Below are positions 1-59,523 of a stretch of DNA of 59,523 nt, in pieces. How positions within the stretch are numbered: position 1 is the first letter of the stretch; every line of letters starts with the position of its first letter. Source of the DNA: Hydrolagus colliei. Lineage: Eukaryota. Under the pieces are notes generated by a model. That model did no database searches and was not told the DNA's origin. It saw nothing but the letters and a program-made list of their open reading frames with translations. A program made the translations under genes and the position numbers. The stretch covers positions 1-59,523 of the forward strand of contig JAYJKW010000187.1 in assembly GCA_035084275.1 (NCBI GenBank), written 5' to 3'.

Positions 1-99
1 TGATATAACACCACACTCGTCGTCCCCTCCCACTCCCCACTCCCTCTCTCTCTCCTTTCTTATTCTTTCTTTCCCGCGTTGTCTTTCCCCTTCTGTCCC

Positions 100-500
100 C
101 ATTCTCTATCTCCTCCCCCCACCCCCACCGCAGCCTCTCTCTCTCCTCCCCCACGCCCCCCAACTCTCTCTCTCATCTCCTCCCCCCACTCCCCCACCGC
201 ACCTCCTCTCTCTTCCGCACCCCCACCCCCCCACGCACCGCACCACTCCTCCTCCTCCCCCACCCCCCCACCGCACCTCTCTCTCTCCTCCCCCCACCCC
301 CCCCACCGCACCTCTCTCTCTCCTCCCCCACTCCCCCCACCGCACCTCTCTCCATCTCCTCCCCCACCCCCCCACCGCACCTCTCTCTCTCCTCCCCACC
401 CCCCCACCGCACCTCTCTCTCTCCTCCCCCACCCCCCCACGCACCACTCTCTCACTCCCCCCACCCTCCCACACCGCACCCTCTCTCTCTCCTTCCTCCT
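100..500. repeat. C/T-rich minisatellite (ccccaccgcacctctctctctcct)
   Basis: Tandem degenerate units seen directly. Confidence 0.85.
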
Positions 501-1955
501 CTGTCTCTGCCCCCACACTCTGGAACTCCAACCCACTGTCCCTTCGCCTCGCTCCCTCCCTCCTCGCCTCCTCCGAGGCGGTCTCAAGTCCCTCCTCTTC
601 CACCGGTCATGGATGTAGGGTGGGGGGGGAGGGGGGGGGGAACATGGAGGATGATGTCTCTGAAACTGCAGTGTTCGCTCCCCCCAGCGCTGCGCTGGAA
701 CGCCAGCCGAGACCGTGAGCTCAGCGAGCCTCGTGTGGGAGTTGAACCCACATCCTCCTGACTATATACTGTACCTTGAGTGCTTTGAAATAAACATTGC
801 TTTGATCCTAACATTCAGTTTGATTCACTTATTGAAGTTAGAATCAGGAAGCTGCAAAATTATTACATTCAGTTTTAACTTTGAAAACCTGAAGTTCTTA
901 AAAAGCTTAGCTATTTTTGGTTAGCTGGGTGTTTGACGCGCACTACACACACACACACAACATACACACACACTCGTCACTGTGAACAGCCGAGTGTCTC
1001 ACACTCATACACACACCCGTCACCGTGATCAGCCGAGTGTCTCACACTCACACACACTCACACACACATACATACACACACCCGTCACTGTGATCAGCCA
1101 GGTGTCTGACACACACACACACACACACTGTGATCAGCTGAGTGTCTCACACACACCCATCACTGTGATCAGCCAACTGTCACACACACAAACACACCCA
1201 TCATCATGATCAGCTGGTGTCCCAAAACGCACACACACACATACACACACCCCCACACACGCACACACACACATACACACACCCGTCATCATGATGGGGG
1301 GTGTTTGGTGGGGGAGCTAGGCTTGTAGACACAGCCCTGGGTGGTGGTGGTGATGGTGGTGGTCTGCGGGGGGGGGTGGTGGGTGGGAGGTGGGGGGGGG
1401 GTAATGTTTGCTCTCGATGGTAAGGCTGGAAGGAAGCCAGGTCCTGGAAGACGCCAGGTTTATTTTCAGCATTAAGGAGGGATTAACATTAAAAGCCGGG
1501 CTGATAATACGCTAGAGGCGATGGCGGGGAACGGAGCTTAGACTTCGGGGGACAGGGAATCAGGCTTCTGGTTGGCAGAGAAAATAACCCTCTTAATACC
1601 AGAACATATACAGTTAATATCTGGGCAGGAAGCCGCGGAGATTTATTCCGTCCAAAACACTGATTAAATCCAAACAACAAGTATCTGAGCAATCTCATCA
1701 GGGGGGGCGATGAGAGTCTTAAAGGGGCAGGACTTTGAGAAGGATTGTCGGCCTGGGACATGGTGAGAGACAAACTTGTGTCTCTCTCTTCCAATGTAGT
1801 TGTTAAAACCAAACGTGGGGGTGGGGGGGAGGGTTTGGCTTCACGCAGCGAGTTGTTGTGTAGCTCAGGGGTCAGAGTGCTTGCCTTACGGGCGCGCAAG
1901 ACCTGGGTTCGAATCCAGGCAGGTCAGGGTGAGACCTTGGGCAAGTTTCCTTTCT

Positions 1956-1988
<33 letters not shown>

Positions 1989-3540
1989 ACACCACACACA
2001 CACACACGCGCGCACCTAACGATAAATCGTCCGAAAAAAACCCACAATGATAAAAATTGCTAATTTCAACCCACGGCTGTTTGTGGGGAGGCTGCTGTGC
2101 GCAATTGGCTGCCGTGTTCGCCCACAAATATACAGTCACTTCACTTTACAGTATATCCTGTGAAGCTCTTTGAGACACAGTCGATAAGATGTGAAAAGCC
2201 GCGATATCAAATACAACAATTAGTATTATTATTATTACTGTATCTGGAAGGCATTGCCTGAAAGGAGGTGGGAGCTGATCTGATCAACAACTGTTGAGTT
2301 GTAGATAGTTATTTGGGGAGGACAGGTTTGCAGGGCTATGGGGAGAGTGAGAGAGCGGGATGGGGGGTGGGGGGTGGGGGGAGTGGGATTGATTTGGACA
2401 GCTCTTTTCGTTCTGTGCTGTATGATTCTACGATTCTGAGAAGCGCAGGATGTTTAATAACCAGCTAAACACAGATGTGCGTCTCGTTGTCGCCGACAAT
2501 GTGGAGCTCGTTAAGTTCATATAAATACAGGCTTTGCAAATTTTTAACCCAATGTGAAACGTGCCTGTCGCCATTTACACGTGTCGCGCACACGTCGATA
2601 AAATTCTTGCACCAAACTCCGTGACCACATCACTCCCACCCTTGCCTCCCCCCCCCCAGCTCCACTGGCTCCCCATTTCTCAGAGGATCCAATTCAAGAT
2701 CCTTCTCCTCACTTTCAAAGCCATTCACAGCTCCTTGGGACATCCTCGCAACGTGAAAGGCACAATACGAGTGTCATTTTTTGTTGTCGCTCCCTTCTAC
2801 TTCTCTGACCTGCTGACTCCCTGTCAACCTGTCCACTCCCTCCGTTCAGTGGGCTCCGGCCTGCTCCATGTCCCCCACCTGACCCGTCCTGCCATCGGGA
2901 TTTCAACCTCTCTCGCTGCCCCCACACTCCCCCAAACTCGCTCCTTCAAAACCCTCCTATTCGACCATGCCTTCTGCCACTCTCTCAACTCTCTCCCTCC
3001 CCTCCCAACTCTCTCCCTCCCAACTCTCTCCCTCCCATTCCTCTGTGTGTAACGGGGAGTCAGTGGAGCAGGGCGGGGATGGGGGGAGTCCAGTGAGGGA
3101 GAGGACACAGGCTGCAGAGCTCTGGACAATCGATGGAGTTTGGTGCAGGTTGGTGACAGTCAAGGCTTGGGAGAGTTGGGTTGGCTGCTGGAGTCTAAAC
3201 CAGCTGAAATCACACAGATTGCCATTGACACGAGAGTCTGGCTAACTCTCCCGCGGCTTTGACCAGCAGGGAACGCCAGCAGGGAACACTCCAGCCATTG
3301 GGGCTTTGGCTGATGGGTTGACAGTTGAGTGGAAGTGTGTCACTCACTGCCATCTGCTGACCACAGGGTTTCTGCAGGACCAGACAGTCTGGCTCTGTCA
3401 CCAAAAAAATGCAAGGATTGTTGATGTAATTGGAACATCCAGATGAGACAGGATCCATTGGTCAGGTCATTGGGGACTGTGAGGGTTTGAACCCAGGGTG
3501 ACAGTGTGAGTGATTGAGGCCACAACAACAACAACAGCTC

Positions 3541-3636
3541 CTGTGGCTCAGGGGTTAGAGCGCTCGCCTTACAATCATGAGACCTGTGTTCGAATCCAAG
3601 CAGGTCAGGGCCAAACCTTGGGTAAGTTTCCTTACT

Positions 3637-3672
<36 letters not shown>

Positions 3673-3897
3673 TCCTGATTATTATCCATCCCAAAAAAAC
3701 ACAATAGTAAAATTGGTCATTTCAACCCACGGCTGTTTGTGGGGACGCTGCCGTGCGCAATTGGCTGCCACTTTTCGCCCCACAAATATACAGTCACTTC
3801 ATTTTACAGTACATTCTGTGAAGCGCTTTGAGACGTCGATAAGATGTGAAAAGCGCGATATCAAAATGCAAGGATTATTAAGGATTATTATTATAAT
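3541..3897 (+). mobile_element. tRNA-derived Deu-domain SINE (representative; other copies e.g. 1858-2238+, 4745-5112+, 12305-12605+, 14930-15245-, 16822-17137-, 18790-19100-, 46855-47190-, 56555-56875-, 58455-58780+)
   Basis: Pol III A/B box head (gtggctcaggggttagagc..gttcgaatcc), central gctgtgcgcaattggctgcc domain, L2-like tail gaagcgctttgag..atcaaatgcaagga(tta)n. Confidence 0.8.
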
Positions 3898-4554
3898 TTG
3901 GATGTATACAGCGCCCTCGCTTCCTCACTCCACGGGCTCAGAGCGCTTCAAAAGCAACCGAGCCACGGGGAGGGGGAAGAAGGTGACCCAAAACGCGGTC
4001 GGAAAGAAAAGTCCTTTGGTGCGACCTGAAAATAGGAAGCGAGGGGGCGAGGCGAAGGGAGTGAGGGAGGGAGTTCCAGAGCCTCGGGGCACAGTGGCTG
4101 AAGGCACGGCCGCCGACAGTGGAGCCGAGGATTCGGGGACAAGGAGGAGTCTTGAGACGTGCATCAGCCGGGCGTCTGACACACACGGAAACACGGAGAG
4201 ATCTTGTAGACTGGAATTCTCCCATCTTCCCAGTTGGTAATTGCAGACACACAGTTAAGTCAAGATTTACTCTCGCCCAGGTTTACTCCAGTGCACATCA
4301 TTCCTGCCTCATTCCTGAGGTCCATGTTCCGTCTAATTGTCTTAAAATTCAGGATAGCACTGGCCAAAATTTGGAAAAGTCTCTAAATGGGATCTTCACC
4401 TGAAGCCGGTCTCTTGGTGAAACAGGCGGCAAGGCCGGATCTGGTTGTCTCCGGACTCAAGAATTCGGGAACAATGGACTGAGACCAGTGTGAATTTGAG
4501 AGTGTGGTCACTGCTGACTGGGTGAGCGCTGGGCTAGGGACACACCTCACCCAC

Positions 4555-4583
4555 TCACATCTTAATCGCTGCGTAAGTCACAT
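4555..4583 (-). CDS. Gene 1 last coding exon: DVTYAAIKM-stop, canonical ITIM VTYAAI
   Basis: Acceptor catgtttttccag|AT GTG ACT TAC GCA GCG ATT AAG ATG TGA. Confidence 0.82.
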
Positions 4584-4856
4584 CTGGAAAAACATGATAT
4601 AACGTGTCGGTCAGGGCGGAGGACAACACACTCACTGACACGCTCGCGCACACTGTGAAACACTCACTGTATCACAGTGACACACACACACACACACTCA
4701 CTGACACATTGATTGACACACACACACATTCACATTTGGACCTCCTGTAGCCCAGTGGTTAGAGCACTCGCCTTGCAAGCGTGAGACCTAAATCCAGGCA
4801 GAAACCTTGGGCAAGTTTCTTTACTACACACACACACCCACACACACCCACACCCC

Positions 4857-4890
<34 letters not shown>

Positions 4891-7800
4891 ATAATAACCC
4901 CTCCAAAAAAAAACATAATACAGTTTTGTAATTTTTAAAAATTGGTAATTTCAACCCACGGCTGTTTGTGGGGACGCTGCTGTGCGCAATTGGCTGCCGT
5001 GTTTCGCCCACAAATATACAGTCACTTCACTTTACAGTCTATTCTGTGAAGCGCTTTGAGACGTCGATAAGATGTGAAAAGTGTTTTTTATCAAATGTAA
5101 GGATTATTATTATTCACACACACACACACACACTGACACACAAATTGTGATGGACTCACTGAGACCCGCACACCAACACACACAAAATTATTTGAACTTC
5201 ACCCAACTTCTGTGAGTTACAGTGACACACACACACTGTTGCACACTCTTCCACACACATACACACACACTGTGTCACATGTGCGGACATCAATATGTGG
5301 ATATATAGTGTGCAGATGTACAACAACAACAACAAAATTAGTTGCCGATGGGACCATTGAACAGGTGGGTTCTGAGGTGAGACTTGAAGGAGGCCAGGGA
5401 GGGGGCGAGGAGGAGGGACTGCGGGATGGAGTTCCAGAGTGTGGGGACAGAGAGGCTGAAAGCCCAGCTGCTGATGGTAGAGTGGGTCATGGAGCAGGCC
5501 GGAGCCCACTGAATGGAGGGAGTGGACAGGTTGATAGGGAGTCAGCAGAGGCTGGAGCGGGAGAGGACATAGCTGCAGAGTTTTGGATGATCTGCAGCTT
5601 GTGGAGGGAAGAGTTGGGGAGGGAGACAAGGAGGGAGTTGCCTTGAGGTGACAATTGCGTGTGTAAAGGCTTCAGTGGCCTGAGGGCTGAGGCAATGACA
5701 GAGACGGGGGATGTTGCAGAGATGGTGGAAGGCAGTGCTGGTCACGGCGCGGAGGAAGGACGGCTCAGGGTCAAACAAGACACCCAGGTTCCTGACTGGC
5801 TTGGTGAGGGTGGAGTGTGCACCTGTGGATGCTGATGCTGTCGGTGCCTGAGGTGCGGAGGCGCTGGTGCGAGCCAATCAGGAGGGTCTTGGTTTTGCTG
5901 ACGTTTAGCTGTAGAAAGTTGTCTCTCATCCAGGACTTGATGTCTGACAGACAGTCTGTCAGGACACCAGTAGTCCTGGAATTGATGGTGGAGGCAGAGA
6001 GATAGAGTTGGGTGTGATGCGCATATATGTGGAAATTGACCCCATGTTTGTGCCTGATGCCACCAAGTGGGAGAATGTAGAGGTTGGAGAGGAAGGGACC
6101 AAGGACACAGCCCTGAGGAACGTCCTATGAGATGGTGCGGGGGCTGGAGGAAAAGTGTCGGCGGACGCAATGTGGGAACAGTGTGAGAGGTAGGACCTGA
6201 ACCAGCCAAGGACAGAACCTTGAAGGTTAAGGTGAGAGGAGAGGGGGGTGCAGGTGTGGACTTGTGAGAAGGCAATGGGTGATGGATCGGTTGGCAGGGA
6301 GGGAGGGGATGGGGATGAGAGAGGAGAGGGTAGCTCCCGGGGTCTGTGTCCGGCCTGGCTGGCAGTGGAGGTGGGGAGTGGGGCAGTCAGTGTGGCTGTT
6401 GCTGGACAGCCAACGCCGAGAGCCATGGGGAGCCTGGCGGAGGTTTCCCAGGCAGGAGCGGAGGGTGGCTGTGAGAGGGTCGAGTGGGGATAGGAGGCGG
6501 GGAGGGCGGAGAGAGAGCAGGGCAGAGCAGGAGAGTCGTAGGGAGGCAGAGTTTTAAAGGAAGGGCAGCTCAGGTCAGGGGCAGTAGCCAAATTGGGCAC
6601 GCCGAGTGTGCAGATTTACAGTGTGGATATACAGTGTGTGGAGGTCACAGTCTTAAAATTAAGGGTCAGCCTTTTAGAACAGAGTTGAGGAAACATTTCT
6701 TGACTCAGAGGGTAGTGAGTTTATGTAATTCACTCGCCCAGAAGGCTGTAGATGCTCAGTCCTTCAACATTTTCAAGGCTGAGACTGATACATTTTTGAA
6801 AAATAGAGCGATTAGGGGATATGGGGATAGGGCAGGTAATCAGAGTTAGGTCAGAAGATCAGCCATGATCTTATTGAATGGCGGAGCAGGCTCGAGGGGC
6901 TGAATGGCCTACTCCTGCTCCTAATTCTTATGGTCTTATGTTCTTATGTGTGTGGATACACAGTGTGTGGATACTCGGTGTGTAGTGTGTATATACGGAG
7001 CTGTAGTGTATAAAGTGTATTTATTTACCATCATTCGAGTCCATGTCGATTGGGGAAACCTGACTGTCACCTGGAAACGGAACATTCACCGATCGTGACT
7101 CAGTCAGAATCCTCTCCCCCTCCCCCTCGCCTCCCCCTCCTCTTCACTCCACTCCCCACCTCACATCCCATCCCCCTCGTCTTCACTCCACTCACCCCCT
7201 CTCCTCATCTCTTCGCTCCCCACCCACCTCTCCTGTTCACTCCCCTCCCTACCCCTTGTTTTCCTCTTCACTCCCCTCACACATCTTCCCTCGACACCGC
7301 TCTCCCCTCAACTCTCTGCTCCCCTCACTTCAGCTCCCTCCCCTCTCCTTCCCCCTCACCTCCCCTGCCCATGTCCCCCCCCCACCCCGCCCCTCTCCCA
7401 TCCCCCATATCCCCCCCAACCCTCTCACCTCTCCCCTGCCCATGTCCCCCCCACCCTCTCCCCTGCCCATGTCCCCCCCACCCTCTCCCCTCTCCCCTGC
7501 CCATGTCCCCCACACTCTCTGCCCTCTCCCCTGCCCATGTCCCCCCCACCCTCTCCCCTGCCCATGTCCCCCCCACCCTCTCCCCTCTCCCCTGCCCATG
7601 TCCCCCCCACCCTTCTCCCCTCCCCCATGTGCCCCCCATCCACTCACCTCTCCCCTTCCCATGTCCCCGCCCACCCTCTCCCCTCTCCCATCCCCCTTGT
7701 CCCCCCCACCCTCTCCCCTCTCCCCTGCCCATGTCCCCGCAGCCCCTTCCCTGCCCATGTCCCCCCTACCCTCTCCCCTGCCCATGTCCCCCCCCACCCT

Positions 7801-10800
7801 CTCCCTTGCCCATATCCTCCCCACCCTCTCCCCTCCCCCATGTCCCCCAGCTCCTCCCCTCTCCCCTGCCCAAGTCCTCCCGCACCCTGTCCCTCTCCCC
7901 TGCCCATGTCCCCCACACCATCTCCCTTGCCCATATCCTCCCCACCCTCTCCCCTCCCCCATTGCCCCCCCCAGCCCCTCCACTCTCCCCTGCCCATGTC
8001 ATCCCGCACCCTGTCCCTCTCCCCTGCCCATGTCCCCGCCATCTCCCCTCTCCCCTGCCCATGTCCCCCCCACCCTGCCCCTCTCCTCTGCCTGTATCCC
8101 CCCCACCCTCTCCCCTCTCCCCTGCACATGTCCCCCCCAGCCCCTCCACTCTCCCCTGCTCATGTCCCCCCCCCCTCTCCCTTCTCCCTTGTCTATGTCC
8201 CCCCCCTCTCCACTCTTCCCTGCCCATGTCCCCCCCCCCACTCTCCCCTCTCCCCTGCCCATGTCTCCCCCAGGCCCTCACCTCTCCCCTGTTTGTGCTG
8301 GAACAGGATTGTGGCGTACTGACAGGAATCACTGCTGGTCACTCGGTCGCCTCTCGTGTCTGTTTAGCCACAAATGATGTTTGATATTGTGATTATCCGC
8401 GTTATCAACAACAATAACATCAATCGATTGTTTATAATAAGAATACTTCTTAATCAGTCTATTCGGTGTGCGAGTGTGAGTGCATGTGGGGTGTTAGGGT
8501 CAGTGTGTGTGTGTAAGGGTCAGTGTGTGTGTGTGTAAGGGTCAGTGTGTGTGTGTGTAAGGGTCTGTGTGTGTGGTGTGTAAGAGTTAATCATTGTGTG
8601 TTGNNNNNNNNNNNNNNNNNNNNNNNNNNNNNNNNNNNNNNNNNNNNNNNNNNNNNNNNNNNNNNNNNNNNNNNNNNNNNNNNNNNNNNNNNNNNNNNNN
8701 NNNNNNNNNNNNNNNNNNNNNNNNNNNNNNNNNNNNNNNNNNNNNNNNNNNNNNNNNNNNNNNNNNNNNNNNNNNNNNNNNNNNNNNNNNNNNNNNNNNN
8801 NNNNNNNNNNNNNNNNNNNNNNNNNNNNNNNNNNNNNNNNNNNNNNNNNNNNNNNNNCCCCTGATTGCTATGTTGGCGTAGTCTCCGTTGTCGGAATCTG
8901 AAACAGAAGAGTGTCCGTCACACGTGACACCTCAGCCAGTGGGCAGTGGGCTACCCCTCTCTTCCCCCCACAGATCAGAATCCTCTTGTAGATTCACTAG
9001 ATTGGTTCCTGGGATGAGGGGGTTGAGCTATGAGGAGAGGTTGAGTAATCTAGGCCTATATTCTCTAGAATATAGAAGAATTAGAGGTGATCTTATAGAA
9101 ACCTATCAGATTATTAAGGGCCATGACAGAGTAGCCAGTGGGAGACTGTGTCCCCTGGTTGGAGAAACTATAACTAGGGGGTCACAGTGTTAAGATTAGG
9201 GGTCAGCCTTTTCACACTGAGTTGAGGAAAAACGTCTTCACTCAGAGGGCAGTGAATGGATGGAATTCTCTACCCCAAAAGGCTGTAGATGCTCAGTCAG
9301 TCCTTGACCATATTCAAGACTGAGATTGACAGATTTCTTGTGGATAAAGGGATTAAGGGATATGGGGATAAGGGGGGGCAGGTGGGGTTAGATTAGAAGA
9401 TCAGCCATGATCTTATTGAATGGAGGGGCAGGCTTGAGGGGCTGAATGGCCTACTCCTGCTCCTAATTCCTATGTTCTGATGTATTTACTTTTCTGGAGC
9501 TCACCCCCTTGAACCCCTCCACAACCCCACAAGCCAGACTCTGTGTCTTGGAATGGAATGAGCTCACTCTCTCTCCCTGGAGGGACACATTCTGGAAAGA
9601 ATTAGGCGCAAGTTGGCGAGAACCAAGTCTTGGGAGGGAGGGGTGGGGGGATGAGGTGAGGGGAGCCCAGAGTGTGTGTTGGGTTAACTGCTGGAGTCCA
9701 ACCAACTAAACCCAAACAATAGCTTGGCCTTTCACAGCCCTTTCCTGCTGCTTAACCAGTCAGGAACACTCCCCCCTCAGGGCTTTGGTTTGTAGGGTTA
9801 ACAAGGAGCTGGATGGGATGACTCCCTGCCCCCAGTGACTGACTGGTCTGCTGTTGAGGCGGTGGAAAGGGTGAGGAAACCGGATTAAAGGATCTGCCCT
9901 TGTTTAATAACTAACGGAGGGGATGAAATGGTCTCCTCGGCCTGTGGAGAAATAGTACCTGACATCATGTCCATCGTGTCCAGTCTTGTCGACGTAGAAA
10001 CCACATCCCTAATAAAAGAGAAAGAGTTTTCAGAGTTACGTCACGTACTGACCAGGCCCCAAGCCTGAAATCCTTGGCCACCAATCCCCAGGTCAGTCAG
10101 GGCCTACAATCCTCTAATCCACTATCTGCAATGTTAACTCAAGCATCACCCACCCCCCCCACCACCATTGCCCCACCCCGCCCTGGGAGTGAGTTACAGG
10201 CTGGAATCTACATCAGCAAAAACAACAATAACAACAAAATGACACTTGTATAGATAGAGCCTTTCGTGTCAGGAGGCCGTCCCAAGGCGCTGGACATTCA
10301 CTGTGCCAGACCCGAGCTGGGGACAGGGGGAGGAGGGAAGGGGGTGGTATTAGGAGTTGCCAATGGGTCCATCGAAGAGGAGAGTCTTGAGGCTGGACTT
10401 GAAGGAGGCCAGGGAGGGGGCGAGGGGGAGGGACTGTGGGTTGGAGTTCGAGAGGTTGGGGGCAGAGTGGCTGAAGCCAATGGTGGGGAGGGTGAGTGGG
10501 GGGACGTGGAGCAGGCCAGAGCCTGCCGAGCGGAGGGAGGGTGGGGGGGGAACAGGTTGGTAAGGGGATAGGAGATCACTGATTTGGGGGGGGGGGGGGG
10601 GCAAGGTTGTGGAGGCTTTAAATGTGAGGACCAGGATGTTGAATTGGATCCTCTGGATGATGGGGAGCCAATGGAGTCGGGCGAGGATGGGGGAGATGGG
10701 GTTTGGAACAGTAGAGGACACCGGCCACAGAGTTGTGGATTATCTGCAGCCTGTGGGGGGAGGGATTGGGAAGGCCGACCAGCATTACAAGTATAGAGCG

Positions 10801-13800
10801 CCTTTCACATTGGGAGGACGTCCCAAGGAACCATACCATATCATGGGTAGAGAATAATACACACTCACTCACTCCCCCAGGAATAAGTTTGTGTGTGTGT
10901 GTGCGTGTTGGGGTGAGGTGGGGGTGACTGCAGACAGGCAGTGAGTTTGACGTTGACTATGAACAGAGAAAGCGATGTGGGGAGAAGGTGGAGCCGAATT
11001 CTAGAAGAAAACTGTTGGGATGGAATAATAATAATAATAATCCTTGCATTCCATACAGGGCCTTATCACGTCTTCTCGACGACTCAAAGTGCTTCTCAGG
11101 ATTATAGAGTAAAGTGACTGTATATTTGTGGGTGAAACGCGGCAGCCAATTGCTCACAGCAGCGTCCCCCACAAACAGCTGTGGACTGAGTGACCAAATT
11201 ATTATCGGGATTGTTTTTCTTGAGGGATTATTATCAGGTCAAAGCGTCACAGGAGTCCTGACGGTGTCCTCAGGGGCAAAGTCTAAATTAGAAACTCGCT
11301 CTCTGAATAAACTATCGCCCTGTGTGCGCACACAGACACACACACACATACACACACACATGTATACACACACAAACACACGTACACATACACACATACT
11401 TCCTCTGCCCAAACCTTTAGTTACAATGCCCTAACCCCCTCCGCATATGCCTCACTAACCACCTCCCCACATCTCCCCTCCCCTCCCCCTGGACAGTTAC
11501 TGCCGCAGAATATACGGTAAAGTGAATTGACTGTATACTTGCGTGCGAAAAGCTAGAGCGGGAAACGGAGAGGGGAATTTATTTTTATTTTTGAGTTAAT
11601 TACTGTTTTCAAATTGGGAGTGAAGGGGGAACTTCTTCTCACACAGGAAGTGAGAATGTGGAACTCGCTGCCGGAAACTGATTGAAGCCAAGCCTCAACA
11701 ACAACAACAAAACTAAATTCTATGTGTATAGAGACTTTCACGTCGGGAGGACGTCCCAAGGAGCTGGAGAGTTAGTGTTTCGGACCCGAGCTGGGGTCGG
11801 GGACGGGGAGGGCGGAGGGAAGGGAGGGGAAGTGGCGGTCAAAGAGGAGGATCTTGAGGTGGGACTTGGAGGAGACCAGAGAGAAGTCAACCACAACCAT
11901 CAACAGATTGAAGAGGAACCTTGATTTGAAGCGGAATAGACAGGTGTGGGAGAGGGGAAGATGGTGTGTGAGTGAATGTGAGAGTGGGACTGTGTATGAG
12001 TGAGTATATGTGAATGTGTATGTGTGAGATTGTGCATGTATATCTCTGAATCACTCTCTGGGTGTCAGTCTCTGTGTGTCACTGTGTGGCTGAGGTTGGG
12101 ATTGAACCATATCCAGGCAGTCTCTGACCTGTGTGGAGGACTGGATGACGGTAGTCTCTGTGGTTGCCCTGAAGAGATACAAGGAGCAGAGTGAGGGAGT
12201 GTGTAGATCAGTCACTGCCTGTCCCTGGCCAGGCGCTCAGCCCCCGAACCCAGTTTATGAGATAATAATAACAATACTGTAACAATATTAGCTTCATTTG
12301 ATATGCTTAGTGGTTAGAGCACTCGCCTCGTGAGTGAGAGACCTGGGTTCAATTCCAGGCAGGTCAGGGACAAACCTTGGGCAAGTTTCCTTACTCCACA
12401 TGCTTTATAACAACCCTTAAAAAAATAATAAGACTAGTTATTTCAACCCACGGCTGTTTGTGGGGACGCTGCTGTGCGCAATTGGCTGCCACGTTTCGCC
12501 CACAAAATATACAGTCACTTCACTTGACAGTATATTCTGAGAAGCGCTTTGAGACACAGTCTAGAAGACGTGAAACGCGCGATATCAAATGCAAAGATTA
12601 TTAACAGTCACTACACTGAACAGCAACCAGCCTGTGTCAATCCCTGCTGTAATGGAGCAGTGTCGCTGTTTCGAGACTTCAGCAAAGTCTTTGACAATGG
12701 GGCGCTCTCTCTGTCTCTGTCTCTGCCTCTGCCTCTGCCTCTGCCTCTGTCTCTGCCTCTCCCCAGCGCTTTTCTGGACTGTCAGCCTGGTCTTTAAGCT
12801 CTGAGCAACATCGCACTCGAACTCACAAAATCCTGACTCAGAGGTTCACCCAGCGAGTTGTTGGAATCTGGCATGCGTTGCCTGAGAAGGTGGTGGAGGC
12901 CGATTCGATAAGAGTTTCTAAAAGAGAGGCAGAGGTTGACTCGGCGAGGACGGGTTTGCGCGGTTATAGAGAGAGACACGGGGAACGGGATTAAATTGCT
13001 CTTTTCAAAGAGCCGGCACAGACTCGATGGGCCGAATGGCCTCCTTTTGTGCCGTAAGATTCTATGATCCTGTGAGAGGCGAAAGTGTGAGAGACTGAGC
13101 CAGCCAGAGTGACGCACACCAAATCGATCACTGTTACCACTATTGCTCACCCACCTTTTTTCTTGCAGCACACGATGAGGATGGTGACGAGGAGGACAAG
13201 AAGACACATTGACACGGCAATGGCCACGGGGAAGACGTAACCTGAGGGATCAGACACAAGTTGATCAAGAGTTTCGTGCACGCCATCATTCTCTGTGCTG
13301 GTGCTCACTCCTCCGCTGGAGCTCTCTACTCTAACCGCAGTGTGCGGCTCAGTGGTTAGAGCGCTCGCCTCACAAGCCAGAGACCTGGGTTTGATCCCTG
13401 CCGGGGCAAAACCTTCGGGCAAGTTTCCTTGACAATCCCTCCCAAAATAAGCAATAATAAATCAGTCATTTCAACCCACGGCTGTTTATGGGCTGAAATA
13501 ATATTCATTATGATCAATAATAATCATCATTCCATTAGATTTAGTGCTTTTCACGTCGTCTACACGTCTGAAAGCGCTTCACAGAACATACTGTATATTT
13601 GTGGGTGAAATGGGGCAGCCAATAAGCACAGCAGCGTCCCCCACAAACAGCTGTGCATTGAAATTACCAATTATATTATTGCGTTTTTTTTGATGCATGA
13701 CAATCAGGCATGTGTGTGGAGTGAGGAAACCTGACCAAGGTGTCGTCCCTGCCGGGAATTGAACCTGGGTCTCTTACTTGTAAGGCGCATACTCTAACCA

Positions 13801-16800
13801 CTGAGCTGCAGGACTCCACAAATGTTACATGTCCCACATCCTGTCCATTCCACCATTGGCAGTCCAACCTGGAATTCCATCATGATTCATCTCGATGAGC
13901 ATCACAGATACTCCCACCGTCCCTATCACCTCACCCTCTCACTTGTGTCCTGCAAGACCCATCTCAAGACCTTCCTCTGTGTCTGCACCTCCACTCATCC
14001 CCCCCTCCCTAACCCTTCGACCTCCTCCCCTCTTGACTCCAGCCCCCAGCTCGGATGCAAACTCTTCACTGTCCAATGCATTGGGACGTCCTCCTGACGT
14101 GAAAGGCGCTGTGTAAATGTGACTTGTTGTTGTTGCTGTTGTTTGGGGTCAGGGATGTGTCAGCGAGGGCTCTTACCTGGAACGCTGATCTCAACCTGGA
14201 GTCTGATCTCCCTCTGGATCACCACGAGATCCTTGTTCTCCCGGTCAGCCTCCACTAGACACAGGTAGGTGCCATTGTCCTCTATTACCAGGCTGCTCAC
14301 TGTCAGTGCGATGTTCCCATCAGCCATGCTCCCCCTCAGCTCAAATCGCCCTTTACCCTCCTTCCTAACCCAGGAACCAGCCTCCGGTCTGAAGGTCACC
14401 AGCCGGCTGTAAGGCTCCTTCATCACCCAGATGACATTGCCAGGTTTATACCCTTTGGCATCAGGGGGCAGTGGGCAAGGCAACATCACCGATTCTCCCA
14501 CCGTCCCCATCACCAGACGCTTGTTTGTGTCACCACCTCAGAGAAGAAACACACACAGTCACATACACACAGCCACACACACACACACACAACTCACAAA
14601 GCTATACACAATACACACACTCACATACACATTTATATAGACAGACAGACATACACACACGCATATACAGACACACAGACACGCATACACAGACATACAG
14701 ACACGCTTACATACACATACAAAAACACATACAGACACACACTTACAACATAGAGGCACACACAAAGAATATACACACACAACAACAAAGTTACATTGAT
14801 ATAGCAGCTTTTACTTCGGGCGGATGTCCCAAGGCGCTGGACAGTCAGTGTTTTGGATACAGGCACACACCCAAATGCACAAATCCAAACACACATACGG
14901 ACACACATACAACATACCGAGAAAAATACACAGACTAATAATAATAATATAATCCTTGCATTTGATATAGCGCTTTGTACATCTTATCAACGTCTCAAAG
15001 CGCTTCACAGAATATACTGTAAAGTGAATTGACTTTATATTTGTGGGTGAAACTCGAATTGCGCACAGCAGCATCTTCACAAACAGTCGTGCATTGAAAT
15101 GACCAACTATAATATTGTGTTTTTTTGACGGATGACAATCAGGCATGTGTGTGGAGTAAGGAAACCTGCCCAAGGTGTCGTCCCTGCCGGGAATTGAACC
15201 TGGGTCTCTTACTTGTAAGGCACATACTCTAACCACTGAGCAACAGGACTCCACAAATGTCACATGTCCCACATCCTGTCCATTCTAACATTGGCAGTCC
15301 AACCTGGAATTCCATCCTGATACATCTCAATGAGCATCACAGATACTCCCACCGTCCCTATCACCTCACCCTCTCACTTGTGTCCTGCAAGACCCATCTC
15401 AAGACTTTGGGGACTGACCTATGAGGATAGGTTGAATAAACTAGGGCTGTATTCTCTAGAGTACAGAAGAATTAGGGGGGGATCTTATTGAAAAATATAA
15501 GATTCTTAAAGGGCTGGATAAAGTAGGCACTGAGGGACTGTTTCCCCTGGGAGGAGAATCTATAACCAGGGGTCACCATCTTGAAATGAAGGGTCAGCCT
15601 TTTAGAACAGAGTTGAGGAAACATTTCTTCACTCAGAGGGCAGTGAATTTATGGAATTCACTCCCCCAGAAGGCTGTAGATGTTCAAGGTTGAACATTTT
15701 CAAGGTTGAGACTCACAGATCTTTAGAGAGATTAGGGGATATGGGGATAGGGCAGGTAATCAGAGTTAGGTGAGAAGATCAGCCATGATCTTATTGAATG
15801 GCGGAGCAGGCTGGAAGGGTCGAATGGCCTACTCCTGCTCCTAATTCTTATCTTCTTATGTTCTTCCTCTGTGTCTGCACCTCCACTCATCCCCCCATCC
15901 CCAACCCCTCGACCTCCTCCCCTCTTGACTCCAGCCCCCAGCTCGGATGCAAACTCTTCACTGTCCAATGCATTTGGACGTCCTCCTGACGTGAAAGGCG
16001 CTGTGTAAATGTGACTTGTTGTTGTTGCTGTTGTTTGGGGTCAGGGATGTGTCAGCGAGGGCTCTTACCTGGAACGCTGATCTCAACCTGGAGTCTGATC
16101 TCCCTCTGGATCACCACAAGATCCTTGTTCTCCCGCTCAGCCTCCACTAGACACAGGTAGGTGCCATTGTCCTCTATTACCAGGCTGCTCACTGTCAGTG
16201 CGATGTTCCCATCAGCCATGCTCCCCCTCAGCTCATATCGCCCTTTACCCTCCTTCCTAACCCAGGAACCAGCCTCCGGTCTGAAGGTCACCAGCCGGCT
16301 GTAAGGCTCCTTCATCACCCAGATGACATTGCCAGGTTTATACCCTTTGACATCAGGGGGCAGTGGGCAAGGCAACATCACCGATTCTCCCACCGTCCCC
16401 ATCACCAGACGCTTGTTTGTGTCACCACCTCAGAGAAGAAACACACACAGTCACATACACACAGCCACACACACACACACACAACTCACAAAGCTATACA
16501 CAATACACACACTCACATACACATTTATATAGACAGACAGACATACACACACGCATATACAGACACACAGACACGCATACACAGACATACAGACACGCTT
16601 ACATACACATACAAAAACACATACAGACACACACTTACAACATAGAGGCACACACAAAGAATATACACACACAACAACAAAGTTACATTGATATAGCAGC
16701 TTTTACGTCGGGAGGATGTCCCAAGGCGCTGGACAGTCAGTGTTTTGGATACAGGCACACACCCAAATACACAAATCCAAACACACATACGGACACACAT

Positions 16801-19800
16801 ACAACATACCGAGAAAAATACACAGACTAATAATAATAATATAATCCTTGCATTTGATATAGCGCTTTGTACATCTTATCAACGTCTCAAAGCGCTTCAC
16901 AGAATATACTGTAAAGTGAATTGACTTTATATTTGTGGGTGAAACTCGAATTGCGCACAGCAGCATCTTCACAAACAGTCGTGCATTGAAATGACCAACT
17001 ATAATATTGTGGTTTTTTTGACGGATGACAATCAGGCATGTGTGTGTTGTAAGGAAACCTGCCCAAGGTGTCGTCCCTGCCGGGAATTGAACCTGGGTCT
17101 CTTACTTGTAAGGCACATACTCTAACCACTGAGCTACAGGACTCCACAAATGTCACATGTCCCACATCCTGTCCATTCTAACATTGGCAGTCCAACCTGG
17201 AATTCCATCCTGATACATCTCGATGAGCATCACAGATACTCCCACCGTCCCTATCACCTCACCCTCTCACTTGTGTCCTGCAAGACCCATCTCAAGACTT
17301 TGGGGACTGACCTATGAGGATAGGTTGAATAAACTAGGGCTGTATTCTCTAGAGTACAGAAGAATTAGGGGGGATCTTATTGAAAAATATAAGATTCTTA
17401 AAGGGCTGGATAAAGTAGGCACTGAGGGACTGTTTCCCCTGGGAGGAGAATCTATAACCAGGGGTCACCATCTTGAAATGAAGGGTCAGCCTTTTAGAAC
17501 AGAGTTGAGGAAACATTTCTTCACTCAGAGGGCAGTGAATTTATGGAATTCACTCCCCCAGAAGGCTGTAGATGTTCAAGGTTGAACATTTTCAAGGTTG
17601 AGACTCACAGATCTTTAGAGAGATTAGGGGATATGGGGATAGGGCAGGTAATCAGAGTTAGGTGAGAAGATCAGCCATGATCTTATTGAATGGCGGAGCA
17701 GGCTGGAAGGGTCGAATGGCCTACTCCTGCTCCTAATTCTTATCTTCTTATGTTCTTCCTCTGTGTCTGCACCTCCACTCATCCCCCCATCCCCAACCCC
17801 TCGACCTCCTCCCCTCTTGACTCCAGCCCCCAGCTCGGATGCAAACTCTTCACTGTCCAATGCATTTGGACGTCCTCCTGATGTGAAAGGCGCTGTGTAA
17901 ATGTGACTTGTTGTTGTTGCTGTTGTTTGGGGTCAGGGATGTGTCAGCGAGGGCTCTTACCTGGAACGCTGATCTCAACCTGGAGTCTGATCTCCCTCTG
18001 GATCACCACAAGATCCTTGTTCTCCCGCTCAGCCTCCACTAGACACAGGTAGGTGCCATTGTCCTCTATTACCAGGCTGCTCACTGTCAGTGCGATGTTC
18101 CCATCAGCCATGCTCCCCCTCAGCTCATATCGCCCTTTACCCTCCTTCCTAACCCAGGAACCAGCCTCCAGTCTGAAGGTCCCCAGCCGGCTGTAAGGCT
18201 CCTTCATCACCCACGTGACATTGTCAGGTTTATACCCTTTGATATCAGGGGGCAGTGGGCAAGGAAACATCACCGATTCTCCCACCGTCCCCATCACCAG
18301 ACGCTTGTTTGTGTCACCACCTCAGAGAAGAAACACACACAGTCACATACTCACACACAGCCACACACACACACACACAACTCACAAAGCTATACACAAT
18401 ACACACACTCACATACACATTTATATAGACAGACAGATAGACATACATACACACATATACAGGCACATATACAACATAGAGACACAGTGACAAATATACA
18501 CACAGATATATAGACACGCATACCCAGACACACAGACACGCATACACAGACATACAGACACGCTTACATACACATACACAAACACATACAGACACACACT
18601 TACAACATAGAGGCACACACAAAGAATATACACGCACAACAACAAAATTACATTGATACAGCAGCTTTTACGTCGGGAGGATGTCCCAAGGCGCTGGACA
18701 GTCAGTGTTTTGGATACAGGCACACACCCAAATACACAAATCCAAACACACATACAGACACACACATACAACATACCGAGAAACATACACAGACTAATAA
18801 TAATAATATAATCCTTGCATTTGATATAGCGCTTTGTACATCTTATCAACGTCTCAAAGCGCTTCACAGAATATACTGTAAAGTGAAGTGACTGTATATT
18901 TGTGGGTAAAACTCGAATTGCGCGCAGTAGCGTCTTCACAAACAGCCGTGGATTGAAATTACCAACTGTATTATTGTGTTTTTTTTGATGGATGACAATC
19001 AGGCATGTGTGTGGATTAAGGAAACTTGCCCAAGGTGTCGTCCCTGCCGGGAATTGAACCTGGGTCTCTTACTTGTAAGGCACATACTCTAACCACTGAG
19101 CTTAAGGACTCCACAAATGTCACATGTCCCACATCCTGTCCATTCAACCATTGGCAGTCCAACCTGGAATTCCATCCTGATACATCTCGATGAGCATCAC
19201 AGATACTCCCACCCTCTCTATCACCTCATCCTCTCACTTGTGTCCTGCAAGACCCATCTCACGACATTCCACTATGTCTGCATCTCCACTCAACCCCCCA
19301 TCCCCAACCCCTCGTCCTCCTCCCTCTTGAATCCAGCCCCCAGCTCGGATGCAAACTCTTCACTGTCTAATGTGTCAGGGATGTGTCAGCGAGGGCTCTT
19401 ACCTGGAACGTTGATCTCAACCTGGAGTCTGATCTCCCTCTGGATCACCACGCGTTTCTTCGCCCACTCAGCCTCCACTAGACACAGGTAGGTGCCATTG
19501 TCCTCTATTACCAGGCTGCTCACTGTCAGTGCGATGTTCCCATCAGCCATGCTCCCCCTCAGCTCATATCGCCCTTTACCCTCCTTCCTAACCCAGGAAC
19601 CAGCCTCCGGTCTGAAGGTCCCCAGCCGGCTGTAAGGCTCCTTCATCACCCAGATGACATTGCCAGGTTTATACCCTTTGACATCAGGGGGCAGTGGGCA
19701 AGGCAACATCACCGATTCTCCCACCGTCCCCATCACCAGACGCTTGTTTGTGTCACCACCTCAGAGAAGAAACACACACAGTCACATACTCACACACAGC

Positions 19801-22800
19801 CACACACACACACACACAACTCACAAAGCTATACACAATACACACACTCACACACACATACAAATAGACAATGTGTGTCTATACCAGACATAGAGAGACT
19901 CACATACAATATACAGAGACATACACAGACAGGCAGACAGATAGACAGTCATCATCATTACTTTCTCAGCAGCTGTTCTAATACAGTTTACATCTATCCA
20001 GCACCTTTCAGGATAGGGGGAGGGTGTGGGGGGGAATGTCTTAAGACTTACAGTGTTGACATTGGTGGCTTGGCACCTGAATTAGAGGTAGAGGGAGAAA
20101 TGACGTTCAGAGCAGGCGAAGATGTGTAGTTTGAGATGGGCTTGAGACGGAGGGAATCTGGGACGGACTTCCATAGAGCGGGGGCTGAAAGCTGACTGTC
20201 GAAAGTGGAGAGTAGAGGGTGGGGAGGAAGCAGGCCGGTCCCTGCAGAATGTACCCTGGTATGGCCTGGACACACAGTTCAACTGTATAGAGGTCACTTG
20301 AATAACAATGTCAAACTTTCCCCCAAACTCCTGTGGCTCAGTGATTAGAGCACTTGTCTCGCAAGCTGGGGAGACTAAGCTGGGGAGACCTGTGTTCGAA
20401 TCCAGGCAGGTCAGGGCAAAACCTTGGGCAAGTTTTGTTACTCCACAAGCCTAATAATAATGCCTCCAAAAAAAAACCCACAATAATAAAATAAAATTCC
20501 CTCCAAACTGGAGGGAAGTGAGCAGTGGTGTGCCACAGGGATCAGTTTTGGGACCATTGCTCTTTGTAATCTACATCAATGATCTGGACTTGGGTGTAGG
20601 GAGTACAGTTTCCAAGTTTGCAGATGACACTAAGTTAGGGAGAATAGTAAATAGTGAGGAGGATAGTAGCCATCTGCAAGAGGATATAGACAAATTGCTA
20701 AAGTGGGCAGACACATGGCAGATGAAGTTTAATGCAGAGAAGTGTGAGGTGATGCATTTTGGGAGAAGAAATGAAGGTTGGCAATATAGGCTAGATAGTA
20801 CAATTTTAAATGGTGTGAAGGAACAGAGAGACCTGGGGATTTGTGTTAGTGACTCGTTGAAGGTGGCAGGACAGGTAGACAAGGCTGTTAAGAAGGCATA
20901 TGGGATACTAGGCTTTATAAATAGGGGTATAGAGTACAAAAGTCAGGAAGTGCTGACTAACCTCTATAAGACTTTGGTGAGGCCTCAGCTGGAATACTGT
21001 GTTCAATTCTGGTCACCACACTACAGAAAGGATGTGAAGACATTGGAAAGGGTACAAAGAAGATTTACTAGGATGGTGCCAGGATTGAGGGACTTCAGCT
21101 ATGAGGAGAGGCTAGATAGGCTAGGGTTATTCTCTCATGGAGCAGAGAAGAATGAGGGGAGACCTAATAGAGGTTTATAAGATCATGAGGGGTTTCTACA
21201 GGGCAAATAGAGAAAAACTATTTCCACTCGTGGGCAAATCTGTGACTCGTGGTCACAGATTTAAAATAGTTTCAAAGCGAAGTAGAGGGGAGCTGAGGAG
21301 AAATGTTTTCACTCAGCGAGTTGTTGGAATCTGGAATGCATTGCCTGAAAAGGTGGTGGAGGCTGATTCGATAACAACTTTTAAAAGGGAATTAGATCTT
21401 TATTTAGGGAGAACAGGTCTATTAGGCTATGGGGAGTGGGCAGGGCAGTGGGATTGAATCGCTCTTTTCAAAGAGACGACACAGACTAGATGGGCCGAAT
21501 GGCCTCATTTTGTGCCGTAAAATTCTATGAATCTATGAATCTATAGTCATTTCAATCCACGGCTGTGTGTGGGGAGGCTGCTGTGCGCAATTGGCTGCCG
21601 CGATTCACCCACAAATATATACAGTCACTTCACTTTACAGTATATCCTGTGAAGCGCTTTGGGAAATCGATAAGATGTGAAAATCGCTATATCAAATGCA
21701 AGGATTATTATATTATTATATATATATAAACTCCTGTTCTCTCTCCCTCAATCTCTCCACCCGGCCCCATCCTTCCCCATTTTCAGATCATGCCTCAAGA
21801 CGTTCCTCTTCGACTGTGTTTATGGTCACCTCTATAAATAGAGGCTTAGAGCATAAAATCAAAGAAGTTATGTTGAGTCTTTAGTAATCTCTGGTTGGGC
21901 CTCAGCTGGTGTCAATTCACTTCACAGAATATTCCATGAAATGCTTTGAGAGGCCATGAAAACTCTACATCAAATCATCCTTGCATTTGATACAGTATCA
22001 AATCAGGCCTTTGAGATGTCTCAAAGTGATTCATGTAATATACTGTAAAGTGAATTGACTGTATATTTTGTGGGCGAAACACGGCAGCCAATCACGCAAA
22101 GCCATGCAAGAATGATTAATTCTGGACACCACACTTTAAGAAGGATGTCAGTGATTTGGTGAGGGCGCAGAGGAGATTTACACGAATGACACCAGGGATG
22201 TGGAGAGATTAGAGTAGCTGGGATTATTTAGGGGAGAGCAGAGAAGATTGATGGGAGATTTAACAACAACAACAAAATTACACTTGTATAGCGCCTTTCA
22301 CGTCAGGAGGACGTCCCAAGGTAGTGATAATAATAATTTAATACAGATGCTCAAAATGATGAGCAGTTCTGATCGAGCGAATAGAGAGAAACTCTTTCCT
22401 CTGACGAGTGGGTCAGAAATCAGAGGACACAGATTTAAGGTGATTGTCAAAATAACCAGAGGGGAGATGAGGAGAATTTATTTTACCCTGAGAGTTATTA
22501 CAGTCTGGAATGCACTGCCTGAAATGGTGGAAACCGATTCAATAATAGCTTTTAATAGGGAATTGGATAGGGATTTAAAAAGGAAAAATGTGCAGGGCTA
22601 TGGGGTAAGAGCAGGGTGAGTGAGGACTATTTGGGATAATAAGGGGGGGGTGTGGGACTAGTTGGGGGTAACAATGGGGGAAATGGGACTAATTGGGGCT
22701 AAGAGTGGGGTTTGGGACTAGTTGGGGTAACAGTGGAGGGACTAGTTACTGCTCTTTCAACAGGGTGAGACAGACATCATGGGCTGAATGGCCTCCTTCT

Positions 22801-25705
22801 GTGCTGTAAGATTCTCCGATTGTTTGTGAAACGCCGACCGGGAGCAGGGATTGAGGCAGGATCCAGGTGAGGTTTCAGGAGGGAATTGGGTAAATATCTG
22901 AAGAGAAGCCAATTGTAGGGCATTGGGGAGTGGGCGGGAGGGGTGAGAGGGAGGTTAGTTAATGGATTGTTGTGTCACAGAGAAGCACAGACACAATGGT
23001 CTCACCTGTTACTGACAGCTGGGTGTGGAGGGAATTAAAATTTTGCCCTGGGATCTTAAGCTCCACTCGGTATATATACCTCCCCTGGTCCTGACTGATC
23101 ACAGGGTCTATCATCAGTGTGACGTCGTTATGCCAGGGGTCCCCCAGCAGCCGGTATCGCTCGTCCCCGGGCTTCGGTTCCATTGTCTCACACTTGCCGG
23201 CCTTGCTCTGAGCTGGGCTGTTCCAGCGGCACTCAAACCTGATGACTTTATTGTTATTGATCGTCCACTTGATCGTGATGTCACCTCTGTCATTGGGATT
23301 TGGGTGGGAGAACCAGCAGGACACGATGGCTGACGTCCCGATCTCAGTCTTCACCTCGTCTGGGCCGAGCATTGTCCAACCGGCCAGCTGGTGTACTGTG
23401 TGGGCAGAGACACATTGAAATACTACACACACCGACATACACAGAGAAACACACACCCAATACACAAATATATACACACAATATACACAGAGACACACCC
23501 AATACACACAAACACAGAGACACACCCAACACACAAACACAGAGACACAGGCACCCAACACACACAAACACAGAGACACAACCAACACACACAAACACAG
23601 AGACACGCTCAACACACACAAACACAGAGACACATCCAACACACACAAACACAGAGACACACCCAACACACACAAACACAGAGACACACCCAACACACAC
23701 AAACACAGAGACACACCCAACACACACAAACACAGAGACACAGGCACCCAATACACAAATATATACACACAATATACAGAAACACACACTATACACGCAA
23801 ACATACACAGACATCCCATACATGCAAACACACACACCCAACGCACAATCACAGACACACAACCGACACACAAACACACAGAGACATAGACACTTAACAC
23901 TCAAAAACAGAGATGCAGACACCCAACACACAAACATACCAGACAGGCAACATAGACATAAACATACACAGACACACAAGACACATATAACAACAACAAC
24001 AAAAGTACAGGTGTACAGCACCTCTCGCATCAGGAGGACATCCCAAGGTACTGAGACATAGAGTGATATAGACACATGCAAACATACACGCAGATACGCA
24101 GACACTCAAAGCAAACAAATATACAGACACCAACATATAGGGCAAATAGAGAAAAACTATTTCCACTCGTGGGTGAATCTGTGACTCGTGGTCACAGATT
24201 TAAAATAGTTTCAAGGCGCAGTAGAGGGGAGCTGAGGAGAATTTTTTTCACTCAGCGAGTTGTTGGAATCTGGAATGCATTGCCTGAAAAGGTGGTGGAG
24301 GCTGATTCGATAACAACTTTTAAAAGGGAATTAGATCTTTATTTAGGAAGAACGGGTCTATTAGGCTATGGGGAGCGGGCAGGGCAATGGGATTGAATCG
24401 CTCTTTTCAAAGAGCCGGCACAGACTAGATGGGCCGAATGGCCTCATTTGTGCCGTAAAATTCTATGATTCTATGATTCTATGATTCTATGATATACAGA
24501 GACAGACATGCAACACACAAACAAACATATACAGACACCCAAGACACACACAAACAAACATACACAGACGCCCAACACACAAAAACATACAGAGACCCAT
24601 GCAGAAACATGTCCCCCACACATACAGAAACACAAACGTTCACTGCATTAAAGTCAGGCAATGTCTCATATGCTGCCGTTTGTATAAACTCACAGATTCC
24701 CGCAGAGACAGGAGGGCAGCCAGTCTGGTGGAAACTAATCCAAGGGGTTCAGGGGTTTAAATCGAGAATAAATCCCTCACCCACAGGGAGTGAGTTACAG
24801 GCTGGAGGAGGGCAGAGGGAGCTGTCACATGTAGGGTGAACAAGAAAAGAACAAGGGAGAAGTAGATGGATATTTGGGGAGGACAGGTTTCCAGGGCTAT
24901 GAGGAGAGAGAGAGAGAGAGAGCGGGGAGTGGGATTGATTTGGACAGCTCTTTCCAAAGAGCCGGCAGAGACACGATGGCCAAATGGCTTCCTTCTGTGC
25001 GGTGTAAGTATATGACATGAAAATTCCCGATGTTTGAAGTGGAATCCGCACTCGCTCCCTGGAGGATCCTATTTTACTGAATTCTGGAGAGTATGAGGCA
25101 CAGGTTGGGGACCCCAAGGCTTGGTGACCCCGGAGCTTTGGGGGTAACCGCTGGAATCTAAAACCATCTAAAACCACGCAGCTTGCCATTGACCTCTAAC
25201 TTTCAAGCTTTCTAATTGTCAAGCTAGGATCACCCTGACCATTAGGGCTTTGGCTTGTCGGGTTAACAGGAACTCAGTGGTTTGACTCCCTGCCCCCACT
25301 GACCGTTCTGCCCTTCCAGGTCCTGCCCATGAGCCAGGCTGGGCTGGGCTGTTATCAGCAGTGCTGTGGAGGAGTGTGGACTTGGCTGGCTCAGGAATCG
25401 GCTTAGAGATTGTCACAGAGGGTGAGCTCCCTTGTTAAGCGTCACCTGGGAACCAGCTATAATACATAATTAATAATCATTGCATTTGATATAACGCCTC
25501 AACACATCATTGTGACATCTCAAAGCCCTTCCACCCCACCCCCCGAGGAGGCATTGCTTGATCCCATCTTCCAAGAACGCCTGCCCCTCACTGACCGCTC
25601 GCTCAGAGACCACAGTAGTGTAACAATGGGGAGGGAGTACATACCATAGGCCTGTGCTGTGCCCCACAGGAGGAAGCTGGCAAACCAAACACAGAGAGGC
25701 AGCAT
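4555..25705 (-). CDS. Gene 1: predicted inhibitory Ig-superfamily receptor (SP - Siglec-15-like V - 4x V-set - TM - tail with two tyrosine motifs), 737 aa, 12 coding exons
   Basis: Exons 25705-25645, 23395-23006, 19759-19403, 18320-17961, 16428-16069, 14536-14177, 13241-13155, 12168-12129, 10008-9959, 8359-8282, 7070-7029, 4583-4555 all have AG/GT boundaries. They join in frame (phases 1,1,1,1,1,1,1,2,1,1,1) to 2214 nt with no internal stop. Confidence 0.85.
5330..6480 (-). mobile_element. L2-clade LINE fragment (degenerate RT 3' region)
   Basis: GSVLGWFRSYL.., VRNLGVLFDPE.., ggctttcagcc..ctggaactcc motifs; frameshifted. Confidence 0.75.
6640..6948 (+). mobile_element. CR1 3' fragment
   Basis: [28 protein letters not shown] plus cttatg tail. 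Confidence 0.8.
7029..7070 (-). CDS. Gene 1 exon 11: GDSQVSPIDMDSND
   Basis: Acceptor gttccgtttccag|, donor ATG|gtaaat, 42 nt, phase 1-1. Confidence 0.72.
7330..8280. repeat. C-rich minisatellite (unit about CCCCTGCCCATGTCCCCCCCACCCTCT) in gene 1 intron 10
   Basis: Over 30 degenerate tandem units; source of the Pro- and Gly-rich ORFs. Confidence 0.9.
8282..8359 (-). CDS. Gene 1 exon 10: DTRGDRVTSSDSCQYATILFQHKQGR, ITIM-like CQYATI
   Basis: Acceptor ggctaaacag|, donor GAG|gtgagg, 78 nt, phase 1-1. Confidence 0.75.
8604..8857. other. Assembly gap (254 N) within gene 1 intron 9
   Basis: Run of N. Confidence 1.
8985..9480 (+). mobile_element. CR1 3' fragment
   Basis: [35 protein letters not shown] and typical 3' UTR. 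Confidence 0.8.
9959..10008 (-). CDS. Gene 1 exon 9: cytoplasmic micro-exon RDVVSTSTRLDTMDMMS
   Basis: Acceptor ctctttctcttttattag|, donor CAG|gtacta, 50 nt, phase 2-1 restores frame. Confidence 0.7.
12129..12168 (-). CDS. Gene 1 exon 8: cytoplasmic micro-exon GQPQRLPSSSPPH
   Basis: Strong acceptor ctgctccttgtatctcttcag|, donor CAG|gtcaga, 40 nt, phase 1-2. Confidence 0.7.
13155..13241 (-). CDS. Gene 1 exon 7: uncharged transmembrane segment GYVFPVAIAVSMCLLVLLVTILIVCCKKK
   Basis: Acceptor gtctgatccctcag|, donor AAAG|gtgggt, 87 nt; over 20 hydrophobic residues followed by KKK stop-transfer. Confidence 0.85.
14177..14536 (-). CDS. Gene 1 exon 6: V-set Ig domain A1 (membrane proximal)
   Basis: 360 nt phase 1-1 exon; ORF 14160..14513. 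Confidence 0.88.
15406..15862 (+). mobile_element. CR1 3' fragment in intron between A2 and A1
   Basis: [17 protein letters not shown]-type 3' RT end plus gaatggcctactcctgctcctaattctta tail; duplicated at 17298-17754. Confidence 0.85.
16069..16428 (-). CDS. Gene 1 exon 5: V-set Ig domain A2
   Basis: 360 nt phase 1-1 exon, 1892 bp from A3 and from A1; ORF 16052..16405. Confidence 0.88.
17298..17754 (+). mobile_element. CR1 3' fragment in intron between A3 and A2 (copy of 15406-15862)
   Basis: Same sequence and same insertion point (catctcaagac|...|cttcctctgtgtc). Confidence 0.85.
17961..18320 (-). CDS. Gene 1 exon 4: V-set Ig domain A3
   Basis: 360 nt phase 1-1 exon, open, canonical Cys/Trp/DxGxYxC; ORF 17944..18297. 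Confidence 0.88.
19403..19759 (-). CDS. Gene 1 exon 3: V-set Ig domain A4
   Basis: 357 nt phase 1-1 exon (ttctctgag| ... CCAG|gtaag); [19 protein letters not shown]; FG loop EWAKKR. Confidence 0.9.
20500..21545 (+). mobile_element. 5'-truncated CR1-type LINE (RT C-terminus + 3' UTR) inserted into a SINE
   Basis: ORF 20518..21180 with [23 protein letters not shown]; frameshift near 21137; tail tctatgaatctatgaatcta. Confidence 0.9.
23006..23395 (-). CDS. Gene 1 exon 2: N-terminal Siglec-15-like V-set Ig domain
   Basis: 390 nt phase 1-1 exon (cacacag| ... ACAG|gtgag); [58 protein letters not shown]. Confidence 0.9.
24140..24491 (+). mobile_element. CR1 3' fragment in gene 1 intron 1
   Basis: [29 protein letters not shown] plus (ttctatga)n tail; absent at the mirror site near 44480. 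Confidence 0.85.
25645..25705 (-). CDS. Gene 1 exon 1: signal peptide [20 protein letters not shown]
   Basis: ATG at 25705, hydrophobic leader with small residues near the end (AQA), donor G|GTATGT, phase 1; identical to 41724-41784. Confidence 0.85.
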
Positions 25706-26429
25706 CGTCGGTGACTAACGAGAGTGTCTCCCAACGCTCAACTGAAAATGTCTTCCTCTTTCTCTCCACATTAAGAAATAGGAAGTTCTCCATTCCCCCC
25801 TCAATGAGAGCCACTCACAGCCATGATCACACTGCGCTGAAGGATATTATATCTATTTCTGATCACAGCTGCTGATACATCACCCAGCCAGCCGGCCAGC
25901 CGGCCAGCGAGTGGTGTGTGGGTTTCAAACCACGGTGAAGAAGTTGTTCCCTCAGCCCTTGTTCTGTGTCACTGCCAAAGTCCAAACCCATCTCAGCCTG
26001 AGAGACAACCTTACTGTCAAAGCTAAGATAGCACTGAGTTGTGGATAGTTTTTCAAACCCGGCTTCCATCCAAGCCAATGGATTTGAATGGAACTGTGAA
26101 TCATCCCCAATCTTACGCTTGTGTCCCTTGTTTAAAGTTCCCCAAACTATTCAGAATTATGCTAATAATTAGTTATTGAATTATTTTATGATTTTAAACA
26201 TCTCTATTCGGTTCCCCTTTTAAACCTCTCGTCTCTGGGGAATATATGCCCAACCTATCCAGTCTATTCTGAGAGCAGTCACCAGCCAGCTCTGTTTCCA
26301 TGTGCATGTCACACAGAGACAGCATCTTAATGTACTCCACAACGGACTGGGTGAGAGTCTTAGCTGGGAGTTTGACAGGAATGTTGTCTGTTCCCAAAGC
26401 TTTCCACCTCGCTGAGAGTGAGGAGATAT

Positions 26430-27600
26430 GGATGTCAATCACTCCATCCTCCTACACTGCCTCTCCTCTCAGCTCAGTCTTCATGGACCAGTCCTCGCCT
26501 GGTTTGACTCCTACCTAATCACCATCTCCACTTTGCTGCCACCAATGTCTTCTCCTCTAACCCCCACACTGTCACTTGTAGCATCCCCGATTGGCTCTCT
26601 CCTTGACCCCTACGTTTCAATAGCTACATGTTACCCTTTGGGGATATCATCTGCAAACATGGGGTCGACTACCACATGTACGCGGACGACACCCGACTCT
26701 ATCTTTCTGCCTCTTCCCTCAATTCCAGGACCACTGTTGTCCTGACAGATTGTCTGTGAGACATGAAGTGCTGGATGAGAGCTAACTTTCTACAGTTGAA
26801 TGTCAACAAGACAGACACCCTTCTGACTGGCTCACTCAGCGCCTTCACAGGCACTGGCAGCATCAACCTCTAAGGTTTCACACTCCACCTCACCAAGCCA
26901 GTCAAGAACCTTGGTGTTTTGTTTGATCCTCAACTGACTTTCCTCCCCCACATCCAAGCCATGATCCACACTGCCTTCCTTCACCACTGCAATATTGCCC
27001 GACTCCACTACCACCTCACCCCTCAGGCCACTGAAACCCTCATTCAATTATTCATCATATCCAGGCTCGACTACAGCATCACCCCGCTTGGAGGTTTTCC
27101 CAATTCCTCACTCCACAGGGTTCAGATAATCCAGAAATCTGCAGCCCGTCTCCTCTACCACTCCAAACTTTATGTCCCCAACTCCCCAATTCTCACTTGA
27201 CTCCATTAGCTCCTCGCCATTGCCTGGAGGATTCAATTCAAGATCCTAGTCCTCGCATTCAAGGCAATCCATGACCTCACCCCTACCTCTGTCACTTCCT
27301 AACTAGCTAACAACACTCCTGCCAACTCCGCACAGTAGGCTCCGGCATGCTCCAAGCCCCCCAACCATCGGTGGGCGAGCCTACAGCCTCTCTTTCCATA
27401 ACCTCTGGAATTCCATTCCAAATTCCCTTTTCCATCTTACCCCTCGCTAGCCTCCATCAAGTCCCACCTCTAGACCCTCCTCTTCCACAGTCTCATTGGT
27501 CACCTGAAATCCTCTACTTTCCCACCAACCTCCCCATTCCCGACACCAGCTCAGATCTGAAATATTGACTGTCCAGTGCTTTGGGACGTCCTCCTGACAT
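26430..27600 (+). mobile_element. L2-clade LINE fragment upstream of gene 1 (mirror 39770-40970)
   Basis: ILLHCLSSQLSLHGPVLAWFDSYL..; FDPQLTFLPHI..SRLDY..; degenerate. Confidence 0.75.
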
Positions 27601-30600
27601 GAAAGGTGCTATACAATTGTCATTGAGTTGCTGTTGTTTGTTGTGGCATTTGGAAAGAGATTTCCAGAGGATGGAGGCAGAGAGGATGAAAGCTCACCTG
27701 GTAATGTTGGGATGTATTGAGGGGAGGATCCACGAGGGAAGGGGAAGTATAGTTACTCGAAAGCACTTGACTGGCTATTGAAACTTCCACATTGTGGTCA
27801 ACTGATAAACATTACTGCTTCCTCTTGTCATTCAGCTGCAGGAAGTACTGACATCTTGTGATGCTACAATGTCTTCTGCTCAGATGTTTCAATTCCAAGA
27901 CCATCCCCCCAAACCCCAACATAACTTTCTGTGTCCCAGAGAAAACCAACTGTGGCTGTGGAGCCTGTCCCAGTGACCGCTGCTGTCAGTCGGGGCACCA
28001 CCTCTAATACACAAAAATTACACAGCCTCCACTCAACCCATCTCCTTGAAGAACCTCCACACATTACGTGACACCCCTCTTCTCCCAGGAATTACGGCTA
28101 TGTAAACATAATAGGGGGGTGGTTCTATAGCATAGTGGTTAGGACACTTGACAAGTGAGAGGACCAGGGTTTGATTCCCTTTAGGCAAGTTTCCTTACTC
28201 TACCATTTACAACAACAACAACAAGATTACACTTGAATAGCGACTTTCACACCGAGTGGATGTCCCAAGCTGCCAGACAGTCAATGTTGCAGACACAAGC
28301 TGGGGTCGAGGTCAGGGAGGGTGGAGGGAAAGGAAGTGACTGATGGGACCATCGAAGAGGAAGGTCATGATGCGGGACTTGAAGGAGGCTAGAGAGGGTA
28401 CAAGGTGGAGGGACTGTGGGATGGAATTCCAGAGGTTAAGGGCAGAGTGGCTGAAGGCACACCCGCCGATGGTGGGGCAAGTGGGTCAGGGGACAAGGAG
28501 TAGGCCGAAGCCTGCTGAGTGGAGGGAGCGGGCAGGCTGGGAGGGTGTTAGAAGGTCATAGAGGTAGGGTGGGGCAAGGCTATGGAGGTAGCTTTAGTTG
28601 GCACCATGAAGTTTCCAGTATTACACTCACCCGATGTTCCATTAAACCTGAGGTGCTAGAGCCACAGCGAAAGAAAAATGGCAAGAGTTTCAGACCTAGC
28701 TTCAGTTGACAGGTGAGGTGAAGCCCAGAGGTGAACAAGGTAACTCACAGGGATGGGCCGGCTCCAGGTCAACTTCGGAATAACCAAGGAGATCCCAGCC
28801 AAGCAACAACCGACAGAAATTAGCTTCCTTGTCAAACTTTAATATGATGAACAGTGTGTGAGAAATTCATCCATAAATACAACAAATTGTACCATCACAC
28901 TCACAAAGAGTAGTCAACCCAACCCAACAACTTAACCAACTCAGCTCTGAATTCAATCAACTGAAACAACTCTCAGCCCTGAACCAACTCAACAACTAAA
29001 GCAACTCAGCCCTCAACCAACGTGGACAGCAACTGACTCTCGGCAGATACACAATGCCAGTCGCTAGCAAACTGACTTTGTGACCTGCTTCAAAGCAACC
29101 CTGACAGAAACCAATTCTCAGCCCTGAACAAACTCAACCAAGTATCGATCCTGAACCAAATCAACATTAATCCACCAACATTTCCCCCGTCCTGTCCCCA
29201 TCAAACCTCAGCTTCTGTTCCTAACAACTTCCGGTCTTGACTACAATGTGATCCACAGATTGGTTCATATGTGTTCGGATGTCATAGAATCCAATTCCCT
29301 ACATTGAATCCTCAACGTTAAAACAAACAAAGAGGGGCTGAAATAGCCAAAGAACAGGCAGATCAGATGGTCGTAGAAGAGGAGGGAGGTGAGCAGTTAT
29401 GGCCTGAAATGGTTGAAATCAATATTAAGGCCAGAGGCCTTTTAATGTTGGTACAATTGGCGCAACTCAGCGATGGGTCCCTCATATTACAGGCCCCCAA
29501 AGTAAAGCAAAAAATCATCGAAATGGGAGGATTTGAGTGTGTTGGGCTCGTCTTTTATTAAATACCTGTCCAGCGAACACCAGAGCTCTGCCCAGCCCAG
29601 CCCAGCTAAACCAGAGCTTTCCCCAGCCAGCTAAACCAGAGCTCTCCCCAGCCAGCTAAACCAGAGCTCTCCCAAGTCTGGTGGAGCAGGCTGTCCATCC
29701 GTCTGAAGAGGCATCGCACATGCCGAAAGTAAATTGTTGCATAAAATAACATTTTGAGTAACTTACAAAATAAATCTGCTAATTTGTTAGAAGATATAAC
29801 TTGACTGATAAATAAGCATATAACAATAAGGTCATAACAACAACAAAAAAAAATGGCACTTATGTGGTGCCTTTCATGTTGGGAGGATGTCCCAAAGCGC
29901 TGAACAGTCAGTTCAGGAACAGATCAGTTTCTCCTCATCTCTTCTTAAAACTTCATAATTTTGAACACCTCAATAAAATTCCCCATCAACTTTCTCTGCT
30001 CTAAGGAGAATAATCCCAGTTTCTCTCCACACATTAATAGTCCTTCAACCCTGGTATATTTCAGCGCCTTGGGACGTCCTCCCGACGTGAAAGGCGCTCT
30101 ATAAATGTAAATTGTTGTTGTTGTTGTTGTATAATGCTTGTAAATCTCCGTACCCCCTCCAAGGCACTGATAACCTTCCTAAAATGTGACGGCCAGAATT
30201 AATAATAATAATAATAATCCTTGCTTTTGATATCATGAGCATCTTTGCCCCCACACACTGGAACACTATCCCGCAATCCATCCACCTCTCCCCCTCCCTC
30301 GCCACCTTCAAATCCTGTGTGAAGACTTTCCTCTTCGATCGTGCCTTTGGCCATATTCATACTTGTTGATACTCGATCATGCCATCGTCTATTTCTGAAC
30401 TCCCGGCTTGCTTCCAAAATCCCTCAATCTCCAGCGATCTAGGACATCTTTTTCACATGAGGGCTGTATAGAAGTGTCATTTGTTGTTTCTGTCTTCAAG
30501 ACATCTCAAAGATCTTCACAGAATGCACTGTAAAGAGAATTGACTGTATATCAATATTCTAGCTGAGGCCTAATCAGCTATTTGTAAAGATGCAATATAG

Positions 30601-30969
30601 GTTTTTATACTCTATACCTTCATTTACGAAGTAGTCGTAAATATGGTTGAAGAGGAAGGTATTGAGGTGTGATCTGTAAATGGGGAAATGATGGGGCATG
30701 GCAGATGGATTGAGGGAGAGAGTAGCAAAGCTTTGGGGGATAGTGCCTGAAAGCATGGCCACTGATGGCAGATCTGTAACAACAACAACCAAATTACACT
30801 TGTATAGCGCCTTCCATATCACGAGGAAATCCCAAAGCGCCGAATAAGGAGTCACGTGGAGTCAGGAAACTTACCTAAAGTTTTGCCATGTCAGGAAGCA
30901 AACCCAGGTCCCTCACTTGGAAGTGCTCTAACTACTGAGCTACAGGACTCCGCAAATTGATAATTTGCA

Positions 30970-31600
30970 TCCAAGGATCCTTAAGGAACTAAGGGAAGGT
31001 GTCGCAGAAATACTGGCACAAACCTTTCAGAAATCACTGTATCCCAGGGGATTGGAGAAAGACACATGATACAGTACTCCCATTTTTAACAAAGATAACA
31101 AAAGTGAAACAGGAAACTGCAGAACAGTATGTCTGATGTCCATTGTGGGTAAAATGGAGACCACCTGGACAGAAGTAAAATGATCCATGATAGCCAATAT
31201 GGGTTGCTCAAGGGAAGGTCTTTCCAATCTAATTTACTGGGTTTTTTTGACAAGGGAACTTGACAGTGTAAGGCTATGAATGTTGCATAGCTGGACTTCA
31301 CTAAAACCTTTGATAAATTCCTCTTCAAGGGCTGTTACTGAAAGTAAACAGTGGAGGTATTGGATATGTAACTGGTTGACCAGAGGAACCCAGAAGGGTG
31401 GTGATACAGGAAATGTCATTAGGTTGTGAAAATATCACCAATGGAATTCCAGAATCATCTATTTTGAGAGACCTTTTATGAATTATAAATGATCTGGACC
31501 TAGGAGTCAGGAGTCATGAGCACAATGGCTAAGTTTGTAGATGACGCCAAGCTAATGAAGGTGGTAGAATTTGAAACCAAAGATAGGTTCCAGGAGGATT
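30970..31600 (+). mobile_element. Degenerate CR1 RT fragment
   Basis: Remnants of gggaaggtctttccaatctaatttactg..tttgataaa..aagtttgtagatgacgccaagct, homologous to the RT at 43458-43907 and 20518. Confidence 0.6.
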
Positions 31601-32099
31601 TGAACATACAATAACAGCCTGTTTATCCGGCACCCTCGGGACCTGGCCAATGCCGGTTAAACGGCATGCCGGATATTCAGAAGATATTCAGAAGAAAACC
31701 CAACACACAAAAAAATCTTTTTTTAAACATACCATATTAATAATAGACTAAATAATAACAGAATATTGTATGGATACTCACCAATAAAACAATAAATGTT
31801 GATTACCATCTATAAACACAGCACACAATCACAAAGCAAACTTCTACAACAGCAGATGCCAGTGGCTTAAAGCGGTACTGTCGTTTTTTCCGTGTTCTTT
31901 CTTTCTCTCCCTCCTTCCCCCCTCCCCTCTCTCTCTCTCTCTCTCTTTCCCACACACTCAGTCAGTCTGACACCTCAATGGCTCCAAACCCAAATCCCCT
32001 CCACTCCTCTTATTTTCCATTAAATGAATGAACTCACCCACCCTCTCTCTCTCCCTTCTTCTCCCCCACTTTTCTCTACCCTCCTCCCACTTTTTAGAT

Positions 32100-32390
32100 T
32101 CATAGATTCATATAATTTTACGGCACAAAAGGAGGCCATTCGGCCCATCTAGTCTGTGCCGGCTCTTTGAAAAGAGCAATTCAATCCCACTTCCCTGCCC
32201 GCTCCCCATAGCCTAATAGACCTGTTCTCCCTAAATAAAGATCTAATTCCCTTTTAAACGTTGTTATCGAATCAGCCTCCACCACCTTTTCAGGCAATGC
32301 ATTCCAGATTCCAACAACTCGCTGAGTGAAAAAATTTCTCCTCAGCTCCCCTCTACTTCGCCTTGAAACTATTTTAAATCTGTGACCACA
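32100..32390 (-). mobile_element. CR1 3' fragment
   Basis: ORF 32181..32501 GHRFKIVSRRSRGELRRNFFTQRVV; tail at left. Confidence 0.8.
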
Positions 32391-35300
32391 ACCTTCTCTC
32401 TTGTTCTCCCCTCCTTTCCTTCTCTTTCCCTCCCACACTCTCTCTCTCTCCCTACCTCTCTGTCCTTCTCCCACCCCCACCAAAACAGCGTATAAACCCA
32501 CAATACAGTTAGGCTACACAGGCAATACATACATCAGGGAAAGAGAGGGAAAGCAAGAAAGCAAGAAAGCAAGAAATTGATTTTAAGGAATGTGAGCCAG
32601 AGCATTTGGACCAAATGGAGTGAGGTCTGTGTTTGTGAGTTTTGTTATTGTGTTTATAAAGACTTGATGTTACTGCTTTCCTTATTTCTAAAGGATGGTG
32701 TCTAACAGTTTATTTCAAGTCAATAAAATGTACATTGTGTTGATGTAAGAGACTCTACAATCAACGAAGAAGACCTAAATGTCAACATTCACAAAATCAG
32801 AAATGTGTGGCTTCAAGTTAACGTGACATTGTCCTGATGAATTGGAACTCTTGGTGCCTTCCAGTCTGCTTGGACGAGATCTTCAAGGGATTTTACGACA
32901 TAAAGGTGTCAAGAAAGGACGAGTGGTTGTCGAATGGAGTGAGGTCTTCACATATGGTGACAGAGGAACTCCAACTTCCTGAGATTAACATCCTGATAAA
33001 CCTTGGGGCCTCCCATGTGTGGAAAGCCGATTTGACTGATCAGTTCGGGAATGTGAATGAACAACTTTGATTGGCCTCTGGCTACACCTTATTTCATCAT
33101 CATGTGTCCGAACTTTGGGGTATAAAAGAATGAAACAAATGTTAACAATTTGGATACCACTGCGATACTGTTGAGACAGTATCAGTGAGATGATCCGTGT
33201 GGGTTCATGGCTCAATAATTAGCCCAAGGATTATTGGTGTGTTGGTGCCCTCAGGGAAGGTGGAGATCAACTGCCCTGAATCATCTTCTGCAGTTGTAAG
33301 CATGAGACTTGTAACTGTTTAGTAACTGTCTTTATGATTAATAAATTAACTCTTTTATTTATCACATTGCCTCTGTACTACCTTACCTCAGGGTCGTACC
33401 ACGTAAAAACCCTACAGAGAACTAGATGGACATGGTTTTTTATTCATGTAGCATTGCTTAACTTATATGATTACAGTTTTTTTACAATAGTTGTATCTCA
33501 CATTCTGTTATCAAGCATGAAATAGTAGCAAACACTATCATTTGTCTCAATGACGTGATACGATGCTGCAGCAAATGCAAGAATTATTTTTATAATAAAC
33601 TCAAAACAGGGACAGGGTAAGATGGTTGAAAGTGAGGTCAGAGAAGAATGTCGAGAGACAGACCTTGAAAGGAGGTGAGAGAAAAGGAAAGCTGAAGCGA
33701 CTTCAGGAAGGAGTTCTAGAGAGTGGGGGCTGAAAGCCAAGCCATGGATGGTGGTTTCGTGGTGCAGTGGACATGAAGCAAACAGAAACTTTTTCCCGCA
33801 AGTCCTAAAATCTTCCGCAGCTGGATTTTAAGGGTTCACCACATTCCTGCACCATCTTAGGTTTTAAGAGAAAATGTCTCACAGGCCCAGACAAGGTGGA
33901 ATTTAGGGTTTCTGTGGATCTATTATCCTGTATAGAACATGGGAGAAATGTAAAATACAAGATCACCAGAGCGTCAGTGAAGGAGAGGTTTTGATCATGA
34001 AAATCCTTCAGGCCATAAGATCAATGCTCAGCCTGCAGTCCTCCCATTTCACCATTGAGCTCAACAGTGACCTGTCACACTCTTTACACAACGCAATCCT
34101 GGAGGGTTGCAGGGACCTCGGTGTCTTTCCACCCCTACATGCTCACATACTCGCCATCTCCCTGCTCTACAATGTACTGTACCAAACCTCAGGCCAGCCA
34201 TGTGGTCTAGGCCTCTGGCCTCTTTGTTCCTCTCTTTGTTCCTCTCTACAGACCCAAAACACCTCGCTTACACATATTGCTGTCAGTTTATCGAATGCTC
34301 AACAACAACAACAAGAAAATGACACTTGTAAAGCGCCTTTCACGTCAGGAGGATGTCCCAAGGCGCTGGACAGTTACTGCTTCAGTCCCGAGCTGAGGAT
34401 GGGTGGTGGGGGAGGAAGGGGGGGATTAGGAGTTGCCGATGGGTCCATCGAAGATGAGAGTCTTGAGGTGAGACTTGAAGGAGACCAGGGAGTGGGTGAG
34501 GCAGAGGGACTGCAGGATGGAGTTCCAGAGGTTGGGGGCAGAGTGGCTGAAGGCTCGCCCACCAAAGGTGGGGTGGGTGGCTTGTGGTTGGGGGATGTAG
34601 AGCAGGTTAGAGCCTGCTGAGTGAAGGGAGGGGGCGGGCAGGTTGGTAAAGGGTAGGAGGTCACGGATGTAGGGTGGGACGAGGTTATGGAGGGCTTTAA
34701 TTATGAGGACCAGGATCTTGAATTGGATCCTCTAGATGATGGGGAGCCAATGGAGTCAGCGAGGATGGAGGAGATGGGGGTCATGGAGTTTGGAATGGTA
34801 GAGGCTGCAGAGCTCTGGATTATCTGCAGCCTGTAGAGGGAGGAATTGGAAAGGCCGACCAGCAGGGCATTTGCATAATTGAACTGGGATGCAATGAAGA
34901 CGTGGATGAAGGTTTCAGCGACTTTGGGGGTGAGGTAATGGCAGGGTCGGGCAATGTTGAGGCAATGGCGATGCCTTTCCCCATGTGGGGGAGGAAAGAT
35001 AGTTGAGGGTCGAACAAGACACCTAGGTTCCTGACTGGCTCAGTGAGATTGAGTGTGCAACCATGGAGGTTGATGCTGCTAGTCAAACAGTAGGTCCTCG
35101 GATCTTGTTTACATTCAACTGTAGAAAGTTAGCTCTCATCCAGGACTTGATGTCTGACAGTCAGTCTGTCAAGACAGTTGTAGTCCTGGAGCCGAGGGGG
35201 AAAGATAGAGTTGGGTGTCATCCGCATACATGTGGAAGTTAACCCAATGTCTGCGGATGATGTCACCAATTGGGAGCATTGTTGAAAAGGGGCCAAGGAC

Positions 35301-38300
35301 AGAGCCCTGGGGGACGCTACAGGTGATAGTACGGGGGCTGGAAGAGAAACTGTTGGTGGTGACAAAGTGTAGGCGATGAGAGAGTTAGGAGCCGAACCAG
35401 GGCAGGGCAGAACTTCCAGCCCACAAGCTTCCCTATCAGCCTGTCTGTCCCTCCGCTCAGCAGGCTCTGCATCCACCATCCCAGCATCGGGGGCCGGGCT
35501 TTCAGCCTCTCTGCTCCCACACTGTGGAACTCCATCCCACAATCCCTTCACCTCACTTCCTCTCTTTCCTCCTTCAAGGCCGGTCTCAAGACCTTCCTCT
35601 TCGACCGCGCGTTCTGCTCCCCTCCTAACTCTTCCCCCTCTCCTACTCTCCTTTCCCTTCCCCCTACCCCGACCTTTCCCCCCCTGCTTGGGTTCCGACC
35701 CGATTGTTCAGCGCCTTGGGATGTCCTCCCGACATGAAAGGTACTCTATAAATGCAATTTTGTTGTAGTTGTTCTCACAGTCTTCAAGGCACAGAAACAA
35801 TAAAGGATATGTATCTTGTCTGACGCAAGGTGGAAGATCAGAAGAAGCTGGTCAGCTTTTCATGGACATTACCTCTACTGCTGAAAGAACGCAACACAAA
35901 CAGGATTGTATTTGTATTTAATTCACAAAACGCATGGAGATTCACTCAATCCTTTAATTCAAACTTTACAAGTCACCCTCTTCCAAACCAATCTTTTCCA
36001 AACTCTCCTGGCAAACTATATAAAATGGTTCTGGGAAGTTACTGTTTTATACTAGCATCATCCGTATTCACTAAGGTCATTCATGCAATAAGCAACATCT
36101 CAACATCTTCCTTTTCATTTTTATTTTCTTTTTTCAATCTTGTTCTATTATTTTATTTCAAATTATATCAATGCACTTTACAGTATGTTCTATGAAGCGC
36201 TATCAAATGCCTAGAAGATGTGAAAAGCACTATCTCAAATGCAAGCATTATTATTATTATTTGTGGTCTTTTTGCTTCTCTTCCGCTTCTGGTTTTTCTC
36301 ACAGTTTCTGCTTTTCCTTTTCCTCTTGTTTTTATTGTTCTTTGTTTGATCTCCCATGACGTTCGTCTGTATTGCCTTTTTCATCTTTTTACCTAATAGG
36401 ATCTGGGGTTCTTATCTTTCCCCCCAATTTTTCCTTTGATCCCACCTTCCGTTTTTAGATTTCTCCTCCAAATCTTTTTTGAAAGTTTTTTTTCTTCAGT
36501 GGCTGTTGTCCTTGTTTCTCCAAATTTCTTTCCCATTTCTACGTAACTTTCCCATTTTTATTGTGCCTTCCAATCCTAATAAAGTATCAGCTTTTATTTT
36601 TATTCTACTTTGTCTCCCTGTCCACTTTCTCCATTTTTTCTTTATTTGGATTTCCCAATTTGATATATTCTTCCCATGCCATTACACTGGCCTGTGTTAC
36701 TGCATCTAATTTGCACTGAATTAAGTTCCTTCCTTCTATACACCATAAAGATACCATCCATTCATTTTTCTCTTCCACTGCTTCAATTTTGTACTCATCA
36801 TTGTGCTTTTCAATCCTTATTGACTCTCGTAGACAGTTTCCCTCCAGGTTCCATTTTCACTTCTACACCACGTAATGTTATTGAATCCACAAAACGCAAA
36901 GTAGATTCACTCAGTCCTTTAATTCAAACTTTACAAGTCAACCTCTTTCAAATCAACCTCTTTCAAACCCTCTTTCAAATCCGCAAGTCGCTCTTTCCAG
37001 AATCCTTTTATACTTGCATCATCCATATTCAATTGTCACGTACGTCATCAAGCAATATGCAACGAGGATGCTGGGCTATATTCTTAAAATGATTTTAGAT
37101 ACCCAAATGTCATACAAAGGATATAGAGTCAACTAATATCCAGAGTATTGCAATAGTAACCCTGGGAGGCACTCTGAAACGCCGTCCAGCATGGAGAGCA
37201 CTATATAAATCCAAGTTGTTGTTGGCTCTCTGTGGGAAATCGTAACCCTGACTGTGTGTGTGGGCAATAGTAACTGTGCTGCTTTTGAAGCGACTGAATA
37301 AAATACTTTATGAAAGTGCCATTCAATCCTCTGGGTTAATGTGTTTGCAAACAGCAGCCACAAAATGACATTTGTATAGTGCCTTTCACGACGAGATGAC
37401 GTCCCAAGGCCCGGACAGTCAGTGCTTTGGACACGAGTTAGCGCGGGATCGGGCAGGGCAGGGTGGGGCGGCGGGAGGTGGGGAAGGAGGAGGTTGATCG
37501 AAGGCATAGTTGAAGAAAAGGGTGCTGAAATACGCCAACAAAGTATACAGTCAATTCGCTTTATAGCATACAAAACACAACATTTCAGACTTTTCAGACT
37601 TACAGTCACTAGTGCAAGTTTGAAAGAAATTACTAATAACATTCCTTGTATTTGATATAGTGCTATTCATGTCTACTCACGTCAAAGCGCTTCACAGAGT
37701 ATACTGTAAAGTGATTTGACTGTGTATATTTGTGGGCAAACCCCCATCCTCCTTCATTGCCTCTCCTCTCAGCTCAATATTCATGGACCTGCCCTTGCCT
37801 GCTTCGACTTTTACGTTTCTCACTGTCTCCATTTTGTCACCACCAATGGCTTCTCCTCCAGCCCCCACACTGTCGGCTGTGGTGTCCCCCAGGGCTCTGT
37901 CCTTGGCCACTATTCTCAATATCTACATGCTCCCCTTTGGGGATATCATCCACAGATATCGGGTCAACTTCCACATCTACGCGGATGACACCCAACTCTA
38001 TCTTTCTGCTCCTACCATCGATTCCAGGACCACTGCTGTCCTGGGAGACTGCCTGGATGAGAGCTAACTTTCTACAGTTTAATGTTAAGAAGATCAAGGG
38101 CCTCCCGATTGGCTTGCTCCAGCACTTTCACTCATCAGGCACTGGCAGCATCAACCTCCATGGTTGCACTCCACCTCACCAAGCCAGTCAGGAACCTAAA
38201 AGTTATTTTAAAACGTACCATATTAATAATAGACTAAACAATAACAGAATATTGTATGGATATGCACAAATAAAGCATTCCAGCACACTCGGTAAAATGA

Positions 38301-41300
38301 TCGGTAAAAAAGCATTCCAGGGTTCGGTAAGCAGGAACGGCGCAAGGGTATTTGGCGCCCTAGGCGAGTCTTCAGATGTGAGGCCCCACATCTCCTGCCC
38401 TCTACCACATCTTTGTGCAAAAAGTGAGTGTCCTGGATGGATACGGTATGAGATCCGGTTGCTGGAATAGTGAATTGTATTGGGAAATACCGGTTGCTGG
38501 AGCGAAAGGCTTTTAATGACTAACAGAGAGGGGGAATCAGGGCAAGGAAGAGAAAAGAGAAAGTGGGGTAGGCAGCAGGAGATGATGGGTTAAAGAAGTG
38601 TTAATGTTGTGAAACAAAAGGGGAAATTGCAACAAAACTGGAGAGAAGAGGTGCTAATAACAGCCTCCTCCATAGACGGCAGAACTCTGCAGTCCTTGTT
38701 GTCCACCACTCCAAGCTCCATGATCCCATCTGCCCCATTCTCGTCTGACTCCATTGGCTCCCCATCACTCAACAGATTGAATCCAAGATCCTGGTCCTCA
38801 CCTTCAAAACCCTCCAGAGCCTTGCCCCACCCTACCTCTATGACCTTCTAACACCCTCCCAGCCTGCCCGCTCCCTCCACTCAGCAGGCTCCGGCCTACT
38901 CCTTGTCCCCTGACCCACTTGCCCCACCATCGGCGGGTGTGCCTTCAGCCACTCTGCCCTTAACCTCTGGAATTCCATCCCACAGTCCCTCCACCTTGTA
39001 CCCTCTCTGGCCTGCTTCAAGTCCCGCATCATACCCTCCTCTTCGATGGTCCCATCAGTCACTTCCTTTCCCTCCACCCTCCCTGACCCCGACCCCAGCT
39101 TGTGTCTGCAACATTGACTGTCCGGCAGCTTGGGACGTCCACTCGGTGTGAAAGTCGCTATTCAAGTGTAATCTTGTTGTTGTTGTTGTAAATAGTAGAG
39201 TAAGGAAACTTGCCTAAAGGGAATCAAACCCTGGTCCTCTCACTTGTCAAGTGTCCTAACCACTATGCTATAGGGTCCCCCCCATTATGTTTACATAGCC
39301 GTAATTCCTGTGAGAAGAGGGGTGTCACGTAATGTGTGGAGGTTCTTCAAGGAGATGGGTTGAGTGGAGGCTGTGTAATTTTTGTGTATTAGAGGTGGTG
39401 CCCCGACTGACAGCAGCGGTCACTGGGACAGGCTCCACAGCCACAGTTGGTTTTCTCTGGGACACAGAAAGTTATGTTGGGGTTTGGGGGGATGGTCTTG
39501 GAATTGAAACATCTGAGCAGAAGACATTGTAGCATCACAAGATGTCAGTACTTCCTGCAGCTGAATGACAAGAGGAAGCAGTAATGTTTATCAGTTGACC
39601 ACAATGTGGAAGTTTCAAAAGCTTTTGAGTAAATATACTGCCCCTCCCCTCGTGGATCCTCCCCTCAATACATCCCAACATTACCAGGCGAGCTTTCATC
39701 CTCTCTGCCTCTATCCTCCGGAAATCTCTTTCCAAATGCCCACAACAAATAACAACAACTCAATGACAATTGTATAGCACCTTTCATGTCAGGAGGACGT
39801 CCCAAGGCGCTGGACAGTCAATGTTTCAGATCTGAGCTGGTGTCGGGAATGGGGAGGGTGGTGGGAAAGTGGGGGATTTGAGATGACCAATGAGACTGTG
39901 GAAGAGGAGGGTCTAGAGATGGAACTTGAAGGAGGCTAGGGAGGGGGTGAGATGGAAAAGGGAATGTGGGATGGAATTCCAGAGGTTATGGACAGAGAGG
40001 CTGTAGGCTTGCCCACCGATGGTGGGTTGGGTGGGTCAGGGGGCTTGGAGCATGCCGGAGCCTACTGGGTGGAGGGGGCAGGAGTGTCGTTAGGTGGTTA
40101 AGAAGTTACAGAGGTAGGGGCGAGGTCATGGATTGCTTTGAATGCGTGGACTAGGATCTTGAATTGAATCCTCCAGGCAATGGTGAGGAGCTAATGGAGT
40201 CAAGTGAGAATTGGGGAGTTGGGGACCCAAAGTTTAGAGTGGTGGAGGACATGGGCTGCAGAGTTCTGGATTGATTATCTGCAACCTGTGGAGGGATGAA
40301 TTGGGAAAGCCTACAAGCGGGGTGATGCTGTAGTCGAGCCTGGATATGATGAATAATTGAATGAGGGTTTCAGTGGCCTGAGGGGTGAGGTGGTAGTGGA
40401 GTCGGGCAATATTGCAGTGGTGAAGGAAGGCAGTGTGGATCATGGCTTGGATGTGGGGGAGGAAAGTCAGTTGAGGATCAAACAAAACACCAAGGTTCTT
40501 GACTGGCTTGGTGAGGTGGAGTGTGAAACCTTAGAGGTTGATGCTGCCAGTGCCTGTGAAGCACTGACTGAGTGAGCCAGTCAGAAGGGTGTCTGTCTTG
40601 TTGACATTCAACTGTAGAAAGTTAGCTCTCATCCAGCACTTCATGTCTCACAGACAATCTGTCAGGACAGCAGTGGTCCTGGAATTGAGGGAAGCGGCAG
40701 AAAGATAGAGTCGGGTGTCGTCCGCGTACATGTGGTAGTCGACCCCATGTTTGCGGATGATATCCCCAAAGGGTAACATGTAGATGTTGAAAAGTAGGGG
40801 TCAAGGAGAGAGCCAATCGGGGATGCCACAAGTGACAGTGTGGGGGTTGGAGGAGAAGACATTGGGGGCAGCAAAGTGGAGATGGTGATTAGGTAGGAGT
40901 CAAACCAGGTGAGGACTAGTCCATGAAGATTGAGCTGGGAGGAGAGGCAGTGTAGGAGGATGGAGTGATTGACATCCATATCTCCTCACTCTCCGTGAGG
41001 TGGAAGGATTTGGGAATAGACAACATTCCTGTCAACCTCCCAGCTGAGACTCTCACCCAGTCCGTTGTGGAGTACATTGAGATGCTGTCTCTGTGTGACA
41101 TGCACATGGAAACAGAGCTGGCTGGTGACTGCTCTCAGGATAGACTGGATAGGTTGGGCATTTATTCCCCAGAGACGAGAGGTTTAAAAGGGGAACCAAA
41201 TAAATCAATAGTTTGAAATCATAAAATAATTCAATAACTAATTATTAGCATAATTCTGAATAGGCTGTTGTCACTGGTTGGGGAACTTTAAACAAGGGAC

Positions 41301-41639
41301 ACAAGCATAAGATTGCGGATGATTCACAGTTCCAGTCAAATCCATTGGCTTGGATGGAAGCCGGGTTTGAAGAACTATCCACAACTCAGTGCTATCTTCG
41401 CTTTGACAGTAAGGTTGTCTCTCAGGCAACCTTATGATGAGAGTTGGACTTTGGCAGTGACACAGAACAAGGGCTGAGGGAACAACTTCTTCACCGTGGT
41501 TTTAAACCCACACACCACTCGCTGGCCGGCTGGCCGGCTGGCTGGGTGATGTATCAGCAGCTGTGATCAGAAAAAGATATAATATTCTTCAGCGCAGTGT
41601 GATCATGGCTGTGAGTGGCTCTCATTGAGGAGGGAATGA

Positions 41640-41723
41640 AGAACTTCCTATTTCTTAATGTGGAGAGAAAGAGGAAGACATTTTCAGTTGAGCGTTGGGA
41701 GACACTCTCGTTAGTCACCGACG
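41640..41723 (+). promoter_or_regulatory. Putative proximal promoter/5' UTR with ETS (GGAA) motifs; mirror at 25706-25790
   Basis: acttcct at 41643 and aaagaggaag near 41668-41677 just upstream of the ATG; no obvious TATA box. Confidence 0.3.
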
Positions 41724-41784
41724 ATGCTGCCTCTCTGTGTTTGGTTTGCCAGCTTCCTCCTGTGGGGCACAGCACAGGCCTATG
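41724..41784 (+). CDS. Gene 2 exon 1: signal peptide
   Basis: ATG CTG CCT CTC ... GCC TAT G|gtatgt; identical to gene 1 exon 1. Confidence 0.85.
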
Positions 41785-44700
41785 GTATGTACTCCCTCCC
41801 CATTGTTACACTACTGTGGTCTCTGAGCGAGCGGTCAGTGAGGGGCAGGCGTTCTGGAAGATGGGATCAAGCAATGCCTCCTCGGGGGTTGGGGTGAAAG
41901 GGCTTTGAGATGTCACAATGATGTGTTGAGGCGTTATATCAAATGCAATGATTATTAATTATGTATTATAGCTGGTTCCCAGGTGACGCTTAACAAGGGA
42001 GCTCACCCTCTGTGACAATCTCTAAGCCGATTCCTGAGCCAGCCAAGTCCACACTCCTCCACTGCACTGCTGATGACAGCCCAGCCCAGCCTGGCTCATG
42101 GGCAGGACCTGGAAGGGCAGAACGGTCAGTGTGAGCAGGGAGTCAAACCACTGAGTTCCTGTTAACCCGACAAGCCAGAGCCCTAATGGTCAGGGTGATC
42201 CTAGCTTGACAATTAGAAAGCTTGAAAGTTAGAGGTCAATGGCAAGCTGCGTGGTTTTAGATGGTTTTAGATTCCAGCGGTTACCCCCAAAGCTCTGGGG
42301 TCACCAAGCATTGGGGTCCCCAAACTGTGCCTCATACTCTCCAGAATTCAGTAAAATAGGATCCTCCAGGGAGAGACTGCGGATTCCACTTCATAAGAAC
42401 ATAAGAATTAGGAGCAGGAGTAGGCCATTCAGTCCTGCGTGCCCGCTCTGCCTTTCAATAAGATCATGGCTGATCTTCTCACCTAACTCTGATTACCTGC
42501 CCTATGCCCATATCCCCTAATCCCTCTATTTTTAAAAAATCTGTCTGTCTCAGCCTTGAAAATGTTCAAGGACTGAGCATCTACAGCCTTCTGGGTTAGT
42601 GAATTCCATAAATTCACTACCCTCTGAGTGAAGAAATGTTTCCTCAACTCTGTTCTAAAAGGCTGACCCTTAATTTTAAGACTGTGACCCCTGGTTATAG
42701 ATTCTCCTACCAGGGGAAACAGTTCCTCAGTGCCTACTTTATCTAGCCCTTGAAGAATCTTATATGTTTCAATAAGATCCCCCCTAATTCTTCTGTACTT
42801 GAGGCTAGAGAATACAGCCCTAGTTTATTCAACCTATCCTCATAGGTCAGTCCACTCATCCCAGGAACTAACCTAGTGAATCTACGCTGCCCCCCCTCTA
42901 AGGCAAGTATGTCCTTCATTAAATAAGGAGACAAAACTGCACACAATACTCTCGGTGCGGTCTCACCAGAGCCCTATATAGTTGCAGCAAGACTTGCCTA
43001 CTCTTATACTCTAAACCTTTTGAAATGAACGCTAGCATGCCGTTCCCCTTCTTAGTTGCTTGCTGCACCTGCAAACTAACTGTTTGGGACTGGTGTACAA
43101 GGACACCCAAATCCCTTTGAATACTAACACTATCTAACTTCTCCCCCTCTAGAAAATAATCTATTCTTTTATTCTTGCTACCTAGGTGAATAATTTCACA
43201 CTTGCTAACATTGAATTCCATCTGCCACCTACTTGCCCACTCCCGTAACCTATCTATATCTTGTTGCAATCTTTTTGCATCATCCTCAGAGCTCACTCAC
43301 CTACCTAGTTTTGTGTCATCCACGAATTTAGACACATTATATTCAATGTCCTCGTCCAGATCATTGATGTAAATAGTAAATAGCTGAGGCCCAAGCACTG
43401 ATCCTTGTGGCTCACCACTAGTTACATCTTGCCAATTTGAGAATGATCCGTTCATCGCTACTCTCTGTTTCTACTCGATAGCCACTCTTCTATCCATGTT
43501 AATATTTTCCCATTAATCCCATTGGCCTTAATCTTGAGTAACAGCCTTTTGTGTGGCACCTTGTCAAATGCCTTCCTAAAATCCAAATATACCACATCTA
43601 CTGGTTCCCCCTTATCCAACCTGCTGGATACATCCTCAAAAAATTCTAAAAGATTAGTCAAGCATGACTTCCCTTTTGTAAAGCCATGTTGACTCTGCCT
43701 AATCTTTTTATGGTCTTCAAGGTATCCCATAACTACGTCTTTTATTAAGGACTCAAGAATTTTCCCTACAACTGGTGTCAGACTAACTGGTCTATAGTTT
43801 CCCATATTTTCTCTCCCACCCTTCTTAAATAGTGGAGTTACGTTTGCAATCTTCCAATCAATGGGGACTTTTCCAGTATCCACAGAATTTTGGAAGATTA
43901 TAGACATTCAAACATCGGGAAGTTTCATACTTATACAGCACTTCATACTTCTACTTATAAGAATTCTCATACTTATACAGCACAGAAGGAAGCCATTTGG
44001 CCATCGTGTCTATGCCGGCTCTTTGGAAAGAGCTGTCCAAATCAATCCCACTCCCTGCTCTCTCTCTCTCTCTCTCCTCATAGCCCTGGAAACCTGTCCT
44101 CCCCAAATATCCATCTACTTCTCCCTTGTTCTTTCCTTGTTCACCCTACATGTGACAGCTCCCTCTGCCCTCCTCCAGCCTGTAACTCACTCCCTGTGGG
44201 TGAGGGATTTATTCTCGATTTAAACCCCTGAACCCCTTGGATTAGTTTCCACCAGACTGGCTGCCCTCCTGTCTCTGCGGGAATCTGTGAGTTTATACAA
44301 ACGGCAGCATATGAGACATTGCCTGACTTTAATGCAGTGAACGTTTGTGTTTCTGTATGTGTGGGGGACATGTTTCTGCATGGGTCTCTGTATGTTTTTG
44401 TGTGTTGGGCGTCTGTGTATGTTTGTTTGTGTGTGTCTTGGGTGTCTGTATATGTTTGTTTGTGTGTTGCATGTCTGTCTCTGTATATGTTGGTGTCTGT
44501 ATATTTGTTTGCTTTGGGTGTCTGCGTATCTGCGTGTATGTTTGCATGTGTTGTGTGTCTATATCACTCAATGTCTCAGTACCTTGGCACGTCCTCCTGA
44601 CGCGAGAGGTGCTATACACCTGTACTTTTGTTGTTGTTGTTGTTGTATGTGTCTTGTGTGTCTGTGTACGTTTATGTCAATGTTGCCTGTCTGGTATGTT

Positions 44701-47700
44701 TGTGTGTTGGGAGTCTGCATCTCTATGTTTTTGAATGTTAAGTGTCTATGTCTCTGTGTGTTTGTGTGTCGGTTGTGTGTCTGTTATTGTGTGTTGGGTG
44801 TGTGTTTGCATGTATGGGATGTCTGTGTATGTTTGCGTGTATAGTGTGTGTTTCTGTATATTGTGTGTATATATTTGTGTATTGGGTGCCTGTGTCTCTG
44901 TGTTTGTGTGTGTTGGGTGTGTCTCTGTGTTTGTGTGTGTTGGGTGTGTCTCTGTGTTTGTGTGTGTTGGGTGTGTCTGTGTTTGTGTGTGTTGGGTGTG
45001 TCTCTGTGTTTGTGTGTGTTGGGTGTGTCTCTGTGTTTGTGTGTGTTGGGTGTGTCTCTGTGTTTGTGTGTGTTGGGTATGTCTCTGTGTTTGTGTGTGT
45101 TGGGTGTGTCTCTGTGTTTGTGTGTGTTGGGTGTGTCTCTGTGTTTGTGTGTGTTGGGTGTGTCTCTGTGTTTGTGTTTGTTGGGTGTGTCTCTGTGTCT
45201 GCGTGTGTTGGGTGTGTCTCTGTGTATATTGTGTGTATATATTTGTGTATTGGGTGTGTGTGTCTCTTTGTATGTCTGTGTGTGTAGTATTTCAATGTGT
45301 CTCTGCCCACACAGTATTCCAGAGGAACGGTTGGACAATGCTCGGCCCAGACGAAGTGAAGACTGAGATCGGGACGTCAGCCATCGTGTCCTGCTGGTTC
45401 TCCCACCCAAATCCCAATGACAGAGGTGACATCACGATCAAGTGGACGATCAATAACAATAAAGTCATCAGGTTTGAGTGCCGCTGGAACAGCCCAGCTC
45501 AGAGCAAGGCCGGCAAGTGTGAGACAATGGAACCGAAGCCCGGGGACGAGCGATACCGGCTGCTGGGGGACCCCTGGCATAACGACGTCACACTGATGAT
45601 AGACTCTGTGATCAGTCAGGACCAGGGGAGGTATATGTACCGAGTGGAGATTAACATCAAAGGGCAAAATTTTAATTCCCTCCACACCCAGCTGTCAGTA
45701 ACAGGTGAGACCATTGTGTCTGTGCTTCTCTATGACACAACAATCCATTCACTAACCTCCCCCTCCCCCCCCGCCCACTCCCCAATGCCCTACAATTGGC
45801 TTCTCTTCAGATATTTACCCAATTCCCTCCTGAAACCTCACCTGGATCCTGCCTCAATCCCTGCTCCCGGCCGGCGTTTCACAAACAATCGGAGAATCTT
45901 ACAGCACAGAAGGAGGCCATTCAGCCCATGATGTCTGTCTCACCCTGTTGAAAGAGCAATAACTAGTCCCTCCACTGTTACCCCAACTAGTCCCAAACCC
46001 CACTCTTAGCCCCAATTAGTCCCATTTCCCCCATTATTACCCCAACTAGTCCCACACCCCCCCCCCTTGTTATCCCAAATAGTCCTCACTCACCCTGCTC
46101 TTACCCCATATCCACATTTTTCCTTTTTAAGTCCCTATCCAATTCCCTATTAAAAGCTATTATTGAATCGGTTTCCACCCTTTCAGGCAGTGCATTCCAG
46201 ACTGTAATAACTCTCAGGGTAAAATCAATTCTCCTCATCTCCCCTCTGGTTATTTTGCCAATCACCTTAAATCTGTATCCTCTGATTTCTGACCCACTCG
46301 TCAGAGGAAAGAGTTTCTCTCTATTCGCTCGATCATAACTGCTCATCATTTTGAGCATCTGTATTAAATTATTATTATTATCAGTACCTTGGGACGTCCT
46401 CCCGACGTGAAAGGCGCTCTATAAATGTAATTTGTTGTTGTTGTTGTTAATCATTCTTGCATGGCTTTGCGTGATTGGCTGCCGCATTTCGCCCACAAAA
46501 TATACAGTCAATTCACTTTACAGTATATTACATGAAGCACTTTGAGACATCTCAAAGGCCTGATCTGATACTGTATCAAATGCAAGGATGATTTGATGTA
46601 GAGTTTTGAAGGCCTCTCAAAGCATTTCATGGAATATTCTGTGAAGTGAATTGACACCAGCTGAGGCCCAACCAGAGATTACTAAAGACTCAATATAACT
46701 TCTTTGCTTTTATGCTCTAAGCCTCTATTTATAGAGGTGACCATAAACACAGTCGAAGAGGAACGTCTTGAGGCATGATCTGAAAATGGGGAAGGATGGG
46801 GCCAGGTGGAGAGATTGAGGGAGAGAGAACAGGAGTTTATATATATATAATAATATAATAATCCTTGCATTTGATATAGCGCTTTTCACATCTTATCGAT
46901 TTCCCAAAGCGCTTCACAGAATATACTGTAAAGTGAAGTCACTGTATATATTTGTGGGTGAATCGTGGCAACCAATTGCGCACAGTAGTGTCCCCTACAA
47001 ACAGTCGTGGTTTGAAATGACCAATTTTATTGTTGTGGTTTTTTGGGGGGAGGCATTATTATTAGGCGTGTGGAGTAACGAAACTTGCCCAAGGTTTTGC
47101 CCTGACCTGCCTGGATTCGAACACAGGTCTCTCCAGCTTAGTCTCCCCAGCTTGCAAGACAAGTGCTCTAACCACTGAGCCACAGGAGTTTGGGGGAAAG
47201 TTTGACATTGTTATTCAAGTGACCTCTATACAGTTGAACTGTGTGTCCAGGCCACACCAGGGTACATTCAGCGGGGACCGGCCTGCTTCCTCCCCACCCT
47301 CTACTCTCCACCTTCGACAGTCAGCTTTCAGCCATTCAGCCCCCGCTCTATGGAAGTCCGTCCCAGATTCCCTCCGTCTCAAGCCCATCTCAAAATACAC
47401 ATCTTCGCCTGCTCTGAACGTCATTTTTCCCTCTACCTCTAATTAAGGTGCCCAGACACCAATGTCAACACTGTAAGTCTTAAGACATCCCCCCCCACAC
47501 CCTCCCCCTATCCTGAAAGGTGCTGGATAAATGTAAACTGTATTAAAACAGCTGCTGAGAAAGTAACAATGATGACTGTCTATCTGTCTGCCTGTCTGTG
47601 TATGTCTCTGTATATTGTATGTGAGTCTCTCTGTGTCTGGTATAGACACACATTGTCTATTTGTGTGAGTGTGTGTATTGTGTATAGCTGTGTGAGTTGT

Positions 47701-49674
47701 GTGTGTGTGTGTGTGTGTGTGGCTGTGTGTGAGTATGTGACTGTGTGTGTTTCTTCTCTGAGGTGGTGACACAAACAAGCGTCTGGTGATGGGGACGGTG
47801 GGAGAATCGGTGATGTTGCCTTGCCCACTGCCCCCTGATGTCAAAGGGTATAAACCTGACAATGTCACGTGGGTGATGAAGGAGCCTTACAGCCGGCTGG
47901 CGACCTTCAGACTGGAGGCTGGTTCCTGGGTTAGGAAGGAGGGTAAAGGGCGATATGAGCTGAGGGGGAGCATGGCTGATGGGAACATCGCACTGACAGT
48001 GAGCTGTCTGGTAATAGAGGACAATGGCACCTACCTGTGTCTAGTGGAGGCTGAGTGGGCGAAGAAACGCGTGGTGATCCAGAGGGAGATCAGACTCCAG
48101 GTTGAGATCAGCGTTCCAGGTAAGAGCCCTCGCTGACACATCCCTGACACATTGGACAGTGAAGAGTTTGCATCCGAGCTGGGGGCTGGAGTCAAGAGGG
48201 GAGGAGGACGAGGGGTTGGCGATGGGGGGATGAGTGGAGATGCAGACACAGAGGAAGGTCTTGAGATGGGTCTTGCAGGACACAAGTGAGAGGGTGAGGT
48301 GATAGGGATGGTGAGAGTATCTGTGATGCTCATTGAGATGTATTGGGATGGAATTCCAGAGATTGGGAGCTGTCCAGGTATGAGCCCTTTGTCCGCATCC
48401 TTGGATTTTGGTTATCAACCATAACCATATAACATCACACTAGCCTTGCACCTTGGGGAGAGAGCAGGGAATGGGCTTAGAATAGAGAGCTCCAATGGGG
48501 GAGTGAGCACCAGTACAGACACCATGGGGAGAGAGAGAGAGAGAGAGCAGGGAATGGGGTTAGAGTAGAGAGCTCCAGTGAGACAGTGAGCACCAGTACA
48601 GACACTATGGGGAGAGAGAGAGAGACCGAGAGCGGGGAATAGGGTTAGAGTAGAGAGCATCAGTGGGGGAGTGAGCACCAGTACAGACACTATGGGGAGA
48701 GCGCATTGAATGGATTATAGAGTTCCAGTGGGGGAGCGAGCACCAGCACAGAGGAAAATTTCTTGGTTAGAATAACTCTTCTTTCTTTATCGCCGAAGCT
48801 CTGGCCAACATTGGGCTGTGGCTGATGCCTGCAGCCAAATGTCTCGTTCTGTTGGTGATGGGGATCATTATCGCCTGTAACTCAAGAGGTTTGTCAATTC
48901 TTTGCTGTTTATATTTGAAATATAAAACCACTGGAGCTAATGGGCTTTTACTATAAACAAGATGTGTAACCTATCTTACCTGGGGAGAGAACTCAAAAAT
49001 ATCGCAGAGGAAAGTCACAACACTATTCATATCACCAGCGTGGTTACCAACCTGCTGTAAAATTATAGAGACCCTTATTGAGGATAAAATCACAGAGCAC
49101 TTGGATGGAAATATAATGAGAAAGGATAGCCGATATGGATTCATGAAGGGAAGGTCCTGCCAACCTAATTTACTGATTTTGTTTGGAAGCGTGGAAAAGA
49201 ACAAACCACTTTCATTTGTCTCGATGGCTTGATAAGAGGCTCCATCAAACGCAAGAATTATTATTATGATAAATTCTAAACAGGGACAGGGAAAGAGATG
49301 ATTGAAAGTGCGGTCAGAGAAGAAGGTTGAGAGATGGACCCGGAAGGAGATGAGAGAAGAGGAAAGCTGAAGGGGTTCCAGAGTACAGTCCAGAGAGTGG
49401 GGGAAGGTACGCTGAAAACTTCCCCAACTGGATTTTAAGGGTTTACCACATATCTGCGCTATCTTAGGTTTCAAGACAAAACGACTCCCAGACTGAGACT
49501 AGGTGGAATTTAGGATCTCTGTTGAGCTATTATCCCATATAGAACATGGGACCCAGTGTCTTCAAGTCATCGTGTTTGATTGGCTGCAAATTGATCCTAT
49601 TCTCATTGGAATATGGCCAGTAAACGTTTTTTCCTTTCTCCCAAGATCGTAGAAGATCAACAGAGCGTCAGTGA
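41724..49674 (+). CDS. Gene 2: predicted activating Ig-superfamily receptor (SP - Siglec-15-like V - V-set - TM with Lys - short basic tail), 308 aa, 5 coding exons
   Basis: Exons 41724-41784, 45315-45704, 47763-48119, 48799-48888, 49646-49674, all joined in phase 1, total 927 nt, open. Confidence 0.82.
42394..43910 (-). mobile_element. 5'-truncated CR1-type LINE in gene 2 intron 1
   Basis: ORFs 43458..43907 ([38 protein letters not shown]) and 42919..43296; cttatgttctta tail at left end. Confidence 0.9.
44850..45240. repeat. TG-rich ~26 bp minisatellite (gttgggtgtgtctctgtgtttgtgtgt) before the V exon; mirror at 23470-23760 with fewer units
   Basis: Tandem units seen directly; unit number differs between arms. 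Confidence 0.85.
45315..45704 (+). CDS. Gene 2 exon 2: Siglec-15-like V-set domain
   Basis: 390 nt phase 1-1 exon; 13 nt differences from gene 1 exon 2; [11 protein letters not shown]. Confidence 0.9.
47763..48119 (+). CDS. Gene 2 exon 3: V-set domain (A type)
   Basis: 357 nt phase 1-1 exon; ORF 47786..48136; extra Cys (SCLV instead of SSLV). Confidence 0.9.
48460..48753 (+). repeat. ~60-70 bp tandem repeat (gttagagtagagagctccagtgggggagtgagcaccagtacagac) upstream of gene 2 TM exon
   Basis: About five units; a single homologous unit lies on the minus strand at 13291-13335. Confidence 0.8.
48799..48888 (+). CDS. Gene 2 exon 4: TM with central lysine [30 protein letters not shown]
   Basis: Acceptor tctttctttatcgccgaag|, donor GAG|gtttgt, 90 nt phase 1-1; hydrophobic stretch interrupted by a single Lys. 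Confidence 0.78.
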
Positions 49675-52600
49675 AGGAGAGGTTCTGATCATGAAAATCC
49701 TTCAGACCACAAGATCAATGCTCAGCCTGCAATCCTCCCATTTCACCATTGAGCTCAACAGTGACCTGTCACACTCTTTACACAACGCAATCCTGGAGGG
49801 TTGCAGGGATCTCAGTGTCTTTCCACCCCTACATGCTCACATAGTCGCCATCTCCCTGCTCTACACTGTACTGTACCAAACCTCAGGCCAGCCATGGTCT
49901 AGGCCTCTGGCCTCTTTGGTCCTCTCACACGGCCTACAGACACTTCTCTCATACACGTCTGTCTGTCAGCTTATCAACCACTTACAGCCTCCAGCCCACA
50001 GACACTCACAGCCCACAGCCCATAAGCTTATCACAGCCTTCAAGGCACAGAAACAACAAAGATGTGTATCTCGTCTGTCCACAACCCAGAATATCAGAGG
50101 AAGTTGGTCAGCTTTGCACGGCATTTACCTCGACTGCTGAATTCAAACTGTACAAGTCGCCCTCTTTCATATCAACCTCTTTCAAACTCTGCAAGTCATT
50201 GTTCCCAGAATCATTTTACACCAACATTATCAGTATTCAATTGCTACTGAGCTCATTAACGCAATAAGCAGCATTCTACTCTGTCTCCCTTAACATATAC
50301 TTCTATCTCTAGCCTACCCACTGTTTCATTTTTTTCTATGTTATACGCCATTAGTTTACCTTTCCCCTTCTCCATTTTTTCCCATTTTTTCCCATAATGG
50401 TGAAGGCTGGTTTTCCCAATTTGATATATTCTTCCCTTGCCATTACTTGCAGCATCCACATTCAATTGTCAGTTACGTCATTAAAGCAATATACAACGAG
50501 GATGCTGGGTTATATTCTTAAAATAAGTTTAGATCCCCAAATGTCATACCTAGGATATAGAATCAACCCACGTCCAGAGTATTGCAATAATAACCCTGGA
50601 TCCCTGTGGGCAATTGTTACCCTGACTGTGTGTGTGTGTGGGCAATAGTAACTGTGCTGCTTTTGAATTGACTGATTAAAATACTTCATGAAAGTGCCAT
50701 TCAATCCTCTGGGTTAATGTGTCTGCAAACAACAGCAACAAAATTACATTTGTATAGTGCCTTTCACGACAAGATGACGTCTCAAGGTGCCGGACTGTCA
50801 GTGCTTTGGACACGAGTTGGCGCGGGATTGGGAAGGGCAGGGCAGGGTGGGGAGGAGGTTGATTGAAGGAATGGTCGAAGAGGAGGGTCCTGAGATGTGC
50901 CCACAAAATATACAGTCAATTCACTTTGTTGCATACAAAACACAAAACGTACTGGATAAACAAGGTTTTACTGCGCTACAGATGCTGGAAAATTGAAACA
51001 AGGCAGGCAGCATCTATGGAGAAAGGAAAAGTGAGTCAATGTTTTGGGTCCACGATCCTTCATCAGAACTGGGAGGGAGAAGCCTTTAAGGACTAACAGA
51101 GAGGAAGAGACAGGGCAAGGAAGACAAAAGAGAAAGTGGGGTAGAGGGCAGGAGATGATGGGTTAAAGAAGTGTTAATGTTGTGAAACAAAAGGGGAAAT
51201 TGCAACTAAACTGGAGAGAAGAGGTGCTAATAACAGCCTCCTCTATAGACGGCAGAACTCTGCAGCCCTTGTCGTCTGCCACTCCAAGCTCCGTGACCCC
51301 ATCTCCCCCATTCTCACCTGACTCCATTGGCTCCCCATCACTCAACTGATTGAATCCAACATCCTGGTCCTCACCTTCAAAACCCTCCAGAGCCTTGCCC
51401 CACCCTACCTCTATGACCTCCAAACACCCTCCCAGCCTGCCCGCTCCCTCCACTAAGCAGGCTCCGGCCTACTCCTTGTCCCCTGACCCATCCGCCCCAC
51501 CATCGGCGGGTGTGGCTTCAGCCACTCTGCCCCTAACCTCTGGAATTCCATCCCTCAGTCCCTCCACCTTGTACCCTCTCTAGCCTCCTTCAAGTCCCAC
51601 ATCATGACCTTCCTCTTCGATGGTCCCATCAGTCACTTCCTTTTCCTTCACCCTCCCTGACCCCGACCCTAGCTTGTGTCTGCAACACTGACTGTCCGGC
51701 AGCTTGGGACGTCCACTCGGTGTGAAAGTCGCTATTCAAGTGTAATCTTGTTGTTGTTGTTGTAAATAGTAGAGTAAGGAAACTTGCCTAAAGGGAATCA
51801 AACCCTGGTCCTCTCACTTGTCAAGTGTCCTAACCACTATGCTATAGGGCCCCCCCCATTATGTTTACATAGCCGTAATTCCTGGGAGAAGAGGGGTGTC
51901 ACGTAATGTGTGGAGGTTCTTCAAGGAGATGGGTTGAGTGGAGGCTGTGTAATGTTTGTGTATTAGAGATGGTGCCCCGACTGACAGCAGCGGTCACTGG
52001 GACAGGCTCCACAGCCACAGTTGGTTTTCTCTGGGACACAGAAAGTTATGTTGGGGTTTGGGGGGATGGTCTTGGAATTGAAACATCTGAGCAGAAGACA
52101 TTATAGCATCACAAGATGTCAGTACTTCCTGCAGCTGAATGACAAGAGGAAGCAGTAATGTTTATCAGTTGACCACAACGTGGAAGTTTCAATAGCCAGT
52201 CAAGTGCTTTCGAGTAAATAAAATTCCCCTCCCCTCGTGGATCCTCCCCTCAATACATCCCAACATTACCAGGCAACCTTTCATCCTCTCTGCCTCTATC
52301 CTCTGGAAATCTCTTTCCAAATGCCACAACAAATAACAACAACTCAATGACAATTGTATAGCAGCTTTCATGTCAGGAGGACGTCCCAAGGTGCTGGACA
52401 GTCAATGTTTCAGATCTGAGCTGGTGTCGGGAATGGGGAGGGTGGTGGGAAAGTAGGGGATTTGAGATGACCAATGAGACTGTGGAAGAGGAGGGTCTAG
52501 AGGTGGGACTTGAAGGAGGCTAAGGATGGGGTGAGATGGAAAAGGGAACATGGGATGGAATTCCAGAGGTTACGGACAGAGAGGCTGTAGGCTCGCCCAC

Positions 52601-52782
52601 CGATGGTGGGTTGGGTGGGTCGGGGGGCTTGGAGCATGCCGGAGCCTACTGAGTGTAGGGGGCAGGAGTGTTGTTAGGTGGTGAGGAAGTCACAGAGGTA
52701 GGGGCGAGGTCATGAAGTGCTTTGAATGCGAGGACCAGGATCTTGAATTGAATCCTCTAGGCAATCGCGAGCTAATGGAGTC
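48970..52782 (+). repeat. Direct segmental duplicate of about 33400-40202
   Basis: Shared ORFs (MKILQ..HNAILEGCRDL at 33991 and 49613; MCGGSSRRW at 39332 and 51906); match ends at ctaatggagtca (40202 / 52782). Confidence 0.8.
49646..49674 (+). CDS. Gene 2 last coding exon: DRRRSTERQ-stop
   Basis: Strong acceptor ttttttcctttctcccaag|AT CGT AGA AGA TCA ACA GAG CGT CAG TGA; in frame with the TM exon. Confidence 0.65.
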
Positions 52783-54461
52783 AGGTTTGCTAGCGACCGC
52801 AATGTGAAGCTGCCAAGAGTCAGTCTCTGCTGGGGCTGGGTCAGTGTAGCTGCCACGAGTCGGTTCCTGTACAGACTGGGTTAGTTGAGTAGTTGAGTTG
52901 GTTTAGGCGGAGGTGGATCACGGTTGGGGTTGTTTACTTTGCTGAATTGTTAACTTGGCTGAGTTGGTTCTGGCCCTTGCCTTGAGTGGGTGGTTGAGTC
53001 AGTTCAGGGCTGAAAGTCTGCAATTGTCCTTCGAGTGGACTGTAAATCACACTCAATAGTGTTTCTCTGTGGTGGTGAAGGGAAAGAATCTGAACCTTGG
53101 GTAACGAGAGCCCTGTGGGATCGATCGTTGTTGATGGTTTGACTGATCTTTGTGAGACAATACAATTTGTTGTATTTATGGATGATTTTTCTCACTCAGT
53201 TTCATCATTTGCAGATTTGACAACGAAGCTCCTTTCTGTCGGTTGTTGCTTGGCTAGTGTTGGATTCGGAAGAAATGGGAGTTTTCTCAAAGAAACGATC
53301 TTCAGTCATCACAGAGTTTTATGATCTTTTTATTCAGTACTACATCCCAGTTATAGTACAGGCACTCCTCTTATGATTCGAATATGGCTTGTTAGTTCGA
53401 ACAGTTGAATCTTGGAGGATTCAACACATATATACTCAGTTCGCTTTCTTTGTCCTACAGGACCCAATCAGTTAAGACAGTATTGCCCAACCAACATGCC
53501 CATATTAGGAGCGTTATCCAATGGTCACACACACTGGTTATCTTTCTACACTACAAAGTTATCTGATCCAATGGTCACACACACTTGTTATATTTCTACA
53601 ATACATAGTTATCTGGTCTAAATCAGTCTAAACTGCCAGATAAACACAAACGTGTTGTTACAGAGTCACACACAAAACTGCTACATTCCAACAGCTAGGA
53701 TCTCCTTGGTTATTCCGAAGTTGACCTGGAGCCCGCCCATCCCTGCGATTGGCCTTGTTCACCTCTGGGCTTCACCTCAGCCGTCAACCGAAGTTAGGTC
53801 TGAAACTCTTGCCATTTTTCTATTTAGCCAATCTCTGGATCACATTGTAGGTCGAGTTGGGAAGTTGTTAGGAACAGAGGCTGAGGTTTGATGGGGACAG
53901 GACGAGGGAGATGTTGTTAGATTAATGTGGAGCTCACAGACCGGGTTGATGATAGAGTTGGTGAGCACAGAATGTAGGAACACAGACATTGAGGTTACCC
54001 ACTATAGTAGGCACTGTAAGATGAGGACAGAAATTAATCATTTCTATTACAATAGTTTGAGCTGAGAGAGTGAAGTTGTTTGGAATTGGCCAGAGGCAGA
54101 GCCTGCAAAGGTTCAGTCGGTCGGTCGGTCAGTCAGTCAGTTGGTTCCACCTGCCTGGCCGTGAGCCTCCCGACCCAGTGGGTGGAGTCAGTCGGCTGGA
54201 GTGGCTAGGAACACTCAGCCGGTTAGGCAGCATCTATGGAGAAAATGAGCAAACATTTTCGAAAGAAGGGATGATGGACCCGAAAGTTGATTCACTTTCC
54301 TCTCTCCATAGATGCTGCCTGACCTGCTGAATGTCCCCAGTGACTCCTGTTTTTATTGCAGCAGGTTGTACTTGTCGGATTAGTTGAAGAAGAGTAGGAG
54401 GTTGGCTCACATAAATGCCGGCATAGACCAGTTGCTAAATGGGCTGTTTCTACGCTGTAAA

Positions 54462-55258
54462 CAGGTATCCCCCGATTTATGACAGGGTTGCTTGCGTTCC
54501 TGAAAAATGTCACATAAATCAAAATGTCATAAATTGGAATGGGTTTTCCCATATAATAATAATAATCCTGGCATTTGATATAGTGCTTTCCACATCTTAT
54601 CGACATCTGAAAGCGCTTCACAGAATATATTCAAGGAAAGTTGCCCAAGGTTTCGCATGGTCTAGATTCGAACACAGGTCTCCCCGGCTTGCAAGACAAG
54701 TGCTCTAACCACTGAGCCACAGTAGCTCCATATGGTCCCATTATATAATCCGAGATCTGTTCTTTTGACAAAAGTTTCAGACCCCAAATCCATTAAAATA
54801 ACACTTTGCAACAAAGAATTGAATGATAATGAGACTTGATAAATTTAATCAATGAATAATTAATTTAATACCACATAGAACGGGTCCCACGGCTCTCGAG
54901 CGGTTCCCGTACCCCCAACAGCTCCAGCCCCTTGATGTCAGCGGCATGCCGGTTGCCAATTGAATGAGGTGATCAGGTGACCCCCAAGACCTCGGGTATA
55001 TACTAGATCTACACTTCCGCCTGGGCCACTGTTTGGCGCGTTTTTCTCAACCTCTTCACGCATTTCAAGTTGGTTTACACAATGTACTGGATATACTGCG
55101 TATTTAGATTTTTTCTACCCCCAAAAAATCAAGTATAATTTAAAAATGTCGTTAAAACGAAACAAAACATGGTACATCGATGAAAAGATGTTAAAAAAAA
55201 TTACATTTGTTGAATTGAAATCATGTAAATAGAGACATCGTACATCGGGGGATACCTG
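54462..55258. mobile_element. Tigger/pogo-like non-autonomous DNA element (MITE) with nested SINE at about 54555-54725
   Basis: Terminal inverted repeats caggtatcccccgat (54462) and atcgggggatacctg (ending 55258) followed by TA; no transposase ORF. Confidence 0.6.
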
Positions 55259-55629
55259 TATTGTTATGTAAACTTAGTCCTCGCTTAACATCGCAGCTGT
55301 GCTCGCAAAGTGAGACTTTGAGTGAAATGACACGAAGCAAACCTGCGCAAGAATATGGAACATTCAGCTGGCGATATCTACCAATGTAATTATGTTGTTG
55401 GCTATGACAATATTCCTCCCTCCCTCCCTGGTGGTGGCCCCCCCATGGCCAGCGTGGCGGAGTCAGGCGGTAGAGATTAACAGAAGCCCTTCCCTCCCTG
55501 CCTGCTTCACGCCGCGTCCCCAAACAGCTGATCGTTGGCATGCGTTTGCTGATTCGTACATTTCGCCAACTTTAGAAAACAATGTACGCATGCGCAAACA
55601 CGTGCCAGCGATCAGCTGTTTGCTTACGT

Positions 55630-55935
55630 GGGAGGGAGAGAGTTGGGGGGGGGAGGGAGAGGGTTGGGTGGGGAGGGAGAGGGTTGGGAGGGGGGGGGGA
55701 GAGGGTTGGGAGGGGGGGGGGAGAGGGTTGCGAGGGGAGGGAGAGAGTTGGGAGGGGAGGGAGAGGGTTGCGAGGGGAGGGAGAGAGTTAGCAGGGGAGA
55801 GAGAGAGTTGGGAGGGGAAGGAGAGAGTTGGGAGGGGAGGGAGAGAGTTGGTGGGGGAGGGAGGGGGTTGGGAGGGTAGGGAGAGAGTTAGGAGGGGAGA
55901 GAGAGAGTTGGGAGGCGAGGGAGAGAGTTGGGAGG
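55630..55935. repeat. GA-rich 20 bp minisatellite (GGGAGGGGAGGGAGAGAGTT) attached to an L2 3' fragment; second array at 59060-59355
   Basis: Tandem units seen directly, both abutting gaagaggagggtcttgagaccggccttgaa L2 sequence. Confidence 0.8.
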
Positions 55936-58900
55936 GCAGCAGAATGCATGGTCGAAGAGGAGGGTCTTGAGACCGGCCTTGAAGGACGAGAGGGAGGGAG
56001 TGAGACGATGGGACTGTGGGACGGAGTTCCAGAGTGTGGGGCCAGAGAGGCTGAAAGCCTGTCCGCCGATGGTAGGGTGGGTCTGGCGGCAGATATGGAG
56101 CAGGCCAGAGAGAGCGGGGAGATTCATAGGGGAGAGATGGCTGGAGAGCAGGTCAGAGAGATGGGGAGGTTGGGGCAAGGCCGTGAATGGCCTTGAAGGT
56201 GAGGATGAGGATGTTGAATTCGATCTTCTACACACAGCAACAACAGGCTCTTGGCCATTGCCAATCAGTGCAGTGTTGGGCGAGGATCTGGAGCCACCTT
56301 GTGGTTGACTTTTGAGGTTCAAATGTGATCAGGAACAATCCTCATTCACATCAAATAATAATACAGTAATAATAATCCTTGCATTTGATATAGCTCCAGA
56401 GGCTCAGGGGTTAGAGCGCTAGCCTTACCAGCGTGAGACCTGCGGTGGAATCCAGGCAGGTCAGGACCAAACCTTGGGCAAGTTTCCTTACTCCTCACAC
56501 ACACACACACACGTGCTTGAGATGTTGATGTAAAAAAGCGTTATATCAAATGCAAGGATTATTATTGTAGCATTTTTCACATATTCTAGACGCCTCAAAG
56601 CGCTTCACAGAATATACTGTAAAGTGAAGTGACTGTATATTTGCGGGCGAAATACGGCAGCCAATTGCACACAGCAGCGTCCCCACAAACAGCCATGGAT
56701 TCAAACGACCAATTTATGATTGTGTTTTTTTCTTGAGGGATTATTATCAGGTTTGTGTGTGTGAGCGCGTGTGTGTGTGGAGTAAGGAAATTTGCCCAAG
56801 TTTTCACCCTGACCTGCCTGGAATTGAACCCAGGTCTCTCGCTTTTAAGGTGAGTGCTCTGACCTGTGAGCTACAGGACTCCACAATGCAGTGCCTGCGT
56901 TTTGTTGTTGGAACGTGGCCATTCGCACACTTCAAATTGCGCAGGAGAGTTGGAGGCGAGAGCGTGTGAGTGACTGAGCGCTGGAGATGGGGGTGAAGGG
57001 AGAGAGTGCAGGGAGGGAAGTGACTGGGACTCACAGGAACCCATCACCGTGCCAAAGAATCTCCAAACTAGACTGAGAGTGTCAGCAAATCCCCTCGTCC
57101 GTGGCAATCTCTTGGATGTCCTTTCTGGTGTGTGCCACAGCTCCCAAACACTTCACACACCTGTAGCTGAACCGATTAACATTATGTCCTTGGGTGTTGC
57201 TCCCCACCATCCAGAGGATCCAATTCAAGATCCTGGTCCTCACATTTAAAGCCCTCCACACCCTCGCCCCCCCCACCCACCCCATATCCGTGACCTCCTA
57301 TCCCCTTAGCAACCTGCCTCCTCCCTCCACTCAGCAACCTCTAGCCTGCGCCACGTCCCCCACCCACCCTCCCCACCATTGGCGGACGAGCCTTCAGCCA
57401 CTCTGCCCCCAACCTCTGGAACGCCATCACCCAGTCCCTCCTCCTCACCCCCTCCCTGGCCTCCTTCAAGTCTCACCTCAAGACTCTCCTCTTCGATGGA
57501 TCCAACGCAACTCCTAATCCCCCCCTTCCCTCCCCCCGTCCTCAGCTCGGATCTGAAGCTATCACACACTACACTATCTCCCCATCACCCCAGCCCTCTC
57601 TAGGCTCCACTGGCTCCCTATCACACACTAAACTCCCTAGCCTCTCTGGGCTCTCTTCCTCAATCCCTCCGGTTTGCATGAAGAGCGCTTATATACATAC
57701 AAGTTGTGTATAGCGTGTTTTCTGTGTTGTGTATAGAGTGTTTTGTGTGTTGTGTAGAGCGTGTTTTGTGTTAGAACAATAATAATCCTTACATTTCATC
57801 CAGCTCCGTATCACGTCGTCGAGACGTCTCAAAGCGTTTCGCAGAATATACTGTGAAGTGTGGATTTTGTGGGTGAAACGCGGCAGCCAATTGCGCACAG
57901 CAGCGTCCCCACAAACAGCCATGGATTGAGTGAAACAGTTTTATTATGTTTTTCAAGCGATTACTACCCCCGGAAAGTGATCCGCCGATCGAGTAACAGC
58001 CAGGTTTCTGCTTATACTGCTGGGTAAACAGGCGTGAAAAGGAAACTTGCCCAATGTTTCGCCCTGTCCATATAAATTGGGCCTTTTGTGTTGGGAGGAC
58101 GTCCCCAGGCCCTGGACAGTGAAGGGTTTAATACCTGAGCTTTGGGCTGAAGTCAAGGGGGGAGGAGGGTAAGGATGAAGGTTGGTGGTGGTTTGGGGGG
58201 AAGGGTGGGGGGGGGGGGGGGTAGAGAAGAGAAGGTGATTGAAGGCTTGGCTGAAGAGGACGGACTTGAGATATGGCTTGAAGGTGACGAGGGAGGGACC
58301 GAGGCGAATGGACTGTGGGATGGAGTTCAATAGGGTTGGGAAGAGAGGCTAAAGGCCTGACCACCAACAGTGGGGTGACTTCACTGAAAGAAGGGAGTGG
58401 GCAGATGGATATGGGGTTAGCAGCGAGGCCGAGGTGTGAGGTCGAGGATAAGGATTATGGAGTCCTGCAGTGGTTTGAGCACTCGCTTTGCAAGCCAGGG
58501 ACTTGGGTTCGATTCCCGGCAGGTCAGTTCAGGGCGAAACCTTGGCCAAGTTTCCTTAATCCACACACACACACCTGATAATAATCCCTCAAGAGAAAAC
58601 CACAATAATTGGACATTTCAACCCATGGCTGTTTGTGGGGACGCTGCTGTGTGCAATTGGCTGCCGTGTTTCGCCCACAAATATACAGTCACTTCACTTT
58701 ACAGTGTATTCTGTGAAGCGCTTTGAGCCGTTGATAAGATGTGAAAAGGCGCTGTGCGAAATGCCAAGATTATTATTATAACGGAGGACAGCAGTGATGG
58801 AGAGACAGTAACTTTAATGCGCCTTTTAACCCCTTCACGCTTGCCGTGTAACGCTGGGCATAGTGACCCATGACAACAGGCGTGTCCTTCGTCATAGTAA

Positions 58901-59523
58901 CACGACACACAGATAGGAACTGGGTCTGTAGCTTTGCCATAAGGCAGGACAGTCTAGAGTGCGAATGGCCAAAGACTTGCTTGCGCACATACATACACAT
59001 GCGTGAGCACACCAACGACGACAAAATTACATTGGTATAGCGCCTTTCATGTTTCAAGGGAGAGAGATTGGAGGGGTGAGAGTTGGGAGGGTAGGGGTGA
59101 GAGTTGGGAGGGGAGGGAGAGAGTTGGAGGGGAGGGAGAGAGTTGGGAGGGGAGGGAGAGAGTTGGAAGGGGAGGGAGAGAGTTGGGAGGGGAGGGAGAG
59201 AGTTGGGAGGGGAGGGAGAGAGTTGGAAGGGGAGGGAGAGAGTTGGGAGGGGAGGGAGAGAGTTGGGAGGGGAGGGAGAGAGTTGGGAAGGGGAGGGAGA
59301 GCAGTTGGGAGGGGAGGGAGAGAGTTGGGAGGGGAGGGAGAGAGTTGGGAGGGGAGCAGAAGGTACGGTCGAAGAGGAGGGTCTTGAGACCGGCCTTGAA
59401 GAAGGCGAGGGAGGGAGGGAGGGAGGGAGGCGAAGGGACTGTGGGATGGAGTTCCAGACTGTGGGGGCAGAGAGGCTGAAAGCCCAGCCACCGATGGTAG
59501 GGCGGATCACATGCACTCACACA

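Follow-up and report, generated by a model that had tools for sequence, protein, structure and literature searches.

As reportedly described by Cannon et al. in 2006, MDIR proteins carry CD300/pIgR/TREM-like domains in variable number. MDIR is a skate multigene family of activating and inhibitory receptors (PMC3031540). In the SIGLEC11/SIGLEC16 pair, the two genes lie head-to-head, ~9-10 kb apart, and the converted tract extends over the upstream region plus the initial exons (PMC5701461). Siglec-15 uses an essential F-strand arginine, R143, to form a salt bridge to sialic acid, and its Cys95 and Cys104 form an extra C'-C'' disulfide (residue roles from PMC10264397).

We analyzed a 59,523-nucleotide stretch of Hydrolagus colliei DNA, hereafter the window. 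Our data make it likely that it holds two real, divergent type I receptor genes, one activating and one inhibitory, with old 3' ends, recently homogenized 5' halves, and nearly the same ligand. These genes are a new and clear member of the paired-receptor kind, whose homologues have already been machine-annotated.

The inverted duplication and its two genes

Self-BLAST and a repeat search revealed an inverted duplication between arm A (19164-28588) and arm B (48359-38811), with blocks of 90-99% identity. Global alignment of the arms gave 269 mismatches in 7843 aligned columns, i.e., 96.6% identity, a similarity that chance cannot produce, and the ~9.5-kb inverted duplication proposed in the initial annotation was thereby confirmed. 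Each arm holds the upstream region, signal-peptide exon, and V1 exon of one gene: arm A (19164 to 28588, minus strand) those of gene 1, along with its first V2 exon, and arm B (38811 to 48359, plus strand) those of gene 2, along with its V2 exon. The arms are separated by a 10.2-kb spacer (28589 to 38810), in which no family Ig exons were found, and 16 kb lies between the two start codons.

Gene 2, on the plus strand, has five exons with AG/GT boundaries, all in phase 1, and its spliced product is 308 aa long. The splice model places the signal peptide at 41724 to 41784. The Siglec-15-type V-set domain, V1 (45315 to 45704), was assigned by Pfam (V-set), PDB matches, and an AF2 model searched with Foldseek, and V2 (47763 to 48119), a V-set domain of the CD300/pIgR/TIM type, by Pfam, PDB, and Foldseek. 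The fourth exon (48799 to 48888; splice model and Callorhinchus match) encodes a Lys-containing transmembrane segment, which is identical to that of Callorhinchus LOC103174418 at 16/24 residues (E 3e-6); its K, L, V, and M residues are invariant in 16 activating members of the family. The last exon (49646 to 49674; splice model) ends in a 9-residue tail, DRRRSTERQ*. The charged segment, short tail, and length of this product had been anticipated, and the spliced exons bear them out. Gene 2 is predicted to be an activating receptor gene; because it combines a mid-membrane Lys with a 9-residue tail, it would signal via an ITAM adaptor with an acidic residue, of the DAP12, DAP10, or FcRgamma kind.

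Gene 1, on the minus strand, encodes 693 aa, or 721 aa if a longer transmembrane exon is used; the 737 aa given earlier was not reproduced. All of its exons are in phase 1 with canonical splice sites. The signal peptide exon (25645 to 25705) runs from the ATG to a GT donor in phase 1. The splice model then gives the Siglec-15-type V1 (23006 to 23395) and four V2 copies: a (19403 to 19759), a CD300/pIgR-type V-set, b (17961 to 18320), c (16069 to 16428), and d (14177 to 14536). According to self-BLAST and the repeat search, tandem 1.9-kb units that are 94-98.6% identical span 13971 to 19870 on the minus strand, with one V2 exon each; V2 is multiplied as well in Heptranchias P0004, which has V1 and three V2 domains. 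Exon 7 (13155 to 13241; splice model) encodes the uncharged transmembrane segment GYVFPVAIAVSMCLLVLLVTILIVCCKKK, a weak match to the transmembrane region of the inhibitory Callorhinchus protein. An alternative acceptor at 13325 adds a stalk with repeat homology, and the longer exon is probably repeat-derived. Exon 8 (8282 to 8359; AG/GT, phase 1) encodes DTRGDRVTSSDSCQYATILFQHKQGR, with the membrane-proximal tyrosine motif DSCQYATI, and aligns with shark TGGKRFT..DSCTYASIVFDSNRKG. The last exon (4555 to 4583; splice model and homologue motif) encodes DVTYAAIKM*, a canonical ITIM, and the terminal motif N/DVTYAAV/I is present in >15 homologues. Hence, the exon model and homologue motifs agree with the uncharged segment and CQYATI/VTYAAI noted initially, although only VTYAAI is canonical, CQYATI being noncanonical as an ITIM at position -2. 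Gene 1 is predicted to be an inhibitory receptor gene, and a tail with DSCxYAxI and the terminal ITIM VTYAAI would recruit SH2 phosphatases.

The sole N run in the window, an assembly gap at 8604 to 8857, lies in gene 1 intron 7, between the transmembrane exon and the DSCQYATI exon, and no exon edge is closer to it than 245 bp. It touches no exon and is crossed by no reading frame, and it could hide an exon. The tail exons lie on the far side of the gap from the transmembrane exon, and the join across it is putative. A wrong scaffold join at this gap, or the end of another family gene, would make the exons at 8359-8282 and 4583-4555 foreign to gene 1. The position of the gap between them and the transmembrane exon fits that reading, as does a tail shorter than in shark homologues, which carry one extra exon between the transmembrane segment and the first tyrosine motif; however, their strand, order, and phase (1-1-1) agree with gene 1 and with the exon order of homologues, and the window has no further 5' exons of the family between or past them, so that we regard a foreign tail as quite improbable.

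An assembly artefact, in which two haplotypes, or one collapsed repeat, were misplaced as an inverted pair, might be suspected from the high arm identity and from the copy number of the 1.9-kb V2 units, a typical point of assembler error. Nonetheless, the arms differ by 3.4%, are set apart by repeat insertions of 1.0-1.6 kb, with an own set in each arm, enclose 10 kb of unique spacer, show no gap at any arm boundary, and lead into distinct 3' ends, both of which are conserved independently in further species. We consider such an artefact barely credible.

Identity of the ectodomains

The signal exons of genes 1 and 2 are 100% identical over 121 bp, flanks included, and the V1 exons are 96.9% identical, with 13 nucleotide differences. 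Over signal, V1, and V2, the two proteins share 95% amino-acid identity; the identical signal exon and near-identical ectodomains reported initially thus stand.

The best PDB match of V1 is Siglec-15 (E 3.9e-10 with the single sequence and 5e-24 with a profile), followed by CD33 and Siglec-7/8. The AF2 model of gene 2 V1 has a pLDDT of 83, and Foldseek ranks 7zoz first (TM 0.80), then Siglec-7, CD33, and sialoadhesin. In the alignment, the Arg143 equivalent is kept, with YMYRVE in gene 2 and YIYRVE in gene 1 versus YFCRVE in human. Furthermore, the C95/C104 pair of Siglec-15 has its aligned counterpart in Cys76 and Cys89 of gene 2, which do not vary among 16 members of the family. Judged by sequence, modeled fold, the arginine, and the special cysteine pair, V1 is a Siglec-15-type domain, and by analogy it probably binds a sialylated glycan via the retained arginine.

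For the core B-F disulfide (C64-C142), the C64 equivalent is kept, whereas both window genes carry Tyr in place of C142, unlike Siglec-15 and all elasmobranch relatives, where this F-strand residue is Cys. The substitution may weaken the fold of both V1 domains, and it raises the question of whether one or both genes are non-functional, being unexpressed or misfolding though their frames are open. A dN/dS of ~1-2 between the copies, which is based on very few changes and is compatible with relaxation as well as selection, would suit such an explanation, as would the fact that neither protein was present among the annotated products of the protein collection. On the other hand, the 14 exons contain 0 stops or frameshifts and all splice sites are canonical, so the pseudogene that had been entertained at the outset did not emerge; the arginine, the Cys95/104 pair, the transmembrane Lys, and the ITIM are all kept, and the AF2 model of V1 is confident. 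Loss of function is therefore unlikely in our judgment.

The second domain belongs elsewhere. V2 is a Pfam V-set (E 8e-13); its PDB matches are TIM-2, pIgR, and CD300, and its best Foldseek match is CD300A, which together indicate a V-set domain of the CD300/pIgR/TIM type. The Siglec-15 profile match stops where V1 ends, and no C2 exon is present within the window. V2 was also considered as a Siglec C2-set domain, an assignment rejected on the Pfam result and the best matches to TIM-2, pIgR, and CD300A. Since V2 is a V-set and not a C2-set domain, the protein misses one defining Siglec feature. The label "Siglec-15-like" therefore holds for V1, by sequence, fold, Arg, and Cys pair, but not for domain 2.

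A cartilaginous-fish family and the origin of the pair

Profile searches recovered at least 70 homologues, with E values down to 1e-296, all of them in Chondrichthyes, in line with the cartilaginous fish host proposed from the sequence. As it bears on orthology with Siglec-15 of bony vertebrates, a search reached cartilaginous fish only. Two classes are distinguished by signalling end: class 1 has a Lys-containing transmembrane segment with a short tail (IPLGVKLLxLLVM), and class 2 has an uncharged segment with DSCTYAxI...VTYAAV (ITIM). The gene 2 transmembrane segment aligns to the former and the gene 1 tail exons to the latter, so that the opposite signalling modules claimed for the pair are both matched by homologues. 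The family plan consists of signal, Siglec-15-type V1, CD300-type V2 (repeatable), and transmembrane segment, each on phase-1 exons; the window genes fit this plan, and a skate locus (L001) has an identical exon structure. In NCBI, members bear the machine names "Siglec-15," "pIgR-like," or "uncharacterized," and we found no paper on these homologues. The paired-receptor architecture was upheld, with separate neighboring genes that oppose a charged transmembrane segment and short tail to an ITIM. The initial annotation also saw an independently evolved pair in a basal jawed vertebrate; the head-to-head pair stands but an isolated invention does not, since both the activating and the inhibitory end are conserved in sharks, rays, skates, and chimaeras.

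An ectodomain tree places the window genes as sisters (100% support), inside the family on a long branch. Activating and inhibitory labels require 13 changes on this tree; after shuffling, the mean is 13.2, and the real labels are thus no less scattered than random ones. Moreover, in Heterodontus, Scyliorhinus, skates, and a second subfamily of Callorhinchus, the ectodomains of each taxon group together, and both end-types occur among them. Ectodomains that cluster by taxon, combined with class-wide signalling ends, therefore point to repeated homogenization of activating and inhibitory genes.

We propose that genes 1 and 2 belong to a chondrichthyan multigene family with a Siglec-15-type V domain followed by at least one CD300/pIgR-type V domain, and that both signalling ends would be old and common to chimaeras, sharks, and rays. 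Inverted duplication or gene conversion would recently have overwritten the ligand-binding half of one gene with that of the other, because the 5' 9.5 kb is equally similar in introns and exons (exon 97.4 versus non-exon 96.5% identity; no difference, p 0.19). The outcome would be a pair with nearly the same ligand and opposite signals.

Equal similarity of introns and exons would also follow from neutral birth-and-death, whereby one recent inverted segmental duplication joined the 5' half of one member to the 3' half of another, with neither ongoing conversion nor selection on the pair, and with one copy possibly facing loss. A dN/dS not below 1 suits this course of events, and duplication relics lie near the locus: a 95% copy of most of the gene 2 last exon and its 3' flank, without the splice acceptor, at 33956 to 34234 (plus strand), and, at 51072 to 52783 (plus strand), distal upstream sequence (38499-40202 / 27198-28588) in a third copy (94%), after which no Ig exons occur within the window (both from self-BLAST and the repeat search). 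In Leucoraja, moreover, inhibitory and activating genes are 0.5 Mb apart and not head-to-head. Against the neutral course, the recurring taxon-grouped pattern is hard to obtain without repeated homogenization; the tract diverges very unevenly along its length (patchy; chi-square p 3e-9), and it stops just short of the transmembrane exons, in arm B ~240 bp beyond the gene 2 V2 exon. On balance, we find it doubtful, though the strongest of the alternatives. A single recent duplication that kept the old 3' ends and repeated conversion are not formally separable, and recent homogenization and the tight head-to-head layout are local to the window.

Under the preferred reading of a recently homogenized pair, a broader idea can be put forward tentatively, and we lean against it: that the Siglec-15 lineage had a paired multigene origin, with activating Lys-bearing and inhibitory ITIM-bearing partners that recurrent conversion kept matched, a state retained in cartilaginous fish and reduced to a single activating Siglec-15 in bony vertebrates, with the window pair converting now under pressure from pathogens. 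If true, the drivers would be pathogens that imitate or exploit sialoglycans of the host. Family-wide, the essential arginine is replaced in 7/15 activating versus 1/19 inhibitory members, and this bias is a possible trace of such an origin.

Comparison with known receptor systems

Siglec-15 (human Q6ZMC9, PDB 7ZOZ) resembles the window genes in giving the best sequence and fold match to V1, in Arg143, and in Cys95-Cys104. It also shares with gene 2, but not gene 1, a Lys in the membrane span, together with a short tail; in Siglec-15, this Lys serves coupling to DAP12/DAP10. However, the second domain of Siglec-15 is C2-set, whereas that of the window genes is a CD300/pIgR-type V-set, and their Cys142 equivalent is Tyr. 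In addition, the chondrichthyan family is multigene, with ITIM-bearing inhibitory members and multidomain forms that Siglec-15 lacks.

Among CD300/pIgR/TIM receptors, CD300A, TIM-1/2/3, and pIgR D4 are matched by the window V2 in sequence and fold. No N-terminal domain of the Siglec type has been described for these receptors or for MDIR, MDIR being compared by description. No MDIR-named proteins occurred among the family matches and skate clusters, a comparison made by name.

SIGLEC11/SIGLEC16 are likewise inhibitory and activating genes placed head-to-head, their tract takes in the V-set exon and stops short of the transmembrane exon, and the converted exons are under relaxed constraint (PMC5701461). 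Nevertheless, SIGLEC11/SIGLEC16 and SIGLEC5/14 belong to the CD33-related V + C2 Ig family of primates, while the window pair represents another Ig family in another vertebrate class, and it is plausible that it is independent of the mammalian CD33-related pairs. The window tract spans 9.5 kb with equally similar introns.

Callorhinchus milii LOC103174418 (414 aa, Lys-containing transmembrane segment) and LOC103188797 (738 aa, ITIM tail) are also an activating/inhibitory pair, and they fall in one 90%-identity cluster. As in gene 1, N-terminal domains are repeated in the inhibitory member, but the repeat is V1 there and V2 in gene 1. The Callorhinchus pair represents a sister subfamily, in which a further C2/I-set domain precedes the membrane (V1-V2-C2), and its V1 is only ~31-34% identical to that of the window genes.

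Exon structure of the two receptor genes

When compared with itself, the window shows a large inverted duplication in which 19164-28588 pairs with 48359-38811, block by block, at 90-99% identity. One copy, arm A, carries the 5' half of gene 1, an inhibitory-type receptor gene on the minus strand, and the other, arm B, carries the 5' half of gene 2, an activating-type receptor gene on the plus strand. Global alignment of the arms gave 96.6% identity (269 mismatches over 7843 aligned columns), in agreement with the ~9.5 kb inverted duplication proposed in the initial annotation. Each arm holds a private insertion built of dispersed repeats (arm A: ~1.0 kb, 20.5-21.5 kb; arm B: ~1.6 kb, 42.4-44.0 kb), and the spacer between them is 10.2 kb. 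All arm boundaries are gap-free, the single N run of the window lying at 8604-8857. A 27-bp TG-rich minisatellite is located directly 5' of the exon for V1, the N-terminal V-set domain, in both arms (23485-23742, 9.5 copies; 44749-45225, 17.4 copies), and many SINE-like copies with tRNA-related 'PGIEPRSLA..SALT' frames are dispersed across the window.

Gene 2 consists of five plus-strand exons, for the signal peptide (41724-41784), V1 (45315-45704), the second V-set domain V2 (47763-48119), the transmembrane (TM) segment (48799-48888), and the tail (49646-49674), which ends in DRRRSTERQ*; all have AG/GT splice sites and are in phase 1. The signal exon was located by a strict hydrophobicity scan, a looser scan being swamped by TG-microsatellite frames. 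The spliced product is 308 aa, exactly the length first reported. A colinear direct duplication was also seen (33956-34234, 37223-37580, and 38499-40202 against 49650-49926, 50597-50945, and 51072-52783), in which the sequence from the last exon of gene 2 onward is a copy of the right-hand part of the spacer together with the distal upstream region of gene 2. The spacer copy of this last exon is mostly kept (..RSPERQ*), and its splice acceptor is gone. The direct duplication points to a former tandem array of activating genes, with one member since mostly overwritten. A third gene 3' of gene 2, suggested by a third copy of the upstream segment, was rejected: beyond this copy the window contains no Ig exon.

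On the minus strand, gene 1 begins with a signal exon (25705-25645) identical to that of gene 2, flanks included, and a V1 exon (23395-23006) 96.9% identical to its counterpart, as had been described for the signal and ectodomain exons. These are followed by four V2 exons, one per 1.9 kb tandem unit (19759-19403, 18320-17961, 16428-16069, and 14536-14177), an uncharged TM exon (13241-13155; GYVFPVAIAVSMCLLVLLVTILIVCCKKK), a 78-nt exon encoding DSCQYATI (8359-8282; DTRGDRVTSSDSCQYATILFQHKQGR), and a last exon (4583-4555; DVTYAAIKM*). All are in phase 1, with canonical splice sites. Splicing yields a product of 693 aa, or 721 aa if the TM exon is extended to begin at 13325; the 737 aa initially assigned was not reproduced. 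The longer TM exon was down-weighted, having a poor acceptor and homology to an 83-bp tandem repeat in intron 3 of gene 2 (48458-48701, 2.9 copies). The repeat is homologous to 13270-13325, just 5' of the gene 1 TM exon; it reads ESSxGGVSTST in frame, and may derive from a SINE or serve as an optional stalk exon.

The N run lies within the gene 1 intron between the TM and DSCQYATI exons, and the closest exon boundary is 245 bp away. It is crossed by no reading frame, so the frame question does not arise. Shark homologues have one more cytoplasmic exon at the position of the gap, and tblastn with family tails found no further cytoplasmic exon in the readable sequence between 13155 and 8359. The join across the gap is provisional, and the gap may conceal an exon. 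No C2 exon was found in the window by tblastn. A C-rich 34-bp minisatellite (7360-8291, 29 copies) starts at the donor of the DSCQYATI exon (exon end 8282), with the gap on the other side of this exon, and the last intron of gene 1 contains a reverse-transcriptase fragment (5774-6124, minus strand; Pfam RVT_1, E 9e-9).

Homologues, signalling ends, and domain identity

Neither gene product had an entry of its own in the protein collection searched, and the initial search matched one Heptranchias protein and one Callorhinchus fragment. The Heptranchias cluster includes a 411 aa product whose TM is uncharged and whose tail has the motifs DSCTYADI, DFCTYANL, and NVTYAAV, to which DSCQYATI and DVTYAAI of gene 1 align; no contigs encoding the Heptranchias isoforms P0001 and P0003 were found. 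A profile search gave 70 relatives, all from cartilaginous fish (eleven shark genera, five ray or skate genera, and Callorhinchus). Inhibitory members (~380-430 aa) have an uncharged TM, RKKGG, and a tail that contains DSCTYA[SE]I and terminates in V[TI]YAAV, while activating members (~290-340 aa) have the TM motif IPLG[VL]KxLxLLVM and a short basic tail. The gene 2 TM aligns with the activating class, in which K, L, V, and M are the same in all 16 sequences, and is most like the Callorhinchus TM (LOC103174418; 16 of 24 residues identical, E 3e-6). For the 78-nt exon of gene 1, the match was shark TGGKRFT..DSCTYASIVFDSNRKG (E about 0.01 for a target of 9 kb), and DVTYAAI was matched exactly in a search with family tails. 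Skate locus L001 shares the signal/V1/V2/TM exon arrangement of the window genes. Homology thus argues that the small 3' exons of the window genes are real, and the opposite signalling modules originally noted, the gene 1 tail and the Lys-containing TM of gene 2, each align to a conserved homologue class.

Siglec-15 couples to DAP12, and on this model the buried Lys of gene 2 would associate with an ITAM adaptor through an acidic residue of the latter. In gene 1, VTYAAI is a canonical ITIM by sequence, and CQYATI is non-canonical because it has Cys at position -2; DSCxYAxI is conserved family-wide.

V1 is a V-set domain whose best PDB match was human Siglec-15 (E 3.9e-10), followed by CD33 and Siglec-7/8, and the family profile matched Siglec-15 (E 5e-24) within V1 only. 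Structure modelling was done on exon-level translations, with homologues also used in place of the spliced gene 2 protein; the AlphaFold model of the window V1 exon (pLDDT 83) was closest in fold to Siglec-15 (7ZOZ, TM-score 0.80), then to Siglec-7, CD33, and sialoadhesin. In Siglec-15, R143 is the essential sialic-acid contact, C64-C142 forms the core disulfide, and C95-C104 is unique to this protein (PMC10264397). Alignments showed that the equivalents of R143, C64, C95, and C104 are all kept in the window V1. The C142 position is Tyr in both genes (codons ~45629-45631 in gene 2 and ~23081-23079 in gene 1), giving Y-x-Y-R-V-E as opposed to the Y-x-C-R-V-E of Siglec-15 and all elasmobranch relatives. 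Thus, with the F-strand Cys of the core disulfide replaced in both V1 copies, the B-strand Cys is without its usual partner. Across the family (proteins P0014-P0069), 7/15 activating versus 1/19 inhibitory members have His, Tyr, Cys, or Gly in place of the R143-equivalent Arg, through at least 4 separate changes (Fisher p 0.011, uncorrected for shared ancestry).

V2 is also a V-set domain (E 8e-13), with best sequence matches to TIM-2, pIgR D4, CD4 D1, and CD300, and by fold to CD300A/IRp60 and TIM-1/2/3. The window and the Callorhinchus V2 fragment share 70% identity, versus 30-39% with elasmobranch proteins; with a Callorhinchus-like TM and relatives confined to cartilaginous fish, the source is most likely a holocephalan (chimaera). 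Because V1 is of the Siglec-15 type and V2 of the CD300/pIgR type, sequence and model together indicate a Siglec-15-type head on a CD300/pIgR-type stalk domain and not a canonical V + C2 Siglec. The earlier label 'Siglec-15-like' accordingly holds for V1, by PDB match, fold, and the R143 equivalent, but not for V2, a CD300/pIgR/TIM-type V-set. An exhaustive profile search identified a sister subfamily of V1-V2-C2-TM layout, its additional domain being C2/I-set; this C2 domain gave a weak, unspecific PDB match to Siglec-15 D2 (E 0.012). The C-terminal region of the Callorhinchus protein P0120, used as query, had matches in cartilaginous fish only, so that orthology of the C2-TM module to tetrapod Siglec-15 is no more than a possibility.

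Probable exchange of the ligand-binding halves

In a tree of the signal, V1, and V2 sequences, activating and inhibitory members were interleaved by taxon, with 13 changes of the activating/inhibitory label versus a shuffled mean of 13.2, and gene 1 and gene 2 grouped as fully supported sisters, their long branch lying outside the elasmobranchs. These data argue that the signalling ends are old and that the ligand-binding halves have been repeatedly exchanged. The exchanged tract of the window extends 2.9 kb 5' of the start codon and, in the other direction, ~240 bp beyond the V2 exon, ending short of the TM exons. Arm identity was 97.4% in exons versus 96.5% elsewhere, no significant elevation (p 0.19), and mismatch density was strongly uneven along the tract (3 to 28 per 300 columns, p 3e-9). 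Between the two V1 exons there are 11.5 non-synonymous and 1.5 synonymous differences (dN 0.039, dS 0.018), and dN/dS is near 1 for V2, with counts too few for a test in either domain. At the sequence level, the differences between gene 1 and gene 2 show no visible purifying constraint.

Callorhinchus milii has an activating (LOC103174418, 414 aa) and an inhibitory (LOC103188797, 738 aa; three tandem V1 copies and an ITIM tail) gene whose products share one 90%-identity cluster (P0120, P0231). These genes belong to the sister subfamily with the C2/I-set domain, their ectodomains are more than 90% identical, and they are a second homogenised pair. In Leucoraja erinacea, 0.6 Mb of one chromosome (CM054009.1, 12.10-12.71 Mb; loci L001-L004) holds three activating family genes and an inhibitory one, in both orientations and with the exon structure seen in the window; unlike the window pair, they are not tightly head-to-head.

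Comparison with known paired receptors

Machine-given public names of the homologues include Siglec-15, Siglec-10/12, pIgR-like, JAML-like, HAVCR1-like, and uncharacterized, and the literature on Siglecs of sharks, cartilaginous fish, and Callorhinchus and on DAP12 in elephant shark yielded no description of the V1-V2 family. The window pair is a good, clean case of paired receptors with an apparently unstudied large family behind it, and this family, under its misleading names, offers a concrete entry to innate immune receptors of sharks and chimaeras. The best-known conversion-maintained paired receptors are primate Siglecs, KIR, and LILR, and cartilaginous fish are the oldest living jawed-vertebrate lineage. 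Here, the locus appears to be an unusually clean conversion-type pair, with signalling ends conserved and a ligand-binding half recently swapped. To our knowledge, mammals lack inhibitory partners for Siglec-15-type domains; domains of this type with such partners bear on the origin of the Siglec family and of DAP12-type signalling.

The skate MDIRs already provide, in principle, a precedent for IgSF multigene families of activating and inhibitory receptors in cartilaginous fish (PMC3031540), and the V1-V2 family may overlap with them. SIGLEC11 and SIGLEC16 lie head-to-head, ~9 kb apart; their constraint is relaxed, and conversion spans the upstream region together with the first exons (PMC5701461). 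The window pair matches this pattern in its orientation, its probably converted upstream region and first exons, and its lack of visible purifying constraint, in line with the SIGLEC11/SIGLEC16-like architecture initially proposed for it.

Follow-up and report, generated by a model that had tools for sequence, protein, structure and literature searches.

Two head-to-head receptor genes with a shared V1 domain

The window, by which we mean the whole 59,523-nt stretch of DNA that was analysed, contains two head-to-head paralogous genes, gene 1 and gene 2, that are associated with an inverted duplication (Table 1). Gene 1 encodes, in order, a V-set immunoglobulin (Ig) domain (V1), four tandem TIM/pIgR-like V domains (V2 copies 1–4), an uncharged membrane span (YVFPVAIAVSMCLLVLLVTILIVCCKKK; exon phase 1/1), and an ITIM tail, whereas gene 2 encodes V1, a single TIM/pIgR-like V domain, and a membrane span that contains a lysine (..PAAKCLVLL..). 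On this basis we predict that gene 1 is of the inhibitory type and gene 2 of the activating type. The candidate terminal exon of gene 1 encodes (D)VTYAAIKM followed by a stop codon, and thus a canonical ITIM, VTYAAI, that is placed like the one in the C-terminal ..NVTYAAVV.. of relatives. We note that the candidate cytoplasmic exon of gene 1 (..SDSCQYATILFQHKQGR) is similar to motifs of the form DSCTYA(S/T)I that occur in relatives. Apart from the two genes, the window contains repeats and reverse-transcriptase fragments but no neighbouring genes.

The V1 exon of gene 1, which lies on the minus strand, has its acceptor (cacag/TA) at 23395 and its donor (ACAG/gtgaga) at 23006, phase 1/1, so that the interval 23006–23395 proposed in an earlier note on this DNA is exactly the exon. 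The 130-residue open frame, read from 23004–23393, contains every motif that the note had quoted. V2 copy 1 of gene 1 is a TIM/pIgR/CD300-like V-set domain with the canonical B–F cysteines. The near-identical V2 of gene 2, for which the best matches in the PDB are TIM-2, pIgR, and CD4 D1, has an extra Cys (TVSCLVIED) that none of the four V2 copies of gene 1 possesses. Searching the window by tblastn with all hits, C2-bearing Siglec-15 proteins included, identified no C2 exon. Siglecs are defined by a single V-set domain with at least one C2-set domain after it (PMC7765293), and because neither gene has a C2-set domain the architecture is unlike that of a canonical Siglec.

The 11 exons (seven Ig, two membrane, and two tail exons) are all open, in phase 1, and bounded by AG/GT sites; none contains a stop, a frameshift, or a broken splice site. 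Our scan for an ATG combined with a hydrophobic stretch and a donor in phase 1 found no confident leader exon, and we do not trust the gene 1 candidate because it lies in TG-rich DNA and has a weak donor. The N-terminal position given to V1 in the earlier note is predicted from relatives. A search of the protein collection found neither gene product (no relative to E 0.001; two exact look-ups empty).

Table 1 Positions in the window of the duplication arms and of the exons of the two genes.
Feature	Position	Strand	Evidence
Left arm of inverted duplication (gene 1 5′ half)	19164–28588		self-blastn
Right arm of inverted duplication (gene 2)	38811–48359		self-blastn
Gene 1 candidate leader exon, low confidence	24556–24610	−	scan: ATG, hydrophobic stretch, phase-1 donor
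Gene 1 V1 exon, Siglec-15-like V-set domain	23006–23395	−	translation, splice sites and phase, Pfam, PDB, AF2
Gene 1 V2 copy 1	19403–19759	−	Pfam V-set E 1.5e-12; phase 1/1, ctctgag/GT...CCAG/gtaaga
Gene 1 V2 copy 2 (tandem unit ~1.9 kb)	17961–18320	−	self-comparison, splice sites
Gene 1 V2 copy 3	16069–16428	−	self-comparison, splice sites
Gene 1 V2 copy 4	14177–14536	−	self-comparison, splice sites
Gene 1 transmembrane exon	13155–13241	−	tblastn to membrane regions of shark/ray relatives; frame, splice sites
Gene 1 candidate cytoplasmic exon (putative)	8282–8359	−	weak tblastn matches; frame, acceptor, donor
Gene 1 candidate terminal exon (putative)	4555–4583	−	motif scan; acceptor tttttccag/AT in right phase
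Gene 2 candidate leader exon, low confidence	44370–44424	+	scan: ATG, hydrophobic stretch, phase-1 donor
Gene 2 V1 exon (RYMYRVE)	45315–45704	+	tblastn, 94.6% identity; splice contexts identical to gene 1
Gene 2 V2 exon, single	47763–48119	+	Pfam, PDB search, splice sites
Gene 2 transmembrane exon	48799–48888	+	67% identity to Callorhinchus LOC103174418 (P0009) membrane span; frame, splice sites

V1 is a Siglec-15-like V domain

V1 matches the Pfam V-set family with E 6e-7, exceeding the gathering score. Comparison of V1 with all PDB sequences by phmmer placed human Siglec-15 first (7zoz_A, E 4.6e-10), ahead of CD33 (9e-6), Siglec-7 (7e-5), and TIM-3 (0.012), with Siglec-8 also among the ranked Siglecs; the lead of Siglec-15 over non-Siglec V domains is five orders of magnitude. 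In an AF2 model of V1 (62-sequence alignment, pLDDT 84.6) the closest fold is likewise 7zoz_A (TM 0.85/0.88, rmsd 1.8 Å), followed by sialoadhesin, CD33, and Siglec-7, a likeness to 7zoz that is partly built in because the input alignment is rich in Siglec-15. Among 109 library hits the named entries are mostly Siglec-15 or Siglec-like, and several of the nearest relatives are called Siglec-15 by NCBI. Phylogenetic analysis puts the V1 pair inside a chondrichthyan V1 clade (95/81), as sister (96/77) to a shark/ray four-cysteine V1 clade (100/96), and within a gnathostome Siglec-15-like set in a tree whose backbone is unresolved and which samples few other Siglecs. The protein branch leading to the pair is long (0.98–1.08 changes per site).

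The earlier note had named profile search, structure prediction, and tree placement among its criteria; sequence and predicted fold both make Siglec-15 the closest relative of solved structure, and the tree situates V1 within the Siglec-15-like V-domain family. The label holds for the V domain and not for the whole protein, in which the next domain is V-set and a C2-set domain is absent. The V1 pair is an unusual variant within a known receptor family, and the predicted receptor belongs to a cartilaginous-fish branch of that family in which two paralogues carry nearly the same V1.

Of the 27 columns with a conservation of at least 70% across the family, V1 keeps 22, whereas it has the consensus residue in only 16 of the 80 variable ones, a pattern which means that purifying selection acted on the fold and the hallmark positions in this lineage. 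Among the features kept are the A-strand Trp, the F-strand Arg, the G-strand aromatic, and the C′–C″ Cys pair. The departures of V1 at conserved columns comprise L>V, P>S, T>S, S>T, and one radical change, C108Y.

V1 keeps the F-strand Arg of a predicted sialic-acid pocket

The crystal structure of human Siglec-15 identifies R143 as the essential Arg, which contacts the sialic-acid carboxylate, and W44, Y87, and Y154 as the other sialic-acid contacts (PMC10264397). The F-strand Arg required for sialic-acid binding in Siglecs is, as had been claimed, present in V1: Arg109 aligns with R143 in both copies (CGA at 23067–23069 of the minus strand in gene 1). Trp6 in the A strand matches W44 and Phe119 in the G strand matches Y154; in our own reading of the PDB search alignment Y87 has no clear counterpart, because the C–C′ loop of V1 is two residues shorter. 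In the reading that we favour, a type I membrane receptor carries V1 as its membrane-distal, ligand-binding V-set Ig domain, and V1 is predicted to recognize a sialylated ligand, with Arg109 on strand F binding the sialic-acid carboxylate and Trp6 and Phe119 packing against the sugar.

V1 may instead be folded and used without being a sialic-acid lectin, the Arg being inherited baggage and the ligand a protein or some other non-sialylated molecule, as is the case for many paired Ig receptors. The Arg position is occupied by H, S, G, Q, K, L, or C in 17 of 104 related domains, same-clade relatives included, and the family is therefore not uniformly lectin; both of the membrane-lysine relatives that we examined (P0013 and P0022) have lost the Arg, whereas gene 2 keeps it. 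The lack of a Siglec C2-set domain and the addition of TIM/CD300/pIgR-like V domains, the absence of an evident equivalent of the Y87 contact (PMC10264397), and the long branch to the V1 pair point in the same direction. However, Arg109, Trp6, and the G-strand aromatic have all been kept despite an overall identity to relatives of ~30%, and the sites at which the paralogues differ are concentrated at precisely the predicted pocket, with seven of the eight amino-acid differences between the V1 copies falling in residues 1–4 and 107–115, which adjoin W6, R109, and F119. We regard a non-lectin role as a real but minor possibility.

Divergence between the two copies

The two arms of the inverted duplication mismatch at 3.5–3.7% of positions by self-blastn, excluding the TG/CA-rich tandem repeats that immediately precede the V1 exons on their upstream side, and the Ig exons have diverged about equally (3.3% and 2.2% versus 3.5–3.7% for introns). 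The V1 copies differ at 13 of 390 nt and 8 of 129 residues, the nucleotide differences being 11.5 nonsynonymous and 1.5 synonymous; copy-to-copy dN/dS is ~2 for V1 and at least 1 for V2.

Such figures would fit genes that are recent duplicates in decay, the loss of a structural Cys being a symptom of relaxed constraint, and the lack of a secure leader exon, of a product in the protein collection, and of a Tyr-bearing orthologue of any other species among the 109 hits is consistent with this reading. A selection test on the copies (nonsynonymous:synonymous 18:3) detected no departure from neutral (P 0.27), although at ~3.5% divergence such tests have low power either way, with ~2.6 indels and fewer than one stop expected by chance. 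Against decay, the 11 exons are intact. The hallmark columns have been kept along a long branch, so that constraint on this lineage lasted until the time of the duplication or a little before it. Moreover, the core of the V1 exon shows much less divergence between the copies than neutral DNA would, nucleotides 13–289 differing at one site where ~9.7 differences are expected. We think it unlikely that the genes are decaying. The almost invariant exon core, together with a 99%-identical block into which the candidate leader exon of gene 1 falls, suggests gene conversion between the two genes.

V1 lacks the canonical B–F disulfide

V1 contains exactly three cysteines, C26 in strand B (codon at 23316–23318, minus, in gene 1), C55 in strand C′, and C68 in the C′–C″ loop. 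Human Siglec-15 has two disulfides in its V domain, C64–C142 between strands B and F and C95–C104 between C′ and C″ (PMC10264397). Cys26 aligns with C64 and Tyr108 with C142, so that the Siglec-15 pattern is only half kept in V1: the C′–C″ pair (C55, C68) is present, and the B–F disulfide has been lost through replacement of the F-strand Cys by Tyr. Reading the codons in both copies bears out the claim that the Tyr is common to the two genes and a single base from Cys, as TAC (23070–23072, minus, in gene 1; 45638–45640, plus, in gene 2), one change from TGC, stands next to the CGA Arg codon in each. The replaced Cys is the most conserved residue of the family (98% of domains) and is kept by 100 of 104 related domains; its replacement probably predates the duplication of the two genes. 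In two Narcine domains, P0070 and P0097 (XP_069739668/XP_069739664), the opposite partner has been lost, the B-strand Cys being gone and the F-strand Cys kept, so that this disulfide has been lost independently within the same clade, which speaks for tolerance of its loss.

In CD33-type Siglecs the residue at the F-strand position is aromatic because the B-strand Cys is bonded to a Cys in strand E, and a further Cys, located upstream of it in strand B, forms an interdomain bridge. The likeness to CD33 drawn in the earlier note extends to the aromatic residue before the Arg but not to the re-pairing: the E-strand column of the V1 alignment is Val (NDVTL), no second Cys occurs in or near strand B, and nothing replaces the disulfide. 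A Cys does occupy the E-strand column, giving a CD33-like pattern, in two relatives (P0048 and P0105). Given that V1 has no E-strand Cys, the likeliest state of Cys26 is that of a free, buried thiol, the unpaired state being one of those that had been proposed for it, and the fold would probably be held by the hydrophobic core and the retained C55–C68 bridge. The other proposed state, in which Cys26 is bonded to another domain or chain (for example to the extra Cys of the gene 2 V2 or to a second receptor chain), is in our view highly improbable. In its favour, V1 has an odd number of cysteines and the gene 2 V2 has an odd and probably surface-exposed Cys (TVSCL); the arrangement would resemble the bridge between domains in CD33-type Siglecs. 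Against it, the alignment of Cys26 with human C64 puts it at what appears to be the core-facing canonical B-strand position (PMC10264397), the upstream strand-B Cys used by those Siglecs is absent from V1, and the four gene 1 V2 copies have no spare Cys.

Discussion

The explanation that we favour, with modest confidence, is that V1 is the Siglec-15-like, sialic-acid-recognizing domain of a pair of inhibitory and activating receptors and that it does without the B–F disulfide. If the proteins are expressed and bind sialic acid, a Siglec-type site is able to function without an inter-sheet disulfide in its Ig sandwich. Either partner Cys has been lost independently within one family, in V1 here and in Narcine. 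On the same condition, V1 would provide a natural model for the origin of the unusual disulfide arrangement of other Siglecs, and an inhibitory/activating pair of a cartilaginous fish with differences focused on the predicted ligand pocket would carry a signature of host–pathogen or self/non-self tuning. If instead the genes are decaying, they would be no more than two young pseudogenes belonging to a large family of receptors.

A bolder idea, which we put forward only tentatively, is that the genes represent an undescribed, fast-evolving family of cartilaginous-fish paired receptors that combine a Siglec-15-type lectin domain with TIM/CD300-like V domains in place of C2 domains, and that in this lineage the lectin domain works without the canonical Ig disulfide. 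Having only the B-strand Cys, such a domain would show in living form an intermediate by which the disulfide of classical Siglecs may have shifted from B–F to B–E.

Comparison with known receptors

The V1–V2 receptors of sharks and rays, which form the sister clade, have the same order as both genes (a Siglec-15-like V1, a TIM/pIgR-like V2, and a membrane span). The set comprises entries described as uncharacterized from Mustelus asterias (XP_078071345), Heterodontus francisci (XP_067885260), Heptranchias perlo (XP_067838506), Narcine bancroftii (XP_069798607), and Rhinoraja longicauda (XP_078252965), and one from Hemiscyllium ocellatum (XP_060690388) that was automatically named Siglec-15. 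Domain number among these receptors varies through tandem exon duplication, and ITIM-tailed and membrane-lysine forms both exist, as in gene 1 and gene 2. All keep the F-strand Cys, whereas V1 here has three of the four cysteines (B, C′, C″, F), and the V1 and V2 here sit on long branches, with only 33–42% identity to these receptors (41–43% between V2 and the V2 of Mustelus, Rhinoraja, and Heptranchias). LOC103174418 of Callorhinchus milii (XP_042192165), named Siglec-15 in an older cluster record, falls in the same chondrichthyan V1 clade, and its lysine-containing membrane span is the one that is 67% identical to the gene 2 membrane exon. It differs in its V-V-C2-membrane span order and in a V1 that keeps the B–F pair without the C′–C″ pair. 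It is grouped with two-cysteine relatives from Heptranchias, Mobula, Amblyraja, and Narcine.

Human Siglec-15 (UniProt Q6ZMC9; PDB 7ZOZ) has in common with V1 the residues W44, C95–C104, R143, and Y154 and an RxRLLGxP motif, even though identity is only ~29–30%; C142 is Tyr in V1, and the second domain is C2-set in human Siglec-15 and V-set in both genes here. Siglec-15 has a lysine in its membrane span and pairs with DAP12. Gene 2 is like Siglec-15 in this respect, its membrane lysine appearing suited to a DAP12-type adaptor, and gene 1 differs in having an ITIM tail and an uncharged span. The CD33-related Siglecs (CD33, Siglec-7, and Siglec-8), which make up the next tier of matches in both sequence and fold, resemble V1 in having an aromatic residue for the F-strand Cys before the essential Arg (YFFRME-type) and resemble gene 1 in their ITIM tails, but they have a B–E disulfide, an extra interdomain Cys, and C2-set domains, where V1 has Val and no extra Cys. 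Siglec-5 and Siglec-14 are adjacent inhibitory and activating genes with near-identical N-terminal ligand-binding domains and patchy identity suggestive of gene conversion. The two genes described here are likewise predicted to be inhibitory/activating neighbours, though of another lineage, arranged as an inverted duplication, and built without C2 domains.

Placement of the V1 domain

Translation of the V1 exon of gene 1, the receptor gene whose candidate tail carries an ITIM, yields an open frame of 130 residues containing all of the motifs in which the earlier note had seen a parallel to Siglec-15, and the splice sites indicate that the interval which that note had assigned to the domain is the exact exon. 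V1 scores above the Pfam V-set gathering score, and comparison with all PDB sequences identified human Siglec-15 as the top match (E 4.6e-10), followed by CD33 (9e-6), Siglec-7 (7e-5), Siglec-8 (1e-4) and TIM-3 (0.012), so that the resemblance of V1 to Siglec-15 and to V-set domains lies far beyond chance.

Relatives of V1 were collected with HMMER, run exhaustively against 1.84 billion representative proteins; of the 109 matches, none is more than ~35% identical to V1. A word-indexed search, with the open frame that contains V1 as query, returned no protein. The named matches include lungfish Siglec-15, a second lungfish protein in which the domain occurs seven times, salamander proteins auto-named Siglec-12, gar SIG15, golden-mole Siglec-15 and one coelacanth protein. 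Many further matches come from sharks, rays and chimaeras (Hemiscyllium, Mobula, Callorhinchus, Heptranchias, Heterodontus, Mustelus, Chiloscyllium, Narcine, Leucoraja, Rhinoraja, Amblyraja and Hemitrygon), mostly called 'uncharacterized', with automatic names (Siglec-15 or Siglec-12) in a few cases. Within the literature searched, no specific account of Siglec-15-like genes of sharks or cartilaginous fish turned up. We note that Protopterus P0001 (1128 aa) has seven Siglec-15-like V domains in tandem and Callorhinchus P0113 (738 aa) has three, and thus expansion of domain number by exon duplication recurs in the family.

The earlier note had proposed placing the domain by best match and tree and predicting its structure, and we did both. 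In a careful maximum-likelihood tree of V1 domains, with the second V domains as root, those from chondrichthyans group in a single clade (95/81). The pair from the window belongs to this clade, on a branch 0.98 changes per site long, as sister (96/77) to a clade of four-cysteine V1 domains from sharks and rays (100/96). A larger quick tree is concordant (SH-aLRT 93). The tree and the closest relatives indicate a cartilaginous fish as the source of the sequence. An AlphaFold model of V1 built from a 62-sequence alignment (pLDDT 84.6) confidently predicts strand F with Tyr108 and Arg109 (numbered by position in V1), and its closest fold in the PDB is 7zoz_A (TM 0.85/0.88, rmsd 1.8 A), followed by sialoadhesin, CD33 and Siglec-7; a single-sequence model was poor (pLDDT 58.5) and was set aside. 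Because the alignment behind the model is rich in Siglec-15 orthologues, the fold match is corroboration rather than independent proof. A profile of the matches run against the PDB was discarded as evidence, being dominated by tetrapod Siglec-15 and hence circular. Taken together, these comparisons make 'Siglec-15-like V domain' a well-supported label for V1; strict SIGLEC15 orthology is not established, since the bony-vertebrate backbone is unresolved in the tree and other Siglecs are barely sampled.

Loss of the F-strand cysteine

In the crystal structure of human Siglec-15, one disulfide (C64-C142) links the two sheets, from strand B to strand F, and a second (C95-C104) ties the C'-C'' loop, while R143 is the essential sialic-acid contact, to which W44, Y87 and Y154 add (PMC10264397). 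Alignment places the three cysteines of V1, Cys26, Cys55 and Cys68, at C64, C95 and C104, respectively, with Tyr108 at C142, Arg109 at R143, Trp6 at W44 and Phe119 at Y154; for Y87 there is no clear counterpart, the C-C' loop of V1 being two residues shorter. Both V1 copies have the codon TAC at the canonical position of the F-strand cysteine, followed by CGA (Arg), in agreement with the claim of the earlier note that the arginine is present and that the cysteine is tyrosine in both genes. The note also likened this tyrosine to the YFFRME of CD33-type Siglecs. An aromatic residue does occupy the position, but the likeness is superficial: CD33-type Siglecs have an E-strand cysteine where V1 has Val91. 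The B-strand cysteine is therefore left with no alternative partner of the Siglec kind, and a CD33-like B-E disulfide was rejected for want of an E-strand cysteine.

To place this loss in the family, we extracted 104 homologous V domains from the matches. The F-strand cysteine is kept in 100 of the 104, and two matches (P0048 and P0105) show the classical Siglec pattern with an E-strand cysteine; compared with these domains, only the two copies in the window have an aromatic residue at the F-strand position with no replacement cysteine. Narcine P0070 and P0097 present the mirror image, with the B-strand cysteine replaced by Phe and the F-strand cysteine retained, indicating that the disulfide was lost independently at least two times in the clade. 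V1 matches the family at 22 of the 27 columns conserved at ≥70%, and four of the misses are conservative, the sole radical one being C108Y, in the most conserved column (98%), whereas at variable columns V1 agrees with the consensus at just 16 of 80. By this contrast, purifying selection acted on the fold and hallmark positions along the long branch of the window pair, and the cysteine loss is a specific exception, not general erosion.

Two genes in an inverted duplication

The V1 copies lie in an inverted duplication that sets their genes head to head, in diverging orientation. When the TG/CA-rich tandem repeats that precede V1 are left aside, mismatches between the arms amount to 3.5-3.7% of sites and gap openings to 3.4 per kb, and the arms are structurally unlike, with four exons for V2 (a second type of V domain, TIM/pIgR-like) in gene 1, one in gene 2, and different membrane exons. 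On these grounds (arms ~3.5% apart, unequal V2 numbers, different membrane exons), we rejected the reading that the second copy is a duplicate produced by the assembly or by a second haplotype.

Exons and other features of the locus
Feature	Position	Strand	Remarks
Gene 1 V1 exon	23006-23395	-	acceptor cacag/TA at 23395, donor ACAG/gtgaga at 23006, both phase 1
Gene 1 V2 exon, copy 1	19759-19403	-	open, phase 1/1
Gene 1 V2 exon, copy 2	18320-17961	-	open, phase 1/1
Gene 1 V2 exon, copy 3	16428-16069	-	open, phase 1/1
Gene 1 V2 exon, copy 4	14536-14177	-	open, phase 1/1
Gene 1 membrane exon	13241-13155	-	uncharged
Gene 1 candidate tail exon	8359-8282	-	..SDSCQYATIL..
Gene 1 candidate last exon	4583-4555	-	(D)VTYAAIKM-stop, canonical ITIM placed as in relatives
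Gene 2 V1 exon	45315-45704	+	splice contexts identical to gene 1 V1
Gene 2 V2 exon	47763-48119	+	single; third Cys (..TVSCLVIED..)
Gene 2 membrane exon	48799-48888	+	lysine in span
Leader candidate, gene 1	ATG at 24610	-	low confidence
Leader candidate, gene 2	ATG at 44370	+	low confidence
Arms of inverted duplication	19164-28588 / 48359-38811
520-bp block	24492-25011 / 43969-44488		99% identical
V2 tandem array	13971-19268		96% identity between units
TG/CA-rich arrays	23400-24100; 44384-45300		directly upstream of V1 exons
Reverse-transcriptase fragment	20518-21180	+	gene 1 intron
Reverse-transcriptase fragment	42919-43907	-	upstream of gene 2
G-rich/C-rich arrays	60-620; 7110-8291; 55630-56083; 59057-59508		low-complexity, tandem
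N gap	8604-8857		inside gene 1 tail region

A scan upstream of the V1 exons found no secure leader exon. The 0.7-0.9 kb before each V1 exon consists of TG-rich tandem repeats, whose many false hydrophobic open frames swamped the scan, and the TG/CA-rich arrays join the V1 exons in spurious frames 313 and 398 codons long, masking the true leader exon. A 520-bp block some 1.1 kb before each V1 exon has 5 mismatches versus ~18 expected (P 3e-4). It shares part of its length with a SINE-like repeat and TG-rich DNA, and either conservation of a promoter or leader region or recent gene conversion could account for it.

Downstream of V1, the gene 1 V2 exons have common splice signals and lie in tandem units of ~1.9 kb, a triplication or quadruplication that gave four in-phase exons; the three distal copies have an in-frame 3-nt insertion in common (EAERENKDLVV versus a segment of 10 protein letters). 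SINE-like repeats are numerous throughout the window, and the reverse-transcriptase fragments (Pfam RVT_1, E 3e-13 and 5e-15) derive from retrotransposons. The G-rich and C-rich arrays, one of which adjoins the N gap, yield long false ORFs that are proline-rich or Gly/Arg/Glu-rich.

Divergence, binding and alternative readings

Between the arms the V1 exons diverge by 3.3% and the first V2 exons by 2.2%; the V1 copies differ at 13 of 390 nt and 8 of 129 residues, with RYIYRVE in gene 1 against RYMYRVE in gene 2. The copies have diverged too little for dN/dS, indel counts or a comparison of exons with introns to decide on selection since the duplication. Seven of the eight amino-acid changes in V1 fall in residues 1-4 and 107-115 (post hoc P ~1e-7), and nt 13-289 of the exon hold a single difference, synonymous, against a computed ~9.7 expected at the neutral rate. 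The patches that vary lie beside the predicted pocket of Trp6, Arg109 and Phe119. Such a distribution fits a binding site that diversifies while the core is conserved or gene-converted, as known from paired receptors; alternatively, mutation clusters in a young pseudogene pair could have produced the uneven differences.

The earlier note is right in its observation and in its core interpretation. Most likely, V1 would serve as a membrane-distal binding domain of the Siglec-15 type lacking the inter-sheet disulfide, with a free, buried thiol at Cys26 and an intact C'-C'' bridge, presented by both the ITIM-bearing and the lysine-bearing gene. The retained Arg, Trp and aromatic residue make sialic-acid binding by V1 plausible and speak against a ligand specificity of the non-lectin kind, which we nevertheless regard as a possible, if unlikely, reading, given that the Arg position is not uniform across the family: ITIM-tailed relatives mostly retain it, and both membrane-span-lysine relatives examined have lost it (Ser in Rhinoraja P0013, His in Chiloscyllium P0022). 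Recent pseudogenisation of the gene pair seems more doubtful still. The total nonsynonymous:synonymous count of ~18:3 is indistinguishable from neutral (P 0.27), as such decay would predict, but the cysteine loss is specific, conserved columns were under purifying selection along the long branch, and stops and frameshifts are absent, which at such divergence is weakly informative. The earlier note had the B-strand cysteine either unpaired or bridging to another domain or chain; Cys26 indeed has no E-strand partner, but an interdomain or interchain bridge through this orphan residue ranks last and is very improbable.

A putative receptor pair

V2 is also a V-set domain (Pfam E ~1e-12), with likeness to TIM-2, pIgR D4, CD4 D1 and CD300 and not to the C2-set, and tblastn with all matches, C2-bearing proteins included, found no C2 exon in the window. 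The third cysteine of gene 2 V2 is Ser in all four gene 1 copies; antibody V domains have LTISSLQPED in the comparable segment, and by this likeness the cysteine should lie on the surface, a predicted position from which it could join two activating receptors in a disulfide-bonded dimer. The membrane exon of gene 2 shares 67% identity with the membrane span of Callorhinchus LOC103174418, and shark and ray relatives have the same V1-V2 order together with either ITIM tails or membrane-span lysines. In light of the V-set nature of V2, the lack of a C2 exon and these relatives, the locus is best read as a putative inhibitory/activating receptor pair from a Siglec-15-related family that departs from the canonical Siglec architecture.

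Follow-up and report, generated by a model that had tools for sequence, protein, structure and literature searches.

We found that gene 2, one of two receptor-type genes in a 59,523-nucleotide stretch of Hydrolagus colliei DNA (contig JAYJKW010000187.1 of assembly GCA_035084275.1, positions 1 to 59,523; hereafter, the window), is likely to be the activating twin of its inhibitory-type neighbour, gene 1. The product of gene 2 would be a type I membrane receptor of 308 residues, comprising a signal peptide, a Siglec-15-like V domain, a second V-set domain, a membrane helix carrying a lysine and a tail of 12 residues. One more lysine-bearing activating receptor would not, by itself, surprise an immunologist. 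The comparisons given below partly support the predicted place of gene 2 in the adaptor-coupled activating class.

Exon structure of gene 2 and its counterpart in Callorhinchus milii

The exons of gene 2, and the tandem array that precedes the exon for the membrane span (TM exon), are as follows.

41724-41784, plus strand: leader (signal peptide) exon, 20 residues plus 1 nt, donor gtatgt; 100% identical to the gene 1 leader
45315-45704, plus strand: V1 exon, Pfam V-set, Siglec-15-like, with the sialic-acid Arg, R130 (YMYRVE), kept; 96.7% nucleotide identity to gene 1 V1
47763-48119, plus strand: V2 exon, Pfam V-set (E 7.9e-13), TIM/pIgR/CD300-like; gene 1 has four exons of the V2 type, and nucleotide identity to the first of them is 97.8%
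48458-48701, plus strand: 83-bp tandem array of 2.9 copies (TRF), in the intron just 5' of the TM exon
48799-48888, plus strand: TM exon, (A) plus 29 residues; Lys283 codon AAA at 48837-48839
49646-49674, plus strand: terminal coding exon, (D)RRRSTERQ-stop; acceptor and frame shared with Callorhinchus locus L003

The five exons join into 927 nt, or 308 codons, with a single stop at the end, and all four junctions are AG/GT and in phase 1, consistent with the phase-1 donor of the V2 exon at 48119. Specifically, the TM exon lies between the acceptor cgccgaag/CT and the donor AAGAG/gtttgt, and the tail exon follows the acceptor ttttttcctttctcccaag/AT; positions 48801-48887 are translated into 29 residues, positions 49648-49674 read RRRSTERQ-stop, and the codon split between the two exons, g/at, specifies Asp. 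These last two exons read exactly as an earlier sequence-only reading had claimed, and they have an orthologue with matching splice sites in Callorhinchus. The tandem array is located between the end of the homology to gene 1 (48359) and the TM exon, and its 83-bp unit is present as a single copy before the gene 1 TM exon (13292-13339) and as a single copy in L003. A LINE insertion is present in intron 1 of gene 2.

In a second holocephalan, Callorhinchus milii, locus L003 is collinear with gene 2 from the leader through the 3' flank, at about 73-84% nucleotide identity, and these comparisons indicate that it is, with its RefSeq model P0168, the orthologue of gene 2. Leader (L003 4388-4441) and V1 are intact in L003, and the TM exon (10837-10929, with matching acceptor and donor) and tail exon (12181-12222, DRTRSQELQVKENI-stop, likewise with its acceptor) are both kept. 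P0168 joins V2, TM and tail at the junctions used in gene 2 and reads ...LWLIPAVKCLFLLVMG...NTR/DRTRSQELQ..., its V2 sharing 72% amino acid identity with that of gene 2; gene 2 and P0168 share the Lys, a Lys-Cys pair, the juxtamembrane Cys and a tail that opens with D-R-x-R-S. P0168 differs from gene 2 in that the model begins within V2, despite the leader and V1 exons lying upstream, in having one extra residue before the Lys (a 3-nt indel in the TM exon) and in having a tail longer by five residues, a 1-nt deletion in the Hydrolagus tail exon placing the stop five codons earlier. In addition, V1 lacks the B-strand Cys in Callorhinchus, whereas that of gene 2 lacks the F-strand Cys. The database entry for the Callorhinchus orthologue is truncated and carries the name 'hepatitis A virus cellular receptor 1 homolog', an annotation that the comparison corrects.

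Taken as a model built from sequence, the exon chain of gene 2 is very probably correct. It appears scarcely credible that the open frames of the TM and tail exons arose by chance in non-coding DNA. At 90 and 29 nt the exons are small, and the mechanical list of open reading frames omits them, but their Callorhinchus orthologues have matching splice sites and are joined in an annotated protein, and no other hydrophobic exon compatible in phase occurs in the region. Specifically, among 3269 phase-compatible, AG-started segments in the 11.4 kb after 48119, the TM exon was the sole strongly hydrophobic candidate nearby, the next one lying 9 kb away in low-complexity sequence.

It is also very unlikely that transcripts end otherwise, by read-through of the 48888 donor, by use of a weaker acceptor at 49620 or by way of a distant exon, with a tail other than DRRRSTERQ. 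Read-through (22 residues and a stop) and the 49620 acceptor (10 residues and a stop) would both leave an open frame, an isoform of a Callorhinchus paralogue, P0159, has a different C-terminus after the corresponding TM exon, and no AATAAA is present on the plus strand within 2.5 kb of the stop, the only A[AT]TAAA-type matches 3' of the stop in that interval being at 50480 and 50675. However, every base of the 49646 acceptor and its 16-pyrimidine tract is conserved in Callorhinchus, where the RefSeq model splices at this site. Since neither near alternative would add an ITIM or ITAM, the activating-type reading would stand in either case. A shift of the tail acceptor, suggested by alignment with the paralogous locus L002 (whose lysine-bearing TM region shares 85.7% nucleotide identity with the gene 2 TM exon over 119 nt), was rejected, as the orthologous L003 shows the acceptor to be conserved.

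Database searches found no protein matching gene 2 in Hydrolagus colliei, and a word-indexed protein search with V1 inside a 398-aa open reading frame gave no match; when the query in this type of search was the TM plus tail of P0008, matches came from Callorhinchus only.

Ectodomain, membrane span and tail

The best solved relative of V1 was Siglec-15 (7zoz, E 3.4e-10), with the Arg aligned. The gene 2 segment Y-R-V-E is aligned to C-R-V-E-F of Siglec-15, the F-strand Cys of the Ig disulfide being replaced by Tyr. As V1 is only about 30-37% identical to Siglec-15 proteins, gene 2 belongs to a paralogue family and is not the orthologue of Siglec-15. The second domain matched Pfam V-set PF07686 with 49 bits against a cut-off of 26, its nearest solved relatives being TIM-2, pIgR D4, CD4 and CD300, and almost no stalk separates V2 from the membrane helix. 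The proposal that the two Ig domains of gene 2 mirror the topology of Siglec-15 did not hold: Siglec-15 consists of a V and a C2 domain, whereas domain 2 of gene 2 is V-set, and the topologies therefore differ.

In the membrane span of 23 residues, K283 occupies position 10 and is the only charge, and it is conserved in both the Callorhinchus orthologue and the paralogue. The tail of 12 residues is basic and contains no Tyr, and that of the orthologue is likewise free of Tyr. The lysine-bearing span and the minimal tail without a tyrosine motif, both claimed at the outset, were thus confirmed. Like gene 2, Siglec-15 is a type I receptor that has two Ig domains, an essential Arg in its V domain and a single TM Lys, with Pro and small residues ahead of the Lys and x-L-x-L-L after it. 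The TM Lys aligned with K283 in seven proteins that their sources call Siglec-15 (from bird, mammal, frog, lungfish, teleost and ray), an agreement that is partly built in because these sequences were picked for carrying a TM Lys. For a Siglec-15 orthologue, a tail of about 40-55 residues with a Y-E-N-type motif would be expected; the retrieved Siglec-15 tails contain STYENF, STYENV or SNYENL, and the tail of gene 2 lacks such a motif. Siglec-15 is not known to have an inhibitory twin, whereas gene 2 has one adjoining it.

A second copy of the tail-exon region was located in the window.

33956-34234, plus strand: dead relic of the region around the tail exon; it matches 49650-49926 with 95% identity and lacks the acceptor segment

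This copy was rejected as a second tail exon, the acceptor segment kept by gene 2 and Callorhinchus being missing from it; because Callorhinchus keeps the segment, it is the relic that carries a deletion. A five-residue match, IGLWL, at 33070 was considered to be due to chance, as the surrounding DNA does not align. No gene 1 tail exons were found downstream of gene 2.

Gene 1 and the evolution of the pair

Genes 1 and 2 are arranged head-to-head in a 10-kb inverted duplication, with arms at 38499-48359 and 28588-19164. The gene 1 leader exon lies at 25705-25645, and nucleotide identity between the two genes was 100% in the leader, 96.7% in V1, 97.8% in V2 and 93.7% in the intron, against 53.6% in the TM exon.

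13155-13241, minus strand: gene 1 TM exon, uncharged, YVFPVAIAVSMCLLVLLVTILIVCCKKK; inhibitory counterpart of the gene 2 TM exon

The gene 1 span resembles the TM and the adjacent KKGG/KRGG of the inhibitory homologues P0021, P0121 and P0169. A gene 1 exon with DSCQYATIL is similar to the ITIM-like motifs of inhibitory homologues; C-x-Y-A-x-[IL] motifs are likewise found in the inhibitory relatives P0016, P0021, P0011 and P0028 from skate and shark. Both TM exons occupy the corresponding place after the shared 83-bp element and are nearly equal in length. The two might be diverged copies of one exon, but 53.6% nucleotide identity between hydrophobic segments is no evidence of homology.

V2 identity was 90-97% within the window and 94-100% within Callorhinchus, compared with 70-74% between the species, and the TM and tail of gene 2 were 69% identical to those of P0168, compared with 18-33% identity to neutral TMs. 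Read from identity matrices for two species and one domain only, the grouping of ectodomains by species and of membrane spans by type is a pattern indicating concerted evolution of an old activating/inhibitory pair. The origin of the pair predates the divergence from Callorhinchus, and gene conversion or re-duplication would have preserved the likeness of the ligand-binding exons in each species.

These data also bear on whether gene 2 is functional. It might be a young, non-functional product of birth and death, its ectodomain having been recently copied or converted from the inhibitory gene while TM and tail drift, a reading that we consider unlikely. The arms of the duplication differ by only 3-5%, and because of this the open frame of V1 and V2 says little. 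Between the species, dN/dS was close to 1 (V2, 0.91; TM exon, 0.61, few sites), and pN/pS between gene 1 and gene 2 was 2.1 and 1.3, on 21 differences; these values, too weak to separate function from drift, do not establish constraint. In the comparison with L002, the TM exon was conserved no better than its own intron (84% vs 89% in the adjacent intron); the two small differences from Callorhinchus (a 1-nt deletion in the tail, a 3-nt indel in the TM exon), the dead relic at 33956 and the LINE in intron 1 would also fit a decaying gene. On the other hand, five exons, four junctions, the Lys and D-R-x-R-S have been kept in two species at a Hydrolagus-Callorhinchus pS of about 0.17-0.25, the gene 2 leader is identical to that of gene 1, the 308 codons are free of stops and frameshifts, and exons are mildly less diverged between the arms than non-coding DNA (2.6% vs 4.2%, p = 0.03). 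That gene 2 is a functional, adaptor-coupled activating receptor appears, from these sequence features, to be on balance probable.

Proposed adaptor coupling and possible origin of the family

The gene 2 protein would be unable to signal alone. We propose that K283 engages the Asp pair of a dimeric ITAM adaptor within the membrane, and that a ligand shared with the inhibitory neighbour would then lead to activation of the Syk type instead of to recruitment of phosphatases. The motif of two Asp to one basic residue has been reported to be both necessary and sufficient for assembly (bioRxiv 10.1101/2020.12.22.424036). Because the gene 2 TM is of the Siglec-15 type, DAP12/TYROBP would be the most likely adaptor: Lys274 of human Siglec-15 is reported to be essential for association with DAP12 (PMC6941304), and PMC7226832 reports that a K-to-A change abolishes the binding of DAP10/DAP12 and that fish and mammals alike retain the Lys. 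By this analogy, the assignment to DAP12 specifically is a tentative one, to which we would give slightly less than an even chance. Our search of the literature on DAP12/TYROBP in cartilaginous fish (sharks, chimaeras) returned nothing usable.

A functional receptor independent of DAP12, which would use an FcR-gamma-, DAP10- or CD3-zeta-like adaptor or would act as a non-signalling ligand sink or decoy, is distinctly unlikely. Siglec-15 does show weak interaction with DAP10 and minimal interaction with FcR-gamma (PMC6941304, PMC7226832), and macaque activating KIR are reported to couple to FcR-gamma in place of DAP12 (PMC8102735). However, the basic residue in gene 2 is Lys, not Arg, and lies at mid-upper depth as in Siglec-15, and the main partner of a Siglec-15-type TM is DAP12 (PMC6941304).

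The gene 1/gene 2 arrangement, with inhibitory and activating genes side by side, near-identical ligand-binding exons and a similarity that ends before the TM, recalls that of Siglec-5/14 and Siglec-11/16, in which the activating members are reported to carry a basic residue in the TM, to have a short tail and to signal through DAP12 (PMC4042635, PMC5701461). Gene conversion keeps the ligand-binding exons of the primate Siglec pairs nearly identical. The primate pairs are CD33-related, whereas genes 1 and 2 would come from Siglec-15-like stock and would have arisen independently in cartilaginous fish; unlike Siglec-5/14, they lie head-to-head in an inverted duplication, and the inhibitory partner has five Ig domains vs two.

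Receptor pairs of this kind are interpreted as the mark of an arms race: when a pathogen turns an inhibitory receptor to its own advantage, the host counters with an activating copy able to bind the same ligand. We put forward, as a possibility somewhat short of even, that cartilaginous fishes (chimaeras, sharks and rays) possess a so far undescribed family of receptor pairs descended from a Siglec-15-like gene, in which a DAP12-type Lys module predates the holocephalan-elasmobranch split and the ligand-binding exons of the partners have been repeatedly homogenised. If true, the family would be an independent and far older case of the pathogen-driven pattern of inhibitory receptor and activating counter-receptor known from Siglec-5/14 and Siglec-11/16; the paired-receptor solution would have arisen independently, long before mammals, and the family would offer a clean natural test for the age of the Lys-Asp rule of adaptor assembly.

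The V1(-V2)-TM(Lys)-short-tail plan of gene 2 was also observed in two uncharacterised proteins, P0014 of the skate Rhinoraja (locus L001) and P0018 of the shark Chiloscyllium. P0014 reads V1-V2-TM(K), with K-T-LVLLVM, and has a separate TM exon followed by a terminal exon of 10 codons about 0.8 kb on. In their Ig domains the members of this group share only 27-42% identity with gene 2, and the P0014 TM exon has a phase-2 end where that of gene 2 is in phase 1.

Exons and reading frame of gene 2

The window is intron-containing vertebrate DNA with LINE fragments and simple repeats, in which gene 2 could be followed from its 5' end to its stop codon:

41724-41784, plus strand, leader exon (20 residues; 100% nucleotide identity to the gene 1 leader)
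45315-45704, plus strand, first V-set Ig domain exon (V1)
47763-48119, plus strand, second V-set Ig domain exon (V2)
48799-48888, plus strand, transmembrane (TM) exon, translating as a split codon (A) and 29 residues
49646-49674, plus strand, tail exon, translating as (D)RRRSTERQ-stop

AG directly precedes both the TM and tail exons, GT directly follows the TM exon, and both exons are phase 1, making them compatible with the Ig exon that ends at 48119, whose donor is also phase 1. Joined, the five exons form a single 308-codon frame, in which Lys 283 (K283, codon 48837-48839) lies within the membrane span (approximately I274-C296) and the tail has 12 residues without Tyr. Translation, splice sites and phase thus confirmed the sequence-only reading of the last two exons, with its TM Lys and minimal tail devoid of a tyrosine motif. 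No second nearby membrane-like, phase-compatible reading segment was found in the 11.4 kb 3' of 48119.

A search with V2 retrieved the Callorhinchus milii protein P0168, whose V2 is 72% identical to that of gene 2 and is followed by ...SSPG-LAAIYILWLIPAVKCLFLLVMGIILVCNTR-DRTRSQELQVKENI. Its locus, L003 (parts at 10001-12225), is collinear with the window through leader, V1, V2, TM exon, tail exon and 3' flank, at 73-84% nucleotide identity. The TM exon acceptor (cgaag^; ^, exon boundary) and donor (AAGAG^gtttgtcaattctttgctg) and the tail exon acceptor (tttttcctttctcc[c/t]aag^ATCGTA) are kept between the two, and a 1-nt deletion in the window's tail exon places the stop five codons sooner than in L003. 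The NCBI model P0168, named 'hepatitis A virus cellular receptor 1 homolog', begins at a Met within V2; since an intact leader (4388-4441) and V1 (6288-6674) lie upstream, this model appears to be truncated, and it also appears to be misnamed. Neither V1 orthologue (L003 6288-6674 and window 45315-45704) has both Cys of the canonical Ig disulfide, and the missing one differs: the window V1 has its B-strand Cys (VSCWF) together with Y-M-Y-R-V-E, while that of Callorhinchus has MSLWF yet keeps Y-L-C-R-V-E.

Domain plan and relatives in cartilaginous fishes

V1 of gene 2 matched the Pfam V-set, and the nearest of all solved structures was Siglec-15 (7zoz, E 3.4e-10), followed by CD33 and Siglec-7; in the comparison with solved structures the essential Arg was aligned and the F-strand Cys position was occupied by Tyr. 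V2 is also V-set (E 7.9e-13), with TIM-2, pIgR D4, CD4 and CD300 as its closest solved structures. The plan of gene 2 is therefore V-V-TM, whereas that of Siglec-15 is V-C2-TM. The suggested mirroring of Siglec-15 topology is inexact in this respect. K283 aligns with the TM Lys of Siglec-15 from birds, one mammal, one frog, one lungfish, teleosts and one ray. V2 of gene 2 has an additional Cys, C232 (TVSCLV), which is Ser (TVSSLV) in all four gene 1 V2 copies and Arg in Callorhinchus; it could be an unpaired Cys for dimerisation or merely a recent change.

An exhaustive HMMER search of the protein collection with V1 of gene 2 found no protein exceeding 47% identity over the matched stretches (near-full-length matches, 26-39%), indicating that gene 2 itself is unannotated in that collection. 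Besides true Siglec-15 proteins (birds, mammal, frog, lungfish, teleosts and ray), the matches included a cartilaginous-fish family labelled 'uncharacterized', some members having a Lys-bearing TM and short tail (Rhinoraja P0014, Chiloscyllium P0018 and Callorhinchus P0008) and others a neutral TM and long tail carrying C-x-Y-A motifs (P0016, P0021, P0011 and P0028). The skate gene likewise has a separate TM exon, and its last exon, of 10 codons, lies about 0.8 kb beyond. In the Callorhinchus paralogue LOC103174418 (locus L002, 22722-23090 and 57298-57666), a Lys-TM of this type and a C2-set domain are fused in one exon, so that the Lys-TM module is found on different ectodomain scaffolds; over its first 45 nt, the intron that follows shares 89% identity with that of the window.

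Inverted duplication and age of the receptor pair

The neighbouring gene 1 comprises the following exons, together with one reading DSCQYATIL, which resembles the ITIM-like motifs of inhibitory homologues:

23390-23007, minus strand, V1-type exon
between 19757 and 14178, minus strand, four V2-type exons
13241-13155, minus strand, TM exon, uncharged

Genes 1 and 2 make up the two arms of a roughly 10-kb inverted duplication (38499-48359 versus 28588-19164), with between-arm nucleotide identities of 100% (leader), 96.7% (V1), 97.8% (V2) and 93.7% (first 240 nt of the intron after V2). Homology ends at 48359; identity between the TM exons is only 53.6%, and none of the gene 1 tail exons is present downstream of gene 2. 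An 83-bp unit forms a 2.9-copy tandem array (48458-48701) just upstream of the gene 2 TM exon and is single-copy before the gene 1 TM exon (13292-13339, minus strand) and in Callorhinchus (L003 10694-10741); the element is located exactly at the end of the homology.

V2 identity was 90-97% within the window species, 94-100% within Callorhinchus and 70-74% between species. Besides P0168, Callorhinchus has a second protein, P0169, whose 94% identical V2 is followed by a neutral TM resembling that of gene 1. The Lys-TM and tail shared 69% identity across the two species but just 18-33% with neutral TMs. This pattern, V2 alike by species and TM plus tail alike by type, implies that the pair is older than the Hydrolagus-Callorhinchus split and that its ectodomains evolve in concert. 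The dN/dS values of gene 2 are near 1, resting on few sites; in one comparison (L002), conservation of its TM exon did not exceed that of its intron, and divergence of the exons is only slightly below that of non-coding DNA. For these reasons we retain, as an unlikely alternative, that gene 2 is a non-functional young copy.

Window 33502-40205 and 49176-52786 form a direct collinear duplication (78-95% identity) spanning the tail-exon region, 3' flank and upstream region. The tail-region copy at 33956, from which about 98 nt are missing, acceptor included, appears to be what is left of an earlier tandem gene unit overwritten by the inversion. LINE reverse-transcriptase fragments lie at 42483-43907 (minus strand) and 49077-49185. 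Intron 1 of gene 2 carries a LINE insertion of about 1.6 kb that gene 1 lacks and that was thus acquired after the duplication, and the last intron holds a shorter fragment.

Predicted activating function

The TM Lys of Siglec-15 has been reported to be essential for DAP12 binding (PMC6941304); it is kept from fish to mammals, and its change to Ala abolishes DAP10/DAP12 association (PMC7226832). Such receptors assemble through two Asp of the adaptor and one basic residue of the receptor (bioRxiv 10.1101/2020.12.22.424036). Based on these data, K283 would dock an Asp-bearing ITAM adaptor, for which DAP12 is our best guess, and gene 2 may link the ligand specificity of gene 1 to activating signalling. 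The earlier proposal of an activating receptor is accordingly kept as a prediction, well founded by homology but unproven.

Gene 2 and its Callorhinchus orthologue also share a Cys directly after the Lys (K-C; window 48840-48842), a second Cys where the span meets the cytoplasm (48876-48878), which may be palmitoylated, and a tail beginning with R-x-R-S (RRRS/RTRS; window 49646-49662).
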